Below, piece by piece: positions 1 to 64,000 of a stretch of DNA of 64,000 nucleotides. Source of the stretch: Verrucomicrobiota bacterium. GTDB lineage: Bacteria; Verrucomicrobiota; Verrucomicrobiia; Limisphaerales; UBA8199. The stretch's first letter is position 1, and each line of letters begins with the position of its first letter. Position numbers and translations under genes: made by a program. Under the pieces are notes generated by a model. That model worked only from the letters and a program-made list of their open reading frames with translations. It had not been told where the DNA came from and made no database searches. The stretch is from NCBI GenBank assembly GCA_049518415.1, contig JBEKRX010000071.1, positions 18,214 through 82,213 of the forward strand, in the 5' to 3' direction.

Positions 1-135
1 CCCTCCGCCTCAGCCGCGCTTGGGAGGCAGCAGCGAGATGCGCCCCGAGGAATTCCTGTCGTCCCGAAAAGGCTTGCCCTCCCTGTGATCGCGGCGTAAA
101 AGCATTTCGATGGCTGGCAAACAGAAGGTAGAAAT

Positions 136-357
136 ATGGAAATTGACCCAAATGCGGCTCGGTGGTGGGCTGTCTTCGCGCTGTGCGTGGTGGCCGTCGC
201 TATAGCAGTAGCTTCCTGTGCGCTTTACGGAAGGCTGCGCGCAATTCACCACTCCCTGAGAAACATTGAGCACTACGCCAAGAAGCTGGCTCATTCGACC
301 CACGAAGACCCAGGGGAGAGGGACGAGGGCATTTTGGCGTCAGAATCAGAGCCCTGA
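136..357 (+). CDS. small single-pass membrane hypothetical protein (73 aa)
   Basis: ATG preceded by GAAGG; hydrophobic stretch WWAVFALCVVAVAIAVASCALY followed by a charged tail. Confidence 0.55.
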   Translation: MEIDPNAARWWAVFALCVVAVAIAVASCALYGRLRAIHHSLRNIEHYAKKLAHSTHEDPGERDEGILASESEP

Positions 358-359
358 CG

Positions 360-448
360 CAGCGCGGCTGGAGAAGCTCCCTGGTCAGGAAAGCAGCGGG
401 AGCTTTCCCCACCCGCGCTGAAAGCGGCGCTCTGGGCCGAGGCGATTT
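360..448. repeat. degenerate partial copy of dispersed repeat family C
   Basis: gcagcgggagctttccccacccgcgctgaaagcggcgctc resembles gcaacgggagccttcccccgccgcgctggaaagcggcgctc at ~53790. Confidence 0.5.
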
Positions 449-463
449 AACCCGGAAAAGTAT

Positions 464-2809
464 ATGTCCATTTCCCGGCGGAGCTTTCTCAAGAGCAGTG
501 TGAGCGTGGCGGGCGGGCTGGCGCTGGAAGGCCTGGCCGGCGCCGCCCTGCGAGGAGGGACTGGCCCGCCGCCGGGCCTGACCGCCGCCGAACTGCCCAA
601 AGGGGTAGCTCCCCCACCGGTGCCTTTGCCGCATTTCCCAGATCGTCTGCATGCGTTCGTGTGGCGAAACTGGCCGTTGGTGCCTCCTGAACGCATGGCC
701 CGCGTGGTGGGCGCCCACACGGCGGACATCCTGCGGCTGGGACGCGCCATGGGCTTGCGCGGCCCGCCGCGCATCACCCCCGACCAGCAAGCCCGCTCCT
801 ACATCACCCTCATCAAGCGCAACTGGCACCTGCTGCCTTACGAGCAGTTGCTCCAACTGCTGGGTTGGACCGCCGAACAGCTCGCCTACACGTTGCGTGA
901 AGACGACTTCCTGTTTGTCAAGCTCGGCGGGCTTAAACCCCAGTGCGGTTGGCTGGCCTATCAGGCGCCGACTCGGGGCGTGTTGGAGCGGGAACGCGAA
1001 ATGGCGCGCAGCCTGCGCGAAGAACTGCCCGCCGCTTCGACCGAGCCGGAGGAGCCGCTCTTTGGCTTCATCGCCAGGCTTTCCCGGAAGCCAACCGGGC
1101 CGGGCCGTCTGCCAGTCTCCGGCGAGCTCAAGTTTTGCTATTCCTATTTCGCCCCCTATGGCGATCCCTTGCTGGGAAAGGACGTGGACCCCTATCCGGA
1201 AGGCTATCTTGCCCGTCTGGCGCAGGCTGGGGTGAACGGCGTCTGGCTGCAAGCGGTGCTTTACAAACTGGCGCCGTTCCCCTGGGAGCCGGAGCGCAGC
1301 GCGCAGTACCGGACTCGGCTCAAGAACCTGCGGCGCCTGGCCGCCCGCGCGCGCCAGCACGGCCTGCGGGTGTTCCTTTACCTGAACGAGCCGCGGGCGA
1401 TGCCGCTGCGGTTTTTCGACAGCCGCCCGCAACTCAAGGGGGTGGTTGAAGGTGACCACGCGGCGCTTTGCACGAGCGCGCCGGAGGTCGGGCGGTTCCT
1501 GGTTGAAGCCTTGGCGGGCATCTGCCGGGCCGTGCCGGAGCTGGGCGGTTTCTTCAGCATCACCGCCTCTGAGAATCTTACCAACTGCTGGTCGCACGAC
1601 GGGGGCGCCGGGTGCCCGCGTTGCGCCGCCCGCCGGCCGGCCGAGGTTATCGCCGAGGTCAACCGCCTGTTCTGCCAAGGCATTCGCCAGTCCGGCGCGC
1701 CCGCCCAACTCATCGTTTGGGATTGGGGCTGGAGCGACGCTTGGGCCGGCGAGGCCATTGGGCGGCTGCCCGAGGGTGTGGCCTTGATGAGCGTGAGCGA
1801 ATGGCAGCTTCCGCTGGAGCGCGGCGGCGTGAAAACCGAGGTCGGCGAGTACTCGATCTCGGCGGTTGGCCCCGGCCCGCGGGCCCAGCGGCACTGGCGA
1901 CTGGCCCAGGAGCGGGGACTCAAAACCATCGCCAAAATCCAGGCCGGCAACACCTGGGAACTGGCGGCGGTGCCTTATATCCCCGCGGTCGAAAACGTGG
2001 CCCGGCATGCGGAGAGACTGCGCGCGACTGGCGTGCGCAGCTTGATGCTCGGCTGGACGCTCGGTGGGTTCCCCTCGCCGAACCTGGAGGCGGTGTCTGA
2101 GACCCTGGCTTGCGGCTCGGCCCAAGAGGCCATGCGGCGCGTGGCCGAACGGCGTTTTGGAGCGGCGCTGGCCCCGGCCGTGGTCACCGCCTGGCGCGGA
2201 TTCAGCGCCGCTTTCCGTGAGTTCCCTTTTCACACCGGGGTCCTCTACTCGGGGCCCCAGCAGCTTGGTCCGGCCAATTTGCTCTGGGCCGAACCGACCG
2301 GTTTTCAGGCCACCATGGTGGGCTTCCCCTACGACGACCTGGACGCTTGGCGGGCGGTTTATCCCCCGGAGGTTTTCATCCGGCAGTTGGACAAGGTGGC
2401 GGACGGGTTCGAGGCGGCCCTGGACCAGCTCCGAAGTGCCATCGCGCAAGCCAAGACGCCGCCAGCGCTGCCTCAACGCGGGGCGCTGGCCCAGGAGTGC
2501 CGGGTGGCCGAGGCCGCGGCGATTCATTTCCGCAGCACCGCCAACCAGGCGCGGTTTGTCCTGGCCCGGCGCGGGCTGGCGGCCGCCAAAGCCCCTGGCG
2601 GGGCGGGGGCGCAAATCGCCGTGCTGGAGCGGATGCTCAAAGCGGAAATCGCCCTGGCGCGCCGGTTGCATCGGCTGCAATCGGCCGATTCCGCCCTCGG
2701 TTTCGAGGCCTCGAACCATTACTTCTACCTGCCCATTGATCTGGCGGAGAAGGTCCTCAACTGCCGGGACCTGCTGGCGCGTTGGCTGCCGCGCCTGCGC
2801 CCGGATTAG
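464..2809 (+). CDS. Tat-exported hypothetical protein, possibly glycoside hydrolase-like
   Basis: twin-arginine signal SRRSFLK; central GVNGVWLQ/VFLYLNEP/LIVWDWGW segments suggest a TIM barrel; CWSH..CPRC motif. Confidence 0.75.
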   Translation: MSISRRSFLKSSVSVAGGLALEGLAGAALRGGTGPPPGLTAAELPKGVAPPPVPLPHFPDRLHAFVWRNWPLVPPERMARVVGAHTADILRLGRAMGLRGPPRITPDQQARSYITLIKRNWHLLPYEQLLQLLGWTAEQLAYTLREDDFLFVKLGGLKPQCGWLAYQAPTRGVLEREREMARSLREELPAASTEPEEPLFGFIARLSRKPTGPGRLPVSGELKFCYSYFAPYGDPLLGKDVDPYPEGYLARLAQAGVNGVWLQAVLYKLAPFPWEPERSAQYRTRLKNLRRLAARARQHGLRVFLYLNEPRAMPLRFFDSRPQLKGVVEGDHAALCTSAPEVGRFLVEALAGICRAVPELGGFFSITASENLTNCWSHDGGAGCPRCAARRPAEVIAEVNRLFCQGIRQSGAPAQLIVWDWGWSDAWAGEAIGRLPEGVALMSVSEWQLPLERGGVKTEVGEYSISAVGPGPRAQRHWRLAQERGLKTIAKIQAGNTWELAAVPYIPAVENVARHAERLRATGVRSLMLGWTLGGFPSPNLEAVSETLACGSAQEAMRRVAERRFGAALAPAVVTAWRGFSAAFREFPFHTGVLYSGPQQLGPANLLWAEPTGFQATMVGFPYDDLDAWRAVYPPEVFIRQLDKVADGFEAALDQLRSAIAQAKTPPALPQRGALAQECRVAEAAAIHFRSTANQARFVLARRGLAAAKAPGGAGAQIAVLERMLKAEIALARRLHRLQSADSALGFEASNHYFYLPIDLAEKVLNCRDLLARWLPRLRPD

Positions 2810-2912
2810 CCCGGCCGGCGGCCGCTGACCCCCGGCCTCCCGGCGCGCCCTTTGGCGGCGAGGCCCGATTAAGACGCCCTGTGGCGTCCGTGGTCTCTTC
2901 AAGTAAACTTCT

Positions 2913-3057
2913 TAGCGAGGCTGCGCCTCAGACCACCTCGGGAATCCCGATTCGGAATCGGGATTCAATTCACCTAAAAGAAGCGCTGGCTCAGCGCAGC
3001 TTTGCAATCGCAGCGAAACTTGACCTGATTACAATGAGTCTTGCCGGTCAAGAACTC
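2913..3057 (+). repeat. MITE-like dispersed repeat family A, copy 1
   Basis: ~145 bp starting TAGCGAGGCTGCGCC; near-identical reverse-complement copies at 61594-61740 and 49356-49723 (split), partial copy at 43313-43422. Confidence 0.9.
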
Positions 3058-3213
3058 CGGGGCGGACACGCTTGTCTGCCGGTGCGGAGGGCTTTCCCGC
3101 CAGGCGCTGTTGCGGGCGCCTGGAAAGTGGCCTTCAAAGAATCTCTACATTTCTGATTGACCAGGGCGGCCATTCTGTGTGGAGATGGTAGAACGCGTAG
3201 CGGGTGTAATCAG

Positions 3214-6200
3214 ATGGGCAAAGCTTTCTTCAGAAACGGCAACGGTTTGCGGGCGGGCGTGGCGTCCAAGTACGACGCTCACGACACGGTGCTTGCCAAG
3301 ACCTATGGCGCGCTGGCGGACCTGCGCCGCGAACTGGCGGATTCAAAAGCGGCCATCGCTGAGCGCGAGGAGCTGTTGGGCAACTTCGCGGCGTGCGGCG
3401 ATTCGCAGCGCGCCTGGCTGCTGCTGGAGGATTATTTCGAGAAGCTCTCACTCTCGCGCAAGGACTTTCCGAGCACGGATTGGTGGCCGCGGCTGCTGGC
3501 GGCCCAGGGCCGGGCGCGCCTGGAGGAGATGGCTTTCCTGTTCCTGCGGGCCAAGCGCTCGGTGCCGACCGAGCTGGGGCCTTACGCCAACCTGGACCGT
3601 TTCGCGCAGGTCGAGCAAGCCGCCCGGGAACAGCAACTGGTGCAACAGTTGGAGGCCTGGCTGTTTCCCCCCAAACTGGCCCACTTGGACACGCCGCGCG
3701 CCTCGTTGCGGGTGACCTGCGAGCCGCAGCCCGACGCGGCACAGCCCGCCCGCTATCGGCTGGCCGTCCGGTTTCATCTGCTGCGTCCGCGCACCGGGGA
3801 AAAGGTCAAGACGCTGGCCGAGATTCTGGAACTGACCACCCGCGCGGCGCACGAGCAGGAGCTGTTTGCGCCCGCCGACTGGGAATTCATCCAGTGGCTG
3901 GCCGAGACGCGGCCGGCGTCGTTCCAGGCGCCAGGGGAGGCGCTGGTCTTGCCGGACCTGGAGTTGTTGGACTGGCTGGCCCGCTGGGGCCGCACGCGGC
4001 GGCTGGAGCTGCTCTCCAGCCAGGGGCCGCAGGCGCTGGAATTCCACGGCCAGGTGGCCGAGTTGACGCCCCACCTGGAAAACGGCGCCGGCGAGCTTTC
4101 CTTTACCCATCGGTTGAGCGTCCCCGGCGGCCAGGCCTATCCCCTGACCGAGGTGCGGTTTTTCAGCCACCACCCGCCCCTGGCCCTGGCGGGACGGACC
4201 TTCTACCTGGTGCGCAACGCGCCGCCGCCGCCGTTGCTCGCCCGCTGGGCAGATCAGCCGGCCGTGCCTGTGCGCAAACTGAGCCATCGCTTGCTCATGC
4301 ACTTGCGCCGCACCCAGGCCGACCGCGGCGTGGACTGGGAGCAGCTTTGCGTGACCCATCCGGCCGCCCCGCGGTTCGTCTTCGAGTTGCTCGACCACAC
4401 CGTGCGCCTGCGGCTGCTGGCCCGCAGCCAGCGCGACGGCAGCGTCTGGCTCTGGAACGGTCATGAATGGCAGTTGCACGAGGCCAAGCCGAGGCCGACC
4501 GACAAGCCGGAGTTGCTCGATGACCCGCGGCTCGAACCCGCCACCCTCTGGCTGCGGCAATTGGATTGGTTCACGCCCGAGCCCGGCCTGTGGGTGGGCG
4601 ACGCCACCGAGGCCTTCCTGGACACGCTGGCGCGGGCCTGGTCCAACCGGCCCCAGGCGGCCGACTACCTGGGCAACTCCGCCTTTCAGCGGCTGTTCCT
4701 GGCCCCGCGCCAATTGCGGCCCCGCCTCGTCGTCAAGGGCAGCGGCATCGATTGGCTGGCCGTCTCAGCCGAGTGGGAACAGGAGGGCCTCAAGCTCACC
4801 GCCGCCGACCTCGCCCGCCTGCAATCGGCCACGGGCCGGTTCGTCAAGCTGCCCGACGCGGGCTGGGTCGAACTGGACTCGGCCGCCGTGCAATCGGCGC
4901 ACGAGGCGATGGCGGACCTGGGGGTGGACGGCTTGGCGCCGGCGGCGCAGCGCCTCGGCCTGGAGAATGCCGCGCACCTGGACGAAGAAGGTTTGCAGCG
5001 GTTCGGTGATACGCCGCAGGCCCTGGCCTTGCGCCAGCGCCTCAAGGAGTTCAAAGGCATTGCCGGCACCGCCCTGCCTGCCAGCCTCCGGGCCGAGATG
5101 CGGCCCTACCAGCAGGACGGCTACAACTTCCTGTGCCACCTGACGCAAATCAAGCTGGGCGGCATTCTCGCCGACGACATGGGCCTGGGCAAGACGCTCC
5201 AGACCCTGGCCTGGCTGGCCTGGCTCAAAGAGCGCAACGCCAGGCAGCCCAAGCCCGCCCTGGTCATCTGCCCGGCCTCGGTCCTGCACAACTGGCGGCG
5301 CGAGGCCAGCCGCTTCACCCCGCAACTCAAAGTGCTGGTCCTCGAGAGCGGCGCGGCCCGCCACAATTTACGCAAGCAGATCCCCCAGCACGACCTCATC
5401 GTCACCAATTACGCCCTGCTCCGACGCGACCTGGAGGAACTCCAGAAGTTCGCCTTCCGCGCCGCGATTCTCGACGAGGCCCAATTCATCAAGAACCCCG
5501 GCGCCCAGGTCACCCAGTCCGTCAAACAGTTGCGCTCCGAGCATCGCCTGGCCCTGACCGGCACGCCCCTGGAAAACCGGCTGCTCGATTTGTGGAGCAT
5601 CGTCGATTTCATCCAGCCGGGCTATCTCGGCAGCCAGGAGCAATTCTCCGAAACCTATGAGCCGCGCGGCGAAAACGCCGAATCCGCCCAGCGCATCGCC
5701 CGCCGCCGGCTCTCGGCCAAACTGCGCCCGCTGCTCTTGCGCCGGTTGAAAAAGCACGTCGCCAAAGACCTGCCGGAGCGCATCGAACAGCGCCGCGACT
5801 GCGAACTGGCCGAGGAGCAGCGCAAGCTATACCTGGCCGAGTTGCGCCGCCGCCGCGACCAGGTCATGCAAACCGTCGCCGAGCAGGGCCTCAACAAGAG
5901 CCAGATGCATGTCCTGGCCGCCCTGACGCGCTTGCGCCAGATTTGCTGCCACCCGAAACTCGTCGGCAACGATTCGCCCTCGGGGAAAACCGAGACCTTG
6001 TTCGAGCTGCTCGATTCGCTGGTGGCGGAGGGGCAAAAGGTGCTCGTCTTCAGCCAGTTCGTGCAGATGCTCCTGTTGCTGGAGGGCGAGTGCCGCCAGC
6101 GCCAGTTCAGCACCCACCTCCTGACCGGCCACACCAAAGAGCGCCAGGAGGTGGTCAACGCCTTCCAAGACGATCCCAATCCCGCCGTCTTCCTGCTTAG

Positions 6201-6489
6201 CCTCCGCGCCGCCGGCACCGGCCTGAACCTGACGACCGCCAGCTACGTGGTCCTCTACGACCCCTGGTGGAACCCGGCCGTCGAGGCGCAAGCCATCGAC
6301 CGTTCCCATCGCATCGGCCAGACCCAGACCGTCAACGCCTACCGCCTCATCTCCCCGGGCACCGTCGAGGAAAAAATCTGGGAACTCCAGCAGAGCAAGG
6401 CCCAAACCATTGCCGACGTGCTCGGCGAGGAAGGCTTCGCCCGCAGCCTCACCAGGGCCGACCTGGACTATTTGTTCGCCGAGGATTAG
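3214..6489 (+). CDS. SNF2-family helicase-like ATPase
   Basis: GILADDMGLGKT, LDEAQFIKN, LTGTPLEN, LRQICCHP, DPWWNPAVEAQAIDRSHRIGQ motifs. Confidence 0.95.
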   Translation: MGKAFFRNGNGLRAGVASKYDAHDTVLAKTYGALADLRRELADSKAAIAEREELLGNFAACGDSQRAWLLLEDYFEKLSLSRKDFPSTDWWPRLLAAQGRARLEEMAFLFLRAKRSVPTELGPYANLDRFAQVEQAAREQQLVQQLEAWLFPPKLAHLDTPRASLRVTCEPQPDAAQPARYRLAVRFHLLRPRTGEKVKTLAEILELTTRAAHEQELFAPADWEFIQWLAETRPASFQAPGEALVLPDLELLDWLARWGRTRRLELLSSQGPQALEFHGQVAELTPHLENGAGELSFTHRLSVPGGQAYPLTEVRFFSHHPPLALAGRTFYLVRNAPPPPLLARWADQPAVPVRKLSHRLLMHLRRTQADRGVDWEQLCVTHPAAPRFVFELLDHTVRLRLLARSQRDGSVWLWNGHEWQLHEAKPRPTDKPELLDDPRLEPATLWLRQLDWFTPEPGLWVGDATEAFLDTLARAWSNRPQAADYLGNSAFQRLFLAPRQLRPRLVVKGSGIDWLAVSAEWEQEGLKLTAADLARLQSATGRFVKLPDAGWVELDSAAVQSAHEAMADLGVDGLAPAAQRLGLENAAHLDEEGLQRFGDTPQALALRQRLKEFKGIAGTALPASLRAEMRPYQQDGYNFLCHLTQIKLGGILADDMGLGKTLQTLAWLAWLKERNARQPKPALVICPASVLHNWRREASRFTPQLKVLVLESGAARHNLRKQIPQHDLIVTNYALLRRDLEELQKFAFRAAILDEAQFIKNPGAQVTQSVKQLRSEHRLALTGTPLENRLLDLWSIVDFIQPGYLGSQEQFSETYEPRGENAESAQRIARRRLSAKLRPLLLRRLKKHVAKDLPERIEQRRDCELAEEQRKLYLAELRRRRDQVMQTVAEQGLNKSQMHVLAALTRLRQICCHPKLVGNDSPSGKTETLFELLDSLVAEGQKVLVFSQFVQMLLLLEGECRQRQFSTHLLTGHTKERQEVVNAFQDDPNPAVFLLSLRAAGTGLNLTTASYVVLYDPWWNPAVEAQAIDRSHRIGQTQTVNAYRLISPGTVEEKIWELQQSKAQTIADVLGEEGFARSLTRADLDYLFAED

Positions 6490-6567
6490 CTCGACAAGAT
6501 TGGCTTGCCTCGATAATGCGGCCGTAGGACCGGAGCGCCGGCTTCCAGGAATCCCCAACCGGTCCGC

Positions 6568-8835
6568 CTACCTGATCCGGAGCCGATAAAACCGGGCCGG
6601 GTTCGAGTTGGTCTCGGTGACGACGTTTTGGGGCCCTATGGCGTTGGTGACCACCAGGGGCACGGCGGTGACGTTGGACCAGGCGACGTTGGCGCTGAGG
6701 GCGCCGTTGAATTGCAGCAGGTAATTGGTCAGGTCCGCCGGCCAGGAGACCAGCACCTGGTTGCTGGAGGAGAGTTGAATCGTGAGCCAGGGCGGCGACG
6801 TAACACGCGTAAGGTTGGTCACGCTGTTGTTGCCCGCCACAGGGTCATAGTCATAGGCCTCCACTGTGGCCATATTAGTGAGGGTCCCGGCCACCCGGGG
6901 AGCGACGCAGGTCAGCGTGATGGTGGCCGACCCGCCGGCGTTGAGGTCCCCGAGGCTGCAAAGCAACGAGTAGCCCACGGTGGTAAAGGAGCCCTGGGAG
7001 GTCGTTTTGGCCACCAGATTGGACAAGGAGGGTGGCGTGTCGCTCAAGCGCACATTGGGCGCGGTGTAGGGGCCGCTGTTGGTAATGGTAATCGTATAGA
7101 CCAGGTTGCTGGAGGCGGGAACGGGATCGGGCGCGACCGTCACCTGGAGCGCCACGTCGCTGTAATCGGCCACGAACGGGGCCGCGGTGGCCGGCGCGCC
7201 GCCCGGGGTGGAGACGGTGATTGGCCCGGTGGACACGCCCTCCGGCACAGCAGCCATGATGGTCGTGTTGCCGGCGATGGTGAAGCCGGCGGCCAGGCCG
7301 TTGAACCGCACGGCCGTGGCGCCCAGGAGATTCAGGCCGGTGATGGTGACATTGGTTCCGGGCAGGCCGTGCTTGGGGTTGAAGTCCGAAAGGCTGGGCG
7401 CCCCATAGAACCACCGGCTGCCGCTGTCGGCCCTGCCGCCGGGGGTCATCAGGCTGAGCGGCCCGGTGGTCACGTCATCGGGCGCCATTGCCCCGATGGT
7501 CGAGTTGTTCGTCACTACGAAGCTGGGGGCCGGGAGGCCGTTGAACCAGACGGTCCTGGCGTCGGTGAAATTCGCCCCCGAGAGCCGGACCCAAGTGCCC
7601 GCCGGCCCGTTGGCAGGAGTGAAAGTCGAGATGGTTGGCGGCAGATAGAAATTGCCCGGGCCGATGGCTGTGCCGTCGGAGGTCGTCACGGAGATTGGGC
7701 CGGTGGCCGCCGCTGCGGGCACGAAGGCCGTGAGTTGGCTGAAAGTGAAGCCGGGCTGCAGGGCGGCGAGCACGCCGTTGAATCGCACGGTCGGTGTTCC
7801 GGTTCCGGCGTTGAAATTGGCGCCCCAAACGGTCACGGCGGTATTCGGCGGACCGGAAGTGGGAGAAAAACTGTAGATCGCCGGCCAAACCACGAAGCTG
7901 GAGGCGGTGGTGACGGAGCCGGCGGGTGCATTCAAACGGATCGGCCCGGTGGTCGCGTTGGCCGGCACGGTGAACTGGAGGGTCGAGTTGTTGGTGGGAG
8001 TGACCTCGAGGGGAAGCCCGTTCAGCAGCACCGCGGTCGCCCCGAGGAAGTTGGCGCCCGTCAGCACCACGTTGGTTCCGGGCGGACCCGCCGCCGGGGA
8101 GAAACCGGTGATGGCTGGCGGCACGAAAAAGTTCGAGCTGCTGGTGTAGCTCCCTCTTGGGGTGGTGACTGCGATCAGGCCGGTGGTCACTGTGCCCGGG
8201 GCGTTGATTTGCAGCCGGCTATCCGATTCAGCAAAAAGGCCCGTCCCTGGCTTGCCGTCGAAAGTCGCACTGGTGGCGCCGGTGAAGTGCTCTCCGTTCA
8301 GGATCACCTGGACGCCGCCCGCCCCGCGCCAAGGGCTGAAATCATGGATGTATGGGCCGGGGCCGACGACGACGAAATCCTGGAGGCTGGAAGCGGCGAG
8401 GCCATTGACGATCACAGTAATCGTGCAGGGGCCCGCCGGCGCTGCCGCCGGCACCTCGGCCTGAATGTCAGTGTCGCCGACCGCCCTGGCCAGCGGGTCT
8501 GGCACGTTGCCGAACTTCACCACCAGCGTCCCCGAGAGGCCGGGATAAAGGCCGGTGCCGTGAATGTGCACGTAGTTTGGGTCGCCGGTCGCCGCAAAGG
8601 CCGGACTGAAATCAGTAATGACCGGCGCCCCGAGGAGCTGACCCACGCCGGCGAACAGCAGCAGGGCCGGACCGACGAAACCAGAGCTAAGTACTGGGTG
8701 ACGTAAATACGATGACGTAGGCGGCGAGGGATTTTTGGCGCAGACGAGGCGCGAGCACCGAGCATATCCGCAGCGATCTGTGAGGTGCGAGCAACGAAGT
8801 CTGCGCCACCATCTGCGGGGGCAAATCAATGACAC
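6568..8835 (-). CDS. secreted IPT/TIG repeat protein with DUF11-like domain and C-terminal FYRL domain (start uncertain)
   Basis: six P.I..FSP..G..G..V.l.G.NF repeats; DVALQVTVAPDPV..NLVYTITITNSGP (DUF11-like); ends RFYRLRIR; signal-like PALLLFAGVGQLLGA. Confidence 0.85.
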   Translation of the reverse strand: MSLICPRRWWRRLRCSHLTDRCGYARCSRLVCAKNPSPPTSSYLRHPVLSSGFVGPALLLFAGVGQLLGAPVITDFSPAFAATGDPNYVHIHGTGLYPGLSGTLVVKFGNVPDPLARAVGDTDIQAEVPAAAPAGPCTITVIVNGLAASSLQDFVVVGPGPYIHDFSPWRGAGGVQVILNGEHFTGATSATFDGKPGTGLFAESDSRLQINAPGTVTTGLIAVTTPRGSYTSSSNFFVPPAITGFSPAAGPPGTNVVLTGANFLGATAVLLNGLPLEVTPTNNSTLQFTVPANATTGPIRLNAPAGSVTTASSFVVWPAIYSFSPTSGPPNTAVTVWGANFNAGTGTPTVRFNGVLAALQPGFTFSQLTAFVPAAAATGPISVTTSDGTAIGPGNFYLPPTISTFTPANGPAGTWVRLSGANFTDARTVWFNGLPAPSFVVTNNSTIGAMAPDDVTTGPLSLMTPGGRADSGSRWFYGAPSLSDFNPKHGLPGTNVTITGLNLLGATAVRFNGLAAGFTIAGNTTIMAAVPEGVSTGPITVSTPGGAPATAAPFVADYSDVALQVTVAPDPVPASSNLVYTITITNSGPYTAPNVRLSDTPPSLSNLVAKTTSQGSFTTVGYSLLCSLGDLNAGGSATITLTCVAPRVAGTLTNMATVEAYDYDPVAGNNSVTNLTRVTSPPWLTIQLSSSNQVLVSWPADLTNYLLQFNGALSANVAWSNVTAVPLVVTNAIGPQNVVTETNSNPARFYRLRIR

Positions 8836-8895
8836 ATTTATGCTTTACAAACCCTGCCCCTTGAGGGTAAGCTTGCCTCCCGAACTGAAGAATTT

Positions 8896-9339
8896 ATGCG
8901 AAATCGAATCCCTTTCCTTGCCGCCCTGGTCCTGGCTGCCGCCCTGGTGGGCGGGTGCGCCAACACCGAGCGCAAACTCGGGCGCGGCGTGAGCAATACC
9001 TTTGAAATCGTTCGCATGGGCGAGATGCGCCGCACCCTCGAGCAGTCTTGCTTGTTCGACGGCCCCAATACCGGCCACGCCACCGGCCTGATTCGGGGGC
9101 TTAACCGGACGCTGGCGCGGACCGGCATCGGGCTTTATGAGGTCGTGACTGCCGCCTTCCCGCCCTACGACCCGGTTTTCACCGATTTCATGTCCCCTGG
9201 TCCTGTGTATCCGGATAATTACCAACCCGGGCTGGTCGAGGACCCGGCCTTTTCCACCGACACCAATCTGGGCTTCAGCGGGGGCGACATTGCGCCGATG
9301 GTGCCGGGCAGCCGTTTCCGGGTTTTCGATACTCACTAA
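8896..9339 (+). CDS. lipoprotein resembling the exosortase-associated TIGR04073 family
   Basis: lipobox-like VGGC, then KLGRGVSN..E and G..RTLAR..G.YEVVT..FPP. Confidence 0.7.
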   Translation: MRNRIPFLAALVLAAALVGGCANTERKLGRGVSNTFEIVRMGEMRRTLEQSCLFDGPNTGHATGLIRGLNRTLARTGIGLYEVVTAAFPPYDPVFTDFMSPGPVYPDNYQPGLVEDPAFSTDTNLGFSGGDIAPMVPGSRFRVFDTH

Positions 9340-9353
9340 TCACTGCCCCGTGG

Positions 9354-9372
9354 TCCCGATTCCGAATCGGGA
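9354..9372. repeat. stand-alone TCCCGATTCCGAATCGGGA palindrome
   Basis: 9-bp perfect arms; same palindrome as the core of family A. Confidence 0.8.
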
Positions 9373-9477
9373 GCGTTCGCCGCTGGATTGTGCCGCGGGA
9401 AGACCGCGGTTTATGGTGCCAAGGCGCGTCCAAACTTTGGAGGTCGAGGCGCTCCCAGAGCTGATTTGCGCCCGCCA

Positions 9478-10368
9478 ATGACCCTGGAAAAACAATCGCC
9501 TGGCAAAGTCAACCTGCTGCTGAACATCCTCGGCGAGCGCGCGGATGGTTTTCATGAACTGGAAAGCGTCATGCACCCCATCGCGGTGTATGACCGGCTC
9601 AGCTTCACCCGGACCGGCCAGGGCCTCCAGTTGACCTGCGACGAAGCCAGGCTGCCGACGGACTCGCGCAACCTGGTTCGTCACGCCGCGGAACTCTTTT
9701 TCCAGGCCGCCCACATCAGCGAGGGCGTGCGCTTGCACGTGGAAAAACGAATTCCGCTGGCGGCGGGTTTGGGCGGCGGCAGCGGCAATGCCGCCACCAC
9801 GCTCCTGGGGTTGAACGAACTCTTTGGCCGTCCGCTCGGGCCCGAGGCCCTGCATTCGCTGGCGGCGCGCTGCGGCTCGGATGTCCCCTTTTTCCTGCAA
9901 TGCACTCCCGCCCTGGCGACCGGGCGCGGCGAGCAAATCGAGCCGCTGGGCGCCTTTGCGGCCCTCCAGGGGACGGCGTTCCTGTTGATTCACCCCGGTT
10001 TTGGCATTCCCACGGCCTGGGCCTATCAACAACTGGCCCGGTTCCCGGACGCCCTGCATGGCCGCCCGGGGCGGGCCCGGAAACTCATCGCCCTGCTGCG
10101 CACCGCCCAGCTCAAGTCCGCCGGGGCGGAGTTTTACAATTCCCTCGAAGCCCCCGCCCTGGAAAAGTATCCGCTCCTGGCGCTGTTCCAGGAGTTCCTC
10201 CGCGCCAACGGCGCCGCCGCCACGCTTATGTCCGGCAGCGGTTCGGCCACCTTCGCCCTCCTCGCCAGCCCCGCCGCCGCCCAAACCCTGGCCGAGCAGT
10301 TCAAAGCCAAATTCGGCTCGGCCCACTGGACCGCCGTCGTGCCGGCAGTTGCTCACCCAGTCGCTTGA
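9478..10368 (+). CDS. ispE: 4-diphosphocytidyl-2-C-methyl-D-erythritol kinase
   Basis: PGKVNLLL, KRIPLAAGLGGGSGNAA, GSDVPFF, MSGSGS motifs. Confidence 0.95.
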   Translation: MTLEKQSPGKVNLLLNILGERADGFHELESVMHPIAVYDRLSFTRTGQGLQLTCDEARLPTDSRNLVRHAAELFFQAAHISEGVRLHVEKRIPLAAGLGGGSGNAATTLLGLNELFGRPLGPEALHSLAARCGSDVPFFLQCTPALATGRGEQIEPLGAFAALQGTAFLLIHPGFGIPTAWAYQQLARFPDALHGRPGRARKLIALLRTAQLKSAGAEFYNSLEAPALEKYPLLALFQEFLRANGAAATLMSGSGSATFALLASPAAAQTLAEQFKAKFGSAHWTAVVPAVAHPVA

Positions 10369-10393
10369 CTGTAAGCGTTGCTTACGTTATTCT
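10365..10393 (+). promoter_or_regulatory. sigma70-type promoter with GTAAGC-N3-GCTTAC operator in the spacer
   Basis: TTGACT-17 bp-TATTCT; palindrome at 10371-10385. Confidence 0.65.
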
Positions 10394-10574
10394 TACGGGA
10401 AACGAGGTCCGCCTTCAGAACCTGCGTCTGGATTTCCTTGAGCCGGCCACGCCAGGTTCGGCGAGCCAGGGGCTTGCGCGGCTGCGCGGTGGCAGTGCCC
10501 GGATGCGCCCCGTGCGATAGTGCCCCGCTCAGATAACTTGAGTCGCCGCCGTTCCTTGCCTAGACTCGTGGAAC

Positions 10575-11555
10575 ATGAGCATTGCGTTGAATGAACAAGT
10601 CCAGGCGGCGGCGGCCTGGATCGGGAACCTGCGGGGCGAGATCGGCAAGGTCATCGTGGGCCAGGAGCAGTTGGTGGATCGCTTGCTGGTCGGATTGCTG
10701 GCCAACGGCCACGTCCTGCTCGAGGGCGTGCCCGGTCTGGCCAAGACGCTCTCGGTCCGCACCCTGGCGGCAGCCATCCACGCTTCTTTTCATCGCATCC
10801 AGTTCACGCCCGACCTGCTGCCGGCGGACATCGTCGGGACGCTGATTTACAGCCCCCAGGACGGCAAGTACCACGCCACCAAGGGACCGGTGTTTGCCAA
10901 CTTCGTGTTGGCGGATGAAATCAACCGGGCGCCGGCCAAGGTGCAGTCGGCCCTGCTGGAGACCATGCAGGAGCGGCAGGTCACCCTGGGCGGGGAGACC
11001 ATGCCGCTGCCCTCGCCCTTCCTGGTCTTGGCCACCGAGAACCCGATCGACCAGGAAGGGACCTATCCGCTGCCCGAGGCCCAGGTGGACCGTTTCATGT
11101 TCAAGGTGCTGGTGGACTATCCCTCCTTCGGGGAAGAGCGCAAGATCCTGGACCGCATGGCCTTCACGGCCCCGGAAACTCGGGTCCAGCCGGTCATTCC
11201 CTTGGACGAGATCCTGCGAACGCGGCGGCTGGTGGACCAGATTCACGTGGACGCGAAGGTGCGGGATTACGTGGTCCACCTGGTCTTCGCCACCCGCCAG
11301 CCGGCGCACTACCAGCTCGACCTCAAGCATTTCATCCAGTTCGGCGCTTCGCCGCGCGGGACGATTTACCTGACGCTGGCCGCCCGCGCCTGGGCGCTGT
11401 TGCAAGGCCGCGCTTACGTGACGCCCGAGGACGTCAAGAGCATCGGCCCCGACGTCCTGCGCCACCGCATTATCCTGACCTACGAAGCCGAGGCGCAAGC
11501 GGTGACGACCGATGCGATTATCAAGAAGGTGTTTAACGCGGTGCCGGTGCCCTAA
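10575..11555 (+). CDS. moxR: MoxR-family AAA+ ATPase
   Basis: HVLLEGVPGLAKT, RIQFTPDLLPAD, ADEINRAPAKVQSALL, GASPR. Confidence 0.95.
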   Translation: MSIALNEQVQAAAAWIGNLRGEIGKVIVGQEQLVDRLLVGLLANGHVLLEGVPGLAKTLSVRTLAAAIHASFHRIQFTPDLLPADIVGTLIYSPQDGKYHATKGPVFANFVLADEINRAPAKVQSALLETMQERQVTLGGETMPLPSPFLVLATENPIDQEGTYPLPEAQVDRFMFKVLVDYPSFGEERKILDRMAFTAPETRVQPVIPLDEILRTRRLVDQIHVDAKVRDYVVHLVFATRQPAHYQLDLKHFIQFGASPRGTIYLTLAARAWALLQGRAYVTPEDVKSIGPDVLRHRIILTYEAEAQAVTTDAIIKKVFNAVPVP

Positions 11556-11566
11556 TGAAGATGACC

Positions 11567-11623
11567 TTGGCAATGGGCAATTTGCATTCGGCGATTGGCA
11601 ATTGGCAATGGGAGATTGGCAAT
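11567..11623. repeat. heptamer tandem array (TTGGCAA-like) at gene junction
   Basis: ttggcaa tgggcaa tttgcat tcggcga ttggcaa ttggcaa tgggaga ttggcaa, running into the next ATG. Confidence 0.85.
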
Positions 11624-12527
11624 GACGGTGACTGAGCTGCTGGAGACTGTTCGTCGCGTGGAGGTGCGCACCAATCGCCTGGTAAACGACACCATGGTGG
11701 GCGCCTACCTGAGCCAGTTCAAAGGCCGGGGCATGGATTTCGACGAGTTGCGCGAGTATATCCCGGGCGACGAGGTCCGCGATATTGACTGGAACGCGAC
11801 CTACCGGATGGGCCGGCCTTTTGTGAAGCGCTACCGGGAGGAGCGCGAGTTGGCGATGGTGTTGGCCGTGGACATCTCGGCCTCGTCGGCGTTTGGCTCG
11901 TTGCGCCGGAGCAAACGTCAGTTCGCCGCCGAGCTGGCCGGTACGCTGGCGATTTCCGCCACCCGCAGCAGTGACAAGGTCGCGCTGCTGCTGTTCAGCG
12001 ACCAGGTGGAGCTGTTCCTCCCACCCCGCAAAGGCCGCCGCCAGATCCTCCGGCTCATCCGGGAAACGCTCTTCTTCGAGCCCAAACACCGCGGCACCGA
12101 CATCCCCGGCGCCCTGGCCTTCCTCAACCACGTCCTGCACCGGCGCTCGATTGTCTTCCTGCTTACCGATTTCCTGCACAATTTCGGCGCCGCGGCGGCC
12201 GGGCGCGACACGGTCCAGGAAATCGGCCTCACCAATGCCCGGCACGACCTGATCTGCCTGCACCTGCACGACCCCCGCGAAGGCGAGCTGCCCCCGGCCG
12301 GCCTGCTTACCCTCGAGGACGCCGAGACCGGCGAATTGCTCGAGGTGGATTCGAGCCGCGCGGCCGTGCGCGAAAAGTACGCCGCCACCAACGCCCAACG
12401 GCTCGCCGAGCTGGACCGCGCCCTGCGCCGCGCGGGCGTGGACACGCTCCGCTTCAGCACGGCGGAGAGCTTCGCCCAGACGCTCCAGCGCTTCTTCGAA
12501 ACCCGGCGGGGAAGGAGGAGAGGATGA
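11622..12527 (+). CDS. DUF58 domain protein
   Basis: FKGRGMDFDELREYIPGDEVRDIDWN, VKRYREERE. Confidence 0.93.
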   Translation: MTVTELLETVRRVEVRTNRLVNDTMVGAYLSQFKGRGMDFDELREYIPGDEVRDIDWNATYRMGRPFVKRYREERELAMVLAVDISASSAFGSLRRSKRQFAAELAGTLAISATRSSDKVALLLFSDQVELFLPPRKGRRQILRLIRETLFFEPKHRGTDIPGALAFLNHVLHRRSIVFLLTDFLHNFGAAAAGRDTVQEIGLTNARHDLICLHLHDPREGELPPAGLLTLEDAETGELLEVDSSRAAVREKYAATNAQRLAELDRALRRAGVDTLRFSTAESFAQTLQRFFETRRGRRRG

Positions 12528-13144
12528 GCATCCGCATTGCCAATTGCCAATTGGCAATTGGAAATCTGCTGCTCGCGACGGCCTCGCTCACGGCTGGCAC
12601 CAACTCTCCTGACCAAATCCCTCCCCTCCGTCCGCCGCGCGGCGAACTGCCGCCAGGCTTTTGGGAAGAATATGGACTGTTGGTGGTGGTTGGGGCTGTG
12701 CTGGCGCTTACGTTGCTGGGCGTGGCGGCCTGGTTCCTCAGCCGGCCCAAGCCGGTGGCCGTGCCGGCCCCCGAGGCGCTGGCGCGCCAGGCCCTCGAGC
12801 CGTTGCGCCGGCAGCCAGAAGAGGGCGGGCTGCTGAGCCGCGTCTCGCAGGTCTTGCGGCATTACCTCCAGGCCGCCTTCGGTCTGCCGCCGGAGGAACT
12901 GACCACCACCGAGTTCTGCCGCGCGCTCGGCGGGCACGAGCGAGTCGGGCCGGAGTTGGCGGCGGCCCTGAGCGAGTTCCTGCGCCGCTGCGACGAGCGC
13001 AAGTTTGCGCCGACCGCCCCGCCGCCGGCCCTCGGGGCCGTCGAGCAGGCCCTTAAGTTCATTGAGGCCTCCGAGCAACGCCTGGCACGGTTGCGTCAGG
13101 CCGCCCAGGCGGTCCCAGCGGCGGCCAGCAAAGGGGGTCAGTAG
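12524..13144 (+). CDS. single-TM protein of the moxR/bat operon (DUF4381-like)
   Basis: ATGA overlap with upstream gene; TM segment; LRHYL..FGL..ELTTTEF and CDERKFA. Confidence 0.8.
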   Translation: MSIRIANCQLAIGNLLLATASLTAGTNSPDQIPPLRPPRGELPPGFWEEYGLLVVVGAVLALTLLGVAAWFLSRPKPVAVPAPEALARQALEPLRRQPEEGGLLSRVSQVLRHYLQAAFGLPPEELTTTEFCRALGGHERVGPELAAALSEFLRRCDERKFAPTAPPPALGAVEQALKFIEASEQRLARLRQAAQAVPAAASKGGQ

Positions 13145-13191
13145 AGCGACGCCTTGGGTTTCAAGGCCTTAAGGCCTCAAGGCTCGAGTGA

Positions 13192-14232
13192 ATGAACGGC
13201 AACCTTGAATGGCAATATCCGTGGTTGCTGGCGCTGCTGGCGCTGCTGCCCATTTATGCCTTTCTGCACGGACGCCCGGGCCGGCTCTCGGCCTTGCGGT
13301 TCCCGAGCGCGGACCTGGCCCGCGCGGCGGGAGCGCCGGCGCGGGCCGCCGCCGGGCGGCTGCTCCTCTTTCTCCGGCTGCTCACCGTGGGATTATGCGT
13401 CGTGGCGCTGGCCGGGCCGCGTTTTGCCAACGACCGCACCGAAACCCAGGCCAGCGGCGTGGACATCATGCTCGTGCTCGATTTGTCCTGGTCGATGATG
13501 GCCCTGGATATGGGCGGCCCCAACGAGCACGTCTCGCGCTATGACATCGCCGCGCAGGTGCTGGAGGATTTCGTCCGCAAGCGGCCCAGTGATCGCATGG
13601 GGCTGATCGTATTCTCGGCCGTGCCGTACCTGGCCAGCCCGCTCACGCTCAACCATCAGTGGCTGATCGAGAACCTCCATCGCCTCCATGTGGGCCTCAT
13701 CCGCGACCTGGGCACCGCCATCGGCGATGCCACCGCCGCCGCGGCCAAGCGGCTCAAGGCCCTCAAGGACAGCAAAAGCCGCATCATGATCGTGCTGACC
13801 GACGGCGACAACAACCGCGGGGAAATCGATCCTGTGCCGGCCGCCCAACTCGCCGCCGCCCTGGGCGAGAAGGTCTATACCATCGGCATCGGCATCGAGC
13901 AGCCCTGCCAATTGTATGCCTTCGAGCCCGCCACCGGCAAACTGCTCTTCGACGCCCGCGGCAACCTCATGCCCCGCATGACCCTCCAGCCGGCCAACTA
14001 CGGTGTCCTCGGCAAAATGGCCGCCCTTTCCCAGGCCAAATTCTACCGCGCCACCAGCCGCCGCGAACTGCAAGGCATCTACAACGACATCGACCGGCTG
14101 GAGAAAACCGAGGTCAAGCTCCGCCGGTTCACCACCTACCGGCCCCTCTTCGCCTGGCCCTTGTTGGCTGCCCTCGGGCTCTTCAGCCTCGAAATGGCCC
14201 TGTCTAACACCCGATTGCGGAGGGTGCCGTAA
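13192..14232 (+). CDS. batA: BatA-like vWA domain membrane protein
   Basis: N-terminal PWLLALLALLP, MIDAS DLSWSM, GTAIGDA, LTDGDNN, IDRLEK. Confidence 0.9.
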   Translation: MNGNLEWQYPWLLALLALLPIYAFLHGRPGRLSALRFPSADLARAAGAPARAAAGRLLLFLRLLTVGLCVVALAGPRFANDRTETQASGVDIMLVLDLSWSMMALDMGGPNEHVSRYDIAAQVLEDFVRKRPSDRMGLIVFSAVPYLASPLTLNHQWLIENLHRLHVGLIRDLGTAIGDATAAAAKRLKALKDSKSRIMIVLTDGDNNRGEIDPVPAAQLAAALGEKVYTIGIGIEQPCQLYAFEPATGKLLFDARGNLMPRMTLQPANYGVLGKMAALSQAKFYRATSRRELQGIYNDIDRLEKTEVKLRRFTTYRPLFAWPLLAALGLFSLEMALSNTRLRRVP

Positions 14233-14233
14233 G

Positions 14234-15373
14234 ATGATTGCCAATTGCCAATTCCCGATTTCCAATTGTCCCCAGGCGCTGATGGGCCTGCTTTTCGCCG
14301 CCGCACGGGGGCCTGCGCATTGGCAATCGGCCATTGGCAATTGGCAATCCCACTCCCTGGCTAACCCTCATTTTGCGGAACCGCATTGGCTTTGGCTGGC
14401 GGCGCTCGGGCCTTTGGCGTTGCTGGCGCTGCAACGCTATTCGGCCTGGATGCGGCGCAAGCACCTGGCCCAAATCGCCGCCCCGGAGTTCGTCCGGGAG
14501 TTGACCGCCTCGCACAGCCCCGCGCGCCGGAGCTTGAAAAACGCGCTCCTGGTGCTGGCGGTGGCGGGTGTGGGCCTGGCGCTGGCGCGGCCCCAGTGGG
14601 GCGAGCGGGAGGACGCCGGCTACCTGCTGGGCCAGGACCTGGTGTTTGTGTTGGATTGCTCGCGCAGCATGTTGGCGGGCGATGTCTCGCCCAGCCGGTT
14701 GCAGCGGGCCAAGCTGGCCATTTGGGATTACGTCCAGCACCACGGGCGCGGCCGCCTCGGCCTGGTCGCCTTCGCCGGGCAGGCCTTCCTGCAATGCCCG
14801 CTCACCTTCGATTACGGCGCCTTCCAGGAGGCCCTGACGGCCATCGATGACAAGACCATCCCGGTGCCCGGCACCGACCTCGGGCGGGGGCTGGATGAGG
14901 GGTTTCGCGCGTTGGACAGGAGTGAACGGCTGAAACTGCTGGTCCTGCTGACCGACGGCGAAGACCTGGAGAAGGGCGGGGTGCGCATGGCGGAATCGCT
15001 GGCCAGGAAAGGCGTCGTGGTGTTCACGGTGGGAGTAGGCACCGCGGCGGGCGCGCAAATCGAAATGCTCAACGAACAGGGCAGACTGGAACTGGTGCGC
15101 GACCGCAAGGGCGAGGTCGTGCGCAGCCGCTTGGATGAGCAGACCCTGCGCGCCATCGCCCAGGCCACCGGCGGCTCGTATTTCCCCCTCGGCCCGCTGG
15201 GCGAAGGCCTGGCCAAGGTCCGCCTGGCCATCCAGGGCCTGAACCCGACCACGGGTTCCGCCCCCGGGCGCAAACTGGGCGTGGACCGTTTTCACTGGCC
15301 CCTGGCCGCCGTGCTGGTCCTGCTGGTGGCGGAGTCGTTGCTGGGCACCAGGCGGCGGCCCGTCTCCCGCTGA
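14234..15373 (+). CDS. batB: BatB-like vWA domain membrane protein with repeat-derived N-terminal extension
   Basis: FAEPHWLWL, LARPQWG, DCSRSMLAGDVSPSRL, CPLTFDY, LTDGED. Confidence 0.9.
   Translation: MIANCQFPISNCPQALMGLLFAAARGPAHWQSAIGNWQSHSLANPHFAEPHWLWLAALGPLALLALQRYSAWMRRKHLAQIAAPEFVRELTASHSPARRSLKNALLVLAVAGVGLALARPQWGEREDAGYLLGQDLVFVLDCSRSMLAGDVSPSRLQRAKLAIWDYVQHHGRGRLGLVAFAGQAFLQCPLTFDYGAFQEALTAIDDKTIPVPGTDLGRGLDEGFRALDRSERLKLLVLLTDGEDLEKGGVRMAESLARKGVVVFTVGVGTAAGAQIEMLNEQGRLELVRDRKGEVVRSRLDEQTLRAIAQATGGSYFPLGPLGEGLAKVRLAIQGLNPTTGSAPGRKLGVDRFHWPLAAVLVLLVAESLLGTRRRPVSR
14237..14348. repeat. heptamer-built inverted repeat (30-bp arms, 52-nt loop) inside the batB 5' end
   Basis: 14237-14266 matches the reverse complement of 14319-14348 at 27/30 positions. 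Confidence 0.9.
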
Positions 15374-15541
15374 GCGGGACGGGACGGGCCTTGCCCTGAG
15401 CTATTGTCGTCCTGGCCCTCCGGGGCAGAAGAATGCCGCGCTGCCCGCGGGTAGAGTGGAATTGGTGGCGGTGTCGGGATGCGCCCGATCTGCAAGCCCC
15501 GCCCATTTCCGCCTCGACGAACGCCCTCGCCGCTCTTATGC

Positions 15542-15739
15542 TTGACCCGTGGAAAAAAAATCGCGCGTGTCCTCAAAAAAATCCGAAACGTCCCCGGCCT
15601 GAGCGAGGAGGAGAAGTTCCTCTTCGCCCGCAGCCTCGCGGCGACACCGGACGAGCGCTGGCAACTCCACGAGAACTTCCTCCGCTCGCACGGCTTATTC
15701 ACGCGCTCCGCCAGGAAAAAATACGGTTTCAAGTCGTAG
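15542..15739 (+). CDS. small basic protein, putative antitoxin-like partner (start uncertain, TTG; alternative 15479)
   Basis: short helical ORF with ATPDERW motif overlapping a nucleotidyltransferase fragment. Confidence 0.55.
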   Translation: MTRGKKIARVLKKIRNVPGLSEEEKFLFARSLAATPDERWQLHENFLRSHGLFTRSARKKYGFKS

Positions 15740-15843
15740 GCATGAGCGGGGCCATCCTGCAGGGCGTTCCGGCCACGACACTGGATACGGACCTGTGGAT
15801 CGACCTGCCGGAGCAAACCATGGCGCTGAAACTGCGCCTTTAG
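15658..15843 (+). pseudogene. truncated nucleotidyltransferase-like gene
   Basis: IRFQVVGMSGAILQGVPATTLDTDLWID resembles the NTase N-terminal G..A..G....T.D.D motif; ends after ~60 codons at the convergent etfA stop; no ATG at the expected start. Confidence 0.6.
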
Positions 15844-16886
15844 CTTTTTGAACTGCCTTGGGCCAGCAACTCGTTCACTTTGGCCACCACGGCAAAGGCA
15901 TCGGCCACGTAGAGCACGTCGGCTTTGCCGTGCGCCCAGCCGCAATTCGGGTCGAGATTGATGGCGCGGCGCTCGTTGATGAAGCGCCAGCCAACGGCGT
16001 GCGGTTCTTCGCCATGACAACAGGTGGCCAGGCCTTTGGGGTGCCGCGGCGTGGAGCCGGTCTGGCCAACCTGGTTCAAGTGGGTGAGAAAAGGAAGCAC
16101 GGCCTGGCCCTCGCTCCCCAAGTCCACCAGGGACTTGCTGCTCCCCAGGGAGGCGCGCGTGAGTTTGAGGCAATCGAGAATCAGCTTTTCTGCTTCTTTT
16201 ACGTGGGTCCGTCCGTCCGCCTGCTTCTTGGTCCAGCCGGCGCCCGCGACGAAGAGGAGGGCCGCGTCGGGGCGAATGGTCTGGGCCTCGCCCGCCGGCT
16301 CGCGCAGACCGAGCACGATCGTGCGTTTGAGGGCGTCCGGCAGGCTGACCGGGATGGTTTCGACGCGGGCCGCCCCGGCTTGGGCTTGCCAGGGAGTGTG
16401 GCTGCCGGGGTCAACCAGGATAAACCATGGACGCTGGTCCCGCTGTAGCACCGCTTCCAGGCGCTGGCGGTAATACCAGCGGTTAATGGACAGGGCGCCG
16501 GCGGCGGCGGCAAGGCCGGTAACGTGGGTGTCCACCCGGCCGCCCAGGCGTTGGGCGACGCCCGCCAGCACGCGATTCCAGCGCGAGGTTGCCGGGGCAA
16601 TGACGAGCGTGGCCTGGGCGGCTTGGCACAGGGCTTCGACGGCAGCGGCATCGGTGGCATAGCGGGATTGAGCAAAGTCAGCGCCGGTGACGCCCAGGAA
16701 CCTGGCCGGGCCGCTGGCGGCAATGCGGTCGGCGGCCCGCTGGACTTGCTCGCCAACCAACCCGGCCACCAGGTTCGCTTGGCCAAGGTTCAGGGCCAGG
16801 GTTTTGGCTGCGCCCAGGGCCTCGAGCGCCGCCTGGGCCAGCGACCCGTCGGCTTCAGTATGTGCCAGGAAAAGAATTGTTTCCAT
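15840..16886 (-). CDS. etfA: electron transfer flavoprotein alpha subunit (divergent)
   Basis: QVGQTG, AINLDP, AD.LYVADAF; adjacent to the beta subunit gene. Confidence 0.85.
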   Translation of the reverse strand: METILFLAHTEADGSLAQAALEALGAAKTLALNLGQANLVAGLVGEQVQRAADRIAASGPARFLGVTGADFAQSRYATDAAAVEALCQAAQATLVIAPATSRWNRVLAGVAQRLGGRVDTHVTGLAAAAGALSINRWYYRQRLEAVLQRDQRPWFILVDPGSHTPWQAQAGAARVETIPVSLPDALKRTIVLGLREPAGEAQTIRPDAALLFVAGAGWTKKQADGRTHVKEAEKLILDCLKLTRASLGSSKSLVDLGSEGQAVLPFLTHLNQVGQTGSTPRHPKGLATCCHGEEPHAVGWRFINERRAINLDPNCGWAHGKADVLYVADAFAVVAKVNELLAQGSSKS

Positions 16887-16919
16887 GGAGTGGTGGGGTG
16901 GTGGGGTGGTGGAGTGATG
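16887..16919. repeat. octamer tandem array at the etfB/etfA junction
   Basis: ggagtggt ggggtggt ggggtggt ggagtgat. Confidence 0.75.
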
Positions 16920-16958
16920 CTGGCAGGGTTAAATACGCCAGCACTCTGCCGCCCGGTT

Positions 16959-17768
16959 TCACTTGTTCACCCAGTCAACGATTTCGCGCGCGATGTCCGC
17001 GGGGGGCATGTCCTTCACAATCCTGGTCTGGCGCAACTCTTTGGGCAGGGAGACGCGGGCAAAGGTCGGGCCGCTGCCGGCGAGCTTGACGGGTTTGGCC
17101 TTTTGCAGGCCGGGCATGACGGTGCGCATGTTGACCATGCCGACGTGCGGATTGTTCCTGGGCTCCGGCAAACGGCCTGTGGCCCAGCCGAGCAGGGCCG
17201 GGGGCCCGGAGCAGCGCGAGAGCTGGTGTCTGCCGCCCTCGATGCGCTCGAGGATGTCCAGGGAACCATCCGGGTTGGGCTGGAGTTCGTCCACGCCTTG
17301 AAACTGGTCCACGATGCCCAGGCATTCGCCCACCATCTGCATGGTGGCGCCGGCGGCGCGCGAGGCGGATTCCCAACCTCCGAAGACCAGCAGCCTGGAG
17401 CGGTCGAGGCCCGGGAGCGCCTGGATGGCCTCGGCCAGCAACGCGGCGGTTTCCGCGGCCTCAGTGAACCCCCTGGCCGGACCGTCCAGGGCGATGAGTT
17501 CAAAAGGCACCTTTTGCGCGATGGTCATCATCACCTGCTGGAGCTTGGCTTTGGGAGCGAGGCTCACGAGCCAGACTTTGCTGCCGGGCGCCAGCTTGGC
17601 GAGGTTGGCGGCCTCGTAAAGGGCGTGCGCGGCCCAGGGGTCCAGGACCGCCGGCAGCATCATTTCGTTCTTCAAAGCCGGGCCGGCCGGGCCGGATACC
17701 GGCTCCAGGGTCTGGAGGGGGTCCGGCACCACACCCCCGCACACGACAATCTGATAGGCACTGCTCAT
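16959..17768 (-). CDS. etfB: electron transfer flavoprotein beta subunit (divergent)
   Basis: IVVC..VPD, DPW..HAL..A, ERIEGG, EPR motifs. Confidence 0.85.
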   Translation of the reverse strand: MSSAYQIVVCGGVVPDPLQTLEPVSGPAGPALKNEMMLPAVLDPWAAHALYEAANLAKLAPGSKVWLVSLAPKAKLQQVMMTIAQKVPFELIALDGPARGFTEAAETAALLAEAIQALPGLDRSRLLVFGGWESASRAAGATMQMVGECLGIVDQFQGVDELQPNPDGSLDILERIEGGRHQLSRCSGPPALLGWATGRLPEPRNNPHVGMVNMRTVMPGLQKAKPVKLAGSGPTFARVSLPKELRQTRIVKDMPPADIAREIVDWVNK

Positions 17769-17844
17769 AGGGACAATCGTCAAGGTTGCTGCCGCGCGTG
17801 ATTGAAACTGCCGGGATCCGGATGCGCGAGTATGACGGAGGACC

Positions 17845-18675
17845 TCAAGGACTCGGGGTTGCCTTGGGCGGCTGGGCCGGCGTCGAGTTGTTGGTCTCTG
17901 CTGGCGGCGCTGTGGCTGGCTGGGCCGGCGGAGCGTTCGTGATCGCCGCGGGCGCCGCGGGCGCCCCGGGGGCATTGGTGGTCGCCGCGGAGGCCGTGTC
18001 CGCCCCGGCCATTTCCTCGGAGAGGATGACGATGGCGATGCGGCGGTTCTGGGCGCGGCCCGCCGCCGTGGTGTTGTCGGCCACGGGCCTGAATTCGCCG
18101 TAGCCGAGGGCCCCGAGCCGGCGGGGGTCGACCCCGGTCTGTTCGGTCAGGAAGCGCACCGCGGCGGTGGCGCGGGCGGTGGAAAGCTCCCAATTGCTGG
18201 CAAAGCGATTCCGGGCGGCGGGCTTAATGGGCACGTCATCCGTATGGCCGACGACGTGGAGCTTGAGGTTGGGATGCTGGGTCAGGATGATTGCGATCTT
18301 GCGCAACACGTCAGCGCCATCCGGTTTCAGCTCCGCCTCGCCGGAGTCGAACAGGATGCGGTCCAGGATGTTGACCGTGAGCTTGCCCTGCAATTGGGAG
18401 ATGGCGACGTCCTTGGACTCGAGCGCGGCGCGCATCTCCTCTTCCAGGCCCTTGTGCGTCTGGAGGACGGCTTCCCTTTGCTGTTGCAACTCCTGGACGC
18501 GCGCCTGGCTGTTGGTGAGCTTCTGGCTCAGTTCGCCCGCCTCGCCCTGGCTGTTGGCCAGCGCGGCGCGCACCTGGTCCAGTTCACGCTGTTTGGCAAA
18601 AAACGACCAGCCGAGCGCCGCCACCAGAATGGTCACGGTCAGCGCGCCGGCGATGAGCCAACTTTGTCTCGTCAT
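17845..18675 (-). CDS. OmpA/MotB-family membrane protein with coiled coil and Pro/Ala-rich tail
   Basis: ILFDSG.AEL, VVGHTDDVP, SNWELSTARA, GYGEFRP, NRRIAI. Confidence 0.9.
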   Translation of the reverse strand: MTRQSWLIAGALTVTILVAALGWSFFAKQRELDQVRAALANSQGEAGELSQKLTNSQARVQELQQQREAVLQTHKGLEEEMRAALESKDVAISQLQGKLTVNILDRILFDSGEAELKPDGADVLRKIAIILTQHPNLKLHVVGHTDDVPIKPAARNRFASNWELSTARATAAVRFLTEQTGVDPRRLGALGYGEFRPVADNTTAAGRAQNRRIAIVILSEEMAGADTASAATTNAPGAPAAPAAITNAPPAQPATAPPAETNNSTPAQPPKATPSP

Positions 18676-18825
18676 GGCAGTACCAGCCCTTCAACGAAAT
18701 TCTGCCGCGAAGGGCGCTTGGGTAATGAACTCATTATCCGCTTAAATTGCCGCAAAAGAACCCAAACCGCGCAAGGAAATAATCGCAAGCAAGATCGCGG
18801 CGGGCACCTCCGAACCGTAGCGCCA

Positions 18826-20703
18826 CTAATTCTCGGCGGAGTGCAAGCCGCCGGCGCCAGCGCGGAAGGCGATGTTCCCGCGTTCAGGGTCTGCGGGGTT
18901 GGGCTGCGAGCAGTTCCAATAACATGCGCCGCAATGGACGCATTTCTCGCGCTCGAAGGCGGGCACGCCGCCTTGGCCCGGCGTAAGGGCCTGGCCGGAA
19001 CAGACTTCGACGCAAATCCTGGTTCCGCACTCGGCGCAGAGGTGCGGGTAAAGGAACGCCACATGATCGGCATAGCCGGGCGGCGCCTGGACTTTGCCGC
19101 CCAGCAACAGCGCGTCCTGGTGTGAGACGAGCAGCTTGCCGTCGAAGGGGATGGCCGGCCAGCCGCACCGCTGCATCAGGGCGCCATGGAGCGAGACGCC
19201 CTTGATGGCGCACTCTTTGCGCAACTGCCGGACTTCCGGGGCGGGGATTGTGCCGCGGTAATATTCCTCGAGGGTAGGGATGCGTTTGTAAGGCGGCACC
19301 GGTTGGCTGGCGAGGGCGAAGCGGCCGTTGGTCAAACCGGCGAGCGCCAGGCCAAGCAGGCCGCGCAGAAAGCCTTTCTGGAATCCGTCGCGCGACCTTT
19401 CGGCCCCACGGGCCTCGGCTTCCAGCCAACTGGCGCGGCGCCGCTGCACATAGCTTTGCTCGAGGTTTTGCTTCGTGAAAGGCTTTCCGGACTTGAGCAA
19501 TTCGAGAACGCTCTCGGCCAGTTGCGTGCCGCTGGTCCAGGCCTCATCCACCCCGGAGCCGGTCAGGACGTTGGTGGTGCCGGAACCTTCGCCGATGCGG
19601 GCGTAGCCGTCGCCGGCCAGGTGCGGTTCGCCGCGCCGCCCGGATTCGCCCAGGCTCTTGGCGCCCCAGGAGCGAAGCTTGGCGCCCTGGAGATAGCGCC
19701 AGAGGTAGGGATGGAGCATCCAGTGCTGGAGGTAGCGGTAGCTGGTGCGCACCGGGCTGTCGAACCACGACGGCACGAAGATGCCCAGGGAGGCAATACG
19801 GTCGGGATGCACGTAGAAAAAGCCGAAAATCTCCGGCTCAGGAAAACCAAAGGTGTGCAGCACCGCGCCGGGCTTCAACGGCGTGTCTGCGGGCAGGTCC
19901 ACGACGAATTTCATGCCTACCGCCCAGTCGCGGGTGCGGTGGCCGGGGGGCCGGCCGAAGTGGGCGTCGAGTTGCTGGCCAATGGGGCCAACCGGGCCGT
20001 CGCCCACCACCGTGAGCGCGGCGTGGATGTCCATGCCCGCCATGAACCCGGCGCCGGGCTGGCCTTGCTTGTCCACGCCTTGATCGAGCAGGCGGACGCC
20101 GGTGACCTTGTTCTCCTGGATGAGGGCCTGGGAGACCGGGGTGCCCGGCCAAATCTGGACTGTGCCCGCGCTCTGGATTTGAGCGCCGACCCATTGCATG
20201 AACTGGCCCATCGAGAGCAGGAGGCCGCCCTCTTTGTGCAGGAAGCCGGGGGTCCAGGGCAGTTCCAGCGCCTCATGTTCGAAGGGCAGCAGGCGCTGGA
20301 ACACCCGGAGGCATCGGTCGGCCGCCCGCAAAGCCCACGACCGCCGGCTGGCGCCAATGGGATCGAGCAGATACACGACCTTCTCTTCCAGGACCGGCGT
20401 GGCCATCGGGATGTCTTTGGGGTCGAGGTTGGGGAAAGTGGCCCGCAGCCCGCGCGCCCGCGTGACGATGCCCGAAACGCCGAAACCGAGGTCATCGGCG
20501 CGTTCGTAGCACAGGACCAGGGGCGGCATCCCGGGCCGGGCCGCGCTGGCCACCGCCGGCGTGCCGTCCGGGTGGGCAAGGTTCTTTGACAACGCGGTGA
20601 GAAAACCGGCCATGGCCGGGCCAAAGCCAACGCAGACGATGTCCACGTCCATGCGCTGGCGGTCAACGGCGGGCGCTTCGGGTTGGGCTGAGATAGATGT
20701 CAT
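18826..20703 (-). CDS. ETF:quinone oxidoreductase / FixC-like flavoprotein with C-terminal ferredoxin domain
   Basis: DIVCVGFGPA FAD motif; C-terminal CAEC....CVEVC and CVHCGACYWNC; ends GAGGLH. Confidence 0.88.
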   Translation of the reverse strand: MTSISAQPEAPAVDRQRMDVDIVCVGFGPAMAGFLTALSKNLAHPDGTPAVASAARPGMPPLVLCYERADDLGFGVSGIVTRARGLRATFPNLDPKDIPMATPVLEEKVVYLLDPIGASRRSWALRAADRCLRVFQRLLPFEHEALELPWTPGFLHKEGGLLLSMGQFMQWVGAQIQSAGTVQIWPGTPVSQALIQENKVTGVRLLDQGVDKQGQPGAGFMAGMDIHAALTVVGDGPVGPIGQQLDAHFGRPPGHRTRDWAVGMKFVVDLPADTPLKPGAVLHTFGFPEPEIFGFFYVHPDRIASLGIFVPSWFDSPVRTSYRYLQHWMLHPYLWRYLQGAKLRSWGAKSLGESGRRGEPHLAGDGYARIGEGSGTTNVLTGSGVDEAWTSGTQLAESVLELLKSGKPFTKQNLEQSYVQRRRASWLEAEARGAERSRDGFQKGFLRGLLGLALAGLTNGRFALASQPVPPYKRIPTLEEYYRGTIPAPEVRQLRKECAIKGVSLHGALMQRCGWPAIPFDGKLLVSHQDALLLGGKVQAPPGYADHVAFLYPHLCAECGTRICVEVCSGQALTPGQGGVPAFEREKCVHCGACYWNCSQPNPADPERGNIAFRAGAGGLHSAEN

Positions 20704-20704
20704 C

Positions 20705-21163
20705 TCAGGAATCGACGACGGCTATCCGGATAGGCAATAGCTTCAGGCCGACTCTCTCGGCGAGGCTGCGCTGTCGGCGGTCGAAAGAAAAGAATTCGCT
20801 CGCTCCCACCGCCAGTGCTGCCGCGACATGCACCACATCCAGGCTCCGGGCGCCAGTGGCGACCGTGTGGTCTGTGGAAAGGGACTCCGCTTTCTGGAAC
20901 ACGGCTGGCAGGTCGTAAATCGGCCTTTCCAAGAGACCGCTATCGAGGTCGCGCTGGAGGTTTTGGAGCGCGCCCGTCAATTCCCCCTCGGTGAGTTCAC
21001 CGCGGTGGCGCTTCAACCTCAGCGCGTTGCGAATCTCAAGGCTGTGCAAGTCAGTGAACGGCAGCGGTGGCACCGCCTGGCGGATGAGGGCAACAGCTTC
21101 AGGTGAGGTTTCCTCCAGACAGTAGGCCTTTACCAGCAACGCCGAGTCGATGTAGGCGCTCAT
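20705..21163 (-). CDS. vapC: VapC-family PIN toxin
   Basis: YIDSALLVKAY, RSLDVVHVAAA, SFDRRQ; ATGA overlap with antitoxin. Confidence 0.9.
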   Translation of the reverse strand: MSAYIDSALLVKAYCLEETSPEAVALIRQAVPPLPFTDLHSLEIRNALRLKRHRGELTEGELTGALQNLQRDLDSGLLERPIYDLPAVFQKAESLSTDHTVATGARSLDVVHVAAALAVGASEFFSFDRRQRSLAERVGLKLLPIRIAVVDS

Positions 21164-21408
21164 CGGTCCTGGCGGCTCTCCAGAATGATCTCGCTGGCTG
21201 GCTGGCCCTTGACTCCTTTCGGGAAAAGCCGCTTCAGCCGGCCCTCGAAATCCGGCCACTGCAGTGGCGCCTTTCGTGGCGCGACGGTCGGCGTTAGCGT
21301 CGCGAACTTCTTCCCGTGAAAAGTTATTTCCACGCTTTCCCCTTGTTGAATCCACCTGGAAACGCGGGGGAAGGCATAGCGCAAGTCTCTGACGGTTGCC
21401 GTCTTCAT
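21160..21408 (-). CDS. Phd/YefM-family antitoxin
   Basis: MKTATVRDLR..F..V..WI..GE.VEIT..GK..A.L.P. Confidence 0.88.
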   Translation of the reverse strand: MKTATVRDLRYAFPRVSRWIQQGESVEITFHGKKFATLTPTVAPRKAPLQWPDFEGRLKRLFPKGVKGQPASEIILESRQDR

Positions 21409-21409
21409 T

Positions 21410-21446
21410 TGTGACGCATCATGCATCACACTTTATGGAGCGTCAA
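21410..21446 (-). promoter_or_regulatory. TA promoter with operator palindrome over the -10
   Basis: TTGACG-17 bp-CATGAT, 9 nt before ATG; imperfect palindrome tgtgacgcatcatgcatcaca at 21410-21430. Confidence 0.7.
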
Positions 21447-21629
21447 GACCGTTCTGCGGCAACTCTTCGAGAACGGAGGCCCGTCGTGATTGGCTACGCC
21501 GCGCAGTACGATGGGAATTAAATCGGTAACAGTTACGCCGCCCCTCGGCGGAGGTTGGCATTCGGGTACACGCGCATGTTCGCGCCTGGAGTTCGCGGCG
21601 CCGTCTGGCTTGCCAGGCGACGCCGGCCC

Positions 21630-24600
21630 TTATCGGCATTCGCTCCGCAAGGAGGTGACGGCGCAGAAGGCGGCGGTGCCGGCCAGTCCCGCGCAGCCCA
21701 CCGCAATGCATCCCGCGCACGGAACCTGTCCGCCAGGCACAAAGCACAAGCCGCCGCAGGCATAGATCGAGGCGAGACAGGGGGCGACCCACTCGACTCC
21801 CCAGTCCAACATACAGAGGGTCCAGTCGGTGGTATCCAGCGTCAGCCTCCAGGTGCCCCAGGACTTGCAGCAGGGCAGTATCCCGCACCGGCCCCAGCGC
21901 TTGCAGCACGGTAATAATCCGTTGGGGTCGGTTTTGCTGAGGGGATTGTTGGCGCAGTAGGTGAAGCCGTTGCCCAAATTCGCCGGGTCGCCCCAGGAGC
22001 CGAGGCCGTCCCGGGAAATGAAACGGCCGACATTAGGGTCGAGGTAACGCGCGCGGTAATAGTAAAAGCCGGTTTCGGGAAGGTAGCGGCGGCCGGTGAA
22101 CAGGCAGGAGTTGCCGAGGGCGGAACTGCCGAGGAGCGCCCCCGAGCCGTTGTAGAACGACGGGGTGCCGTAGTCACCGTAACGGTATTGCTCGACCACA
22201 TCGCCGCTGGTGTCGGTAACCTTCTGGATGCTGCCAAGGTCATCGGCGTGGTAATAGTAGCTTTGCGCCCCGCGCGTCATTTGGAGCAATTCGTCCACCC
22301 CGACACCCCAGACGTAAGTGGCGAGCGTCGCACCTGCGCCGTCTTGTTCCTCGATTTCCTGCGGGCCGGCGTAGTAAAAGCGGGTAACCACCCCCGCGAC
22401 GGTTTGCTCGAGGCGCCGTCCGAAGCAATCGTACTTGTAGAGGTTGGTCAGCGTGCCGGCCGTGGTCTGGGTGAGTTGGTTGCGGTAATCATAACCCATC
22501 AGGCGCGGTCCGGCGGTGGTGAGATTGCCGTTCCGATCGTAGCCGCGCGATTCAAAAGGCGTGACCGTGTATTGGTTCATCTGGCTGTCGGCGGGCTCCG
22601 GCAACGTCGGGTCCATGAAGTACGTGCCTTGGCCCACCTCACCTGTCACCAGCAATCGATTCCCCGCGCTATCGAGCAAATAATCGGTAGTTTCACCCGT
22701 GGCGCTTACAGAACGGATGAGCCGGTTGACTGAATCATAAGTGTAGAGACAGGGAGCGGGCGGGGCCGCGAGTTGGTCCACCACCGCCGCTTGGTTGTCC
22801 ATCGTATCCCAAGTGTAGGCGCGAAGGTCTATAGGCGTTCCGCCGGCGATTCTGGAGTGGAAGGTACTCGCCGGCCGGCGCAGAGCGTCATAACCCCAGT
22901 CCAGCCGGGTGCCATTGCCGTAGTCTCGCCGCTCGACGCGCGACGGGCCAAGGTAGAAGTAAGTGGCGATCGTCCCGCCGGCGTCTGCCACGCTCGCCTT
23001 GCGGTTCAGCCCGGCATAGGCGCAGGTAAGCTGGCGGCCCCCAGGATAGGCGCAGCTCAGCCGATTCCCGGTGCCGTCAAAAGCACTGACGATATTGCGG
23101 GCCGGGCCGGCCGGCAGCACTTGCTGGGTTTCGCGCACCAGGTCGGTTAACGAGTCGTAACCACGCGTTACCAGCGAGCCGTTGTTCTGAGCCAGCACGA
23201 CGCTGGAAAGGCCGTCGTAGCGGTATCGTTCGAACGTGGTGTTAGTCGCGACGCCGGGGCCGACCGTGACGGCGACGTCGGTAAGGCGGTCGAGCAGATC
23301 ATAGGCATTGGTAATTCGATTTCCGTTGGGGTCGAGGCGCACGATCAGATTGTTGTGAAGATCGTAGAGGTTTGTCTCCCCGGTGGAGTCGGCCCACAGG
23401 GTGCGAATCCTGCGATCGAGCGCGTCATAGGCATAGAGAGTGGCGTTGGCATTGGGATCGGTTTGGCCCACCAGGCGTGAATTGTCGTCCCATTCCTGCG
23501 AGGTCGCCACACTGTCGATAACCGTCCCACTCCCGTCACCCGTATTGGTCAGGAGACGTATCGTCTGCAACAGTCGGTTGAGGCCGTCATAGGCATATTG
23601 GGTCACGTTGCCGCGGGCGTCGGTTGTGGCCACCGTGTTTCCGCGCGAATCATAGCTGTAGCGATTGGTTCTCGAGGCATTCTCCACTACCTGCGTGAGT
23701 CGATTCAGATTGTCGTAGGAGTAGAGAGTGACGAAGGGCTGGACCAGATGATCCAGGTCCGATTTGTCGAGCTCGGTCTGGGTGACGGCGTTGCCGGCCA
23801 GGTCATAATTCCACACGGTGCTGTTGCCCTTGGCGTCGAGCGTCAGGCTCTGGCGGTTGGCGGTGTCATAGACCACGGAGTTCGTCTGATTATTATCATC
23901 GACCGTAGCCACCACCTGCGAGTTGTCGCTATAAAACGTCAACGTCGTCGCCAGGCCGTCACCAACCGGTGTCTGCGTTGCCGGGTCGAAGAACAGCAGG
24001 TCTTTGCGCACCGGCCGGTTCATGGCGTCGAAACCGAACCGAGCCTCGGCGAGCCGGGTATTCCCAGCGCTGCCCGGCAGGTCGGACAACTCACCCCAAG
24101 TCACGGTATTCGTGAGGTTGCCATTAGGATCGTAGTGATTGGTCTTCATGTTGCCCATCGGGTCCAGCACGGCCAGTTGCCGGTTGTAACCGTCATAAGT
24201 GTAGCGGGCGATTCTGGGCGAATCCTCGATTCCCTGGGCCGTTTGCGTGAGGTTCCCGTTGGCGTCGTAATCGTACTGAATGGTGGACTGGGCGGGGTCT
24301 CCCGGGGCGGCAATTTCACGGAATGGCAGGTCGCGCTCGTCAAAGGACCGTTGCACGAGGCTGGCGGGCTGATGCCCGTTGACCGCTTCGGGCCGGCGCT
24401 CCAGGATGGGGTTGCGATTGGCATCGTAACCGTATTCGGTGACGATGAACTGAGTGCGGGCGGGGGCGGGGATTTCCGCAAGGGTCAGCACGGTGTTGGC
24501 CAGGTTCTCTCCCCCCTCCTCCTCGACTTTGCAGATGACACGGTTAAGGATTTCATACTCCTGGAGGGTGGTGAAATGGGTGTTGGTGGCGACCAGGAGG

Positions 24601-26762
24601 CCGGTGCCATCCCGGTTCTGGCGATCGGTCCGGACCACGTTGTTGTTGGCATCGTACCAGGTGAGCTTTTCATAGCGGATGCCGCCGCCGTCGCTGATTT
24701 CGGGAGGCAATGCCGGAGACAATTCCTGGACGGTCTGATCGAGGGCATTCACGGTGTAGAGGGTGTCATGGCCGGCCGGGTCCACGAGCCGGGTCAGGTT
24801 GCCAACGGCATCGTGCTCATAGGTGTTCGTCAGCGCTAATCCGTCGGCATCGACAATTTGCTCGCGCAAATAACCGGTCTGAGGACCGCTGGTGTAATAC
24901 GTGAACACGTCGCGCCGGCGATAACTGCTGCCGTTGTCCGGCCAGATATGCGCCGTCATCTGACCGAAGCTGTTGTACTCCCATTGCTCGGTGCTGGAGG
25001 CAACTGCATGGACCGTGTTGGTCCGGTTTCCGTTGGCGTCGTAGGCGTGCAGGGTGACGTTGCCGCGAGCGTCGGTCTGGCGGGTGGCGAAATTGAAGCC
25101 GCAGCAGCCGCCAAAGCTGGTGTCGTATTCGAACGTCTCCAGAAGCTGATCCTGGTCCCCGCCCGGCGCCCCCGGTTGGCGGATTTGCATCCGGAGATTT
25201 CCCCGTGCCCGCGGGTCGGCTTGCGGATTGAGGTCACCTTCATAAAGCCGCAGGGTGACATCGCCAATGGGATGAGTCAGGCTGACCAGCAGCGAATCCC
25301 GGTTCCAGGCGAAGCGGGTTTCGAACCAGGGCGGGTCATTGGTGCGCAGCGGGTTGACAGGGCGATTCTGGGTTTCGGTCGTAAGCAGTCCCGGCACTGC
25401 CCGGCCGGTGAACACACGGCGGTTGACGCAGCGGTTGGCCGCGTCAAAGGTCACTTCGCTGCCGTTGCCCACCCGGTCGTTGACGATGGCCTTGACGAAG
25501 GCGTATTGGTTGTCCGCGCCCGGCGAAAGCGGCACGTAACAAATCATCAACTGGTCGGTGCTGTAGCCCCAGGCCTGGCTGACGACCCGGTCGAAGTTGA
25601 AGTCCGCGGGGTCTTGGGTAGCGGCGTAGGTGTTCTGCAGCCAGGTTTGGCCCTTGGAATCCGTAATGCTCAGCAGGTTATGATTTAAGGCAGGTACGGG
25701 GAGGCCCTTGGAGTAGGTATAGACGGTCGTCTTGCCACTGGGATAATCGTTGCCGTTGGTGGTGCCGGTGACCACTGGCGAGGTGACCGACTTCAAATCC
25801 CCAGCGTCACCCTCGGCATCGCTGTTGCTGTAGTAAGCGTAACGAACGGTCCGCCCGAGGAAATCGGTGACCGTGGCGATGAATCCATCCGCGTTATAGC
25901 CAACCATGAGGGTCCGCCCCAGGCTGTCGGTCACCGTGATCAAGCTTCCCAAGGCGTCGTAGGCAAAAACCAACGCGTTTCCGTTGCGATCCTCGATGCG
26001 GTTGATCTTGCCCTGCGGCGGGCTGCCGTCCAGGGGCAGGAATTCCCACAACCCGTTGTCGGGGAATCGCAGCCGGAAGACACCGTTGCTAAAGGAGCCG
26101 ACGCGGAAGAGGCCATCGGCGGCGAACCAGCCACCCGGCTGGGGAGAGAAGACGTCGGCCCGGGTGTTGCCGTCGTACACCACCACATTGGGCCCATGCG
26201 GTTGGATGCGGATATTGTAGGCATAGTCCCAGCCGTTGCCCTGGGCAGTGGCGGGCCCCAGGCGCGAGCGATACTTGCGCGCCCACAGCAGGTCCAACCC
26301 GCGCCCTTTAATGCGCAGGTCTTCCGCCTCGCAATGGACTTCCCCCGAGAAGAGGTAAATATAAGGCGTGGTTGTCGGCAGGGCCGAGCAACCCCCGCAG
26401 GCGCACGGTTCCGCCGGGGCGCGCTCCGGCGGTTCGACCAACGTGCCGTGCGGCAACGCAAGCCGGTAAAACTGGGGCGTGAGCAGCGGACTGGGTTCGG
26501 ACCACACCGCGGGGCTGGTCCCGGCCACCACGATGGCCCGGTTGGACCAAGCCCCGAGCACGAGGTCCGCACGGGATTGCACCTGATAGACACACCCGGG
26601 GGGCGTGGGCCAGTTCAGAGCGATGTTCGCTTCGTGGCAGGTGATGGCGAGTTGCGGAGCGGCAAGCAGCCCCGACTGACTTCCCAGCATGAGGATGGCG
26701 TGCCCGATCCGCACTCTCATCGACTTCCGCTTTCGGTCGTGGAGCGAACCCTGAGCTTTCAT
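21630..26762 (-). CDS. Rhs/YD-repeat protein with N-terminal signal and FYRL domain and a Cys-rich C-terminal tip (alternative start 26720)
   Basis: many YD repeats; Rhs core YYYHADDLGS, FTGRRYLPETGFYYYRARYLDPNVGRFISRD, YCANNPLSKTDPNGL. Confidence 0.93.
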   Translation of the reverse strand: MKAQGSLHDRKRKSMRVRIGHAILMLGSQSGLLAAPQLAITCHEANIALNWPTPPGCVYQVQSRADLVLGAWSNRAIVVAGTSPAVWSEPSPLLTPQFYRLALPHGTLVEPPERAPAEPCACGGCSALPTTTPYIYLFSGEVHCEAEDLRIKGRGLDLLWARKYRSRLGPATAQGNGWDYAYNIRIQPHGPNVVVYDGNTRADVFSPQPGGWFAADGLFRVGSFSNGVFRLRFPDNGLWEFLPLDGSPPQGKINRIEDRNGNALVFAYDALGSLITVTDSLGRTLMVGYNADGFIATVTDFLGRTVRYAYYSNSDAEGDAGDLKSVTSPVVTGTTNGNDYPSGKTTVYTYSKGLPVPALNHNLLSITDSKGQTWLQNTYAATQDPADFNFDRVVSQAWGYSTDQLMICYVPLSPGADNQYAFVKAIVNDRVGNGSEVTFDAANRCVNRRVFTGRAVPGLLTTETQNRPVNPLRTNDPPWFETRFAWNRDSLLVSLTHPIGDVTLRLYEGDLNPQADPRARGNLRMQIRQPGAPGGDQDQLLETFEYDTSFGGCCGFNFATRQTDARGNVTLHAYDANGNRTNTVHAVASSTEQWEYNSFGQMTAHIWPDNGSSYRRRDVFTYYTSGPQTGYLREQIVDADGLALTNTYEHDAVGNLTRLVDPAGHDTLYTVNALDQTVQELSPALPPEISDGGGIRYEKLTWYDANNNVVRTDRQNRDGTGLLVATNTHFTTLQEYEILNRVICKVEEEGGENLANTVLTLAEIPAPARTQFIVTEYGYDANRNPILERRPEAVNGHQPASLVQRSFDERDLPFREIAAPGDPAQSTIQYDYDANGNLTQTAQGIEDSPRIARYTYDGYNRQLAVLDPMGNMKTNHYDPNGNLTNTVTWGELSDLPGSAGNTRLAEARFGFDAMNRPVRKDLLFFDPATQTPVGDGLATTLTFYSDNSQVVATVDDNNQTNSVVYDTANRQSLTLDAKGNSTVWNYDLAGNAVTQTELDKSDLDHLVQPFVTLYSYDNLNRLTQVVENASRTNRYSYDSRGNTVATTDARGNVTQYAYDGLNRLLQTIRLLTNTGDGSGTVIDSVATSQEWDDNSRLVGQTDPNANATLYAYDALDRRIRTLWADSTGETNLYDLHNNLIVRLDPNGNRITNAYDLLDRLTDVAVTVGPGVATNTTFERYRYDGLSSVVLAQNNGSLVTRGYDSLTDLVRETQQVLPAGPARNIVSAFDGTGNRLSCAYPGGRQLTCAYAGLNRKASVADAGGTIATYFYLGPSRVERRDYGNGTRLDWGYDALRRPASTFHSRIAGGTPIDLRAYTWDTMDNQAAVVDQLAAPPAPCLYTYDSVNRLIRSVSATGETTDYLLDSAGNRLLVTGEVGQGTYFMDPTLPEPADSQMNQYTVTPFESRGYDRNGNLTTAGPRLMGYDYRNQLTQTTAGTLTNLYKYDCFGRRLEQTVAGVVTRFYYAGPQEIEEQDGAGATLATYVWGVGVDELLQMTRGAQSYYYHADDLGSIQKVTDTSGDVVEQYRYGDYGTPSFYNGSGALLGSSALGNSCLFTGRRYLPETGFYYYRARYLDPNVGRFISRDGLGSWGDPANLGNGFTYCANNPLSKTDPNGLLPCCKRWGRCGILPCCKSWGTWRLTLDTTDWTLCMLDWGVEWVAPCLASIYACGGLCFVPGGQVPCAGCIAVGCAGLAGTAAFCAVTSLRSECR

Positions 26763-26971
26763 AGTCTTGAGATTTGAGAGTTGTGGCCGCGAACTTTTTC
26801 GTGGCAGCCCCGTGAAGGCCCGTCGGAACAAACCGGAAACCCAGGCGCAACCTGAGATTTCACGCCAGTTCGTTTGCCAGGCCTCTTAGGGGCCGGTTTC
26901 AAGTTCTATCCGATCTCCCGGCTAAAAGTCAATTTTTATCGGCGGCTGCGCCGGGCTGGGAGACCTGCGGG

Positions 26972-28381
26972 CTAGCGCGTGAGCCAGCCAAACTTTTCTT
27001 TCCTGGTCAGGTAGAGGAGGCCGAGGATGTGCATGGCGACGGTCAGGAGGTAGAGGCTGGCCAGGGCCCAAAAGGCCTCGGCGGCGAAATACTCGAACAG
27101 CCTGGACATCGAGTGGGTGGCCAGCCCCCGGGGGAACAGTCCCCTGACGAGCAGGTCTCCCAGCCAACGCACCCCGAGCACGGCGCCCAGCAAGCAGAGC
27201 GTGACCAGGTATTCCAGAGGCGCTTTGCAGATCGCGGGCACCACCTGCAACGGATTGGCGGCCAGCACCGAGTCCAGGATGGCCACGGAAAGGAAGGCCA
27301 TCGGGAAATAGAGCACACCCAGGATGAAGGTGGATAGGAGGAGAGGGACCATGGAGGACTCTTCGTTGGCGATGGCATACCAGGCCGCGGCGATGGCCGG
27401 CGCGAAGCAGAAGAGCGTCAACCCGATGAACTTCAGGCCGGGAAGCAGGAGGTCCTGCCACAAATCCCCCATGCCGGGCAGGGGCGGCATTTCCTGCTCG
27501 TCCGCGGCCGCGGCGTGGATGATGTTCTGCAGGTAAGCAAACAGGTAGCCGAGGGCAATCACCTGGATGGCCAGCCCCCAACCAAAGGCCCTCGGAATCA
27601 AACCGTAGCTGCTGCCGCCCGATAAGGCGTCCAACGCGCCGAAAATCAAGGTCCCCGCGATCAGCACCAGCAAACCGCTGCCGCGCAACGGATAAGCGAA
27701 CGCGCCGGGAAGCCGCGCCAGGAATCCCTCCTCGCCTCCGGGCCGGCGGACCGGCACTTGCACCGGCACGCATTCCACGCCGCAACTCCGGCAGAACTTC
27801 CTGGAGGCCCCTTCCGCAGTCCGCGTGGTCACACAGAGTTCGCAGAAATACCGGCCGCACTGAGGGCAGAGGAACCGTCCCGGGTTCCGGGGATGGAACT
27901 TGCACGGCTGCGACGGCGTGGCCGCCGTTGCAACAGCGGCCGGGGCGACTGGCGGCGCCACCACAACTGGCGGCGGCCCGGCGAGGACGGCCACTGGCGG
28001 GGCGGCGGCCACTGCCGGCGCCAGGACGGCCCCCGCCGGCGACGGCAGGCGCACGGTCGCCGGGTCGGTTTTAGTGACCCTGATGACGACGGGCTTGTCG
28101 GCAGCGTACACCAGCGCCACGGCGCCCAGGTGAATCGTCTGGCCTGGTTGCAGCACTGCCTCCCGCACCGGGGCGCGGTTGACAAACGTGCCGTTAGTGG
28201 AACCCAGGTCCCGGAGGACGGTCGATTGCTCGGTCACCACAATCTGGCAGTGAGAGCCGGAAACCGAAGGGTCCGTGAGTTTGAAGTCGTTGGCCGGGCC
28301 GCGCCCGAGGAGATTCACCCCGGGCTTGAGTTGGATTTCCCACGCGGCCGGAGAGCCGGGATTGACAACGAGCTTGGGCAT
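26972..28381 (-). CDS. FHA domain + B-box-like Zn finger + multi-TM membrane protein
   Basis: LGRG..ND....SVSGSH...DLGSTNGTFVN; CKFH..CPQC..FCELC..CRSC; several hydrophobic helices. Confidence 0.85.
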   Translation of the reverse strand: MPKLVVNPGSPAAWEIQLKPGVNLLGRGPANDFKLTDPSVSGSHCQIVVTEQSTVLRDLGSTNGTFVNRAPVREAVLQPGQTIHLGAVALVYAADKPVVIRVTKTDPATVRLPSPAGAVLAPAVAAAPPVAVLAGPPPVVVAPPVAPAAVATAATPSQPCKFHPRNPGRFLCPQCGRYFCELCVTTRTAEGASRKFCRSCGVECVPVQVPVRRPGGEEGFLARLPGAFAYPLRGSGLLVLIAGTLIFGALDALSGGSSYGLIPRAFGWGLAIQVIALGYLFAYLQNIIHAAAADEQEMPPLPGMGDLWQDLLLPGLKFIGLTLFCFAPAIAAAWYAIANEESSMVPLLLSTFILGVLYFPMAFLSVAILDSVLAANPLQVVPAICKAPLEYLVTLCLLGAVLGVRWLGDLLVRGLFPRGLATHSMSRLFEYFAAEAFWALASLYLLTVAMHILGLLYLTRKEKFGWLTR

Positions 28382-28663
28382 AGATTCGGCGACCCTTGCA
28401 TGATTGGCGCCTGCTGGGCGCACTTTATTCCGTTCCCGGAATGATTGTCGAGTGCAATCTTGAGCGCCGGCGCGCGACCCGGAGCAACACCCGAGCGGCT
28501 CGCGTGGGTTTACGCCGACGCACCTCTTTGGCCTGGCGGAGGGTTCCGGGCGTCCGGCCGGCAGGGTTAATGGTTATGCAGGCCGAGAGAGCGGTCGCTC
28601 TGCGGGTTTGAGGTTGACAAGGGGCCGGGGATTTGGATTAGTTCCGTGGCATGGGAGCAGGCT

Positions 28664-29830
28664 ATGAGAATGACGATGTATTTGTTGATGGCATTCTTGT
28701 TTCTTATTCCGCTGGCCGGGCGCGGCGCGCAGACAGCCAAGGCGAGGCTCTACTGCCTATCGGTCGTGTTAGACTCGGCCCTGGACGAGTACGGGGACAT
28801 CCTGGAGGTCAGCAGCACCGGGGCGCCCGATGGCCTCGGTGAGTTGGTTCCCTGGGCGGGCGCGCAGCCGCCGGGCAGCGACCTAGTTCTCCCAGGAACA
28901 ACCGAATATGTCAGCGACCTGGCGCTGAATGATATCTTTTATGGCCAGATGTATGGAACGATCAGTTTATACCTGCCATCCATCGATGACGGGTACGGCC
29001 ACACAGTTGACGCAAACACCAATAGATTTCCTGACTTTTTCGAGGTTTCACAAAGGCTGCAGGCGGCCACCACGTCCGGTTCCTGGAGCGTGGGCTCCTA
29101 CGGCGGCGGCAGCATTTCCGCCGCTTGGAATCGTACGGCCGGGTCGAAGAGCGGCACCTGCCGGCTCGTGCTGACCGACACTTACGGTCAGCACTACGGC
29201 ACGTTCCTCAGCGCGTTTGAAATCCTCGAATACGCCGGAACGATCTCCTACTCGCCCGGGTCGAACACGGTCTCGGGGAGCGTCAACCTCACGCAAACCG
29301 GCAATGCGGCAAACCAGCTCCAGGGCGCGGTCCAGTTCACGAAGGAACCCACCAACCGGTTCGACCAACTGACCCTGTCGCCCGGCGCGTGGACGGACGC
29401 GGCCCAGCAAACCCACATTTTTACGAACCATCTTTTCCTGCGCGACCAGAACTGGCCTACGAACTACGCCGGGTACGTGGAGTTCGATAATGATGCCGAC
29501 CCGAGCACGTTCTATCCGTGGTCGGTCTGGGTTCTCGCGATCGACGACCTCAACGACGCGAACCACAACGGAATTCCCGATTTCAGCGATGATCCGGCGC
29601 CGGCCCCGCCCCGCCGGCCGCAGTTGTCCCTGGCAGCCAGTTCCACCAACTTGCTGCTGACGATTCGCGGCGATGTGAGCCACCTGCATCAGGTGCAGGA
29701 GGCGCTCTCGCCGGCTTCGACCAACTGGCAAACGGTGGTTTCGGTGACGCTGACAAACGACCCGCAGGTGGTCTTGCTGCCACTGCCTTCAGAGAGCCGG
29801 GCGAAGTTCTGGCGGGTGCTGGCGCAATAG
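28664..29830 (+). CDS. secreted hypothetical protein with C-terminal FYRL-like domain
   Basis: Sec signal; DANTNRFPDF and DANHNGIPDFSD Ca-binding-like motifs; ends PQLSL...W...KFWRVLAQ. Confidence 0.85.
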   Translation: MRMTMYLLMAFLFLIPLAGRGAQTAKARLYCLSVVLDSALDEYGDILEVSSTGAPDGLGELVPWAGAQPPGSDLVLPGTTEYVSDLALNDIFYGQMYGTISLYLPSIDDGYGHTVDANTNRFPDFFEVSQRLQAATTSGSWSVGSYGGGSISAAWNRTAGSKSGTCRLVLTDTYGQHYGTFLSAFEILEYAGTISYSPGSNTVSGSVNLTQTGNAANQLQGAVQFTKEPTNRFDQLTLSPGAWTDAAQQTHIFTNHLFLRDQNWPTNYAGYVEFDNDADPSTFYPWSVWVLAIDDLNDANHNGIPDFSDDPAPAPPRRPQLSLAASSTNLLLTIRGDVSHLHQVQEALSPASTNWQTVVSVTLTNDPQVVLLPLPSESRAKFWRVLAQ

Positions 29831-29896
29831 GGAGCCCAGGAGTTGGGGCCACGACGGCCAGGAGGCGAAGGCGTCCGTCATAACCTTTTTCCTTTT

Positions 29897-30046
29897 GCGA
29901 AGATTCTTTGCGCCGGCGCCCGGCGCGTTTGCTCACGAGTCCTCTGCGGCGCGGAGGGGCGCTGCTTAGCGCGGCGGGGGAAGGCTCCCGTTGCTTGCCT
30001 GAGGAGGGAATTCTCCCTGGACTTTGGTTGCGCCCGCCCCGCGCCA
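29897..30046 (-). repeat. dispersed repeat family C copy
   Basis: reverse complement shares gagaattccctcctcagg..gcaacgggagccttcccccgccgcgct with 53735-53885. Confidence 0.8.
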
Positions 30047-30050
30047 AGGG

Positions 30051-31010
30051 CTAGTACCCAAACATGAATCGGCCGGTGCCGAGCTGGATGAACCCGGTGC
30101 GTTCGTTGTACCAGGCGAAATCTCTCACCCCGGCGGCGTCGAAGGTCATCACGTTGGGATAATAGTAATGAACCCCATACTTGGAGGTCGCGCTAAGCCA
30201 TTTATGCATCTCCGAATGCCCGTCCGCAAAGGAGAAACCGCACGCGCCGTTGTGGTAGGAGGCCGGAATATCCTGCCAGTTATAAACGCCATCGGGATTA
30301 TTGATGAAGTAGCCGTCATTGATCGAGTCCGCCTGTTCATCGAGAAACAGCCAGGTCTTGGCCGGCTTGGGCACGGAGCTTTGCTTGAGGAACTGCGCGT
30401 AACCAGTGACGCCCCAGTGGATGCCCCTGGCGGTATCGTCGCCACTCTCGCCATCGCTGAAAAGGCCGAAGTTCGAGTTCATCGAGAGACTGCGGTTGCG
30501 CTGCGTCCAACCGGACGCCCGCTGGATCGGACTCAGGTAATTGTCAGCCGGGCATTTATACACCCCGAGGGCCGCGGCCGTATATCGGCCCAGGACGCCG
30601 CTGGCGACCCAGGCAAAGTTGGTGTTGCTGCGATCGGCCACTGAGGCGCTGGCTGTCCAGGTCATGACGTTGTTGACCCAGCTATCCAGCTTGCCGCTGC
30701 TGATGGAGGCAACGGTCTCGTCCACGCCGAAGTTGTTGGCCACGCGGTCGTTGAAGTCGCCGCAGTAGAGGTGCCAGGCGGTCAGGAGTTGCCTGAGGTT
30801 GCTCAGGCAGCCGATCTGCTGGGCCTTGATCTTGGCCTTGCTGAGCGCCGGCAGGAGCATGGCCGCAAGGATGGCGATGATCGCGATCACGACCAGCAGT
30901 TCAATCAGGGTAAAGGCCCCGCGCCCCCCGGGGTTGGTTTTCCCGGCGTAGCGCTGCGGTGCAGGGCGACCATTGAGTTCCGCCACGGCCGCTGAGCGAT
31001 GCGTTTTCAT
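30051..31010 (-). CDS. prepilin-type N-terminal cleavage / DUF1559-like protein
   Basis: [51 protein letters not shown] (H-X9-DG). Confidence 0.95.
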
Positions 31011-31029
31011 AAGACAGTTTGCCGCACAT

Positions 31030-31058
31030 ACTATATCCTCCTCAATGGCCGTTTGCAA
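31030..31058 (-). promoter_or_regulatory. sigma70-type promoter of the DUF1559 gene
   Basis: TTGCAA-17 bp-TATAGT. Confidence 0.65.
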
Positions 31059-31305
31059 AGTCCACAGTTTGGAATTGCCGCCTGGCGGGCGCATCTCCGA
31101 ATGAGGGCGGTTTCCGGCTCACGCCGCGCGCGTTTCGGAGTGCGGCGACTTGCCCCGTGAGAGGCATGCCCCGTCGATGCTTATCGCGCCGGGCACTCCC
31201 TAACCCGCGTCCTCATTCGGATAGGCGCCCAGCCGTGGAGCGGATTGCATTTTTTTGAGACAAAATGCCCTGAGGCGGTGTAGTCATGTTAACGGCAACC
31301 AAACT

Positions 31306-31659
31306 ATGAAACTCCACCGCTGCTCCAACGACGGCGAAGCCGGACCGGTCCGGCTCCTGGCGCTCAGATACTGGCTGGCCGGCCTGCTGGCCTTTGCGCT
31401 GGCGGCCGGCTTGTTTCTCGGTGATCCTTTCCGGAGAGACGCTGCTTCGGCGCTTTCCGCCAAGAACACGTCCCCAGCCAAAAGGCTTACCTTGGGTCGC
31501 TATCTCCGCACTGGCCTGTGGCGGGCCGATGCGCGCACCCTGGTCGCTGTCGGCCGCTGGCTGCTGCAGCCTGCAAGCGCGACCATCCCCGGCCCGACCA
31601 ACACCCCCTGGTTCCCGCCGATGGTCAATACGAACTCCTCCTCGGGAGTGGCGGCCTGA
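31306..31659 (+). CDS. small membrane hypothetical protein
   Basis: ATG in an intergenic gap; one TM segment YWLAGLLAFALAAGLFLG. Confidence 0.45.
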   Translation: MKLHRCSNDGEAGPVRLLALRYWLAGLLAFALAAGLFLGDPFRRDAASALSAKNTSPAKRLTLGRYLRTGLWRADARTLVAVGRWLLQPASATIPGPTNTPWFPPMVNTNSSSGVAA

Positions 31660-31777
31660 CTGGGCCGCAACCATGCAGTCAGGGGAGGCCTGGCGGGATC
31701 GCCGAGGCTCAGCGCCGGGCTGGCGCTGAGGGCAGGCGGGCCGTGTGCGCTCCCTAGCGCAACTGAATAGGCAGAGC

Positions 31778-32068
31778 TTAGTCCAGCCTGACACACGATT
31801 CCATCTCACGGTAGGTGAACGGGACGCCCTCCACCAGCAGTTCCAGGTGCCGCACCCGTTCCTCCTCGATAAAGAGCAGTTCTTCCTGGAGCCGCAGCTT
31901 GCCGCGCAGGCGGATGCCCCCACAGAGCCAGACTTCCACCTGGCGGCCGAGCGGCAGGCCCATGCGCCGCGCCAGTTCCGCCGCCGCCAACCGCCGCCCG
32001 GTCAGCCACTGGGTATAACCCTGCTCGGTCCCGCCGTCGCCCAAGTTCAATTGACCCTGAGTGTGCAC
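31778..32068 (-). CDS. hypothetical protein (96 aa, GTG start)
   Basis: globular composition; LPLGRQVEVWL..G..LRGKL is beta-rich and Sm/SH3-like in pattern. Confidence 0.65.
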   Translation of the reverse strand: MHTQGQLNLGDGGTEQGYTQWLTGRRLAAAELARRMGLPLGRQVEVWLCGGIRLRGKLRLQEELLFIEEERVRHLELLVEGVPFTYREMESCVRLD

Positions 32069-32184
32069 AGGTTCGGTCGTCTGTCAGGTCGCGGCGATTC
32101 TGCAAAACTGGGGTCGTGAAAGCAACTGTGGATCGAGCCGGCGTTGACCGCCCGGCTCCGCCGGCGCACATTGGCTCCAGGTGT

Positions 32185-34707
32185 ATGCGGCCAAAGCGTC
32201 TGAGACTGGCGATTCGGGGCGCCGTTCAAGGTGTCGGCTTTCGCCCGTTTGTCTATCGGCTGGCCGGGGAGCTGGGCTTGAAAGGCTGGGTCAACAATTC
32301 CACCCAGGGCGTGTTCATCGAAGCCGAAGGCGGGCCGGCTCAACTCGAGCAATTCCGGCTCCGCCTCGAGGCGGAAAGACCGCCGCGCAGTTTCATCCAG
32401 AGCCTGGAAGCCGCCTGGCTCGACCCGCTCGGCTACGCGAGCTTCGAGATCCGCGCGAGCCAAACTGGCGGCCGCAAGACGGCGCTGGTCCTGCCGGACA
32501 TCGCCACCTGCCCGGATTGCCGGCGCGAGGTCTTCGAGCCGGGCAACAGGCGCTACTTCTATCCTTTCACCAATTGCACCAACTGCGGCCCCCGTTTCAG
32601 CATCATCCATTCGCTGCCCTACGACCGCGCGAACACGTCGATGAGGAAGTTCGCCCTATGCCCGCAGTGCCAGGCGGAATATGACGACCCCCGCGACCGC
32701 CGTTTCCACGCCCAACCCAATGCCTGCCCGCAATGCGGGCCGCACCTGGAACTGTGGGACCGGCAAGGCAAGGTGCTGAGCGGCGGGGGCGGCGCGGGGG
32801 CGCCCGGCAGCCCGCCGGCGGCGCCGGCCGTGCTCGCCGCGGCCGCCGCGGCCATCCGCGCCGGCAGGATTGTCGCCGTCAAGGGCCTGGGCGGTTTCCA
32901 CCTGGTGGTGGCGGCGCACGCGGACGAGGCGGTGCGGCGCCTGCGCCAACTCAAGGGTCGCGAAGAAAAGCCCTTCGCGCTCATGTTCCCTTCCCTGGCG
33001 GCCGTTCAGGCGGTCTGCCAGGTGTCCCCGGCCGAAGAGCGGCTGCTCCGCTCGCCCGAGGCCCCCATCGTGCTCCTTGGCCGTCGGCCAGAGGCCGGGG
33101 GCGATTGCCAATTGGCAGTGTCCCTGGCCCCTGGCAATCCCAACCTGGGTGTGATGCTGCCCTACACTCCCCTGCACCATCTGCTCCTGTCGCTCCTGGC
33201 TTTCCCGGTCGTGGCCACCAGCGGCAACTTGAGCGACGAACCGATTTGCACGGAGGCAGGCGAGGCCCTCGAACGGCTGGGCGACATCGCTGACTTGTTC
33301 CTGGTCCACGACCGGCCCATCGTGCGCCACGTGGACGATTCAATTGTGCGCGTGATGCTGGGGCGGGAACTGGTCTTGCGCCGCGCCCGCGGCTTCGCGC
33401 CGCTGCCCATTGAAGTGGGGAGTGCGGCGTGGAATTGCCAATTTTCAATTGCCAGTTGCCAATTGGCCTCAGGAGAGCACAGGCCGAAAGAGAAGCGGCG
33501 GGGCAGAGGGAAATCGGAAATCGGAAATCGGAAATCGGACCTGCGGAGGGGGAGTGGGGAGTCAGTCTTGGCAGTCGGGGCGCATTTGAAAAACACGATT
33601 GCGCTGACCGCCGGTTCGCAGGCCTTTATCAGCCAGCACATCGGCGATTTGGAAACCGACCAGGCCTATGAGGCCTTCCGCCGGGTCATTGCCGATTTTG
33701 AAAGATTGTACGAAACTCAGCCCGCCACGGTGGCCGCGGATGCGCACCCGGATTATCTCTCGACAAAATATGCGCGGGCGCGGGCCTCGGCCGCCGCCCC
33801 CTCCCCCGGCCTGGGCTACGTGAGCGTTCAGCATCACGTGGCGCATGTCCTTTCGTGCATGGCGGAAAACCAATTGACGCCCCCGGTGCTGGGCGTGGCG
33901 TGGGACGGCACCGGTTACGGCCTCGACGGCACGGTCTGGGGCGGGGAGTTTTTCCTGGTCACCGAGGCCGGTTGGGAGCGGGTCGCCCATTTCCGCCCCT
34001 TCCCGCTGCCGGGCGGGGAGCGAGCCGTCAAAGAACCGCGCCGGGCTGCCCTGGGCCTGCTTTTCGCGATGTTCGGCGAAGCGGCTTTGGGGCTGGAAGA
34101 ACTGGCCCCGGTGCGCGCCTTTTCGCGCGCGGAATTGGCCGCCCTCAAAACCATGCTGGCCCGCCGCCTCAATTCACCGCTCACCTCCAGCGCCGGCCGC
34201 CTCTTCGACGCCGTCGCCTCGCTCACCGGGCTGCGCCAGCAAGTCCGCTTCGAGGCCCAGGCGGCCATGGAGCTGGAGTTCGCCCTGGAAGGGATAGGGA
34301 CCAACGACAGCTACCCATTTTCGATGGAAGACCTTCCGCCCCCGGACGCCCCTGACCAATCACCCGCCCGCCACTCCGCCCTCATCGTGGACTGGTCGCC
34401 GCTGGTCGCTCAGATTATCGCCGACGTCAAGCGCGGTGTTCCTCCGGGCCCAATCTCGGCCCGGTTTCATAACGCCCTGGTGGAAATCATCGTGACGGTC
34501 GCGCGGGCAATGGGGCAGGAGCGCGTGGTCCTTTCCGGCGGCTGCTTTCAAAACCGCTACCTGACCGAGCGCGCCGTCCAGCGGTTACAAGCAGAAGGCT
34601 TCCGCCCCTATTGGCACCAGCGCGTCCCCCCCAACGACGGCGGGATTGCCCTGGGCCAGGTCCTGGCGGCCTTGCACCCGGGCACGGCCCTTGGGCGGTG
34701 GCAGTGA
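32185..34707 (+). CDS. hypF: [NiFe] hydrogenase maturation carbamoyltransferase
   Basis: GAVQGVGFRPFVY, CTNCGPRF, RRFHAQPNAC, KGLGGFHL, QHHVAH, SGGCFQN, PPNDGGIALGQ. Confidence 0.97.
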   Translation: MRPKRLRLAIRGAVQGVGFRPFVYRLAGELGLKGWVNNSTQGVFIEAEGGPAQLEQFRLRLEAERPPRSFIQSLEAAWLDPLGYASFEIRASQTGGRKTALVLPDIATCPDCRREVFEPGNRRYFYPFTNCTNCGPRFSIIHSLPYDRANTSMRKFALCPQCQAEYDDPRDRRFHAQPNACPQCGPHLELWDRQGKVLSGGGGAGAPGSPPAAPAVLAAAAAAIRAGRIVAVKGLGGFHLVVAAHADEAVRRLRQLKGREEKPFALMFPSLAAVQAVCQVSPAEERLLRSPEAPIVLLGRRPEAGGDCQLAVSLAPGNPNLGVMLPYTPLHHLLLSLLAFPVVATSGNLSDEPICTEAGEALERLGDIADLFLVHDRPIVRHVDDSIVRVMLGRELVLRRARGFAPLPIEVGSAAWNCQFSIASCQLASGEHRPKEKRRGRGKSEIGNRKSDLRRGSGESVLAVGAHLKNTIALTAGSQAFISQHIGDLETDQAYEAFRRVIADFERLYETQPATVAADAHPDYLSTKYARARASAAAPSPGLGYVSVQHHVAHVLSCMAENQLTPPVLGVAWDGTGYGLDGTVWGGEFFLVTEAGWERVAHFRPFPLPGGERAVKEPRRAALGLLFAMFGEAALGLEELAPVRAFSRAELAALKTMLARRLNSPLTSSAGRLFDAVASLTGLRQQVRFEAQAAMELEFALEGIGTNDSYPFSMEDLPPPDAPDQSPARHSALIVDWSPLVAQIIADVKRGVPPGPISARFHNALVEIIVTVARAMGQERVVLSGGCFQNRYLTERAVQRLQAEGFRPYWHQRVPPNDGGIALGQVLAALHPGTALGRWQ
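33433..33539. repeat. heptamer arrays in opposite orientation inserted in frame in hypF
   Basis: aattgcc-type x5 (33433-33467) and ggaaatc x4 (33509-33536). Confidence 0.85.
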
Positions 34708-34818
34708 CGGATTCAAATCATTGCGGCTTGCGTTGCTGCTTGCATTTTTCTTTGCGGCAGGCATTCTTCCGCAGCGGCGGCGAGTATGGCACATTAGCGC
34801 AAAGGCCTGATAGTCAAA

Positions 34819-35535
34819 ATGCGTTCCGGACGGCGAACTACAGAATCGGCGGCCACTGACCCGCGCGAAGTGGGTGCTTACGGCATCGCGGAGGCGGCGC
34901 ACTATTTGCGCATCCCGGCGGCGACTTTGCGATCTTGGGTGTGTGGCCGCACTTACCCGACGGACCGCGGCCCGCATTTTTTCAGCCCGGTGATAGATCT
35001 TCCCGACCGCAATGTGCTTTCCCTCTCGTTCGTCAACATGGTGGAAGCGCACGTGCTGGACGCCATCCGGCGGGAGCACAGAATACCCTTTCACAAGGTC
35101 CGCTCGGCCTTGGAGTACGTCCAGCGGTATTTCCACTCGCTCCACCCGCTGGCGGAGCAGAAGTTTCAGACGGATGGGGTTGATCTGTTCCTCTCGCAGT
35201 TCGAGGAGTTGATCGCAGTCTCTGCGGAAGGCCAGTTGGCCCTGAGGGAGATGCTGGCAGCACATCTGCAGCGGGTGGAGCATGACGCCGCGGGCTTGGC
35301 CGCCCGTCTCTACCTTTTTACCCGCAAGCGTCAAGCGGACGAGCCAAGGATTATCGTCATGGACCCGTTCGTCTGCTTTGGTCGCCCAACGATAAGCGGG
35401 ACAGGAGTCACCACCGAGATTGTAGCTGGACGCTACAAGGCCGGGGAGTGCATTGAGGAGTTGGCCCAGGATTACGGTTGCGAGCGTGGATACGTCGAAG
35501 AAGCAGTCCGGTGCGAACTCGAGCTCGCCGCGTGA
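34819..35535 (+). CDS. DUF433-containing antitoxin (VapB45-like)
   Basis: Y..AEAAHYL.IP.ATLRSW, LSFVNMVEAHVL, DP...FGRPTI.GTGV. Confidence 0.9.
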   Translation: MRSGRRTTESAATDPREVGAYGIAEAAHYLRIPAATLRSWVCGRTYPTDRGPHFFSPVIDLPDRNVLSLSFVNMVEAHVLDAIRREHRIPFHKVRSALEYVQRYFHSLHPLAEQKFQTDGVDLFLSQFEELIAVSAEGQLALREMLAAHLQRVEHDAAGLAARLYLFTRKRQADEPRIIVMDPFVCFGRPTISGTGVTTEIVAGRYKAGECIEELAQDYGCERGYVEEAVRCELELAA

Positions 35536-35950
35536 GCCGTTGGTCTTTTTCACGGACGCGATGCTGGGGCGCAGGGTGATACCCGGGGCGCTGCGCGCGG
35601 CGGGCGAGCGCGTGGAGGCCCATGATGAGAATTTCAAGCCGGGAACGCCTGATGCCGAATGGCTGCTGGAGGTTGGCAAGCGCGGGTGGGTGGTGCTGAC
35701 CAAGGACAAGCGAATCCGCTACCGACCTGTTGAGACTGCGGCTCTTTGGCACGCCGGAGTGCGGGCTTTCGTGCTGGTCGCCAGGGGCGATCTCAGCGGG
35801 GCTGAAATCGGCAGCATTTTCGTAAAGGCCCTCCCTGCCATCAGGCGATTCTGCGCGGAAGTTCAGCCGCCTTTCATCGCTCACGTATTCAAGGACTCAG
35901 AGGTGAAGTTGGTCAGGCCTGGGACCGTTCACGGCCGCCGGCAGAACTGA
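35486..35950 (+). CDS. PIN-like toxin (VapC45-like); start uncertain
   Basis: FFTDAMLG, D.EWL..VG.RGWVVLTKDKRIRY. Confidence 0.85.
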   Translation: MDTSKKQSGANSSSPREPLVFFTDAMLGRRVIPGALRAAGERVEAHDENFKPGTPDAEWLLEVGKRGWVVLTKDKRIRYRPVETAALWHAGVRAFVLVARGDLSGAEIGSIFVKALPAIRRFCAEVQPPFIAHVFKDSEVKLVRPGTVHGRRQN

Positions 35951-36092
35951 GGCTTACGTCGGACCGTGCGGCCAGCATCTTCTTTGGTCCCCCTCGCGAG
36001 GGCAGCACGTCCTGTTTTGCCTGATGCCGTCGGGCCGTGAGATAAGCCTGCACCTGGCGCCTATCACATGGGGCATCTATCTCACGGGCCGA

Positions 36093-36119
36093 GGCCTGCA
36101 ACCCGGAGGGCTGCAGGCC
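36093..36119. repeat. single REP-like hairpin with CCCGGAGGG core
   Basis: ggcctgcaacccggagggctgcaggcc; same core at 38.5 kb and 51.3 kb. Confidence 0.55.
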
Positions 36120-36245
36120 AGTGGTTGGGTGTTGAGCGGCGCGAGACCCGTAGCGGCGCGCAAAGCACAAAGTAAAGCTTTGCTTGCGTGGCCGAAGGGC
36201 GTAGGCTCCGGCCTCGAAACGACTGAACTGGCAACTGCACTTTTT

Positions 36246-37301
36246 ATGAAGCTCAACAAGTCTTCGCTGCTCGATTTGGCTCTGGGCCTGGCGGCCGGGG
36301 CGCTGCCACTGGCTTGGGGGTCTGTTTGCTTGGGGCAACCCGACCCGAGCTGGCTGGCGCACGATCGCAACCGGCCGCAGCCGGCGGTGGTGACGCCCGC
36401 CACGGCCAGCACCCAGGAGCAGGCGGGCCAGGCGCCTTCCGACGCGGTGGTGCTGTTCGACGGCAAGGACCTGTCGAATTGGGTCAGCATGGACGGCAGC
36501 CCCACCAAGTGGATTGTGCGCGACGGTTACATGGAATGCGTCCAGGGCAGCGGCTACGTGCGCACCTTGCAGAATTTCGGCGATTGCCAACTGCACGTGG
36601 AATGGGCGACGCCGGCGCCGGCCCAGGGCGAGGGCCAGGGACGAGGCAACAGCGGGGTCTTTTTCGGCCTGGACCGCTACGAGGTCCAGGTGCTGGATTC
36701 CTACGGCAACCAGACCTACGCGGACGGGTCGGCCGCGGCCATTTATGGCCAGTACCCGCCGCTGGTCAACCCCAGCCGCCCGCCCGGCCAATGGCAGAGC
36801 TACGACATCCTCTATAGCGCGCCGCGGTTCGACGCCCAGGGCAAGCTGCTGGCGCCGACGCGGATGACGATTCTCCACAACGGCGTGCTCGTCCAGCACA
36901 ACGTCGAACTCACGGGGCCGACGGGCTGGCTGGAGCGCGCCCCTTACCAGCCGCACCCGGAGAAGCAGCCGCTCTCCTTGCAGGACCACGGCAACCCGGT
37001 CCGGTTCCGGAACATCTGGGTGCGCGAGTTGGGCAAGCCGGGCAAGAAGGAGTTCACCTGGTCGGCCGCCCTGCTCGACCGCTACCCGGGCCGATACGAC
37101 AACTGGGAAATCGTCCGCGAAGGCGACCACCTGCTGGCCCGGCGCGATGGCGCCAGCTTTGTCCTGTTCGCCGAGTCGCCCACGAAGTTCTTTGCCAAGA
37201 CCACCGATGTGCAGATTGAATTCCCCGGCGGCGACCAGACGCCGCCCGATCGGCTGATCTGGTCGGTCGGCGAGGGGGCCAACGAGGCGAAAAGGAAGTA
37301 A
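36246..37301 (+). CDS. secreted DUF1080 (3-keto-disaccharide hydrolase-like) protein
   Basis: [55 protein letters not shown]. Confidence 0.92.
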
Positions 37302-37323
37302 TCCAAACTCCACTCCTAAGAAT

Positions 37324-38439
<1,116 letters not shown>

Positions 38440-38506
38440 GCCGTGGGCGTGCGAGCCGGCTGCCGGCGGGTCTAAGCGCCCGTGCAAAAACAAATTCCGA
38501 TTTTCT

Positions 38507-38696
38507 CCAACCCGGAGGGTTGGTAGAAGGTAGCCGGTGATCCCGCCCAGGCGGGACCACCGGGGAGGGTGCCCTCTGCCGGTCGCACCCCGGAGGGGTG
38601 CCAGAAAGTAGCCGGTGGTCGTTCTGGGGCGACAGGGCAGAACGACCACCGGAAAGCCGGGCCGGGGCTCGCTCGCACCCCGGAGGGGTGCCAGAA
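38507..38696. repeat. REP/REPIN-like hairpin cluster
   Basis: 24-bp exact direct repeat tcgcaccccggaggggtgccagaa at 38583 and 38673; perfect 15-bp stem at 38612-38652. Confidence 0.85.
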
Positions 38697-38806
38697 CATA
38701 ATCTTGGAATTACGCCGCGCCTTCGGAACTTGTTTTGGCATGAACCCTAAAGGCCGGTCCAAAACGCGCCCGGACCGGCAAAGAGTCGGCTTTGAATTCA
38801 ACGACC

Positions 38807-40348
38807 ATGACCGAACAAATTGTCATTTTGGATTTCGGTTCGCAATACACCCAGGTCATCGCGCGGCGCATCCGCGAGTGCAATGTCTATTCGGTGATTT
38901 TGCGCTACAACACCCCGGCCGCGCAGATCGCCGCCTTGCAGCCCAAGGGCCTGGTCCTGTCCGGCGGGCCCGCCAGCGTGTATGCCCAGGATGCCCCCTT
39001 GCCGGACCCGGCCCTCTTCGCCCTGGGCCTGCCGGTGCTGGGCATCTGCTACGGACTGCAGCTCCTGGCCCAGTTTCTGGGCGGGCAGGTCGAGCCGGGC
39101 CAGAAACGCGAATTCGGCAAAGGCACCCTCCGCGTGAAGGACAGCTTCTGCCCCCTGTTTGCCAACCTGCCGGAAAGCCTGCAGGTTTGGAATTCCCACG
39201 GCGACAAGCTCACGAAGATTCCAGCCGGGTTCAAGTCGGTCGCGGTCACGGAGAATTCCGATGCGGCGGCCATCCAGGACCAGGAAGGGCGGATGTTCGG
39301 CTTGCAGTTTCACCCGGAAGTGGCGCACACGCCGCAAGGGCGGGAGATGATCGCCAACTTCGTGCACAATATCTGCGGGTGCGGCAAGCACTGGACGATG
39401 CGGCACTACATCGAGCCGGCGGTGGAGGCGATTCGCGCGCAAGTGGGCAAGGAAAAGGTGATTCTCGGGCTGAGCGGGGGGGTGGATTCCAGCGTGGCGG
39501 CGACCCTGCTCCACCGGGCGGTCGGGAAGCAGCTCACCTGCATTTTTGTGAACAACGGCGTGCTGCGCGGGGGCGAGGCGGAGGTGGTGCGGGAAGTGTT
39601 CGGCCGGCACTTCAAGATCAAGCTGCGCTATGCCAATGCCTCCCGGCTGTTCCTGCGCCGGCTCAAGGGCGTCGCCGAGCCGGAGCGCAAACGGAAGATC
39701 ATCGGCAAGACGTTCATCGAAGTCTTCGAGGCGGCGGCCAAACGCGCCGGCAAGGCTAAGTTCCTGGCCCAGGGCACGCTTTACCCCGACGTGATCGAGT
39801 CAGTGCCGGTGGGGGGCAACCCGGCGGCGATGATCAAGAGCCATCATAATGTGGGCGGGCTGCCGCGGCGGATGCGGCTCCAGTTGGTGGAGCCGCTCAA
39901 ATGCCTGTTCAAGGATGAGGTGCGCGAGCTGGGGCGCGAGCTGGGATTGCCGCGCGAGATTGTCCTGCGCCAGCCGTTTCCGGGGCCCGGCCTGGCCGTC
40001 CGCATCCTGGGCGAAGTCACGCCGCGGCGGCTGGAAATCCTGCGCAACGCCGACCGGATCGTGGTGGAGGAGATGAAGCACAGCGGGTGGTATTACCGGA
40101 TTTGGCAGAGTTTCGCCGTGCTCCTGCCGGTGCGCAGCGTGGGCGTGATGGGGGACGAACGCACCTACGACTACACCATCGCCCTCCGCGCCGTCGAATC
40201 CCAGGACGGCATGACCGCCGATTGGGTGAAGCTGCCCTGCGACCTGCTGGAACGGCTTTCCAACCGCATCATCAACGAGGTCAAAGGCGTCAACCGCGTC
40301 TGCTTCGATATCACCAGCAAGCCGCCCGGCACGATTGAATGGGAGTAA
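38807..40348 (+). CDS. guaA: GMP synthase (glutamine-hydrolysing)
   Basis: [53 protein letters not shown]. Confidence 0.99.
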
Positions 40349-40403
40349 GCTTGCGCCGGCGCAAAGAACTCACTGCCCGGAGTCCGATTCCCGGGCACAG
40401 TAT

Positions 40404-40551
40404 TAGCGAGGCTGCGCCGCGCCAGGAAGCCTCGAAGCCAGGGGGCGCTCTTAGAGTCTTTGGTCGCAACATCCACGCTTTTGCGTGAATGTCTTGGCAT
40501 GTTTCCTTTGGAGAGGCCTGATTCTTCGGCGCGGAGCGCCGCATTTAACGC
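40404..40551 (+). repeat. repeat family B, left copy
   Basis: 40410-40551 matches 43459-43600 at 140/142 positions. Confidence 0.92.
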
Positions 40552-41019
40552 AATTCCCACAGGGCGCGGTACTTGGGCACTATTTACAATTGATTGGACA
40601 GCCGGAAAACCGTTGTTTTATGGGCTGAAACGAACCTTTGACCGTTTCCCTCTCTTTCCCCCCAAAGTGGGCCAGACGCAAATCCGGCCCAACTCAGCAC
40701 CCTCTTCGTGATGAACGTCAATACCGCTGACGGTTGACCATCCAGCCATCGTATCTTGAACGGGTTGCCTCGCCGAATGGGCCAAAACTCCCGCGTCATC
40801 GTGCCAAATCTCAACCGCGGCGTAAATCCACCTTCCCTATCATTCAGGCCAGCATCCACCGAAAGGTCTTGCTTGCACCCCTACAAGAAAAGGTGGAAAA
40901 TGGCAGTGGTCAATTAAGGTCCATTATTTGCTGCCGGGTGCGGCTGCCCAAACCCGGTGGGCATGAGGCTTACCGGGGTGGATATGGACATGTCGCTTCC
41001 GGGCACAATGAAAATGCCT

Positions 41020-42513
41020 ATGAAAACAACAAGAGCCATATTCGGAGTTCTGAAAATCACCTTTGGTTTCACGGGCCGTATCTGCACTTCATCGCTTGGG
41101 CCTCTGCGGTTGCTGCTTTTGATACTGCCCGTTTGGGGAGCACAGGCCGCAGTGGTCTTCACCAGCCTTTATTCATTCACCGGCGGCGATGATGGCGTAT
41201 GTCCCACTGCCGCTCTGGTGCAAGGCAGCGACGGCAATTTCTATGGCACGACTTCCGGAGACGGTGTCGTATTCTACGGCACCGTGTTCAGAATCAGCAC
41301 CAATGGGGCGCTGACCAGTTTGTATTCTTTCACCGGCGGCAATGATGGCGCATATCCCTATGCCGCTCTGGTGCAGGGCAGCGACGGGTATTTTTATGGC
41401 ACGACTAGCTCCGGCGGCACGAATGGAGACGAGTTTAACAACGGGGGCACCGTGTTCAAAATCAACAGCAATGGGGCGCTGAGGACCCTTTATGCTTTCG
41501 GCACGATTACTAATGCGAATGGCGACTGGCTGGATGGCAACAATCCCAATGGGCTGGTGCAGGGCAGCGACCGCAATTTTTATGGCACGACTTGGCGCGG
41601 CGGCACGAACGGCTGTGGCACCGTGTTCAAAATCAGCACCAATGGGGCGCTGACGACCTTGCATTCATTCACCGGCGGCGGTGATGGCGGGTATCCCACT
41701 TATCCCACTGCCGCTCTGGTGCAGGGCAACGACGGCAATTTTTACGGCACGACTGCAGGGGGCGGCACGAACGATAATGGCACCGTGTTCAGAATGAGCA
41801 CCAATGGGGCGCTGACCAGTTTGTATTCCTTATTCAACGGCGGTGGCATTTACCCCAGTGGGCTAGTGCAGGGCAGCGATGGCTATTTCTATGGCACGAC
41901 TCGAGAGGATGAATCCCTTCTAGGCTGCGCCCTCGGCAATGGCACCGTGTTCAAAATCAGCACCAATGGGGCGTTCAGCAGTTTGTATTCGTTCGACAAC
42001 GGCACAAATGGCGCATGGCCAGAGGCCGCTCTGGTGCAGGGCAGCGACGGCAGTTTCTATGGCACGACTTCTTGCGACCGGTATAGTTGTATGGACGGTC
42101 GCTGCGGCTTTGGCACCGTGTTCAGAATCAGCACCAATGGGGCGCTGACCAGTCTGTATTGGTTCGACAAGGACAACGGCACGAATGGCGGATGGCCAGA
42201 GGCCGCTCTGGTGCAGGGCAGCGACGGCAGTTTCTATGGCACGACTTTCGCCTATGGAAATGGACCTGGCTGGGGTACCGTTTTCCGGCTGACCATTGTG
42301 CCAGACCCGCAACTTACAATCATTCCTTCCGAATCATACGTGATTTTGACGTGGCCGACCAATTACGCCGGGTTCACTTTGCAGTCCACCACAAACCTTG
42401 GTTCATCGGCGGTCTGGACTCCCGTTTCTCCGAAGCCGGTCGTCATCGGCGGGCAGACCGTAGCTATCAATACAATCTCCGGCACACAGCAGTTTTATCG
42501 GTTGAGCCGGTAA
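41020..42513 (+). CDS. secreted Gloeo/Verruco (GloVer) tandem-repeat protein with C-terminal FYRL domain (alternative starts 41008/41014)
   Basis: seven LVQG(S/N)D..FYGTT...GTVF repeats; signal LLLLILPVWGAQA; ends QQFYRLSR. Confidence 0.92.
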   Translation: MKTTRAIFGVLKITFGFTGRICTSSLGPLRLLLLILPVWGAQAAVVFTSLYSFTGGDDGVCPTAALVQGSDGNFYGTTSGDGVVFYGTVFRISTNGALTSLYSFTGGNDGAYPYAALVQGSDGYFYGTTSSGGTNGDEFNNGGTVFKINSNGALRTLYAFGTITNANGDWLDGNNPNGLVQGSDRNFYGTTWRGGTNGCGTVFKISTNGALTTLHSFTGGGDGGYPTYPTAALVQGNDGNFYGTTAGGGTNDNGTVFRMSTNGALTSLYSLFNGGGIYPSGLVQGSDGYFYGTTREDESLLGCALGNGTVFKISTNGAFSSLYSFDNGTNGAWPEAALVQGSDGSFYGTTSCDRYSCMDGRCGFGTVFRISTNGALTSLYWFDKDNGTNGGWPEAALVQGSDGSFYGTTFAYGNGPGWGTVFRLTIVPDPQLTIIPSESYVILTWPTNYAGFTLQSTTNLGSSAVWTPVSPKPVVIGGQTVAINTISGTQQFYRLSR

Positions 42514-42598
42514 TTGCCTACGGGTGGCTCCGCATAACCGGCGGCACTGAATTACCAGTCAGCAAAACTCCACTGGTCCCGAAAACCGGTGGGGCTTT

Positions 42599-42793
42599 TC
42601 ATTTAAGCAGGCGGAGCAGTTGGTTTGAACCGCGACCGATGATTTTTCCACTGGCCTCCCGTGTAACGCCTGTATCGGTTTCAAATCGTCCGAGAATGCG
42701 GCCGGTCTTGTCGCGGAGCATCTCCCGATTGCCTGACCCGGCTTCACGATAACCGATGATTTCCAATTTTCCATTGCGTATGGTTTCTCTCAT
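42599..42793 (-). CDS. small hypothetical protein (64 aa)
   Basis: ATG start; repeated R...G.I.G pattern; co-oriented with the recombinase fragment. Confidence 0.6.
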   Translation of the reverse strand: MRETIRNGKLEIIGYREAGSGNREMLRDKTGRILGRFETDTGVTREASGKIIGRGSNQLLRLLK

Positions 42794-42848
42794 AGTCGTT
42801 TTCGTTTGATGCCCGACACCGGGCAGCCGGTGTCGGGCGGGTGGTGTT

Positions 42849-43268
42849 TTAGGCGGTCTGGATTTCGAGAATGTTGCGGACGGTCGCCGGATACCAATTT
42901 TTCCCGTTGCGGGTGGCAATCCCCCTGCGGTTCAGACAATCACAGATCCCGCGGAGGGTCTGAACACCAGCGGATTTGATTTCCTCAATAACGGGAAACA
43001 CCTTGGCGGCAAACTCCACCTTGGCGGATTTGTTCGCCGTCACCATTGCGGCCAAAGCCTTTTCGGGATTTGGATTGCCAAGTTTGACGCCCTTGGCCTT
43101 GGCTGCGGCCAATCCCAAACGGGTCCGCTCTGAAATCAATTCCCTTTCCCGTTGCGCCACCAGCGCCAGTATCCCAACCGTGAAGCGGTCGGCGTTCGGG
43201 CAATCACAACAGAGGAAATCCGCTCCGCTGTTTTGGAGGCTGAGAAGAAACTCGGCGTTGCGGGCAAG
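42849..43268 (-). pseudogene. serine recombinase/resolvase, 5'-truncated
   Basis: LARN..., ALVAQRERELISERTRLGLAAAKAKGVKLGNP, LNRRGIATRNGKNW; in-frame TAG just upstream of LARN; catalytic N-terminus absent. Confidence 0.85.
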
Positions 43269-43312
43269 CTAGTTTTGGGCTTGGCCTTCACTGTCGAAAC
43301 CGATTTTCCGAG

Positions 43313-43422
43313 TCCCGATTCGGAATCGGGATTCAATTCACCTGAAAGTCCCGATTCCGAATCGGGATTGCAATCGCAGCGAAACTTGACCTGATTACAA
43401 CGAGTTTTGCCCCTCAAGAACT
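43313..43422 (+). repeat. partial family A copy with doubled palindrome
   Basis: palindromes at 43313 and 43349, then ttgcaatcgcagcgaaacttgacctgattacaa as in 3002-3034. Confidence 0.85.
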
Positions 43423-43458
43423 TTAAGGTGTGAGCCTTGAGCAGATGGCCTCCGCGGC

Positions 43459-43600
43459 GGCTGCGCCGCGCCAGGCAACCTCGAAGCCAGGGGGCGCTCT
43501 TAGAGTCTTTGGTCGCAACATCCACGCTTTTGCGTGAATGTCTTGGCATGTTTCCTTTGGAGAGGCCTGATTCTTCGGCGCGGAGCGCCGCATTTAACGC
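43459..43600 (+). repeat. repeat family B, right copy
   Basis: direct repeat of 40410-40551. Confidence 0.92.
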
Positions 43601-44856
43601 TCGAAGCGGATGGAGCGTCCGAGTTTCAAAGAGAGCAGGCTCAGTTGGATGGGCACGTCCACCTTGACGTGGTAGTTTGGATTGCAGCTCGGCTGCTGGC
43701 GCGATTTGACGGAGTCGAGCCATTCGCGTTCGTGGCCCGGAGAGGAAGGAATGGATTGGGGCGGTTCCGGGAGGTCTTTCATTTTGTCGCCCTCGGGGAC
43801 GATTTTGAACATCTCGTAGTTGGCATACATGGTCCCGTTGGCGCCGTGGAAATAGATGCCCAGGCGCCGTTGGGGCTTGGGTTCGCCGTGGAGGTCGAAG
43901 CCGTAGCTGTTGGTCAGCGAGGACATCCAGGTGAGGGTCAGGTTCGGGTACTGCCAGAGGACCTCGTGATGGTCGTAGGCATCGCCGTCGTCCTTGAGGA
44001 TGAAGCGGCCACCCGCGGCGCTGGTGTTCAAGGGGAAACCGAGGTTGAGGGCCCAGACGGGCAGGTCGATGATGTGGGGGGCCATGCCGGGGGTCCAGCC
44101 GCCGCTGTAGTCCATCCAGGAGCTGTGATAGTAGGCGTCGCGCGCCAGCATGCGGTTGAACTCGCGCAGCGGGGCCGGGCCGCACCAGAAGTTCCAGTCC
44201 AGGCCGAGGCTTTCCGGGGCCTGCTTTTGAGTGCTGGTGCCGATGCCTTGGGGGTGCTGGTTCATGACGTTGAAGGTGCGGGCGACGCCGATGGGGCCAA
44301 GGTTGCCGGAGCGGATGAATTCCACCACGCGGCGGTAGTTCTCGCCGGCGTGGATTTGGGTGCCGATCTGGCAGATGCGGTGGTGCTGGTTGACGGCGTT
44401 GCGCACGGCGAGGCTTTCGGCCAGGTGCAGCGTCATGGGTTTCTGCAAGTAAAGGTCCTTGCCGGCCTCGCAGGCGGCAATGGCCAGCAAGGTGTGCCAG
44501 TGGGGCGGCGTGGCGATGATGACGGCGTCGAGGCTGGCTTGTTGGAGCATCTGGCGGTAATCGCGGTAGCCCTTGCAAGCGGGTTTGTACTGCTCGGTGA
44601 CGGCCTCCAGGCGGGCATCCCAAACGTCGCAGGCGGCGGTGACGACGACATCTGGGTAACGGGCGCAGGTGGTGAGATTGGAGGTGCCCATGCCGCCGCA
44701 GCCGATGAGGCCAAGGTTGATGCGTTCGCTGGGCGGCGGTTGGCCCGCGCCGCCCAGGGCCGAGGCGGGAATGAGCGTGGGCGCGGCCACCGCGGCGGCG
44801 GCCGCGGCCGTGGTCTTCAGGAATTGACGGCGTGAAGTTGGAGTGAATGGATTCAT
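43594..44856 (-). CDS. Tat-exported Gfo/Idh/MocA oxidoreductase, probably C-terminally clipped
   Basis: SRRQFLK, IGCGGMG, IATPPHWH, GKDLYLQKP, LDWNFWCGPAP; stop codon lies inside repeat B. Confidence 0.92.
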   Translation of the reverse strand: MNPFTPTSRRQFLKTTAAAAAAVAAPTLIPASALGGAGQPPPSERINLGLIGCGGMGTSNLTTCARYPDVVVTAACDVWDARLEAVTEQYKPACKGYRDYRQMLQQASLDAVIIATPPHWHTLLAIAACEAGKDLYLQKPMTLHLAESLAVRNAVNQHHRICQIGTQIHAGENYRRVVEFIRSGNLGPIGVARTFNVMNQHPQGIGTSTQKQAPESLGLDWNFWCGPAPLREFNRMLARDAYYHSSWMDYSGGWTPGMAPHIIDLPVWALNLGFPLNTSAAGGRFILKDDGDAYDHHEVLWQYPNLTLTWMSSLTNSYGFDLHGEPKPQRRLGIYFHGANGTMYANYEMFKIVPEGDKMKDLPEPPQSIPSSPGHEREWLDSVKSRQQPSCNPNYHVKVDVPIQLSLLSLKLGRSIRFER

Positions 44857-45284
44857 AGCTCAATGAGGCATAAGAGTTTTCCGGGGCTGGCGCAAATCTT
44901 TTGTCGCCTGGTGGGGCAGGCGTCTCGCGTGCCAACTTTTGCCAAACTCCAGACGGCGCAAAGCGCCGCACGCCCAGGGGCGCCCCTTTGTCACCGGCGC
45001 CTCCTGGCGTCAGTGACGCCACTTACCGTCATTGAGGCAACGGGCCGTTAAGTGGAAATAAGTGGAAATAACTGAAAAAACCGCTGGCGCGCGCGGAAAC
45101 GGGCAGGAACCGGTTCCTGGCCGAGCGCGAAGCGAAGCGGCGCTGTCAGTTTGGCATTCACCTGGTGCTGGTTATAGCAGGCTTTGGGCGGGGCGCCAAA
45201 TGCTGCATTGGCTGTATTGGCTGTATTGGGACTTTTGGCGGGTTTTTGCTTGTCCGGTTCATCCGCGGACGCGATGCTAGAGCT

Positions 45285-46055
45285 ATGGCAGGGGTTAAAG
45301 TCACTGCTGAGATGATCGGCGCGATGAAAGCGCGCCAGGAGAAGATTGCCGCGCTGACCGCCTACGACTTTCCCATGACGCGGTTGCTGGATGAGGCGGG
45401 CATCCCGTTGATCCTGGTGGGCGATTCCTTGGGGATGGTCGTGCTGGGCTATCCGGACACGACGCGCGTGACGATGGCGGAGATGGAGCATCACGTGCGG
45501 GCGGCGGCCCGGGCGCAGCCGCGCGCCTTGCTGGCGGCGGACCTGCCGTACCACAGTTGCGAGACGGTGGCAGCCGCGGTGGCCAATGCGAAGCGCCTGG
45601 CGGCCGCCGGCGCTGAGGCCGTGAAGGCCGAAGGGGGCCGGCGGATTGGCGAGCAGGTTCGCGCGATTGTGGCCAGCGGCATCCCGTTCCTGGGCCACCT
45701 GGGCATGCTGCCCCAGCATGTGCTGGAGGAAGGCGGCTACCGCGTCAAAGGCAAGACGGAGCCCGAACGCCAGGACTTGCTGGCCGACGCGGACGCCCTG
45801 GTCAAGGCCGGCGCCTTCGCGGTGGTCCTGGAACTGGTGACTCCCCGCGTGGCCAAAGAGCTGACCCAGCGCGTTCCCATTCCCACCATCGGCATCGGCG
45901 CCGGGCCGGATTGCGACGGCCAAATCCTCGTGACGCCCGATTTGCTCGGGATGTTGCCCTGGTACAATCTCAAACACGTGAAACCCAAGCTCAACGCCGC
46001 CGAACAGATGCGGGCGGTCGTCAAACAGTGGATGGAAACGGTGACGAAGGGCTGA
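45285..46055 (+). CDS. panB: 3-methyl-2-oxobutanoate hydroxymethyltransferase
   Basis: LTAYD, LVGDSLGM, VKAEGG, GHLGMLPQ, TIGIGAGPDCDGQILV. Confidence 0.97.
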   Translation: MAGVKVTAEMIGAMKARQEKIAALTAYDFPMTRLLDEAGIPLILVGDSLGMVVLGYPDTTRVTMAEMEHHVRAAARAQPRALLAADLPYHSCETVAAAVANAKRLAAAGAEAVKAEGGRRIGEQVRAIVASGIPFLGHLGMLPQHVLEEGGYRVKGKTEPERQDLLADADALVKAGAFAVVLELVTPRVAKELTQRVPIPTIGIGAGPDCDGQILVTPDLLGMLPWYNLKHVKPKLNAAEQMRAVVKQWMETVTKG

Positions 46056-46060
46056 AGCCC

Positions 46061-46179
46061 GAAAACCGAAATCCGAAATCCGAAATCCGAAATCTGGAAT
46101 CTCAAATCTCAAATCTCAAATCTGAAATCCAAAGGCCGAGGTCTGAAGGCGGAGGTCCGAAGGCCGAGGTCCGAAGGCC
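46061..46179. repeat. long heptamer array filling the panB-moaC gap
   Basis: about 17 units: gaaatcc/caaatct type grading into gaaggcc/gaggtcc type. Confidence 0.9.
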
Positions 46180-46185
46180 ATCCGA

Positions 46186-46638
46186 GTGAAGAACTTGACC
46201 CATATCGATGCGCGGGGTGAGGCGAACATGGTGGACGTTTCGGCGAAGCCGGTGATGTTGCGCGCGGCGGCGGCCCGGGGAGAAATCCGCCTCCAAAAGA
46301 CCACCGTGAACCTGATCCAGTCGCAGACCATTGCCAAGGGCAACGTCCTGGCCTCGGCCCGGTTGGCGGGCATCCTGGCGGCGAAAAAGACCGGCGAACT
46401 GGTCCCGCTCTGCCATCCCCTGCCCCTGACCCATTGCGAGGTCAATTTCCAGATCCCCAAGGCGCGCGACCGCATCGTGATTATTGCCTCGGCCAAAGTC
46501 GCCGCCCAAACCGGGGTCGAAATGGAGGCGCTGACCGCGGTCAGCGTGGCGGCGCTCACGATTTACGACATGTGCAAAGCGGTCGACCAGACGATGCGAA
46601 TCGGCGGCATTAAGTTGCTGTCGAAGACGAAACGTTGA
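46186..46638 (+). CDS. moaC: cyclic pyranopterin monophosphate synthase
   Basis: MVDVSAK, LVPLCHPL, TGVEMEAL, IYDMCKAVD. Confidence 0.97.
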   Translation: MKNLTHIDARGEANMVDVSAKPVMLRAAAARGEIRLQKTTVNLIQSQTIAKGNVLASARLAGILAAKKTGELVPLCHPLPLTHCEVNFQIPKARDRIVIIASAKVAAQTGVEMEALTAVSVAALTIYDMCKAVDQTMRIGGIKLLSKTKR

Positions 46639-46827
46639 TGGTGCGTTGATTGAACGTTGAGGCGTTGCGGCGTTGCAGGGTTGAAGGGTCAGAAAAGCGG
46701 GGGGAGGCAGGTCGTAAAAGGCGCTGGAAAGTTGGCCCTCTGGCGATACCGCCGGCGCCTGTTACGTGCCAAGTCAGGCTTGACGCTTTGCGGGTTGGCG
46801 CTTTCACGTTCTAACGTTTTCACGCTT

Positions 46828-47310
46828 ATGCTGACAATTCACACAGGCATCATCACCATTTCGGACCGGGCGGCGCGTGGGGTTTACCCGGACTTAGGGG
46901 GGCCGGCGGTGAAGCAGGCGGCCGAAGGCTACGGATGGAAGGTGACGGCTGAGACGCTGGTGCCGGACGAGCGGCTCGAGATTCAGCGCGCCATTGGGCA
47001 GCAGGTTGCCGGCGGCTGCCAACTCATCCTGACGACCGGCGGCACGGGGGTGTCGCCGCGCGACCTCACGCCCGAGGCGGTGCGCGAGATGGCCGACCGC
47101 GAGTTGCCCGGCTTCGGCGAGGTCATGCGGGCGGAATCGCTCAAGACCACCCGGCACGCGATCCTCTCGCGGAGCCTGGCGGCCGTGGTGGGCGGGGCCC
47201 TGGTGATTTGCCTGCCGGGCAAGCCCAGCGGGGCGGTCGAGTGCCTCGGGTTCGTGGCCGCCGCCATCCCCCACTGCCTGGAACTGCTTGCGCCGGGGCA
47301 CCAGCACTAG
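46828..47310 (+). CDS. mog: molybdopterin adenylyltransferase (Mog/MoaB family)
   Basis: TISDRA..G.Y.DLGG, TTGGTG..PRD.TPEA, PGFGE.MR, LPGKP. Confidence 0.9.
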   Translation: MLTIHTGIITISDRAARGVYPDLGGPAVKQAAEGYGWKVTAETLVPDERLEIQRAIGQQVAGGCQLILTTGGTGVSPRDLTPEAVREMADRELPGFGEVMRAESLKTTRHAILSRSLAAVVGGALVICLPGKPSGAVECLGFVAAAIPHCLELLAPGHQH

Positions 47311-47501
47311 AGCCCCCCCAGCGCGCAGGCGGAGAGGCGGCTGGGAATCCGGGATTTGCGCGCGACGCTGGGGCGGTGGACCTGCCGTTGGGAGGCGGCG
47401 GTGACCGGTCGGGCTCGGCAGGAGTCTCGCCCGGCCAGGAGAGCGCCGCTGCGCCAAGCGGAACTTTTTGCCAGAACCGCTGTTCAAGGATAGGATTGGG
47501 C

Positions 47502-48713
47502 ATGGATTTGGATGCACTGGTGAGTCTGGCGCTGAATAACGGGGCCAGCGATTTGCACCTCGAGGCCGGGTTGCCGGCCGCGCTGCGGATTCGCGGCGCG
47601 CTCCGCACGGTGGGCGAGCCCATCGCGGGCGGAGTCCTGCTCGAAATGGCCCGGGCCGCGATCGGCGAGGAACAATGGGCGCGGTTCCTGGAGCGGCGCT
47701 CCTTCGATTTCTCAAAGACCATTCATGGCGTCCGCTGCCGGATTAACGTCCTGCAAACTTCGCACGGGGTGGGCTTTGCGATTCGACTGCTGGCCACCTT
47801 CCAGGCGACGGTGGAGAAGTTGAACTTGCATCCCGACCTCAAGAAGCTGGTCACCCCGACCCATGGCTTGGTCCTGGTCAGCGGTCCGACCGGCTGCGGC
47901 AAGTCTTCCACCCTGGCGGCGTTGATCCAGGAAATCAACCTGACCGACACGCGGCACATCGTGACCATTGAAAGCCCGATCGAGTACACCTTCCGCCCCC
48001 GCCGGGCCTACATCCGGCAGCGGGAGGTGGGGCGGGACACGCCGAGTTTCGAGCAGGCGCTGCTGGACGCCTTGCGGGAAGACCCGGACGTGCTCATGGT
48101 CGGGGAGATGCGGGACCCGGAAACTATGCGGCTGACCTTGAGCGCCTCCGAGACCGGCCATCTGGTGCTGGCCACGGTCCATTCCGCCACTTGCGCCGAG
48201 GCCCTCCAGCGCGTGGTCTCGGCCTTCCCGGCCGAGATTCAGAGCAGCGTGGCGGGGCAACTGGCCGATTGCCTGCTGGGGGTCATCTCCCAGCGGCTGC
48301 ACTTCCGGGCCGACCTGAAGATCCGCGTGCCAGAGTGCGAAATCCTCATGGCCTCGCACGCGGTCAAGAATTTCATCCGCAACCGGGATTTCTTCAAAAT
48401 CATCTCCGCCCTGGAAACCGGCGCCGAGCACGGCATGTGGACTTTCCAACGCTACCGGAACTGGCTGGACAACCGCACGAACTGGTCCATCCCCGGCCAG
48501 AGCCCCGAGGCGCCGGACAGCGAGTCGGCCGAAGCCCCGGCGCCCGCCCCGGGCCTGCCGGCCTTCCCCATCACGCCCAAGGCTGCCGGGCCGGAGAAGA
48601 GGCCCGGGCCCACGCCGTCGCTCCCGGCCCCCAAGCACCCCGCCCGGATCGAAATCGAGCCTGCCGACAGCGAGTTTGGAAGAATCCTCAAACGCCCCGG
48701 GGAGCAGTCATGA
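47502..48713 (+). CDS. pilT: PilT/PilU-family ATPase
   Basis: ASDLHL, GPTGCGKSSTLA, TIESPIEY, QREVG, ALREDPDVLMVGEMRD, ETGHLVLATVH. Confidence 0.9.
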   Translation: MDLDALVSLALNNGASDLHLEAGLPAALRIRGALRTVGEPIAGGVLLEMARAAIGEEQWARFLERRSFDFSKTIHGVRCRINVLQTSHGVGFAIRLLATFQATVEKLNLHPDLKKLVTPTHGLVLVSGPTGCGKSSTLAALIQEINLTDTRHIVTIESPIEYTFRPRRAYIRQREVGRDTPSFEQALLDALREDPDVLMVGEMRDPETMRLTLSASETGHLVLATVHSATCAEALQRVVSAFPAEIQSSVAGQLADCLLGVISQRLHFRADLKIRVPECEILMASHAVKNFIRNRDFFKIISALETGAEHGMWTFQRYRNWLDNRTNWSIPGQSPEAPDSESAEAPAPAPGLPAFPITPKAAGPEKRPGPTPSLPAPKHPARIEIEPADSEFGRILKRPGEQS

Positions 48714-49249
48714 ACTGGAGGCCAGGCAACTGGAGAAGAAACCTGACCCGAATACTTACGGGCGGGGTCAGAAGCATCCGGACATCGCCTCGACCTGAAA
48801 TCCAAACTCCGAAGGCCGCCTGCCTGCCGCGCTGCGAAATATCCAGCTTGACGGTGCGGGCCGCGGCCTTGGTTTCCCTCGCTCTCTGGCTGGCCTGTGC
48901 CCTCGCCGGCTGCGTCACCAAAGCCCAAGCCAAAGCCCAGGCCCGCGTCGCCTACCTGGCCGGCCAGCAGGAAGCCCTGACCCGTTTGCAGCAAGCCCAA
49001 GCCCAGGGACCAAGTGTCAGGATCAACGGCCCGGTCAGAAACCCGGTTGTCCCCTGGACCCGGGGGCTAACCCTGATGAAGGCCATCGTGGCCGCAGAAT
49101 ACCAAGGCGCCAGCGACCCCGCCGAGATCATCTTGCTGCACCGCGGCCTGGCCCGGCGCCTGGACGTGAAGCAACTGCTGGACGGAGAAGACGTGCCGTT
49201 GGAGCCGGGTGACGTGGTGCAGCTCGTGCCGACGCAGCCCAAGCGGTAG
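48710..49249 (+). CDS. putative lipoprotein with SLBB/beta-grasp-like C-terminus (start uncertain)
   Basis: ATGA overlap with pilT; lipobox LAGC; V.I.G.V..P and LTL..AI..A and LEPGDVV. Confidence 0.7.
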   Translation: MNWRPGNWRRNLTRILTGGVRSIRTSPRPEIQTPKAACLPRCEISSLTVRAAALVSLALWLACALAGCVTKAQAKAQARVAYLAGQQEALTRLQQAQAQGPSVRINGPVRNPVVPWTRGLTLMKAIVAAEYQGASDPAEIILLHRGLARRLDVKQLLDGEDVPLEPGDVVQLVPTQPKR

Positions 49250-49355
49250 GGAGGCCTTCCACCTGCCTGCCGGCGGGCAGGCCGCCTCGGCGGCAGCGGT
49301 GCGAAGCCCGGGGGAGTGCGCCAGGCCTGCCTTGAAAAGTTGTTAGGCTTGGAAC

Positions 49356-49723
49356 TAGAGTTATTGACCGGTAAAACTCGTTGCAATCAGGTCAAGTTTC
49401 GCTGCGATTGCAAGAGTGCGCTGAGCCAGCGCTTCTTTGAGGTGAATTGAGAATTGAGGATTGAAAAACGATCGTTGGTTATTGAAGAACGCCCGCGGAT
49501 GACGCCGCATGAACTTTCGGACTGCGGACTCAATGACCAATAACCAATACTCAATGCTCAATGCTCAATGAATCCCCCATCCCTTCCAGGGATACCACTT
49601 CGCATGAAAATGACGCTCTTGTTCCTTTGCAACGCGTCACGCGGCTATTTTCGGGGTAATCCCGATTCCGAATCCCGATTCCGAATCGGGATTCCAGAGG
49701 CGGTCTGCGGCGCAGCCTCGCTA
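49356..49723 (-). repeat. family A copy split by a ~220-bp insert carrying heptamer arms
   Basis: 49356-49450 and 49671-49723 are the two halves of family A; insert has gaattga... and caatgct... arrays. Confidence 0.85.
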
Positions 49724-50938
49724 GGGTAATTGCAGCCACACGTCAACCCTGGGCGTTTCCCAGTTGTACGGTTTGTCCAGAATATCCATCCGGCCATCGC
49801 CGTTGAGATCGGCCACGCGGGCTTCGTGAAAGCCGATGCCGGTGGCAAACACGGTCTTGCGGAAATGTCCCTGGCCGTCGCCGTAGAAGATCCAGGCAGT
49901 GGCATTGGGGTGGTCGGGTGTTTTGGCCGACTCGGTCCACTTGGCCATTTCGGCCGCGAAGATGTCCAGGTGCCCGTCGCCGTCAATGTCCGCCACTTGC
50001 AGGCTGTGGCCGTGCACCATGTCGCGCTCCAGCAGGTCGTGGCCGACCCAGGCGCGGGTGTCTTCCGGGTTGCCCAGGCATTCATACCAACGGAGCGGTC
50101 CCACGCCATCGCCGGGGGCGATGACGACCTGGGCAAACTTGCCCGGCTTGAACCTGGCGGCGGCAATGCGCCCGCCGATGGCGGCGATTTGAATGGGCGT
50201 GAATTGTTTGCCGCCGCGGTGCTTGAACCAGAGGTTGCCGGCCAGCAGGTCCACCTTGCCGTCGCCATCCACGTCGCAGGCGGCCATGCCTTCGGGGTAC
50301 TTGAAGGCGGTGTTCCGCCCCTCGCCGGCTGCGCCGGAGAAGATCTCGAGCAACGGCCAGGTCTCGGCCCGGCGCGGGTCAGCGGGAATCTCGGCCAGGA
50401 AGATCTTTTTGGCGCCCTGGTTCCAAAAGGCCAATTGCGGCCTGCCGGTGCCGAGGAAATCGCCGAAGACCTGGTCGTGATGCTGGGTGGCGCCGCCTTT
50501 CTTGATGGTATGCCGCTTCCAGGGGATGCGCGGGTCGAAGTTCGGATACGGATTCTCCCACCACCAGACTTCGTCGCTCTGCCAATCGCCGCCAAAGACC
50601 AGGTCCGGGTTGCCGTCGCCGTCGATGTCGAAGACCGCGCCGCCGGCCTCCACGGTGAGGTAATTGGTCTCGATCACATAACGGTCCCACCCTGTGGCCG
50701 TGCGCCGGTACCAAACCAAAGCGGGCGCCACCTGCCGAAAACTGAGGACGAAGTCATTGGTCCCGTCTTTGTCGAGGTCCGCGACAATCGCCCCGGTTTG
50801 CTGGGTCGAGGGGCCCGGGACGGGCAGATCGCCGGTGGCGCTGGACAGATGTTTCCAATGCGGCTCGGCGCCCTCCTGGGCGCCCAGAACGGCGCTCAGC
50901 ATACCGAGCAAAGCCACAACCGCAGTGAGTTGCTTCAT
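49721..50938 (-). CDS. secreted FG-GAP/VCBS repeat protein
   Basis: signal peptide; repeated D.DGDG..D motifs. Confidence 0.92.
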   Translation of the reverse strand: MKQLTAVVALLGMLSAVLGAQEGAEPHWKHLSSATGDLPVPGPSTQQTGAIVADLDKDGTNDFVLSFRQVAPALVWYRRTATGWDRYVIETNYLTVEAGGAVFDIDGDGNPDLVFGGDWQSDEVWWWENPYPNFDPRIPWKRHTIKKGGATQHHDQVFGDFLGTGRPQLAFWNQGAKKIFLAEIPADPRRAETWPLLEIFSGAAGEGRNTAFKYPEGMAACDVDGDGKVDLLAGNLWFKHRGGKQFTPIQIAAIGGRIAAARFKPGKFAQVVIAPGDGVGPLRWYECLGNPEDTRAWVGHDLLERDMVHGHSLQVADIDGDGHLDIFAAEMAKWTESAKTPDHPNATAWIFYGDGQGHFRKTVFATGIGFHEARVADLNGDGRMDILDKPYNWETPRVDVWLQLP

Positions 50939-51186
50939 GGCGACTGCTCATAGCCGGAGCCAGGAGGTTTGGCAAGCCAGGAAGGGGCGCCCGCCCTTCT
51001 CCGGGCGCAAGACGGAATTCTTCGCTGCCGCCCCGCAGGGCGGTGCGGCGTCCCGAATGCGGTTCCTGGCACCTGGCATACGCGTCAAGCTAAGCCGCTG
51101 CTCGAAATTTTCGACACGCTCGCCGCGCTGGCGCACTGGCGCAGCGGGCCAGGAAATAGTTTTTTGCTCCGGCAGGAGCTTCTGAG

Positions 51187-51357
51187 AATAGCCCGGCGCT
51201 TCAGCGCCGGGTGGGACGCCCAGGGAGCCCGGCGTCCCGGAAGGACGCATGAGACTCATCTGGGCCCGTTCAGCCGTCCCTCCGGGACGGGCTGAGGTTA
51301 GCGCTGCCCTCTCCCGGCGTTGAAACGCCGGGCTATTGTCGAGTGTCCCTCCGGGAC
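51187..51357. repeat. REP/REPIN-like inverted hairpin cluster
   Basis: aatagcccggcgcttcagcgccggg inverted with cccggcgttgaaacgccgggctatt; gtccctccgggac twice. Confidence 0.85.
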
Positions 51358-51476
51358 AAACCCGGGTGCGTCTGGCGTGGAGCGCTTGGCTTGACGCATA
51401 TGGGACACGTCGGGACATTTATGCGGCAGGAGTGCGCGCCGGAAGGAATCCGTCGTGCGCCCCGCCCTGCTCCGGG

Positions 51477-53993
51477 CTATGGCTTCGACCTTGCTATCGC
51501 CGTCCGGTAGTAAGTGTCGTCGTGCTTCTGCTTCCAGCCGTCGGCGGGGGCCTGGAGGGCCGGGCGGTGCCGGGCCCACATCTCGTTGACGAAGGCATCC
51601 CAGGCCTGGCCTTGGCGCGCCCATTCCTTGTCATGGTCATGGCCGGTCGCCTCCTTGATCGTTTTGACGAAGGCCGCGTCGTTCTCGCCCATCCAGCGGT
51701 CCACATAATCAAAGAAGGCGTCGTGGTCCCAGGCCGGTTCGGCGTGCAGGAGCCTGAGGGCCAGGGCCTGGGCCACCCAGCCCACACTAGTGCAGCAGCG
51801 GCGATAGCTCTCGCTGGTGTTCTGGCCCTCCTTCCATTCCGAGGGCGGCCGGTGCTCGTAAGGTCCCCACTCCTGGCCGCGGACGCGGTCGCGGCCGACA
51901 CCCGTGGCCGCGTCGATGCCCGAGTGCCCGGCGAAAACGACCTTCGCTCCGGTCCAGCAATCGCCGTAAGCGGTTTGCTCATCTTCGCCGAAGCTGACGG
52001 TGGGAAAGGACTTGTGGAGGTTGGCCAATTGCTCGTCGCCCAGGAGCAGGCCGGCGAAGACGATGGGCAGCTTGCGCCCGCTGCCGTGTCCGCCCCAGCC
52101 GGTCCAGCCGGGATGGCCGGCGCGGACCATGCCGCCCAGGTCGAGGCCGACCTGCACGAAGTTGATGAGCAGCGGCTCCTTCTGCTCGGGCGGCAAGTCG
52201 GCGCACAGCAGCAAGGCCGAAAGGCCCGCGACCCGCCCGTACTCCAGCCCGTATTGCGGCATGTTCTCCACCGGCTCCTCGAATCCGAAAAAGCAAGTGC
52301 CGACCCAGGGCCGCTGGGTGAATCGGACGTACTGCCGCACCTTGGGGAGGCTGGGCGTCACGGCGGCGGCGGGCAGTTGCTCGCGCTTGAGGTCGCGGGC
52401 CAGGTAGATGCGCTGCTGCCGGTCGCAAAAGGCTGGCCGGAAGGCGTCCGCCGGCTGCGGGCCGCTGACGCAGGTCAGGACCGCGGCGGCGCGGAGCGGG
52501 CTGCTGTCCTCGACCCCGCGCTCAATCTTGTTTCGCAATTGGGCGTGGAGCACCAGGCCTTTGGGCATGCTGATGGTCGAGACGAGGGAATCGCCGGGCT
52601 TGAGGGCCACCGGCAGCTTCTGGACGAGCGAAGGGTCGAACCAGTTCCGGACCCCGCTGTCGTAGGCGACGCGCATTAGGGCGGGCGGGTTGAGCATGAA
52701 GCCGTTGCGGACGCGCTGCTCCTCTTTGCGCTCTTTGTCGAGCTGGTCCAATTCGCGCCTGGGAATCTCGCGGCCGTAGAGCGGCTTGGGGTCGATGGCC
52801 CGGACGGTCGCCGGCCCCACGACGTACCAGTCGCCGTTGATGAAATGGCCGACTCGCGCGGGCTGCGCGAAGGACCAGGTGATCCCGTATTGCGAGACGC
52901 TTTCCTGGAGCGGGAGGTCCTCGAGGCTGGGGGTCAAGGGGGCGTTGCTGACGGTGTAAATGGCCGCCGGGCGGCTGAGGGTGGTGTCCGCCGCCACGAC
53001 GCTCTCCGCGTAAGGATCGGCTTCGCGTGGAGCGACCATCTGTTTGACCGGTCCGCCCAGCGTGACGGCCAGGTCGGCCAGCCAAATCGCCTGCGCGTTG
53101 CCCTGGCCGGCGTCGCCCCAGACCGCGAAGGCGCTGAATCCCTTGAGGCCCGTTTTGGTCGGGTCCACCGCAGTGACCTCCTGGTCATTGTGGGAAATCT
53201 GGAGGCCGTCGTCGGGGTCGAAATCGAAGGTCCATTTGTGCCAGCCGGCGGGGGCGCGCTTGACGCCCAGCCAGAACAACCGGTCAAACCAATCCTTGCC
53301 GTCGCAAGCCGTAGCCGTGTAGCCCTCGTTTCCGCCGAGATAGCTGGCGTAAAGGATACCGGCTGCCAGCAGGCGTCCGTCGCTCTGCACCAGGCCCCAG
53401 CGCGGGCCGAGGCGCGAGGCCTTGGCGTCTGCCGGCGTGGCGCCATCGTCGTAAACCCAGAGTTCGACCTTGCCCGACCCGTCCTGGTCACGGAGTTTGA
53501 GCAGGGCCTTGCCGCCCGGGCCGACCTTGAGCGAGCCGCCCTTGCCCTGGCGGCTCTTGGCCGCATCCACCGCCACGTCCCCGGCCAGGGCCCAACCGGC
53601 CAGCGCCTCCTGGCTCTCAAAGCTCATCTGCCTGGCCGGCTCGCCGGCCGGCTTGGCCGGGGTCTCCTGGCCCCGGGCCGGCCCCCCCAGCGCCAACACC
53701 GTGGCCAGGGTCAGGCCGGGGACGAATAACTGCTTAGCGCGGCGCAGCCGCAACCAGAGTCCGGCGAGAATTCCCTCCTCAGGGCCGCAACGGGAGCCTT
53801 CCCCCGCCGCGCTGGAAAGCGGCGCTCCGCGCCGCAGCGGATTGGTGGGGAAACGCTTTGCGCACCCGCACAGAAAATCGTCCCCAGACGAGCCGATGCC
53901 GAGAGATAATAATATAGCAGTCCGCTTCGGCCGGTAGCCGGGGGTGTGGAAAGACGGGGTCAACAAGGTTGTGTGGTCCTGGTTTTGCGTCAT
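51477..53993 (-). CDS. large secreted hypothetical protein (start uncertain, 5' end overlaps repeat C)
   Basis: long ORF; signal-like KQLFVPGLTLATVLALGGPARG; Trp/Tyr-rich. Confidence 0.8.
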   Translation of the reverse strand: MTQNQDHTTLLTPSFHTPGYRPKRTAILLSLGIGSSGDDFLCGCAKRFPTNPLRRGAPLSSAAGEGSRCGPEEGILAGLWLRLRRAKQLFVPGLTLATVLALGGPARGQETPAKPAGEPARQMSFESQEALAGWALAGDVAVDAAKSRQGKGGSLKVGPGGKALLKLRDQDGSGKVELWVYDDGATPADAKASRLGPRWGLVQSDGRLLAAGILYASYLGGNEGYTATACDGKDWFDRLFWLGVKRAPAGWHKWTFDFDPDDGLQISHNDQEVTAVDPTKTGLKGFSAFAVWGDAGQGNAQAIWLADLAVTLGGPVKQMVAPREADPYAESVVAADTTLSRPAAIYTVSNAPLTPSLEDLPLQESVSQYGITWSFAQPARVGHFINGDWYVVGPATVRAIDPKPLYGREIPRRELDQLDKERKEEQRVRNGFMLNPPALMRVAYDSGVRNWFDPSLVQKLPVALKPGDSLVSTISMPKGLVLHAQLRNKIERGVEDSSPLRAAAVLTCVSGPQPADAFRPAFCDRQQRIYLARDLKREQLPAAAVTPSLPKVRQYVRFTQRPWVGTCFFGFEEPVENMPQYGLEYGRVAGLSALLLCADLPPEQKEPLLINFVQVGLDLGGMVRAGHPGWTGWGGHGSGRKLPIVFAGLLLGDEQLANLHKSFPTVSFGEDEQTAYGDCWTGAKVVFAGHSGIDAATGVGRDRVRGQEWGPYEHRPPSEWKEGQNTSESYRRCCTSVGWVAQALALRLLHAEPAWDHDAFFDYVDRWMGENDAAFVKTIKEATGHDHDKEWARQGQAWDAFVNEMWARHRPALQAPADGWKQKHDDTYYRTAIARSKP
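53735..53885 (+). repeat. dispersed repeat family C copy
   Basis: starts TAGCGCGGCGCAGCCGCAACCA; homologous to 29897-30046. Confidence 0.8.
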
Positions 53994-54129
53994 AGGTAGA
54001 TTCCAAGCTGAATTTCGCGTCCGGTCAAGCCGCATCTGCTTTTGGCGCCGGAGAAGCTTCTTCCTGTGTGTGCATTTCCAGGGCTGAAAAGAGTTCGCGC
54101 CCGGCGCCGGGGCACACTACATTAGCGCC

Positions 54130-55173
54130 ATGTTCGAGAGGGCAGAACCATCGAAAGCCATGACTTCACCGGCACCCCCGGCGACGATTCCTCAAGGGGG
54201 CGTTGAGGGCGCCGAGCCGACCAGGCCTCGCGCCGAGCACCAGGCGGCGCGGGAGGTTTATCACAAGATAGCCGCCAACATCGCCCGGGTCATGCAGGGC
54301 CAGGGGGCCTCCACCCGGAAGCTGCTGGCGGCGCTGGCCAGCGGCGGCCATGTCCTGCTGGAGGACTTCCCCGGCACGGGCAAGACGACCCTGGCCAAGG
54401 CCCTGGCCCGCTCGATTGACGCGCAGTTCAAGCGCATCCAGTTCACGCCCGACCTGCTGCCCTCGGACATCCTCGGGGTGTCCGTCTTCAGCCAGCGCGA
54501 CCAGCAGTTCCATTTCCACGAGGGGCCCGTCTTCACCAGCATCCTGCTGGCCGATGAAATCAACCGCGCTTCGCCCCGGACGCAATCGGCGCTGCTCGAG
54601 GCCATGGGCGAGGGCCAGGTGAGCGTGGATGGGGTGCGCCGCGACCTGGCGGAGCTGTTTTTCGTCATCGCCACGCAGAACCCGGTCGAGTTCCGAGGCA
54701 CCTACCCATTGCCGGAGGCGCAGATGGACCGTTTCGCGATGCAGTTCACCCTCGGCTACGTCCTGTCGGCCGAGGAGGTCGCCATCCTGACGGCCCAGGA
54801 GTTCCGTCACCCGCTGGATGAACTGCAGCCCTGCGCCTCGCTGGCGGAACTGCTGGCGCTCAAGGGCGCCGTGCAGCAGGTGCGGATGAGCGACGAACTG
54901 AAGCGCTACACGGTGGACCTGGTGGGCGCCACGCGCGCGGCGCCAGGCGTGCAACTGGGCGCCAGCCCGCGCGCTTCCCTCGCCCTGATGAAAGCGGCGC
55001 AGGCCTTGGCCCTGTTTGACGGCCTCGATTTCGTCGCCCCCGAGCAGGTCCAGGAACTCGCCGTCCCCGTCATCGCCCACCGCCTGGTGATGGAACCGCA
55101 GGCCCGCTTCTCGGGCCAAACCGCCCGGGGCGTGGTGGAAGAGGTGGTCAAGAAGGTCCGGGTGCCGGCGTGA
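54130..55173 (+). CDS. moxR: MoxR-family AAA+ ATPase (second paralogue)
   Basis: HVLLEDFPGTGKT, RIQFTPDLLPSD, ADEINRASPRTQSALLEAM. Confidence 0.95.
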   Translation: MFERAEPSKAMTSPAPPATIPQGGVEGAEPTRPRAEHQAAREVYHKIAANIARVMQGQGASTRKLLAALASGGHVLLEDFPGTGKTTLAKALARSIDAQFKRIQFTPDLLPSDILGVSVFSQRDQQFHFHEGPVFTSILLADEINRASPRTQSALLEAMGEGQVSVDGVRRDLAELFFVIATQNPVEFRGTYPLPEAQMDRFAMQFTLGYVLSAEEVAILTAQEFRHPLDELQPCASLAELLALKGAVQQVRMSDELKRYTVDLVGATRAAPGVQLGASPRASLALMKAAQALALFDGLDFVAPEQVQELAVPVIAHRLVMEPQARFSGQTARGVVEEVVKKVRVPA

Positions 55174-55176
55174 AGG

Positions 55177-55360
55177 AGAGCCAGAGGACAGAGGACAGAG
55201 GCGAGGGGGCGGCGGGCAGAGGGCAGAAAGCGAATGCCGAGAACGCAAACAACTCTGGAGCCCGAGAGGCAGGCCGCACCGCTGCCGCCTGGAGCCCACG
55301 CCTTTGAATTCCGGGTTTGTTCCCGATTTCGCGATTGGGACTTCGGATTTCGGATTTCAA
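55177..55360. repeat. two heptamer arrays in the moxR-DUF58 gap
   Basis: agaggac/agagggc units at 55177-55230; cggattt units at 55323-55360. Confidence 0.75.
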
Positions 55361-55364
55361 TACC

Positions 55365-56720
55365 ATGAGCCCGATTTTCAAACTCCTCTATCGGCTCTAC
55401 TGGCTCTGCTCGGGGTCGTGGCACTGGGCGCAACGGCGGTTTACGCGGCCGGGGCTGGCGTTGCTGGGCGCGCTGCTGGCCGCCATGGGCCTGGGCATGG
55501 ATACGGACAACAACGTGGATTACCAGGCCTTCACGCTGCTGCTCGGCCTGTTGGTGGTGGCAGTCGCATGCAGTTGGCCGTTTCGGGCGCGCTTCTCGGC
55601 CACCCGCCTGTTGCCCAAGTTCGGCACCGCCGGCGCCCCCCTCAACTACACGGTCCTGGTCAGAAACCTGGGCGCCCGCCCCCAGCGGGGCCTGACCCTG
55701 CTGGAAAACGTTGCCGACTGGCGGCCTTCGTTCCAGGAATGGAGGGCGGCCCAGCTTGATGAAGGGAAACAAATCCGCTCGTTCCGCTTCAGCCAGGGCC
55801 GGCGCCTGAACCCCTTCAAGGCGGCCACCGTGAAGGACGCCGCCGTGCCGCCCGTGCCGCCGCATCAGGAGGTCGAGGTCCGCGTCGAACTCACGCCCTG
55901 GCGGCGGGGCCTGCTGCGTTTGAGCGGCGTGACCCTGGCCAGCCCCGACCCGCTCGGCCTGTTCCGCGCGCTGGCCAAGGTGCCGCTGCCGCAGACGACG
56001 CTGATCCTGCCCAAACGCTATCTGCTGCCGCCCATCGCCCTGCCGGGCAGGCTCAAGTACCAGCAGGGCGGCGTCGCCCTAGCCTCGAGCGTCGGCCAAA
56101 GCGACGAGTTCGTGGCCCTGCGCGACTACCGCCCTGGCGACCCGATGCGGCACATCCACTGGCGGAGCTGGGCCAGGGCGGGCAAGCCGGTCATCAAGGA
56201 GTTCGAGGACGAGTTCTTCGTCCGGCACGCCCTGGTGCTGGATACCTTCACCGATTACCTGCACGCCGACGTGTTCGAAGAGGCCGTCTCGGTCGCGGCC
56301 TCCTTCGCCTGCACCATCCAAACCCAAGAGTCGCTCCTTGACCTGTTGTTCGTCGGCCCGGAGTCTTACTGCTTTACGGCGGGACGCGGCCTGGCGCACG
56401 CGGACCAAATGCTGGAGGTCCTGGCCTCGGTGCGGGCCTGCCGGGACCGGCCTTTTTGCGCGCTCGAACACCTGGTGCTCGACCACCTCAACGTGGTCAG
56501 CGGCTGTATCTGCGTGCTGGCGGCGTGGGAGCAGGACCGGCGCCGGTTCGTCGAAAAGCTCAACCTCCTTGGCGTCCCCTTGCTGGTGCTGGTCATCGTG
56601 CCGCCGGGCAAGGGCAAGTCCCTCGACCCCGGCCCCCTCAGGAGCCAAGCTGACCGGTTCCACGTCCTGGAAGCAGGCCGGATTGAGGCCGGGCTGGCCG
56701 CCCTTAACACCCGCTCATGA
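55365..56720 (+). CDS. membrane-anchored DUF58 protein
   Basis: N-terminal TMs; DPLGLF; EFVALRDYRPGDPMRHIHWRSWAR; FEEAVSVAAS. Confidence 0.92.
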   Translation: MSPIFKLLYRLYWLCSGSWHWAQRRFTRPGLALLGALLAAMGLGMDTDNNVDYQAFTLLLGLLVVAVACSWPFRARFSATRLLPKFGTAGAPLNYTVLVRNLGARPQRGLTLLENVADWRPSFQEWRAAQLDEGKQIRSFRFSQGRRLNPFKAATVKDAAVPPVPPHQEVEVRVELTPWRRGLLRLSGVTLASPDPLGLFRALAKVPLPQTTLILPKRYLLPPIALPGRLKYQQGGVALASSVGQSDEFVALRDYRPGDPMRHIHWRSWARAGKPVIKEFEDEFFVRHALVLDTFTDYLHADVFEEAVSVAASFACTIQTQESLLDLLFVGPESYCFTAGRGLAHADQMLEVLASVRACRDRPFCALEHLVLDHLNVVSGCICVLAAWEQDRRRFVEKLNLLGVPLLVLVIVPPGKGKSLDPGPLRSQADRFHVLEAGRIEAGLAALNTRS

Positions 56721-58819
56721 AATCACCGCCATGCTTGCTCGGTGCGGCGCTCCTGTTCTGGGGCTGGCAGGCGGGTTTTCCCGTCATCGGGGCCGTCCTG
56801 GCGGTAGTTTTGGAAATCGCGCGCTGGGTCCAGGCGCGCTGGGAATTCTCCGGCCGGGATTTCAATCGCATCTGGACTTTCTGTTCGCTGCTGCTGCTGG
56901 CCGCGGCGGTCTATGCCTTTAACGCCAACAACGGGCTGGCCGAGTTCCGCGGTTTCTTGCGCAACCCGAGTTTCTTGAGCCAGCGCAGCCCCGCCGTGGC
57001 CAGCGCTCGCAGCCTGGCGGCGGTGATTCGCTGGCTGCCGATGATTTACTTCCTGTTCATGGCGGCGCAGGCCTACAGCTCGCGCGAGGGGGTGCCCCTG
57101 GAGACCATCTCGCTCATCGCGCGCCGGCGAGCCAAGCAAGCGCGGAAGCTGGGTCTGCCCCCGCCCCCGTCGCGGCTGGTCGATCTCTCCTACCCGTATT
57201 TCGCTTTGTGCCTTTTTAGCGCGAGTTTCCACGCCAGCGAGGACAGCACCTTTTACTGGGGCCTGGCGGTCCTGCTGGCCTGGGCGCTCTGGTCCAGGCG
57301 TTCGCAGCGATTCGGCGTGGCCCTCTGGGTGGCCGCGCTCGTGGCGGCGGTGGCCCTGGGCTATGGGGGCCAGCGCGGCCTGGGCAACCTGCAGCGCTAC
57401 GTCTCGAACCTGAATCCAACCTGGCTGTTGAACTTCACGCGCCGCGGCTTCGATTACGCCCAAAGCCGGACCGTGCTGGGCCAACTCGGCCGAGCCAAGG
57501 GCTCCGGCAAGATCGTCATCCGCCTGGAGCCCAGAGGCAGCCGCCTGGCGCCAAACCTCCTGCGCGCGGCCAGCTACCGCACCTTCAAGTCGCCCGTGTG
57601 GTACTCGGACGACACAAACTTCGAGCGGCTGGTCCCCGAGCGAAACGGCGCCAATGACACCACGTATGTATTGGTGGGCGGCCAGACCAACCTGGCGACG
57701 GTTAACATTGCCTGCTATCTGCCCGGCGGCAAAGGATTGCTGCCTTTGCCCACGGGCAGCGCGCGGTTGGAAAACCTGCTCGCCTTCGACGTGGGCACGA
57801 ACAGTCTGGGCGCCGTGTTTGAAAAAGCAGGTCCCGGCTTGGTCATCTTCGATGCCTTTTACCGGCCGGGGCGGACCCTGGATTCCGCCCCCGCCGCGCA
57901 CGATGTCAGCCCGGCGTCGAGCCGGGAAATCCCCGCGCTGGAGCAGGTCATTTCCGAACTGGACCTTCGCGGCAAGAGCCTGGACCAGGCCCTGCGAACG
58001 CTCCAGGCGTTCTTCCAGAGCAAATTCAGCTATGGGTATTGGGACCAGCGCGAACGGCTGAGGACCACCAACGAAACCCCGTTGAGCCGCTTTCTGCTGC
58101 GCACCCGCCGCGGCCATTGCGAATACTTCGCCACCGCCAGCGTCCTGCTCCTGCGCCAGCTTGGATTCCCCGCCCGCTACGCCGTCGGCTACGCCGTCCA
58201 CGAAGCCAGGGGCCGGGGCTATGTCGTGCGGCAGCGCGACGGCCACGCCTGGTGCCTGGTGTGGCGCGCGGGGACCTGGCAGGACTTCGACACCACGCCG
58301 GCCTCGTGGGTCCAGGCCGAGGAACAACGCGCCTCGCCCCTGCAATTCGTGTCAGACCTCTGGTCCGGGCTTTGGTTCGAGTTTTCGAAATTCTTCTGGG
58401 GTCAGGGCCATCTGCGCCGGTACATCCTCTGGTCACTGGCGCCGGTCTTGGCACTGCTGCTCTATCAAATCATCTTCCGCACCCGCCGCCGCCGCCGCCG
58501 CCGCCAGCAGCAACCCGGCCTCACCGCCTGGCCCGGCCTGGACTCGGAGTTCTACCAACTCGAGCGCCTGCTCGCCCAACGCGGCGTGGCGCGCCCAGCC
58601 AGCGAACCGCTTTCCCACTGGCTGGGCCGCGTGGCCGCCGACCCCACGCTGGCGGAGGCGCGGGCGGCCTTGCAGGACCTGTTGCGCCTGCATTACCGCT
58701 ACCGCTTCGACCCGCTGGGTCTCAGCCCCTCCGAACGCGAAGCCCTGCGCCGCGAAGCCCGGGCCTGCCTGGCCAAAATCCCCCACGCCGGCGCCCAGAG
58801 CTCCCGCTCTGCGCAGTGA
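56717..58819 (+). CDS. membrane transglutaminase-like protein (TgpA-like)
   Basis: GHCEYFATA, PARYAVGY, HAW, DFDTTP catalytic triad motifs; multiple TMs. Confidence 0.92.
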   Translation: MKSPPCLLGAALLFWGWQAGFPVIGAVLAVVLEIARWVQARWEFSGRDFNRIWTFCSLLLLAAAVYAFNANNGLAEFRGFLRNPSFLSQRSPAVASARSLAAVIRWLPMIYFLFMAAQAYSSREGVPLETISLIARRRAKQARKLGLPPPPSRLVDLSYPYFALCLFSASFHASEDSTFYWGLAVLLAWALWSRRSQRFGVALWVAALVAAVALGYGGQRGLGNLQRYVSNLNPTWLLNFTRRGFDYAQSRTVLGQLGRAKGSGKIVIRLEPRGSRLAPNLLRAASYRTFKSPVWYSDDTNFERLVPERNGANDTTYVLVGGQTNLATVNIACYLPGGKGLLPLPTGSARLENLLAFDVGTNSLGAVFEKAGPGLVIFDAFYRPGRTLDSAPAAHDVSPASSREIPALEQVISELDLRGKSLDQALRTLQAFFQSKFSYGYWDQRERLRTTNETPLSRFLLRTRRGHCEYFATASVLLLRQLGFPARYAVGYAVHEARGRGYVVRQRDGHAWCLVWRAGTWQDFDTTPASWVQAEEQRASPLQFVSDLWSGLWFEFSKFFWGQGHLRRYILWSLAPVLALLLYQIIFRTRRRRRRRQQQPGLTAWPGLDSEFYQLERLLAQRGVARPASEPLSHWLGRVAADPTLAEARAALQDLLRLHYRYRFDPLGLSPSEREALRREARACLAKIPHAGAQSSRSAQ

Positions 58820-58889
58820 TGCTCCCAGTCAAAATGCTGGAAAACGCGGGACTGCGGCGCACGCGGCGATGGGGGAATACCGCGACGGC

Positions 58890-60032
58890 CTACCGGACCG
58901 CTTCGCCCGTCGCCGGATCGAAGAGATGCGCGTGGCGCATGGCGAACGCGAGGGCGATTCGCTGGCCCGCGCGCAGGCAGTCGGTAGCGGGGAGGCGGGC
59001 GACAAAGGGCTGGGCGCAGCCGGCCAAATGGAGGTAGGTTTCCGACCCCATGGGCTGCACGACCTCCACTACGGCTTCGGCCGTTTGCTCGGCCGGCGCC
59101 TCCGGCACGGAGAGTTTGTCGGCGATATGTTCCGGGCGAATCCCCAGGATGACTTGCCGGCCCGGCCAGTCCCTCATCCGGGCCGCCAGAGGGTCCTCGA
59201 GGCGGAGGGCGAGGCCGGCCGGGGCGGCGGCGCTGTGGGGGGATTGCTGCTGGAAAAAGAGGGCGTTGCCTTTCTGCACAATCGTCCCCTGGAAGAAATT
59301 CATCGGCGGCGAACCAATGAACCCGGCGACGAACAGGTTAGCCGGATGCCGATAAAGGCCCAACGGCTCGGCGACCTGCTGGATGACGCCCTGATGCAGG
59401 ACGGCGATGCGGTGGCCCAGCACCATGGCTTCGACCTGGTCATGGGTCACGTAAATCGCCGTGGCGGCCAGCCGGGTGTGCAGGCGGGCAATCTCGGCGC
59501 GCATTTGCGCGCGCATCGGCGCATCCAGGTTCGAGAGCGGCTCGTCGAACAGGAACACCTTGGGCCGGCGCACCAGCGCCCGGCCCAGGGCCACCCGCTG
59601 GCGCTGGCCGCCGGAAAGTTCCTGCGGCCGCCGCTCCAGGCAGGGGGTCAAGTCGAGCGCCGCCGCCGCCGCCTGCACCTGCCTTTGAATCTCCGGGGGC
59701 GGGCACTTCCGCAACTTGAGCCCGAAGGCCAGGTTCTCATAAACTGACAGGTGCGGGTAGAGGGCGTGATGCTGGAAGACCATCGCGACCTCGCGGTCCT
59801 TCGGGGCCACCGCGTTCAGCACCCGCCCATCGATGGCCACCGTGCCCAGCGTCGGTTCCTCCAGCCCGGCGATGAGCCGCAAAATCGTCGTCTTGCCGCA
59901 CCCGGACGGCCCGACCAGGACCAGGAACTCCCGGTCTTCAACGGCCAGGCTGACGCCCTGGACCGCGCGCACCGTCACGCCGCCCGGTCCCTGAAAGACC
60001 TTGGTCAGATTCTCGATGACCACACGCGCCAT
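58890..60032 (-). CDS. sugar ABC transporter ATP-binding protein (MalK/UgpC family)
   Basis: GPSGCGKTT, LSGGQRQRVALGRA, FDEPLSNLDA, YVTHDQVEAM, FIGSPPMN. Confidence 0.95.
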   Translation of the reverse strand: MARVVIENLTKVFQGPGGVTVRAVQGVSLAVEDREFLVLVGPSGCGKTTILRLIAGLEEPTLGTVAIDGRVLNAVAPKDREVAMVFQHHALYPHLSVYENLAFGLKLRKCPPPEIQRQVQAAAAALDLTPCLERRPQELSGGQRQRVALGRALVRRPKVFLFDEPLSNLDAPMRAQMRAEIARLHTRLAATAIYVTHDQVEAMVLGHRIAVLHQGVIQQVAEPLGLYRHPANLFVAGFIGSPPMNFFQGTIVQKGNALFFQQQSPHSAAAPAGLALRLEDPLAARMRDWPGRQVILGIRPEHIADKLSVPEAPAEQTAEAVVEVVQPMGSETYLHLAGCAQPFVARLPATDCLRAGQRIALAFAMRHAHLFDPATGEAVR

Positions 60033-60097
60033 ACAGACAGGAGAATTGAGGACGAGGGCGAGGACAATTGCCCGGCGGGGATTTTTCGGACAGGGGC

Positions 60098-60371
60098 TTA
60101 CTGGATGAGCTCGGAGGCGGGGTGGGCCATTTGGCGGTCGAGTGTGGCCAGTTTCATTGAGTGGCGGGCGGCTAATTCGCCCAGATAGGCACCCGTGAGA
60201 GCTTCACTGTCATTGGAGGAGGCAAGCTGCGCCGATATATCATCCGCCAAGAACTCGCATTTTTTTGACTTAATGAAGGCCTGGAGCAGCCGCTGACTTG
60301 ATGAAAGGCTGGCTCCGATTGGCCCGCGCGGGAATCACCATTTGCCCACGGCCGTAAATCGTAGCGTGCAT
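60098..60371 (-). pseudogene. collapsed AbrB/MazE antitoxin-VapC toxin locus
   Basis: MHATIYGRGQMVIPARA (AbrB-like start) joined out of frame to ...EFLADD...AYLGELAARHSMKLATLDRQMAHPASELIQ* (PIN-like end); not in the ORF track. Confidence 0.7.
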
Positions 60372-60378
60372 GCGAGAG

Positions 60379-60407
60379 ACAATGCCGTAAGCTTTGCTTA
60401 CGGTCAA
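60379..60407 (-). promoter_or_regulatory. promoter with perfect CCGTAAGC-N3-GCTTACGG operator
   Basis: TTGACC-17 bp-CATTGT, 7 nt before ATG 60371; palindrome at 60385-60403. Confidence 0.7.
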
Positions 60408-60439
60408 GTGCAAGCGGCAGCACCTAATTTCGGATTTGG

Positions 60440-60468
60440 TTGCACACCGGTCTGGCTCTGGCTATAAG
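60440..60468 (+). promoter_or_regulatory. putative ychF promoter (leaderless geometry)
   Basis: TTGCAC-17 bp-TATAAG, 7 nt before ATG. Confidence 0.5.
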
Positions 60469-60475
60469 TTGGCTC

Positions 60476-61585
60476 ATGCTAAAGGCCGGCATTGTTGGAC
60501 TGCCGAACGTGGGCAAGTCCACGCTCTTCAACGCGGTGACCCGTTCGCACAAGGCCCCCGCGGAGAACTACCCCTTCTGCACCATTGAACCCAACCTGGG
60601 CGTGGTCAGTGTGCCGGACCCGCGCCTGGCGCAGCTTGGCAAGGTCGCCAAGGTCGGCACGCTCATCTCCGCCACCATAGAATTCGTCGACATCGCCGGC
60701 CTGGTCAAGGGGGCCTCGAGGGGCGAGGGCCTGGGCAACAAATTCCTCAGCCACATCCGCGAGGTCGATGCCCTGGTGCAGGTCGTGCGCTGCTTTGAAG
60801 ACCCGGACATCGTGCACGTTACCGGCGGCATCGACCCGGTGCGCGACATTGAAATCGTGCTGACCGAGTTGGTGCTGGCCGATCTGGAGGCGGTCCACAA
60901 ACGGCTGGAGAAGCTCTCGCGCGACATCAAGCGCGGCGAGAAGCACGCCCTCCTGGAGGCGCGCCTGCTCGAGAAAATCGGGGCGCACCTCAACGCCGGC
61001 AAACCGGCCAACACCCTCGGCCTGCCGCTGGCCCCGGAGGAAAAAGCCATCGTCCGCACCTTCTTTCTCCTCACCGACAAGCCGACGATCTTCGCGGCCA
61101 ACGTAAAGGAGGGCGACCTTGCCGGCGCACAGGCCAATCCTTCGGTGGTCGCCGTGCGCGAGTATGCGCGGACTCATCATCATTGCGACACGGTGGTGAT
61201 CTGCGCCCAACTGGAGAGCGACCTGGCCGACCTGTCGCCGGAAGAGGGGCCGGCCTACCTGCGCGAGTTGGGGGTCAACGAATCGGGCCTGGATGCGCTC
61301 ATCCGCAGCACCTACCACCTGCTGGGCCTGCGGACTTTTTTTACCTTCAACGAGAAGGAAGTGCGCGCCTGGACCGTTCACGGCGGCGACACTGCCGTCA
61401 AAGCGGCCGGCACCGTTCACTCTGATTTCGAGCGCGGCTTCATCAAGGCCGAAACCGTCCATTGGGAGGACCTGGTCAAGCAAGGCTCGGTGGCCCGCGC
61501 CCGCGAGACTGGCCGCTACCGCGTCGAAGGCCGCGATTACGTGGTCCGCGACGGGGACGTGCTGCTGTTTAAGTTCAACGTTTGA
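60476..61585 (+). CDS. ychF: ribosome-binding ATPase YchF
   Basis: GIVGLPNVGKSTLFNA, NYPFCTIEPN, DIAGLVKGAS.GEGLGNKFL, HSDFERGFIKAE. Confidence 0.98.
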   Translation: MLKAGIVGLPNVGKSTLFNAVTRSHKAPAENYPFCTIEPNLGVVSVPDPRLAQLGKVAKVGTLISATIEFVDIAGLVKGASRGEGLGNKFLSHIREVDALVQVVRCFEDPDIVHVTGGIDPVRDIEIVLTELVLADLEAVHKRLEKLSRDIKRGEKHALLEARLLEKIGAHLNAGKPANTLGLPLAPEEKAIVRTFFLLTDKPTIFAANVKEGDLAGAQANPSVVAVREYARTHHHCDTVVICAQLESDLADLSPEEGPAYLRELGVNESGLDALIRSTYHLLGLRTFFTFNEKEVRAWTVHGGDTAVKAAGTVHSDFERGFIKAETVHWEDLVKQGSVARARETGRYRVEGRDYVVRDGDVLLFKFNV

Positions 61586-61593
61586 CGAGTTCT

Positions 61594-61740
61594 TAGAGTT
61601 CTTGACCGGCAAAACTCGTTGTAGTCAGGTCAAGTCTCGCTGCGATTGCAAGAGCGCGCTGAGCCAGCGCTTCTTTTAGGTGAATTGAATCCCGATTCCG
61701 AATCGGGATTCCAGAGGTGGTCTGAGGCGCAGCCTCGCTA
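61594..61740 (-). repeat. MITE-like repeat family A, full copy
   Basis: reverse complement of 2913-3057; TAG...CTA ends. Confidence 0.9.
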
Positions 61741-61768
61741 AATCTCGGAATTTATTTTTGCACGAGCC

Positions 61769-64000
<2,232 letters not shown>

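Follow-up and report, generated by a model that had tools for sequence, protein, structure and literature searches.

A module of about 70 residues recurs on four otherwise unrelated exported proteins encoded in the window, by which we mean the whole 64,000-nucleotide stretch analysed here, and in the genome at large it sits mostly at the extreme C-terminus of its carriers. Structure prediction and profile comparison show it to be a fibronectin type III (FN3)-type beta-sandwich that is predicted to end after strand F, without strand G. We propose, with a probability of roughly 0.4, that this end-domain is a shared handle that would hold many unrelated exported proteins at the cell envelope.

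The domain family and its passengers

The initial annotation of this DNA had described one domain on four unrelated exported proteins and had made the idea depend on a significant alignment of the four segments. The segments share 28-37% pairwise identity and seven invariant columns in an alignment. When the genome's 69,910 six-frame ORFs were searched with an HMM built from these four segments alone, 25 additional ORFs scored E<0.01; a control search of a reversed-sequence database gave no matches. A leave-out model, built from 128 copies that all came from other contigs and none from the window's contig, scored the four window copies at E-values from 4e-9 to 3e-5. These sequence comparisons confirm that all four segments belong to one domain family. 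Their coordinates had been given correctly, with the TIG and Rhs copies on the minus strand and the hypothetical-protein and GloVer copies on the plus strand:

6568..8835, minus strand: gene for an exported protein with six TIG domains and DUF11 (Pfam TIG E 2e-38, DUF11 E 1e-22), the domain at its end; start codon uncertain
6568..6795, minus strand: C-terminal end-domain of the TIG protein, spanning roughly 73 terminal residues and the stop codon (leave-out HMM E 5e-8)
21630..26831, minus strand: Rhs/YD-repeat gene of polymorphic-toxin type, with DUF6531, RHS repeats and Rhs-associated core (Pfam, NCBIfam)
26661..26720, minus strand: signal-peptide-like stretch of the Rhs protein, MRVRIGHAILMLGSQSGLLAA, judged by eye from the translation
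26460..26660, minus strand: Rhs copy at the mature N-terminus, residues 58-124 (leave-out HMM E 4e-9 and alignment)
28646..29830, plus strand: gene for an exported (hypothetical) protein with the domain at its end and a passenger of no known family in Pfam or NCBIfam
29618..29830, plus strand: C-terminal end-domain of the hypothetical protein, FWRV variant (leave-out HMM E 3e-5)
40957..42513, plus strand: GloVer-repeat (TIGR03803) protein gene, the domain at its end (NCBIfam E 8e-108)
42307..42513, plus strand: C-terminal end-domain of the GloVer protein (leave-out HMM E 7e-8), the copy used for the AF2 model

Signal-like N-termini are visible in the translations of all four window proteins, as the annotation had noted. 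The TIG/DUF11 protein, which also matches the NCBIfam choice-of-anchor Z repeat, ends in the pattern 'PPWLTIQL..VSWP..YLLQ..W..RFYRLRIR*', and its HMM alignment reaches three residues before the stop. The corresponding C-terminal patterns are 'PQLSL..HQVQ..NW..KFWRVLAQ*' in the hypothetical protein and 'PQLTI..LTWP..FTLQ..W..QFYRLSR*' in the GloVer protein. In the Rhs protein, the copy ('APQLAITC..LNWP..YQVQ..W..QFYRL') follows immediately after the signal-like stretch, and the Cys-rich C-terminal region has no family match. An Atlas search with the passenger of the hypothetical protein gave no usable match. NCBIfam 'choice-of-anchor' families cover two of the window passengers; by that naming convention, such families pair with differing C-terminal anchors.

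The genome-wide count of copies and positions that the annotation had suggested gave 134 copies in 115 ORFs, mostly C-terminal, so that carriers make up 2.4% of genes (115/4726 crude gene calls). Copies are about 20-30% identical and fall into 31 clusters. The annotation had supposed that similar tails may already be catalogued, which did not hold for Pfam or NCBIfam, where the domain has no name when the window proteins and 92 isolated copies are searched. A literature search likewise returned no description of the motif or domain, nor of a sorting tag for Verrucomicrobiota surface proteins.

The passengers are highly diverse and of exported types. They include S8, sedolisin and M14 peptidases, GH25, GH27, BspA-LRR, NHL, RCC1, LamG, cytochromes and a redoxin, among others; the carriers seen in five reduced genomes of 1.7-2.1 Mb comprise subtilases, a LamG protein, a sulfatase with CBM4_9 and an M10-like peptidase. 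Atlas clusters of multicopper oxidase, CAP and cyclophilin type also carry structural twins of the domain. One carrier (L077) has a single cohesin-type domain. A crude signal-peptide score was positive for 71 of 103 carriers versus 1201 of 3458 other genes. Several passengers are typically periplasmic (cyclophilin, redoxin, multicopper oxidase, a chagasin-type inhibitor), and a surface location is not implied.

Position at the chain end

The last copy stops 2-7 residues before the stop codon in 106 of the 115 ORFs. In four of the other nine, namely the Rhs protein, an FGE-sulfatase-family protein, a lipase-like protein and a multihaem cytochrome, the domain immediately follows the signal peptide, so that 110/115 mature chains have it at one or the other end. 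The strong positional restriction extends beyond this genome. Domain-bearing proteins were found in 60 of 151 sampled Verrucomicrobiota genomes, and the domain is flush C-terminal in 31 of 36 best matches, one for each of 36 other genomes of the phylum, in 140 of the 150 top public representatives and in 111/111 further homologues; the end rule is also seen in other classes of the phylum. One NCBI record bears the label Dongiaceae.

The tail behind the domain is narrow as well. Four to five residues follow the R of [FL][YF]R in 84/100 copies of this genome and in 99/132 public copies, whereas a second stop lies within five codons of just 15% of the natural stops in this genome. The stop position therefore looks selected. 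A docking module would have no obvious need for so tight a stop; an export signal would account for it no less well.

The end-domain could thus be a cargo tag of a putative outer-membrane translocation pathway, a functional analogue of the C-terminal domain (CTD) of type IX secretion systems (T9SS) that would be read where the chain ends and might be cleaved off after transport, although we consider this unlikely. The flush C-terminus and narrow tail parallel T9SS CTDs as described in the available part of one source (PMC11285876), more than 100 cargo-like proteins are marked per genome, and many carriers are enzymes that could be released. However, tandem, internal and N-terminal copies are unexpected for a tag recognised at an end. 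Terminal tandem pairs occur in 14 proteins of this genome, public proteins carry tandem runs of 2-10 copies, and internal runs of up to nine copies also occur (P0009; C62, C30, C56). Such tandem, internal or N-terminal occurrence is not known for T9SS-type export signals.

Fold and relation to fibronectin III

The AF2 model of the GloVer copy has a pLDDT of 92.5 and six strands, and its best structural matches are FN3 or cytokine-receptor domains of a generic kind (Z <=7.9, a level rated common). Against a bona fide fn3 repeat of P0022, a protein that matches Pfam fn3 at E 3e-284, hhalign gave Prob 73% and E 3e-5. The alignment stops at 'HYRVSA', residues 71-76 of the 99-residue fn3 repeat, and the next 23 residues are unmatched; the array period is about 72 residues in the end-domain versus about 100 in fn3. 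The two are remote homologues and share the pattern 'LxW ... Y.lq.S.d..W ... YR[VL]', whereas the end-domain has no counterpart to the roughly 23 residues of FG loop and strand G and obeys a strict chain-end rule. The domain profile also catches canonical fn3 arrays. No signal was obtained by hhalign against the single fn3 of L037, Pfam fn3 (PF00041) matched 0 of 92 isolated copies even at E<=1, and the end-domain arrays P0024, P0010, P0013, P0009, P0012 and P0014 had no fn3 match at E<=1e-3.

The structural comparison proposed in the annotation thus yielded a predicted FN3-like sandwich, and a T9SS CTD chain was absent among the structural matches listed, which does not exclude a likeness. 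Its concern that the domain might be a known passive Ig module was touched in part: the domain is a remote, truncated relative of FN3, and Pfam fn3 does not recognise it. A shortened FN3 spacer or cap without a targeting role, spread through duplication or recombination at the 3' ends of genes and tolerated there, is a serious rival to docking, even if we regard it as doubtful. It would account for the hhalign similarity, for the capture of canonical fn3 arrays by the profile, for the generic character of the best structural matches, for the stalk-like internal runs and for the proline 4-5 residues past the motif, which recurs in 3/3 N-terminal copies and so belongs to the domain and not to a free-end signal; the remote FN3 kinship together with the internal runs makes a purely structural role possible. 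A neutral spacer, however, should not hold its stop within 4-5 residues across such divergent copies, clusters and other classes. Ordinary FN3 arrays have no such end rule, P0022 running 129 residues past its last copy, and one terminal module on unrelated passengers in so large a share of the gene calls would be difficult to account for if it had no common function.

The profile also matches the CBM32/discoidin chains 2rv9 and 4zxe locally (E 5e-7, 48/73 profile positions, residues 53-101 of 136), PF22633 is matched by 2/92 copies, and CBM56 is among the structural matches (Z 6.0). With many passengers being glycosidases, peptidases or adhesin-type repeats, the domain might be a CBM- or adhesin-like unit that targets its passenger to an external substrate, a polysaccharide or another cell, and not to the envelope of the producer. 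This seems very unlikely to us. The whole F5/8 type C jelly-roll of about 130 residues has no full-length match, and the canonical fn3 proteins P0022 and P0095 match F5_F8_type_C_2 as well as fn3. The discoidin similarity is uninformative on sugar binding because canonical bacterial fn3 repeats share that short motif, and we rejected it as a functional lead. In addition, cytochromes, a redoxin, a protease inhibitor and an Rhs toxin have no common substrate, and a strict end rule is not a CBM trait.

Comparison with known systems and candidate role

T9SS CTDs are compact Ig-like sandwiches with a conserved C-terminus required for secretion, and a constrained C-terminal end is common to both domains, as far as the available part of the source describes it (PMC11285876). 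The T9SS types compared were type A (TIGR04183 / PF18962) and type B (TIGR04131 / PF13585), both of Bacteroidota. Like these CTDs, the end-domain is a small beta-sandwich (about 70-80 residues) found at the very C-terminal end of numerous Sec-exported proteins that are unrelated to one another. It is predicted to have six strands, FN3-like and without G, against a 3+4 seven-strand fold in the CTDs, and it differs in having tandem, internal and mature N-terminal copies as well and in belonging to another phylum. TIGR04183 and PF18962 matched none of the four window proteins, 80 further carriers or 92 isolated copies (E<=1), and a whole-genome search with both gave no match, as was also the case for control genomes. 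Judged by sequence, the end-domain is not a T9SS CTD. The parallel drawn by the annotation therefore stands for position at the extreme C-terminus and fails for sequence and for the tandem, internal and N-terminal copies.

No machinery is evident in the window, in agreement with the annotation, and none emerged from wider searches. The SprA family (TIGR04189) gave no candidates in this genome, which is 94.6% complete; this may count against an export signal, although the control genomes were likewise without a match. Within three genes of the 115 carriers, no family exceeded random expectation and no adaptor-like neighbour recurred. Most frequent among the neighbours are GFO/IDH/MocA oxidoreductases, histidine kinases, response regulators and sigma-54 activators, which simply form the largest paralogue families. 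Seven loci in the five 1.7-2.1 Mb genomes shared no candidate partner, housekeeping genes adjoining the carriers. Secretins number eight in this genome and are present in 147/151 genomes of the phylum. The co-occurrence that the annotation proposed to look for was not found for them across the 151 genomes: secretins reach their highest numbers in lineages that lack the domain, and families f13 and f20 have the domain in 0/24 and 0/14 genomes, yet 2-16 secretin matches each. The T9SS comparison is thus a positional analogy only, because of the FN3 relation, the tandem, internal and N-terminal copies and the lack of a partner gene, and the same points weaken the proposed export or surface-anchoring tag of a lineage-specific pathway.

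Wall-binding modules also occur as tandem terminal copies, and SLH, LysM and GW modules are further examples of modules that bind the cell wall or surface. The end-domain is similarly a terminal module, sometimes multi-copy, on unrelated exported proteins. According to the available parts of two sources, the N-terminal region of WapA-type toxins binds the cell wall (PMC12704120) and polymorphic toxins have N-terminal domains that are adapted to their route of delivery (PMC8636562); the window Rhs gene has the WapA-type order of signal peptide, binding region, Rhs repeats and toxin (PMC12704120). In contrast to wall-binding regions, the host here is a diderm soil Verrucomicrobium, and the likeness is one of layout. 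We count the Rhs layout and the tandem terminal copies for docking by this resemblance.

Dockerins, modules of about 70 residues that are mostly C-terminal and occasionally elsewhere, dock dozens of unrelated secreted enzymes to a scaffold. The end-domain shares their size, mostly C-terminal position and range of unrelated exported carriers, but is all-beta in the AF2 model, whereas dockerins consist of helical, calcium-binding repeats. No scaffold bearing repeated receptor modules came to light, the cohesin-type domain of L077 being a single one. Chaperone-usher pilins have an incomplete Ig fold without the last (G) strand, which is completed by a donated strand. The end-domain too is an Ig-like sandwich without G, ending shortly after strand F, but is predicted by AF2 to fold confidently alone. 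The usher family PF00577 had no match in this genome, with a positive E. coli control, and strand donation to the end-domain is pure conjecture. PEP-CTERM features were not found in the carriers, whose chains end 4-5 residues after the FYR motif; the genome has only four PEP-CTERM-like tails, each on some other small protein.

The tandem copies and the placement at the N-terminus lead us to prefer docking. A candidate shared envelope component, protein or glycan, would bind the end-domain non-covalently, so that the passenger would stay displayed on the cell and not diffuse away. Tandem copies by the chain end may add avidity or serve as a stalk, and where the C-terminus is needed otherwise, as for the Rhs toxin tip, the handle would shift to the mature N-terminus. 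A predicted complex of two domain copies scored 0.10, a value that speaks neither for nor against self-association. In a stronger version, which we consider quite improbable, the end-domain would label cargo for a hitherto undescribed system of surface sorting across much of the Verrucomicrobiota; an envelope receptor would recognise the open, G-less sandwich at the chain end, possibly completing it with a donated strand, and more than 100 proteins per cell would be placed on the surface.

A module on about 2.4% of genes and in 60/151 genomes of the phylum is nevertheless without a name in the databases searched. Were it a mere spacer, its strict end position would still call for an explanation. 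If it is a targeting or docking handle, the surface proteome of Verrucomicrobiota would become definable from sequence alone, and the domain would point to a new receptor or pathway and provide a surface-display tool for these abundant soil and water bacteria.

The end-domain family and its fold

The initial annotation had marked a shared segment of about 70 residues on four proteins of the window. All four copies were found where it placed them, with the correction that those of the TIG and Rhs proteins lie on the minus strand.

Proteins of the window that carry the end-domain
6568-8835 (-): protein with six TIG domains and DUF11, end-domain at the C-terminus
21630-26831 (-): Rhs protein, end-domain at residues 58-124, immediately behind a signal-like stretch
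28646-29830 (+): protein without a family, end-domain at the C-terminus
40957-42513 (+): GloVer-repeat protein, end-domain at the C-terminus

As had been proposed, the passengers are unrelated to one another, and the shared part carries no Pfam or NCBIfam family name. Identity among the four aligned segments is 28-37%, and seven columns are invariant. An HMM built solely from these four recovered 25 further ORFs at E<0.01 among the 69,910 six-frame ORFs of the source genome, where the iterated search converges at 134 copies in 115 ORFs (the carriers). A model from 128 copies of other contigs scored the four with E-values of 4e-9, 5e-8, 7e-8, and 3e-5, and neither model gave a match in a reversed-sequence database. 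The four window segments are confirmed as one family, far beyond chance.

AlphaFold2, given an alignment of 92 copies, confidently predicted a six-strand beta-sandwich (pLDDT 92.5). A Foldseek search with this model returned no match at E<=1e-3, and an exhaustive structure aligner found FN3 and cytokine-receptor domains (Z up to 7.9) and CBM56 (Z 6.0), levels that the tool rates as common. No Pfam or NCBIfam family was consistently matched at E<=1 by the 92 isolated copies. Structural twins in the Atlas come from Verrucomicrobiota clusters of several kinds (multicopper oxidase, CAP, S8, PQQ, and cyclophilin), where they occupy the C-terminus; their aligned part is without a Pfam 38.1 family.

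The relation to FN3 was visible in two public matches, P0022 and P0095, which are canonical fn3 arrays (Pfam fn3 E-values of 3e-284 and 1e-124) with a period of about 100 residues. On their repeats the end-domain profile aligned through "..HYRVSA" and left the following ~23 residues unmatched. Using hhalign, the family matched one canonical fn3 repeat with a probability of 73% and E 3e-5, columns 15-76 of 80 covering residues 11-76 of 99. True end-domain arrays have a period of about 72 residues and no fn3 match. These results identify the end-domain as a remote FN3 relative cut off after strand F, lacking the FG loop and strand G. A local profile match to CBM32/discoidin chains (E 5e-7) was rejected as evidence for sugar binding, since the same short motif also occurs in canonical fn3 repeats.

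The initial annotation had allowed that such tails may already be catalogued. The family is absent as a named entry from the libraries searched, relatives in source databases being labelled "hypothetical protein" or by their passenger, and the end-domain is nowhere described in the literature searched, mostly at title and abstract level. This analysis adds leave-out statistics, controlled statistics on the stop position, the N-terminal copies, direct evidence that the domain is cut off after strand F, and negative results for neighbours, secretins, and usher.

Carriers, passengers, and range

Of 4726 crude gene calls in the source genome, 115 are carriers, and their end-domain copies form 31 clusters at ~28% identity. 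In a Pfam scan of the 80 shortest carriers the passengers proved very diverse. Among them were RCC1, NHL, BspA-type LRR, LamG, Ig_3, MBG, LVIVD, PQQ_2, and DUF5122 propellers, as well as GH25, GH27, S8, sedolisin, M14, a lipase, an FGE-sulfatase-family protein, multihaem cytochromes, an AhpC-type redoxin, a chagasin-type inhibitor, and a cohesin-type domain. No Pfam family was matched by 18 of the 80. All but one (79 of 80) look extracytoplasmic. The remaining ORF, L064 (G000:C85:2702-5185, minus), starts with regions 2 and 4 of an ECF sigma factor; a hydrophobic segment comes next, then DUF5122 propeller repeats and finally the end-domain, all in one open frame. This may be a fusion of the sigma/anti-sigma type, or else two genes merged by stop-to-stop ORF calling. 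A crude signal-peptide score was positive for 86/115 carriers versus 169/400 controls, and under stricter rules for 71/103 carriers versus 1201/3458; in several carriers missed by this score, a signal peptide is obvious on inspection.

A terminal pair of end-domains is present in 14 proteins of the source genome. There, 14 ORFs (e.g. L049, L053, L060, L075, and L079) combine an NHL propeller, PKD-like and Ig_3 domains, and such a pair, with nearly identical signal peptides of the "MKRITTNLLAGLLLAALAMA.." type. These ORFs are a recently expanded paralogue family.

At E<=1e-3 the profile matched 82,226 representative clusters, falling to 6,899 at E<=1e-10; both counts take in ordinary fn3 arrays and overstate the end-domain family. 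Within the phylum sample its distribution is patchy, with a match at E<=1e-5 in 60/151 genomes. Some lineages are rich in it (f4, 13/15 genomes; f18, 5/5; f25, 5/5), and at the same threshold others have none (g6, 0/14, and the large-genome families f13, 0/24, and f20, 0/14). P0210, a GloVer protein with a terminal pair, comes from a metagenome-assembled genome labelled Dongiaceae (Alphaproteobacteria) at NCBI, which reflects either a binning error or an end-domain beyond the phylum.

Position at the chain end

The last copy ends 2-7 residues ahead of the stop codon in 106/115 ORFs. Counted from the R of [FL][YF]R, the chain runs on for 4-5 residues in 84/100 own and 99/132 public terminal copies, and proline is the final residue in 57/100 and 83/132, respectively; as a control, a second stop within 5 codons past the natural one occurs in just 15% of genes of the source genome. 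The rule also held for the best match per genome in 36 other genomes of the phylum (stop within 8 residues in 31, after 13 in one, four running on), for 140 of the best 150 public representatives, and for 111/111 further homologues (103 Pro-ended), mostly from one tandem-pair subfamily. The C-terminal end rule thus holds in three independent samples.

Nine carriers depart from it: two have short tails (27 and 54 residues), three have internal copies, and four (the Rhs protein, a multihaem cytochrome, a lipase-like protein, and an FGE-sulfatase-family protein) carry the end-domain immediately behind the signal peptide. Proline stands at +4/+5 in 3/3 N-terminal copies too, and is thus a feature of the domain boundary, not a mark of the free end. 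One public protein, P0055 (837 residues), has end-domains at both ends of its chain: a single copy at 32-104 and two more at the C-terminus.

This tight end would be better explained by an export signal than by docking; T9SS CTDs have a similar conserved motif at their C-terminus (PMC11285876). The tandem and N-terminal copies speak against an export signal, which we consider quite unlikely. The internal runs of copies, together with the FN3 ancestry, make a passive module or spacer a serious rival, if an unlikely one.

Search for machinery and the proposed role

The initial annotation had recognized no dedicated machinery in the window, and this was borne out; housekeeping genes are present, together with the following two.

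47208-48713: T2SSE-type ATPase
30051-31094: prepilin-type gene

The window also holds two separate sets of MoxR-type AAA ATPase and DUF58 genes (with VWA/BatA, or transglutaminase-like), at 10575-14232 (+) and 54130-58819 (+). No family was enriched among neighbour genes of the 115 carriers, and seven carrier loci in five reduced genomes had no candidate partner in common. Co-occurrence with outer-membrane genes, as initially envisaged, failed for the secretins, which are found in 147/151 genomes and reach their highest numbers (up to 16) in lineages without the end-domain. The source genome has 8 secretin-domain genes; some sister lineages have 12-16 per genome. The usher is absent from the source genome, the positive control having worked, and T9SS families gave no match there or in control genomes, which makes this a weak test. 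PEP-CTERM-like tails number just 4 in the source genome.

In two reduced genomes (G009 and G072), an S8 subtilase with a terminal end-domain (L122 and L123) lies between RNase HII and the znuABC operon, and G009 has three end-domain subtilases consecutively. PorU of T9SS is itself a cargo, and the conserved peptidase carrier recalls it, though only as a lead.

In the Rhs protein, the last ~100 residues beyond the Rhs-associated core (21630-22400 (-)) are Cys-rich and hydrophobic and matched no Pfam family. A 216-aa ORF directly downstream (20705-21355 (-)), for which no family was found, would be the candidate immunity gene. The Rhs protein shares its layout with WapA-type toxins, in which wall binding is the task of the N-terminal region (PMC12704120); in polymorphic toxins the N-terminal domains adapt to the delivery route (PMC8636562).

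A truncated FN3 at the mature chain end, a conserved stop position, unrelated exported passengers, terminal tandems, and the N-terminal shift are together read as a common envelope handle. Non-covalent docking, to which we give a probability of roughly 40%, is favoured over an export signal: no export signals are known that occur in tandem or at N-termini, and the WapA-like layout of the Rhs protein fits docking. Binding of an external ligand appears very improbable. The end-domain may thus serve exported, unrelated passengers as a handle that would dock non-covalently at the cell envelope, shifting to the N-terminus where, as in the Rhs protein, the C-terminus would be reserved for a toxin tip.
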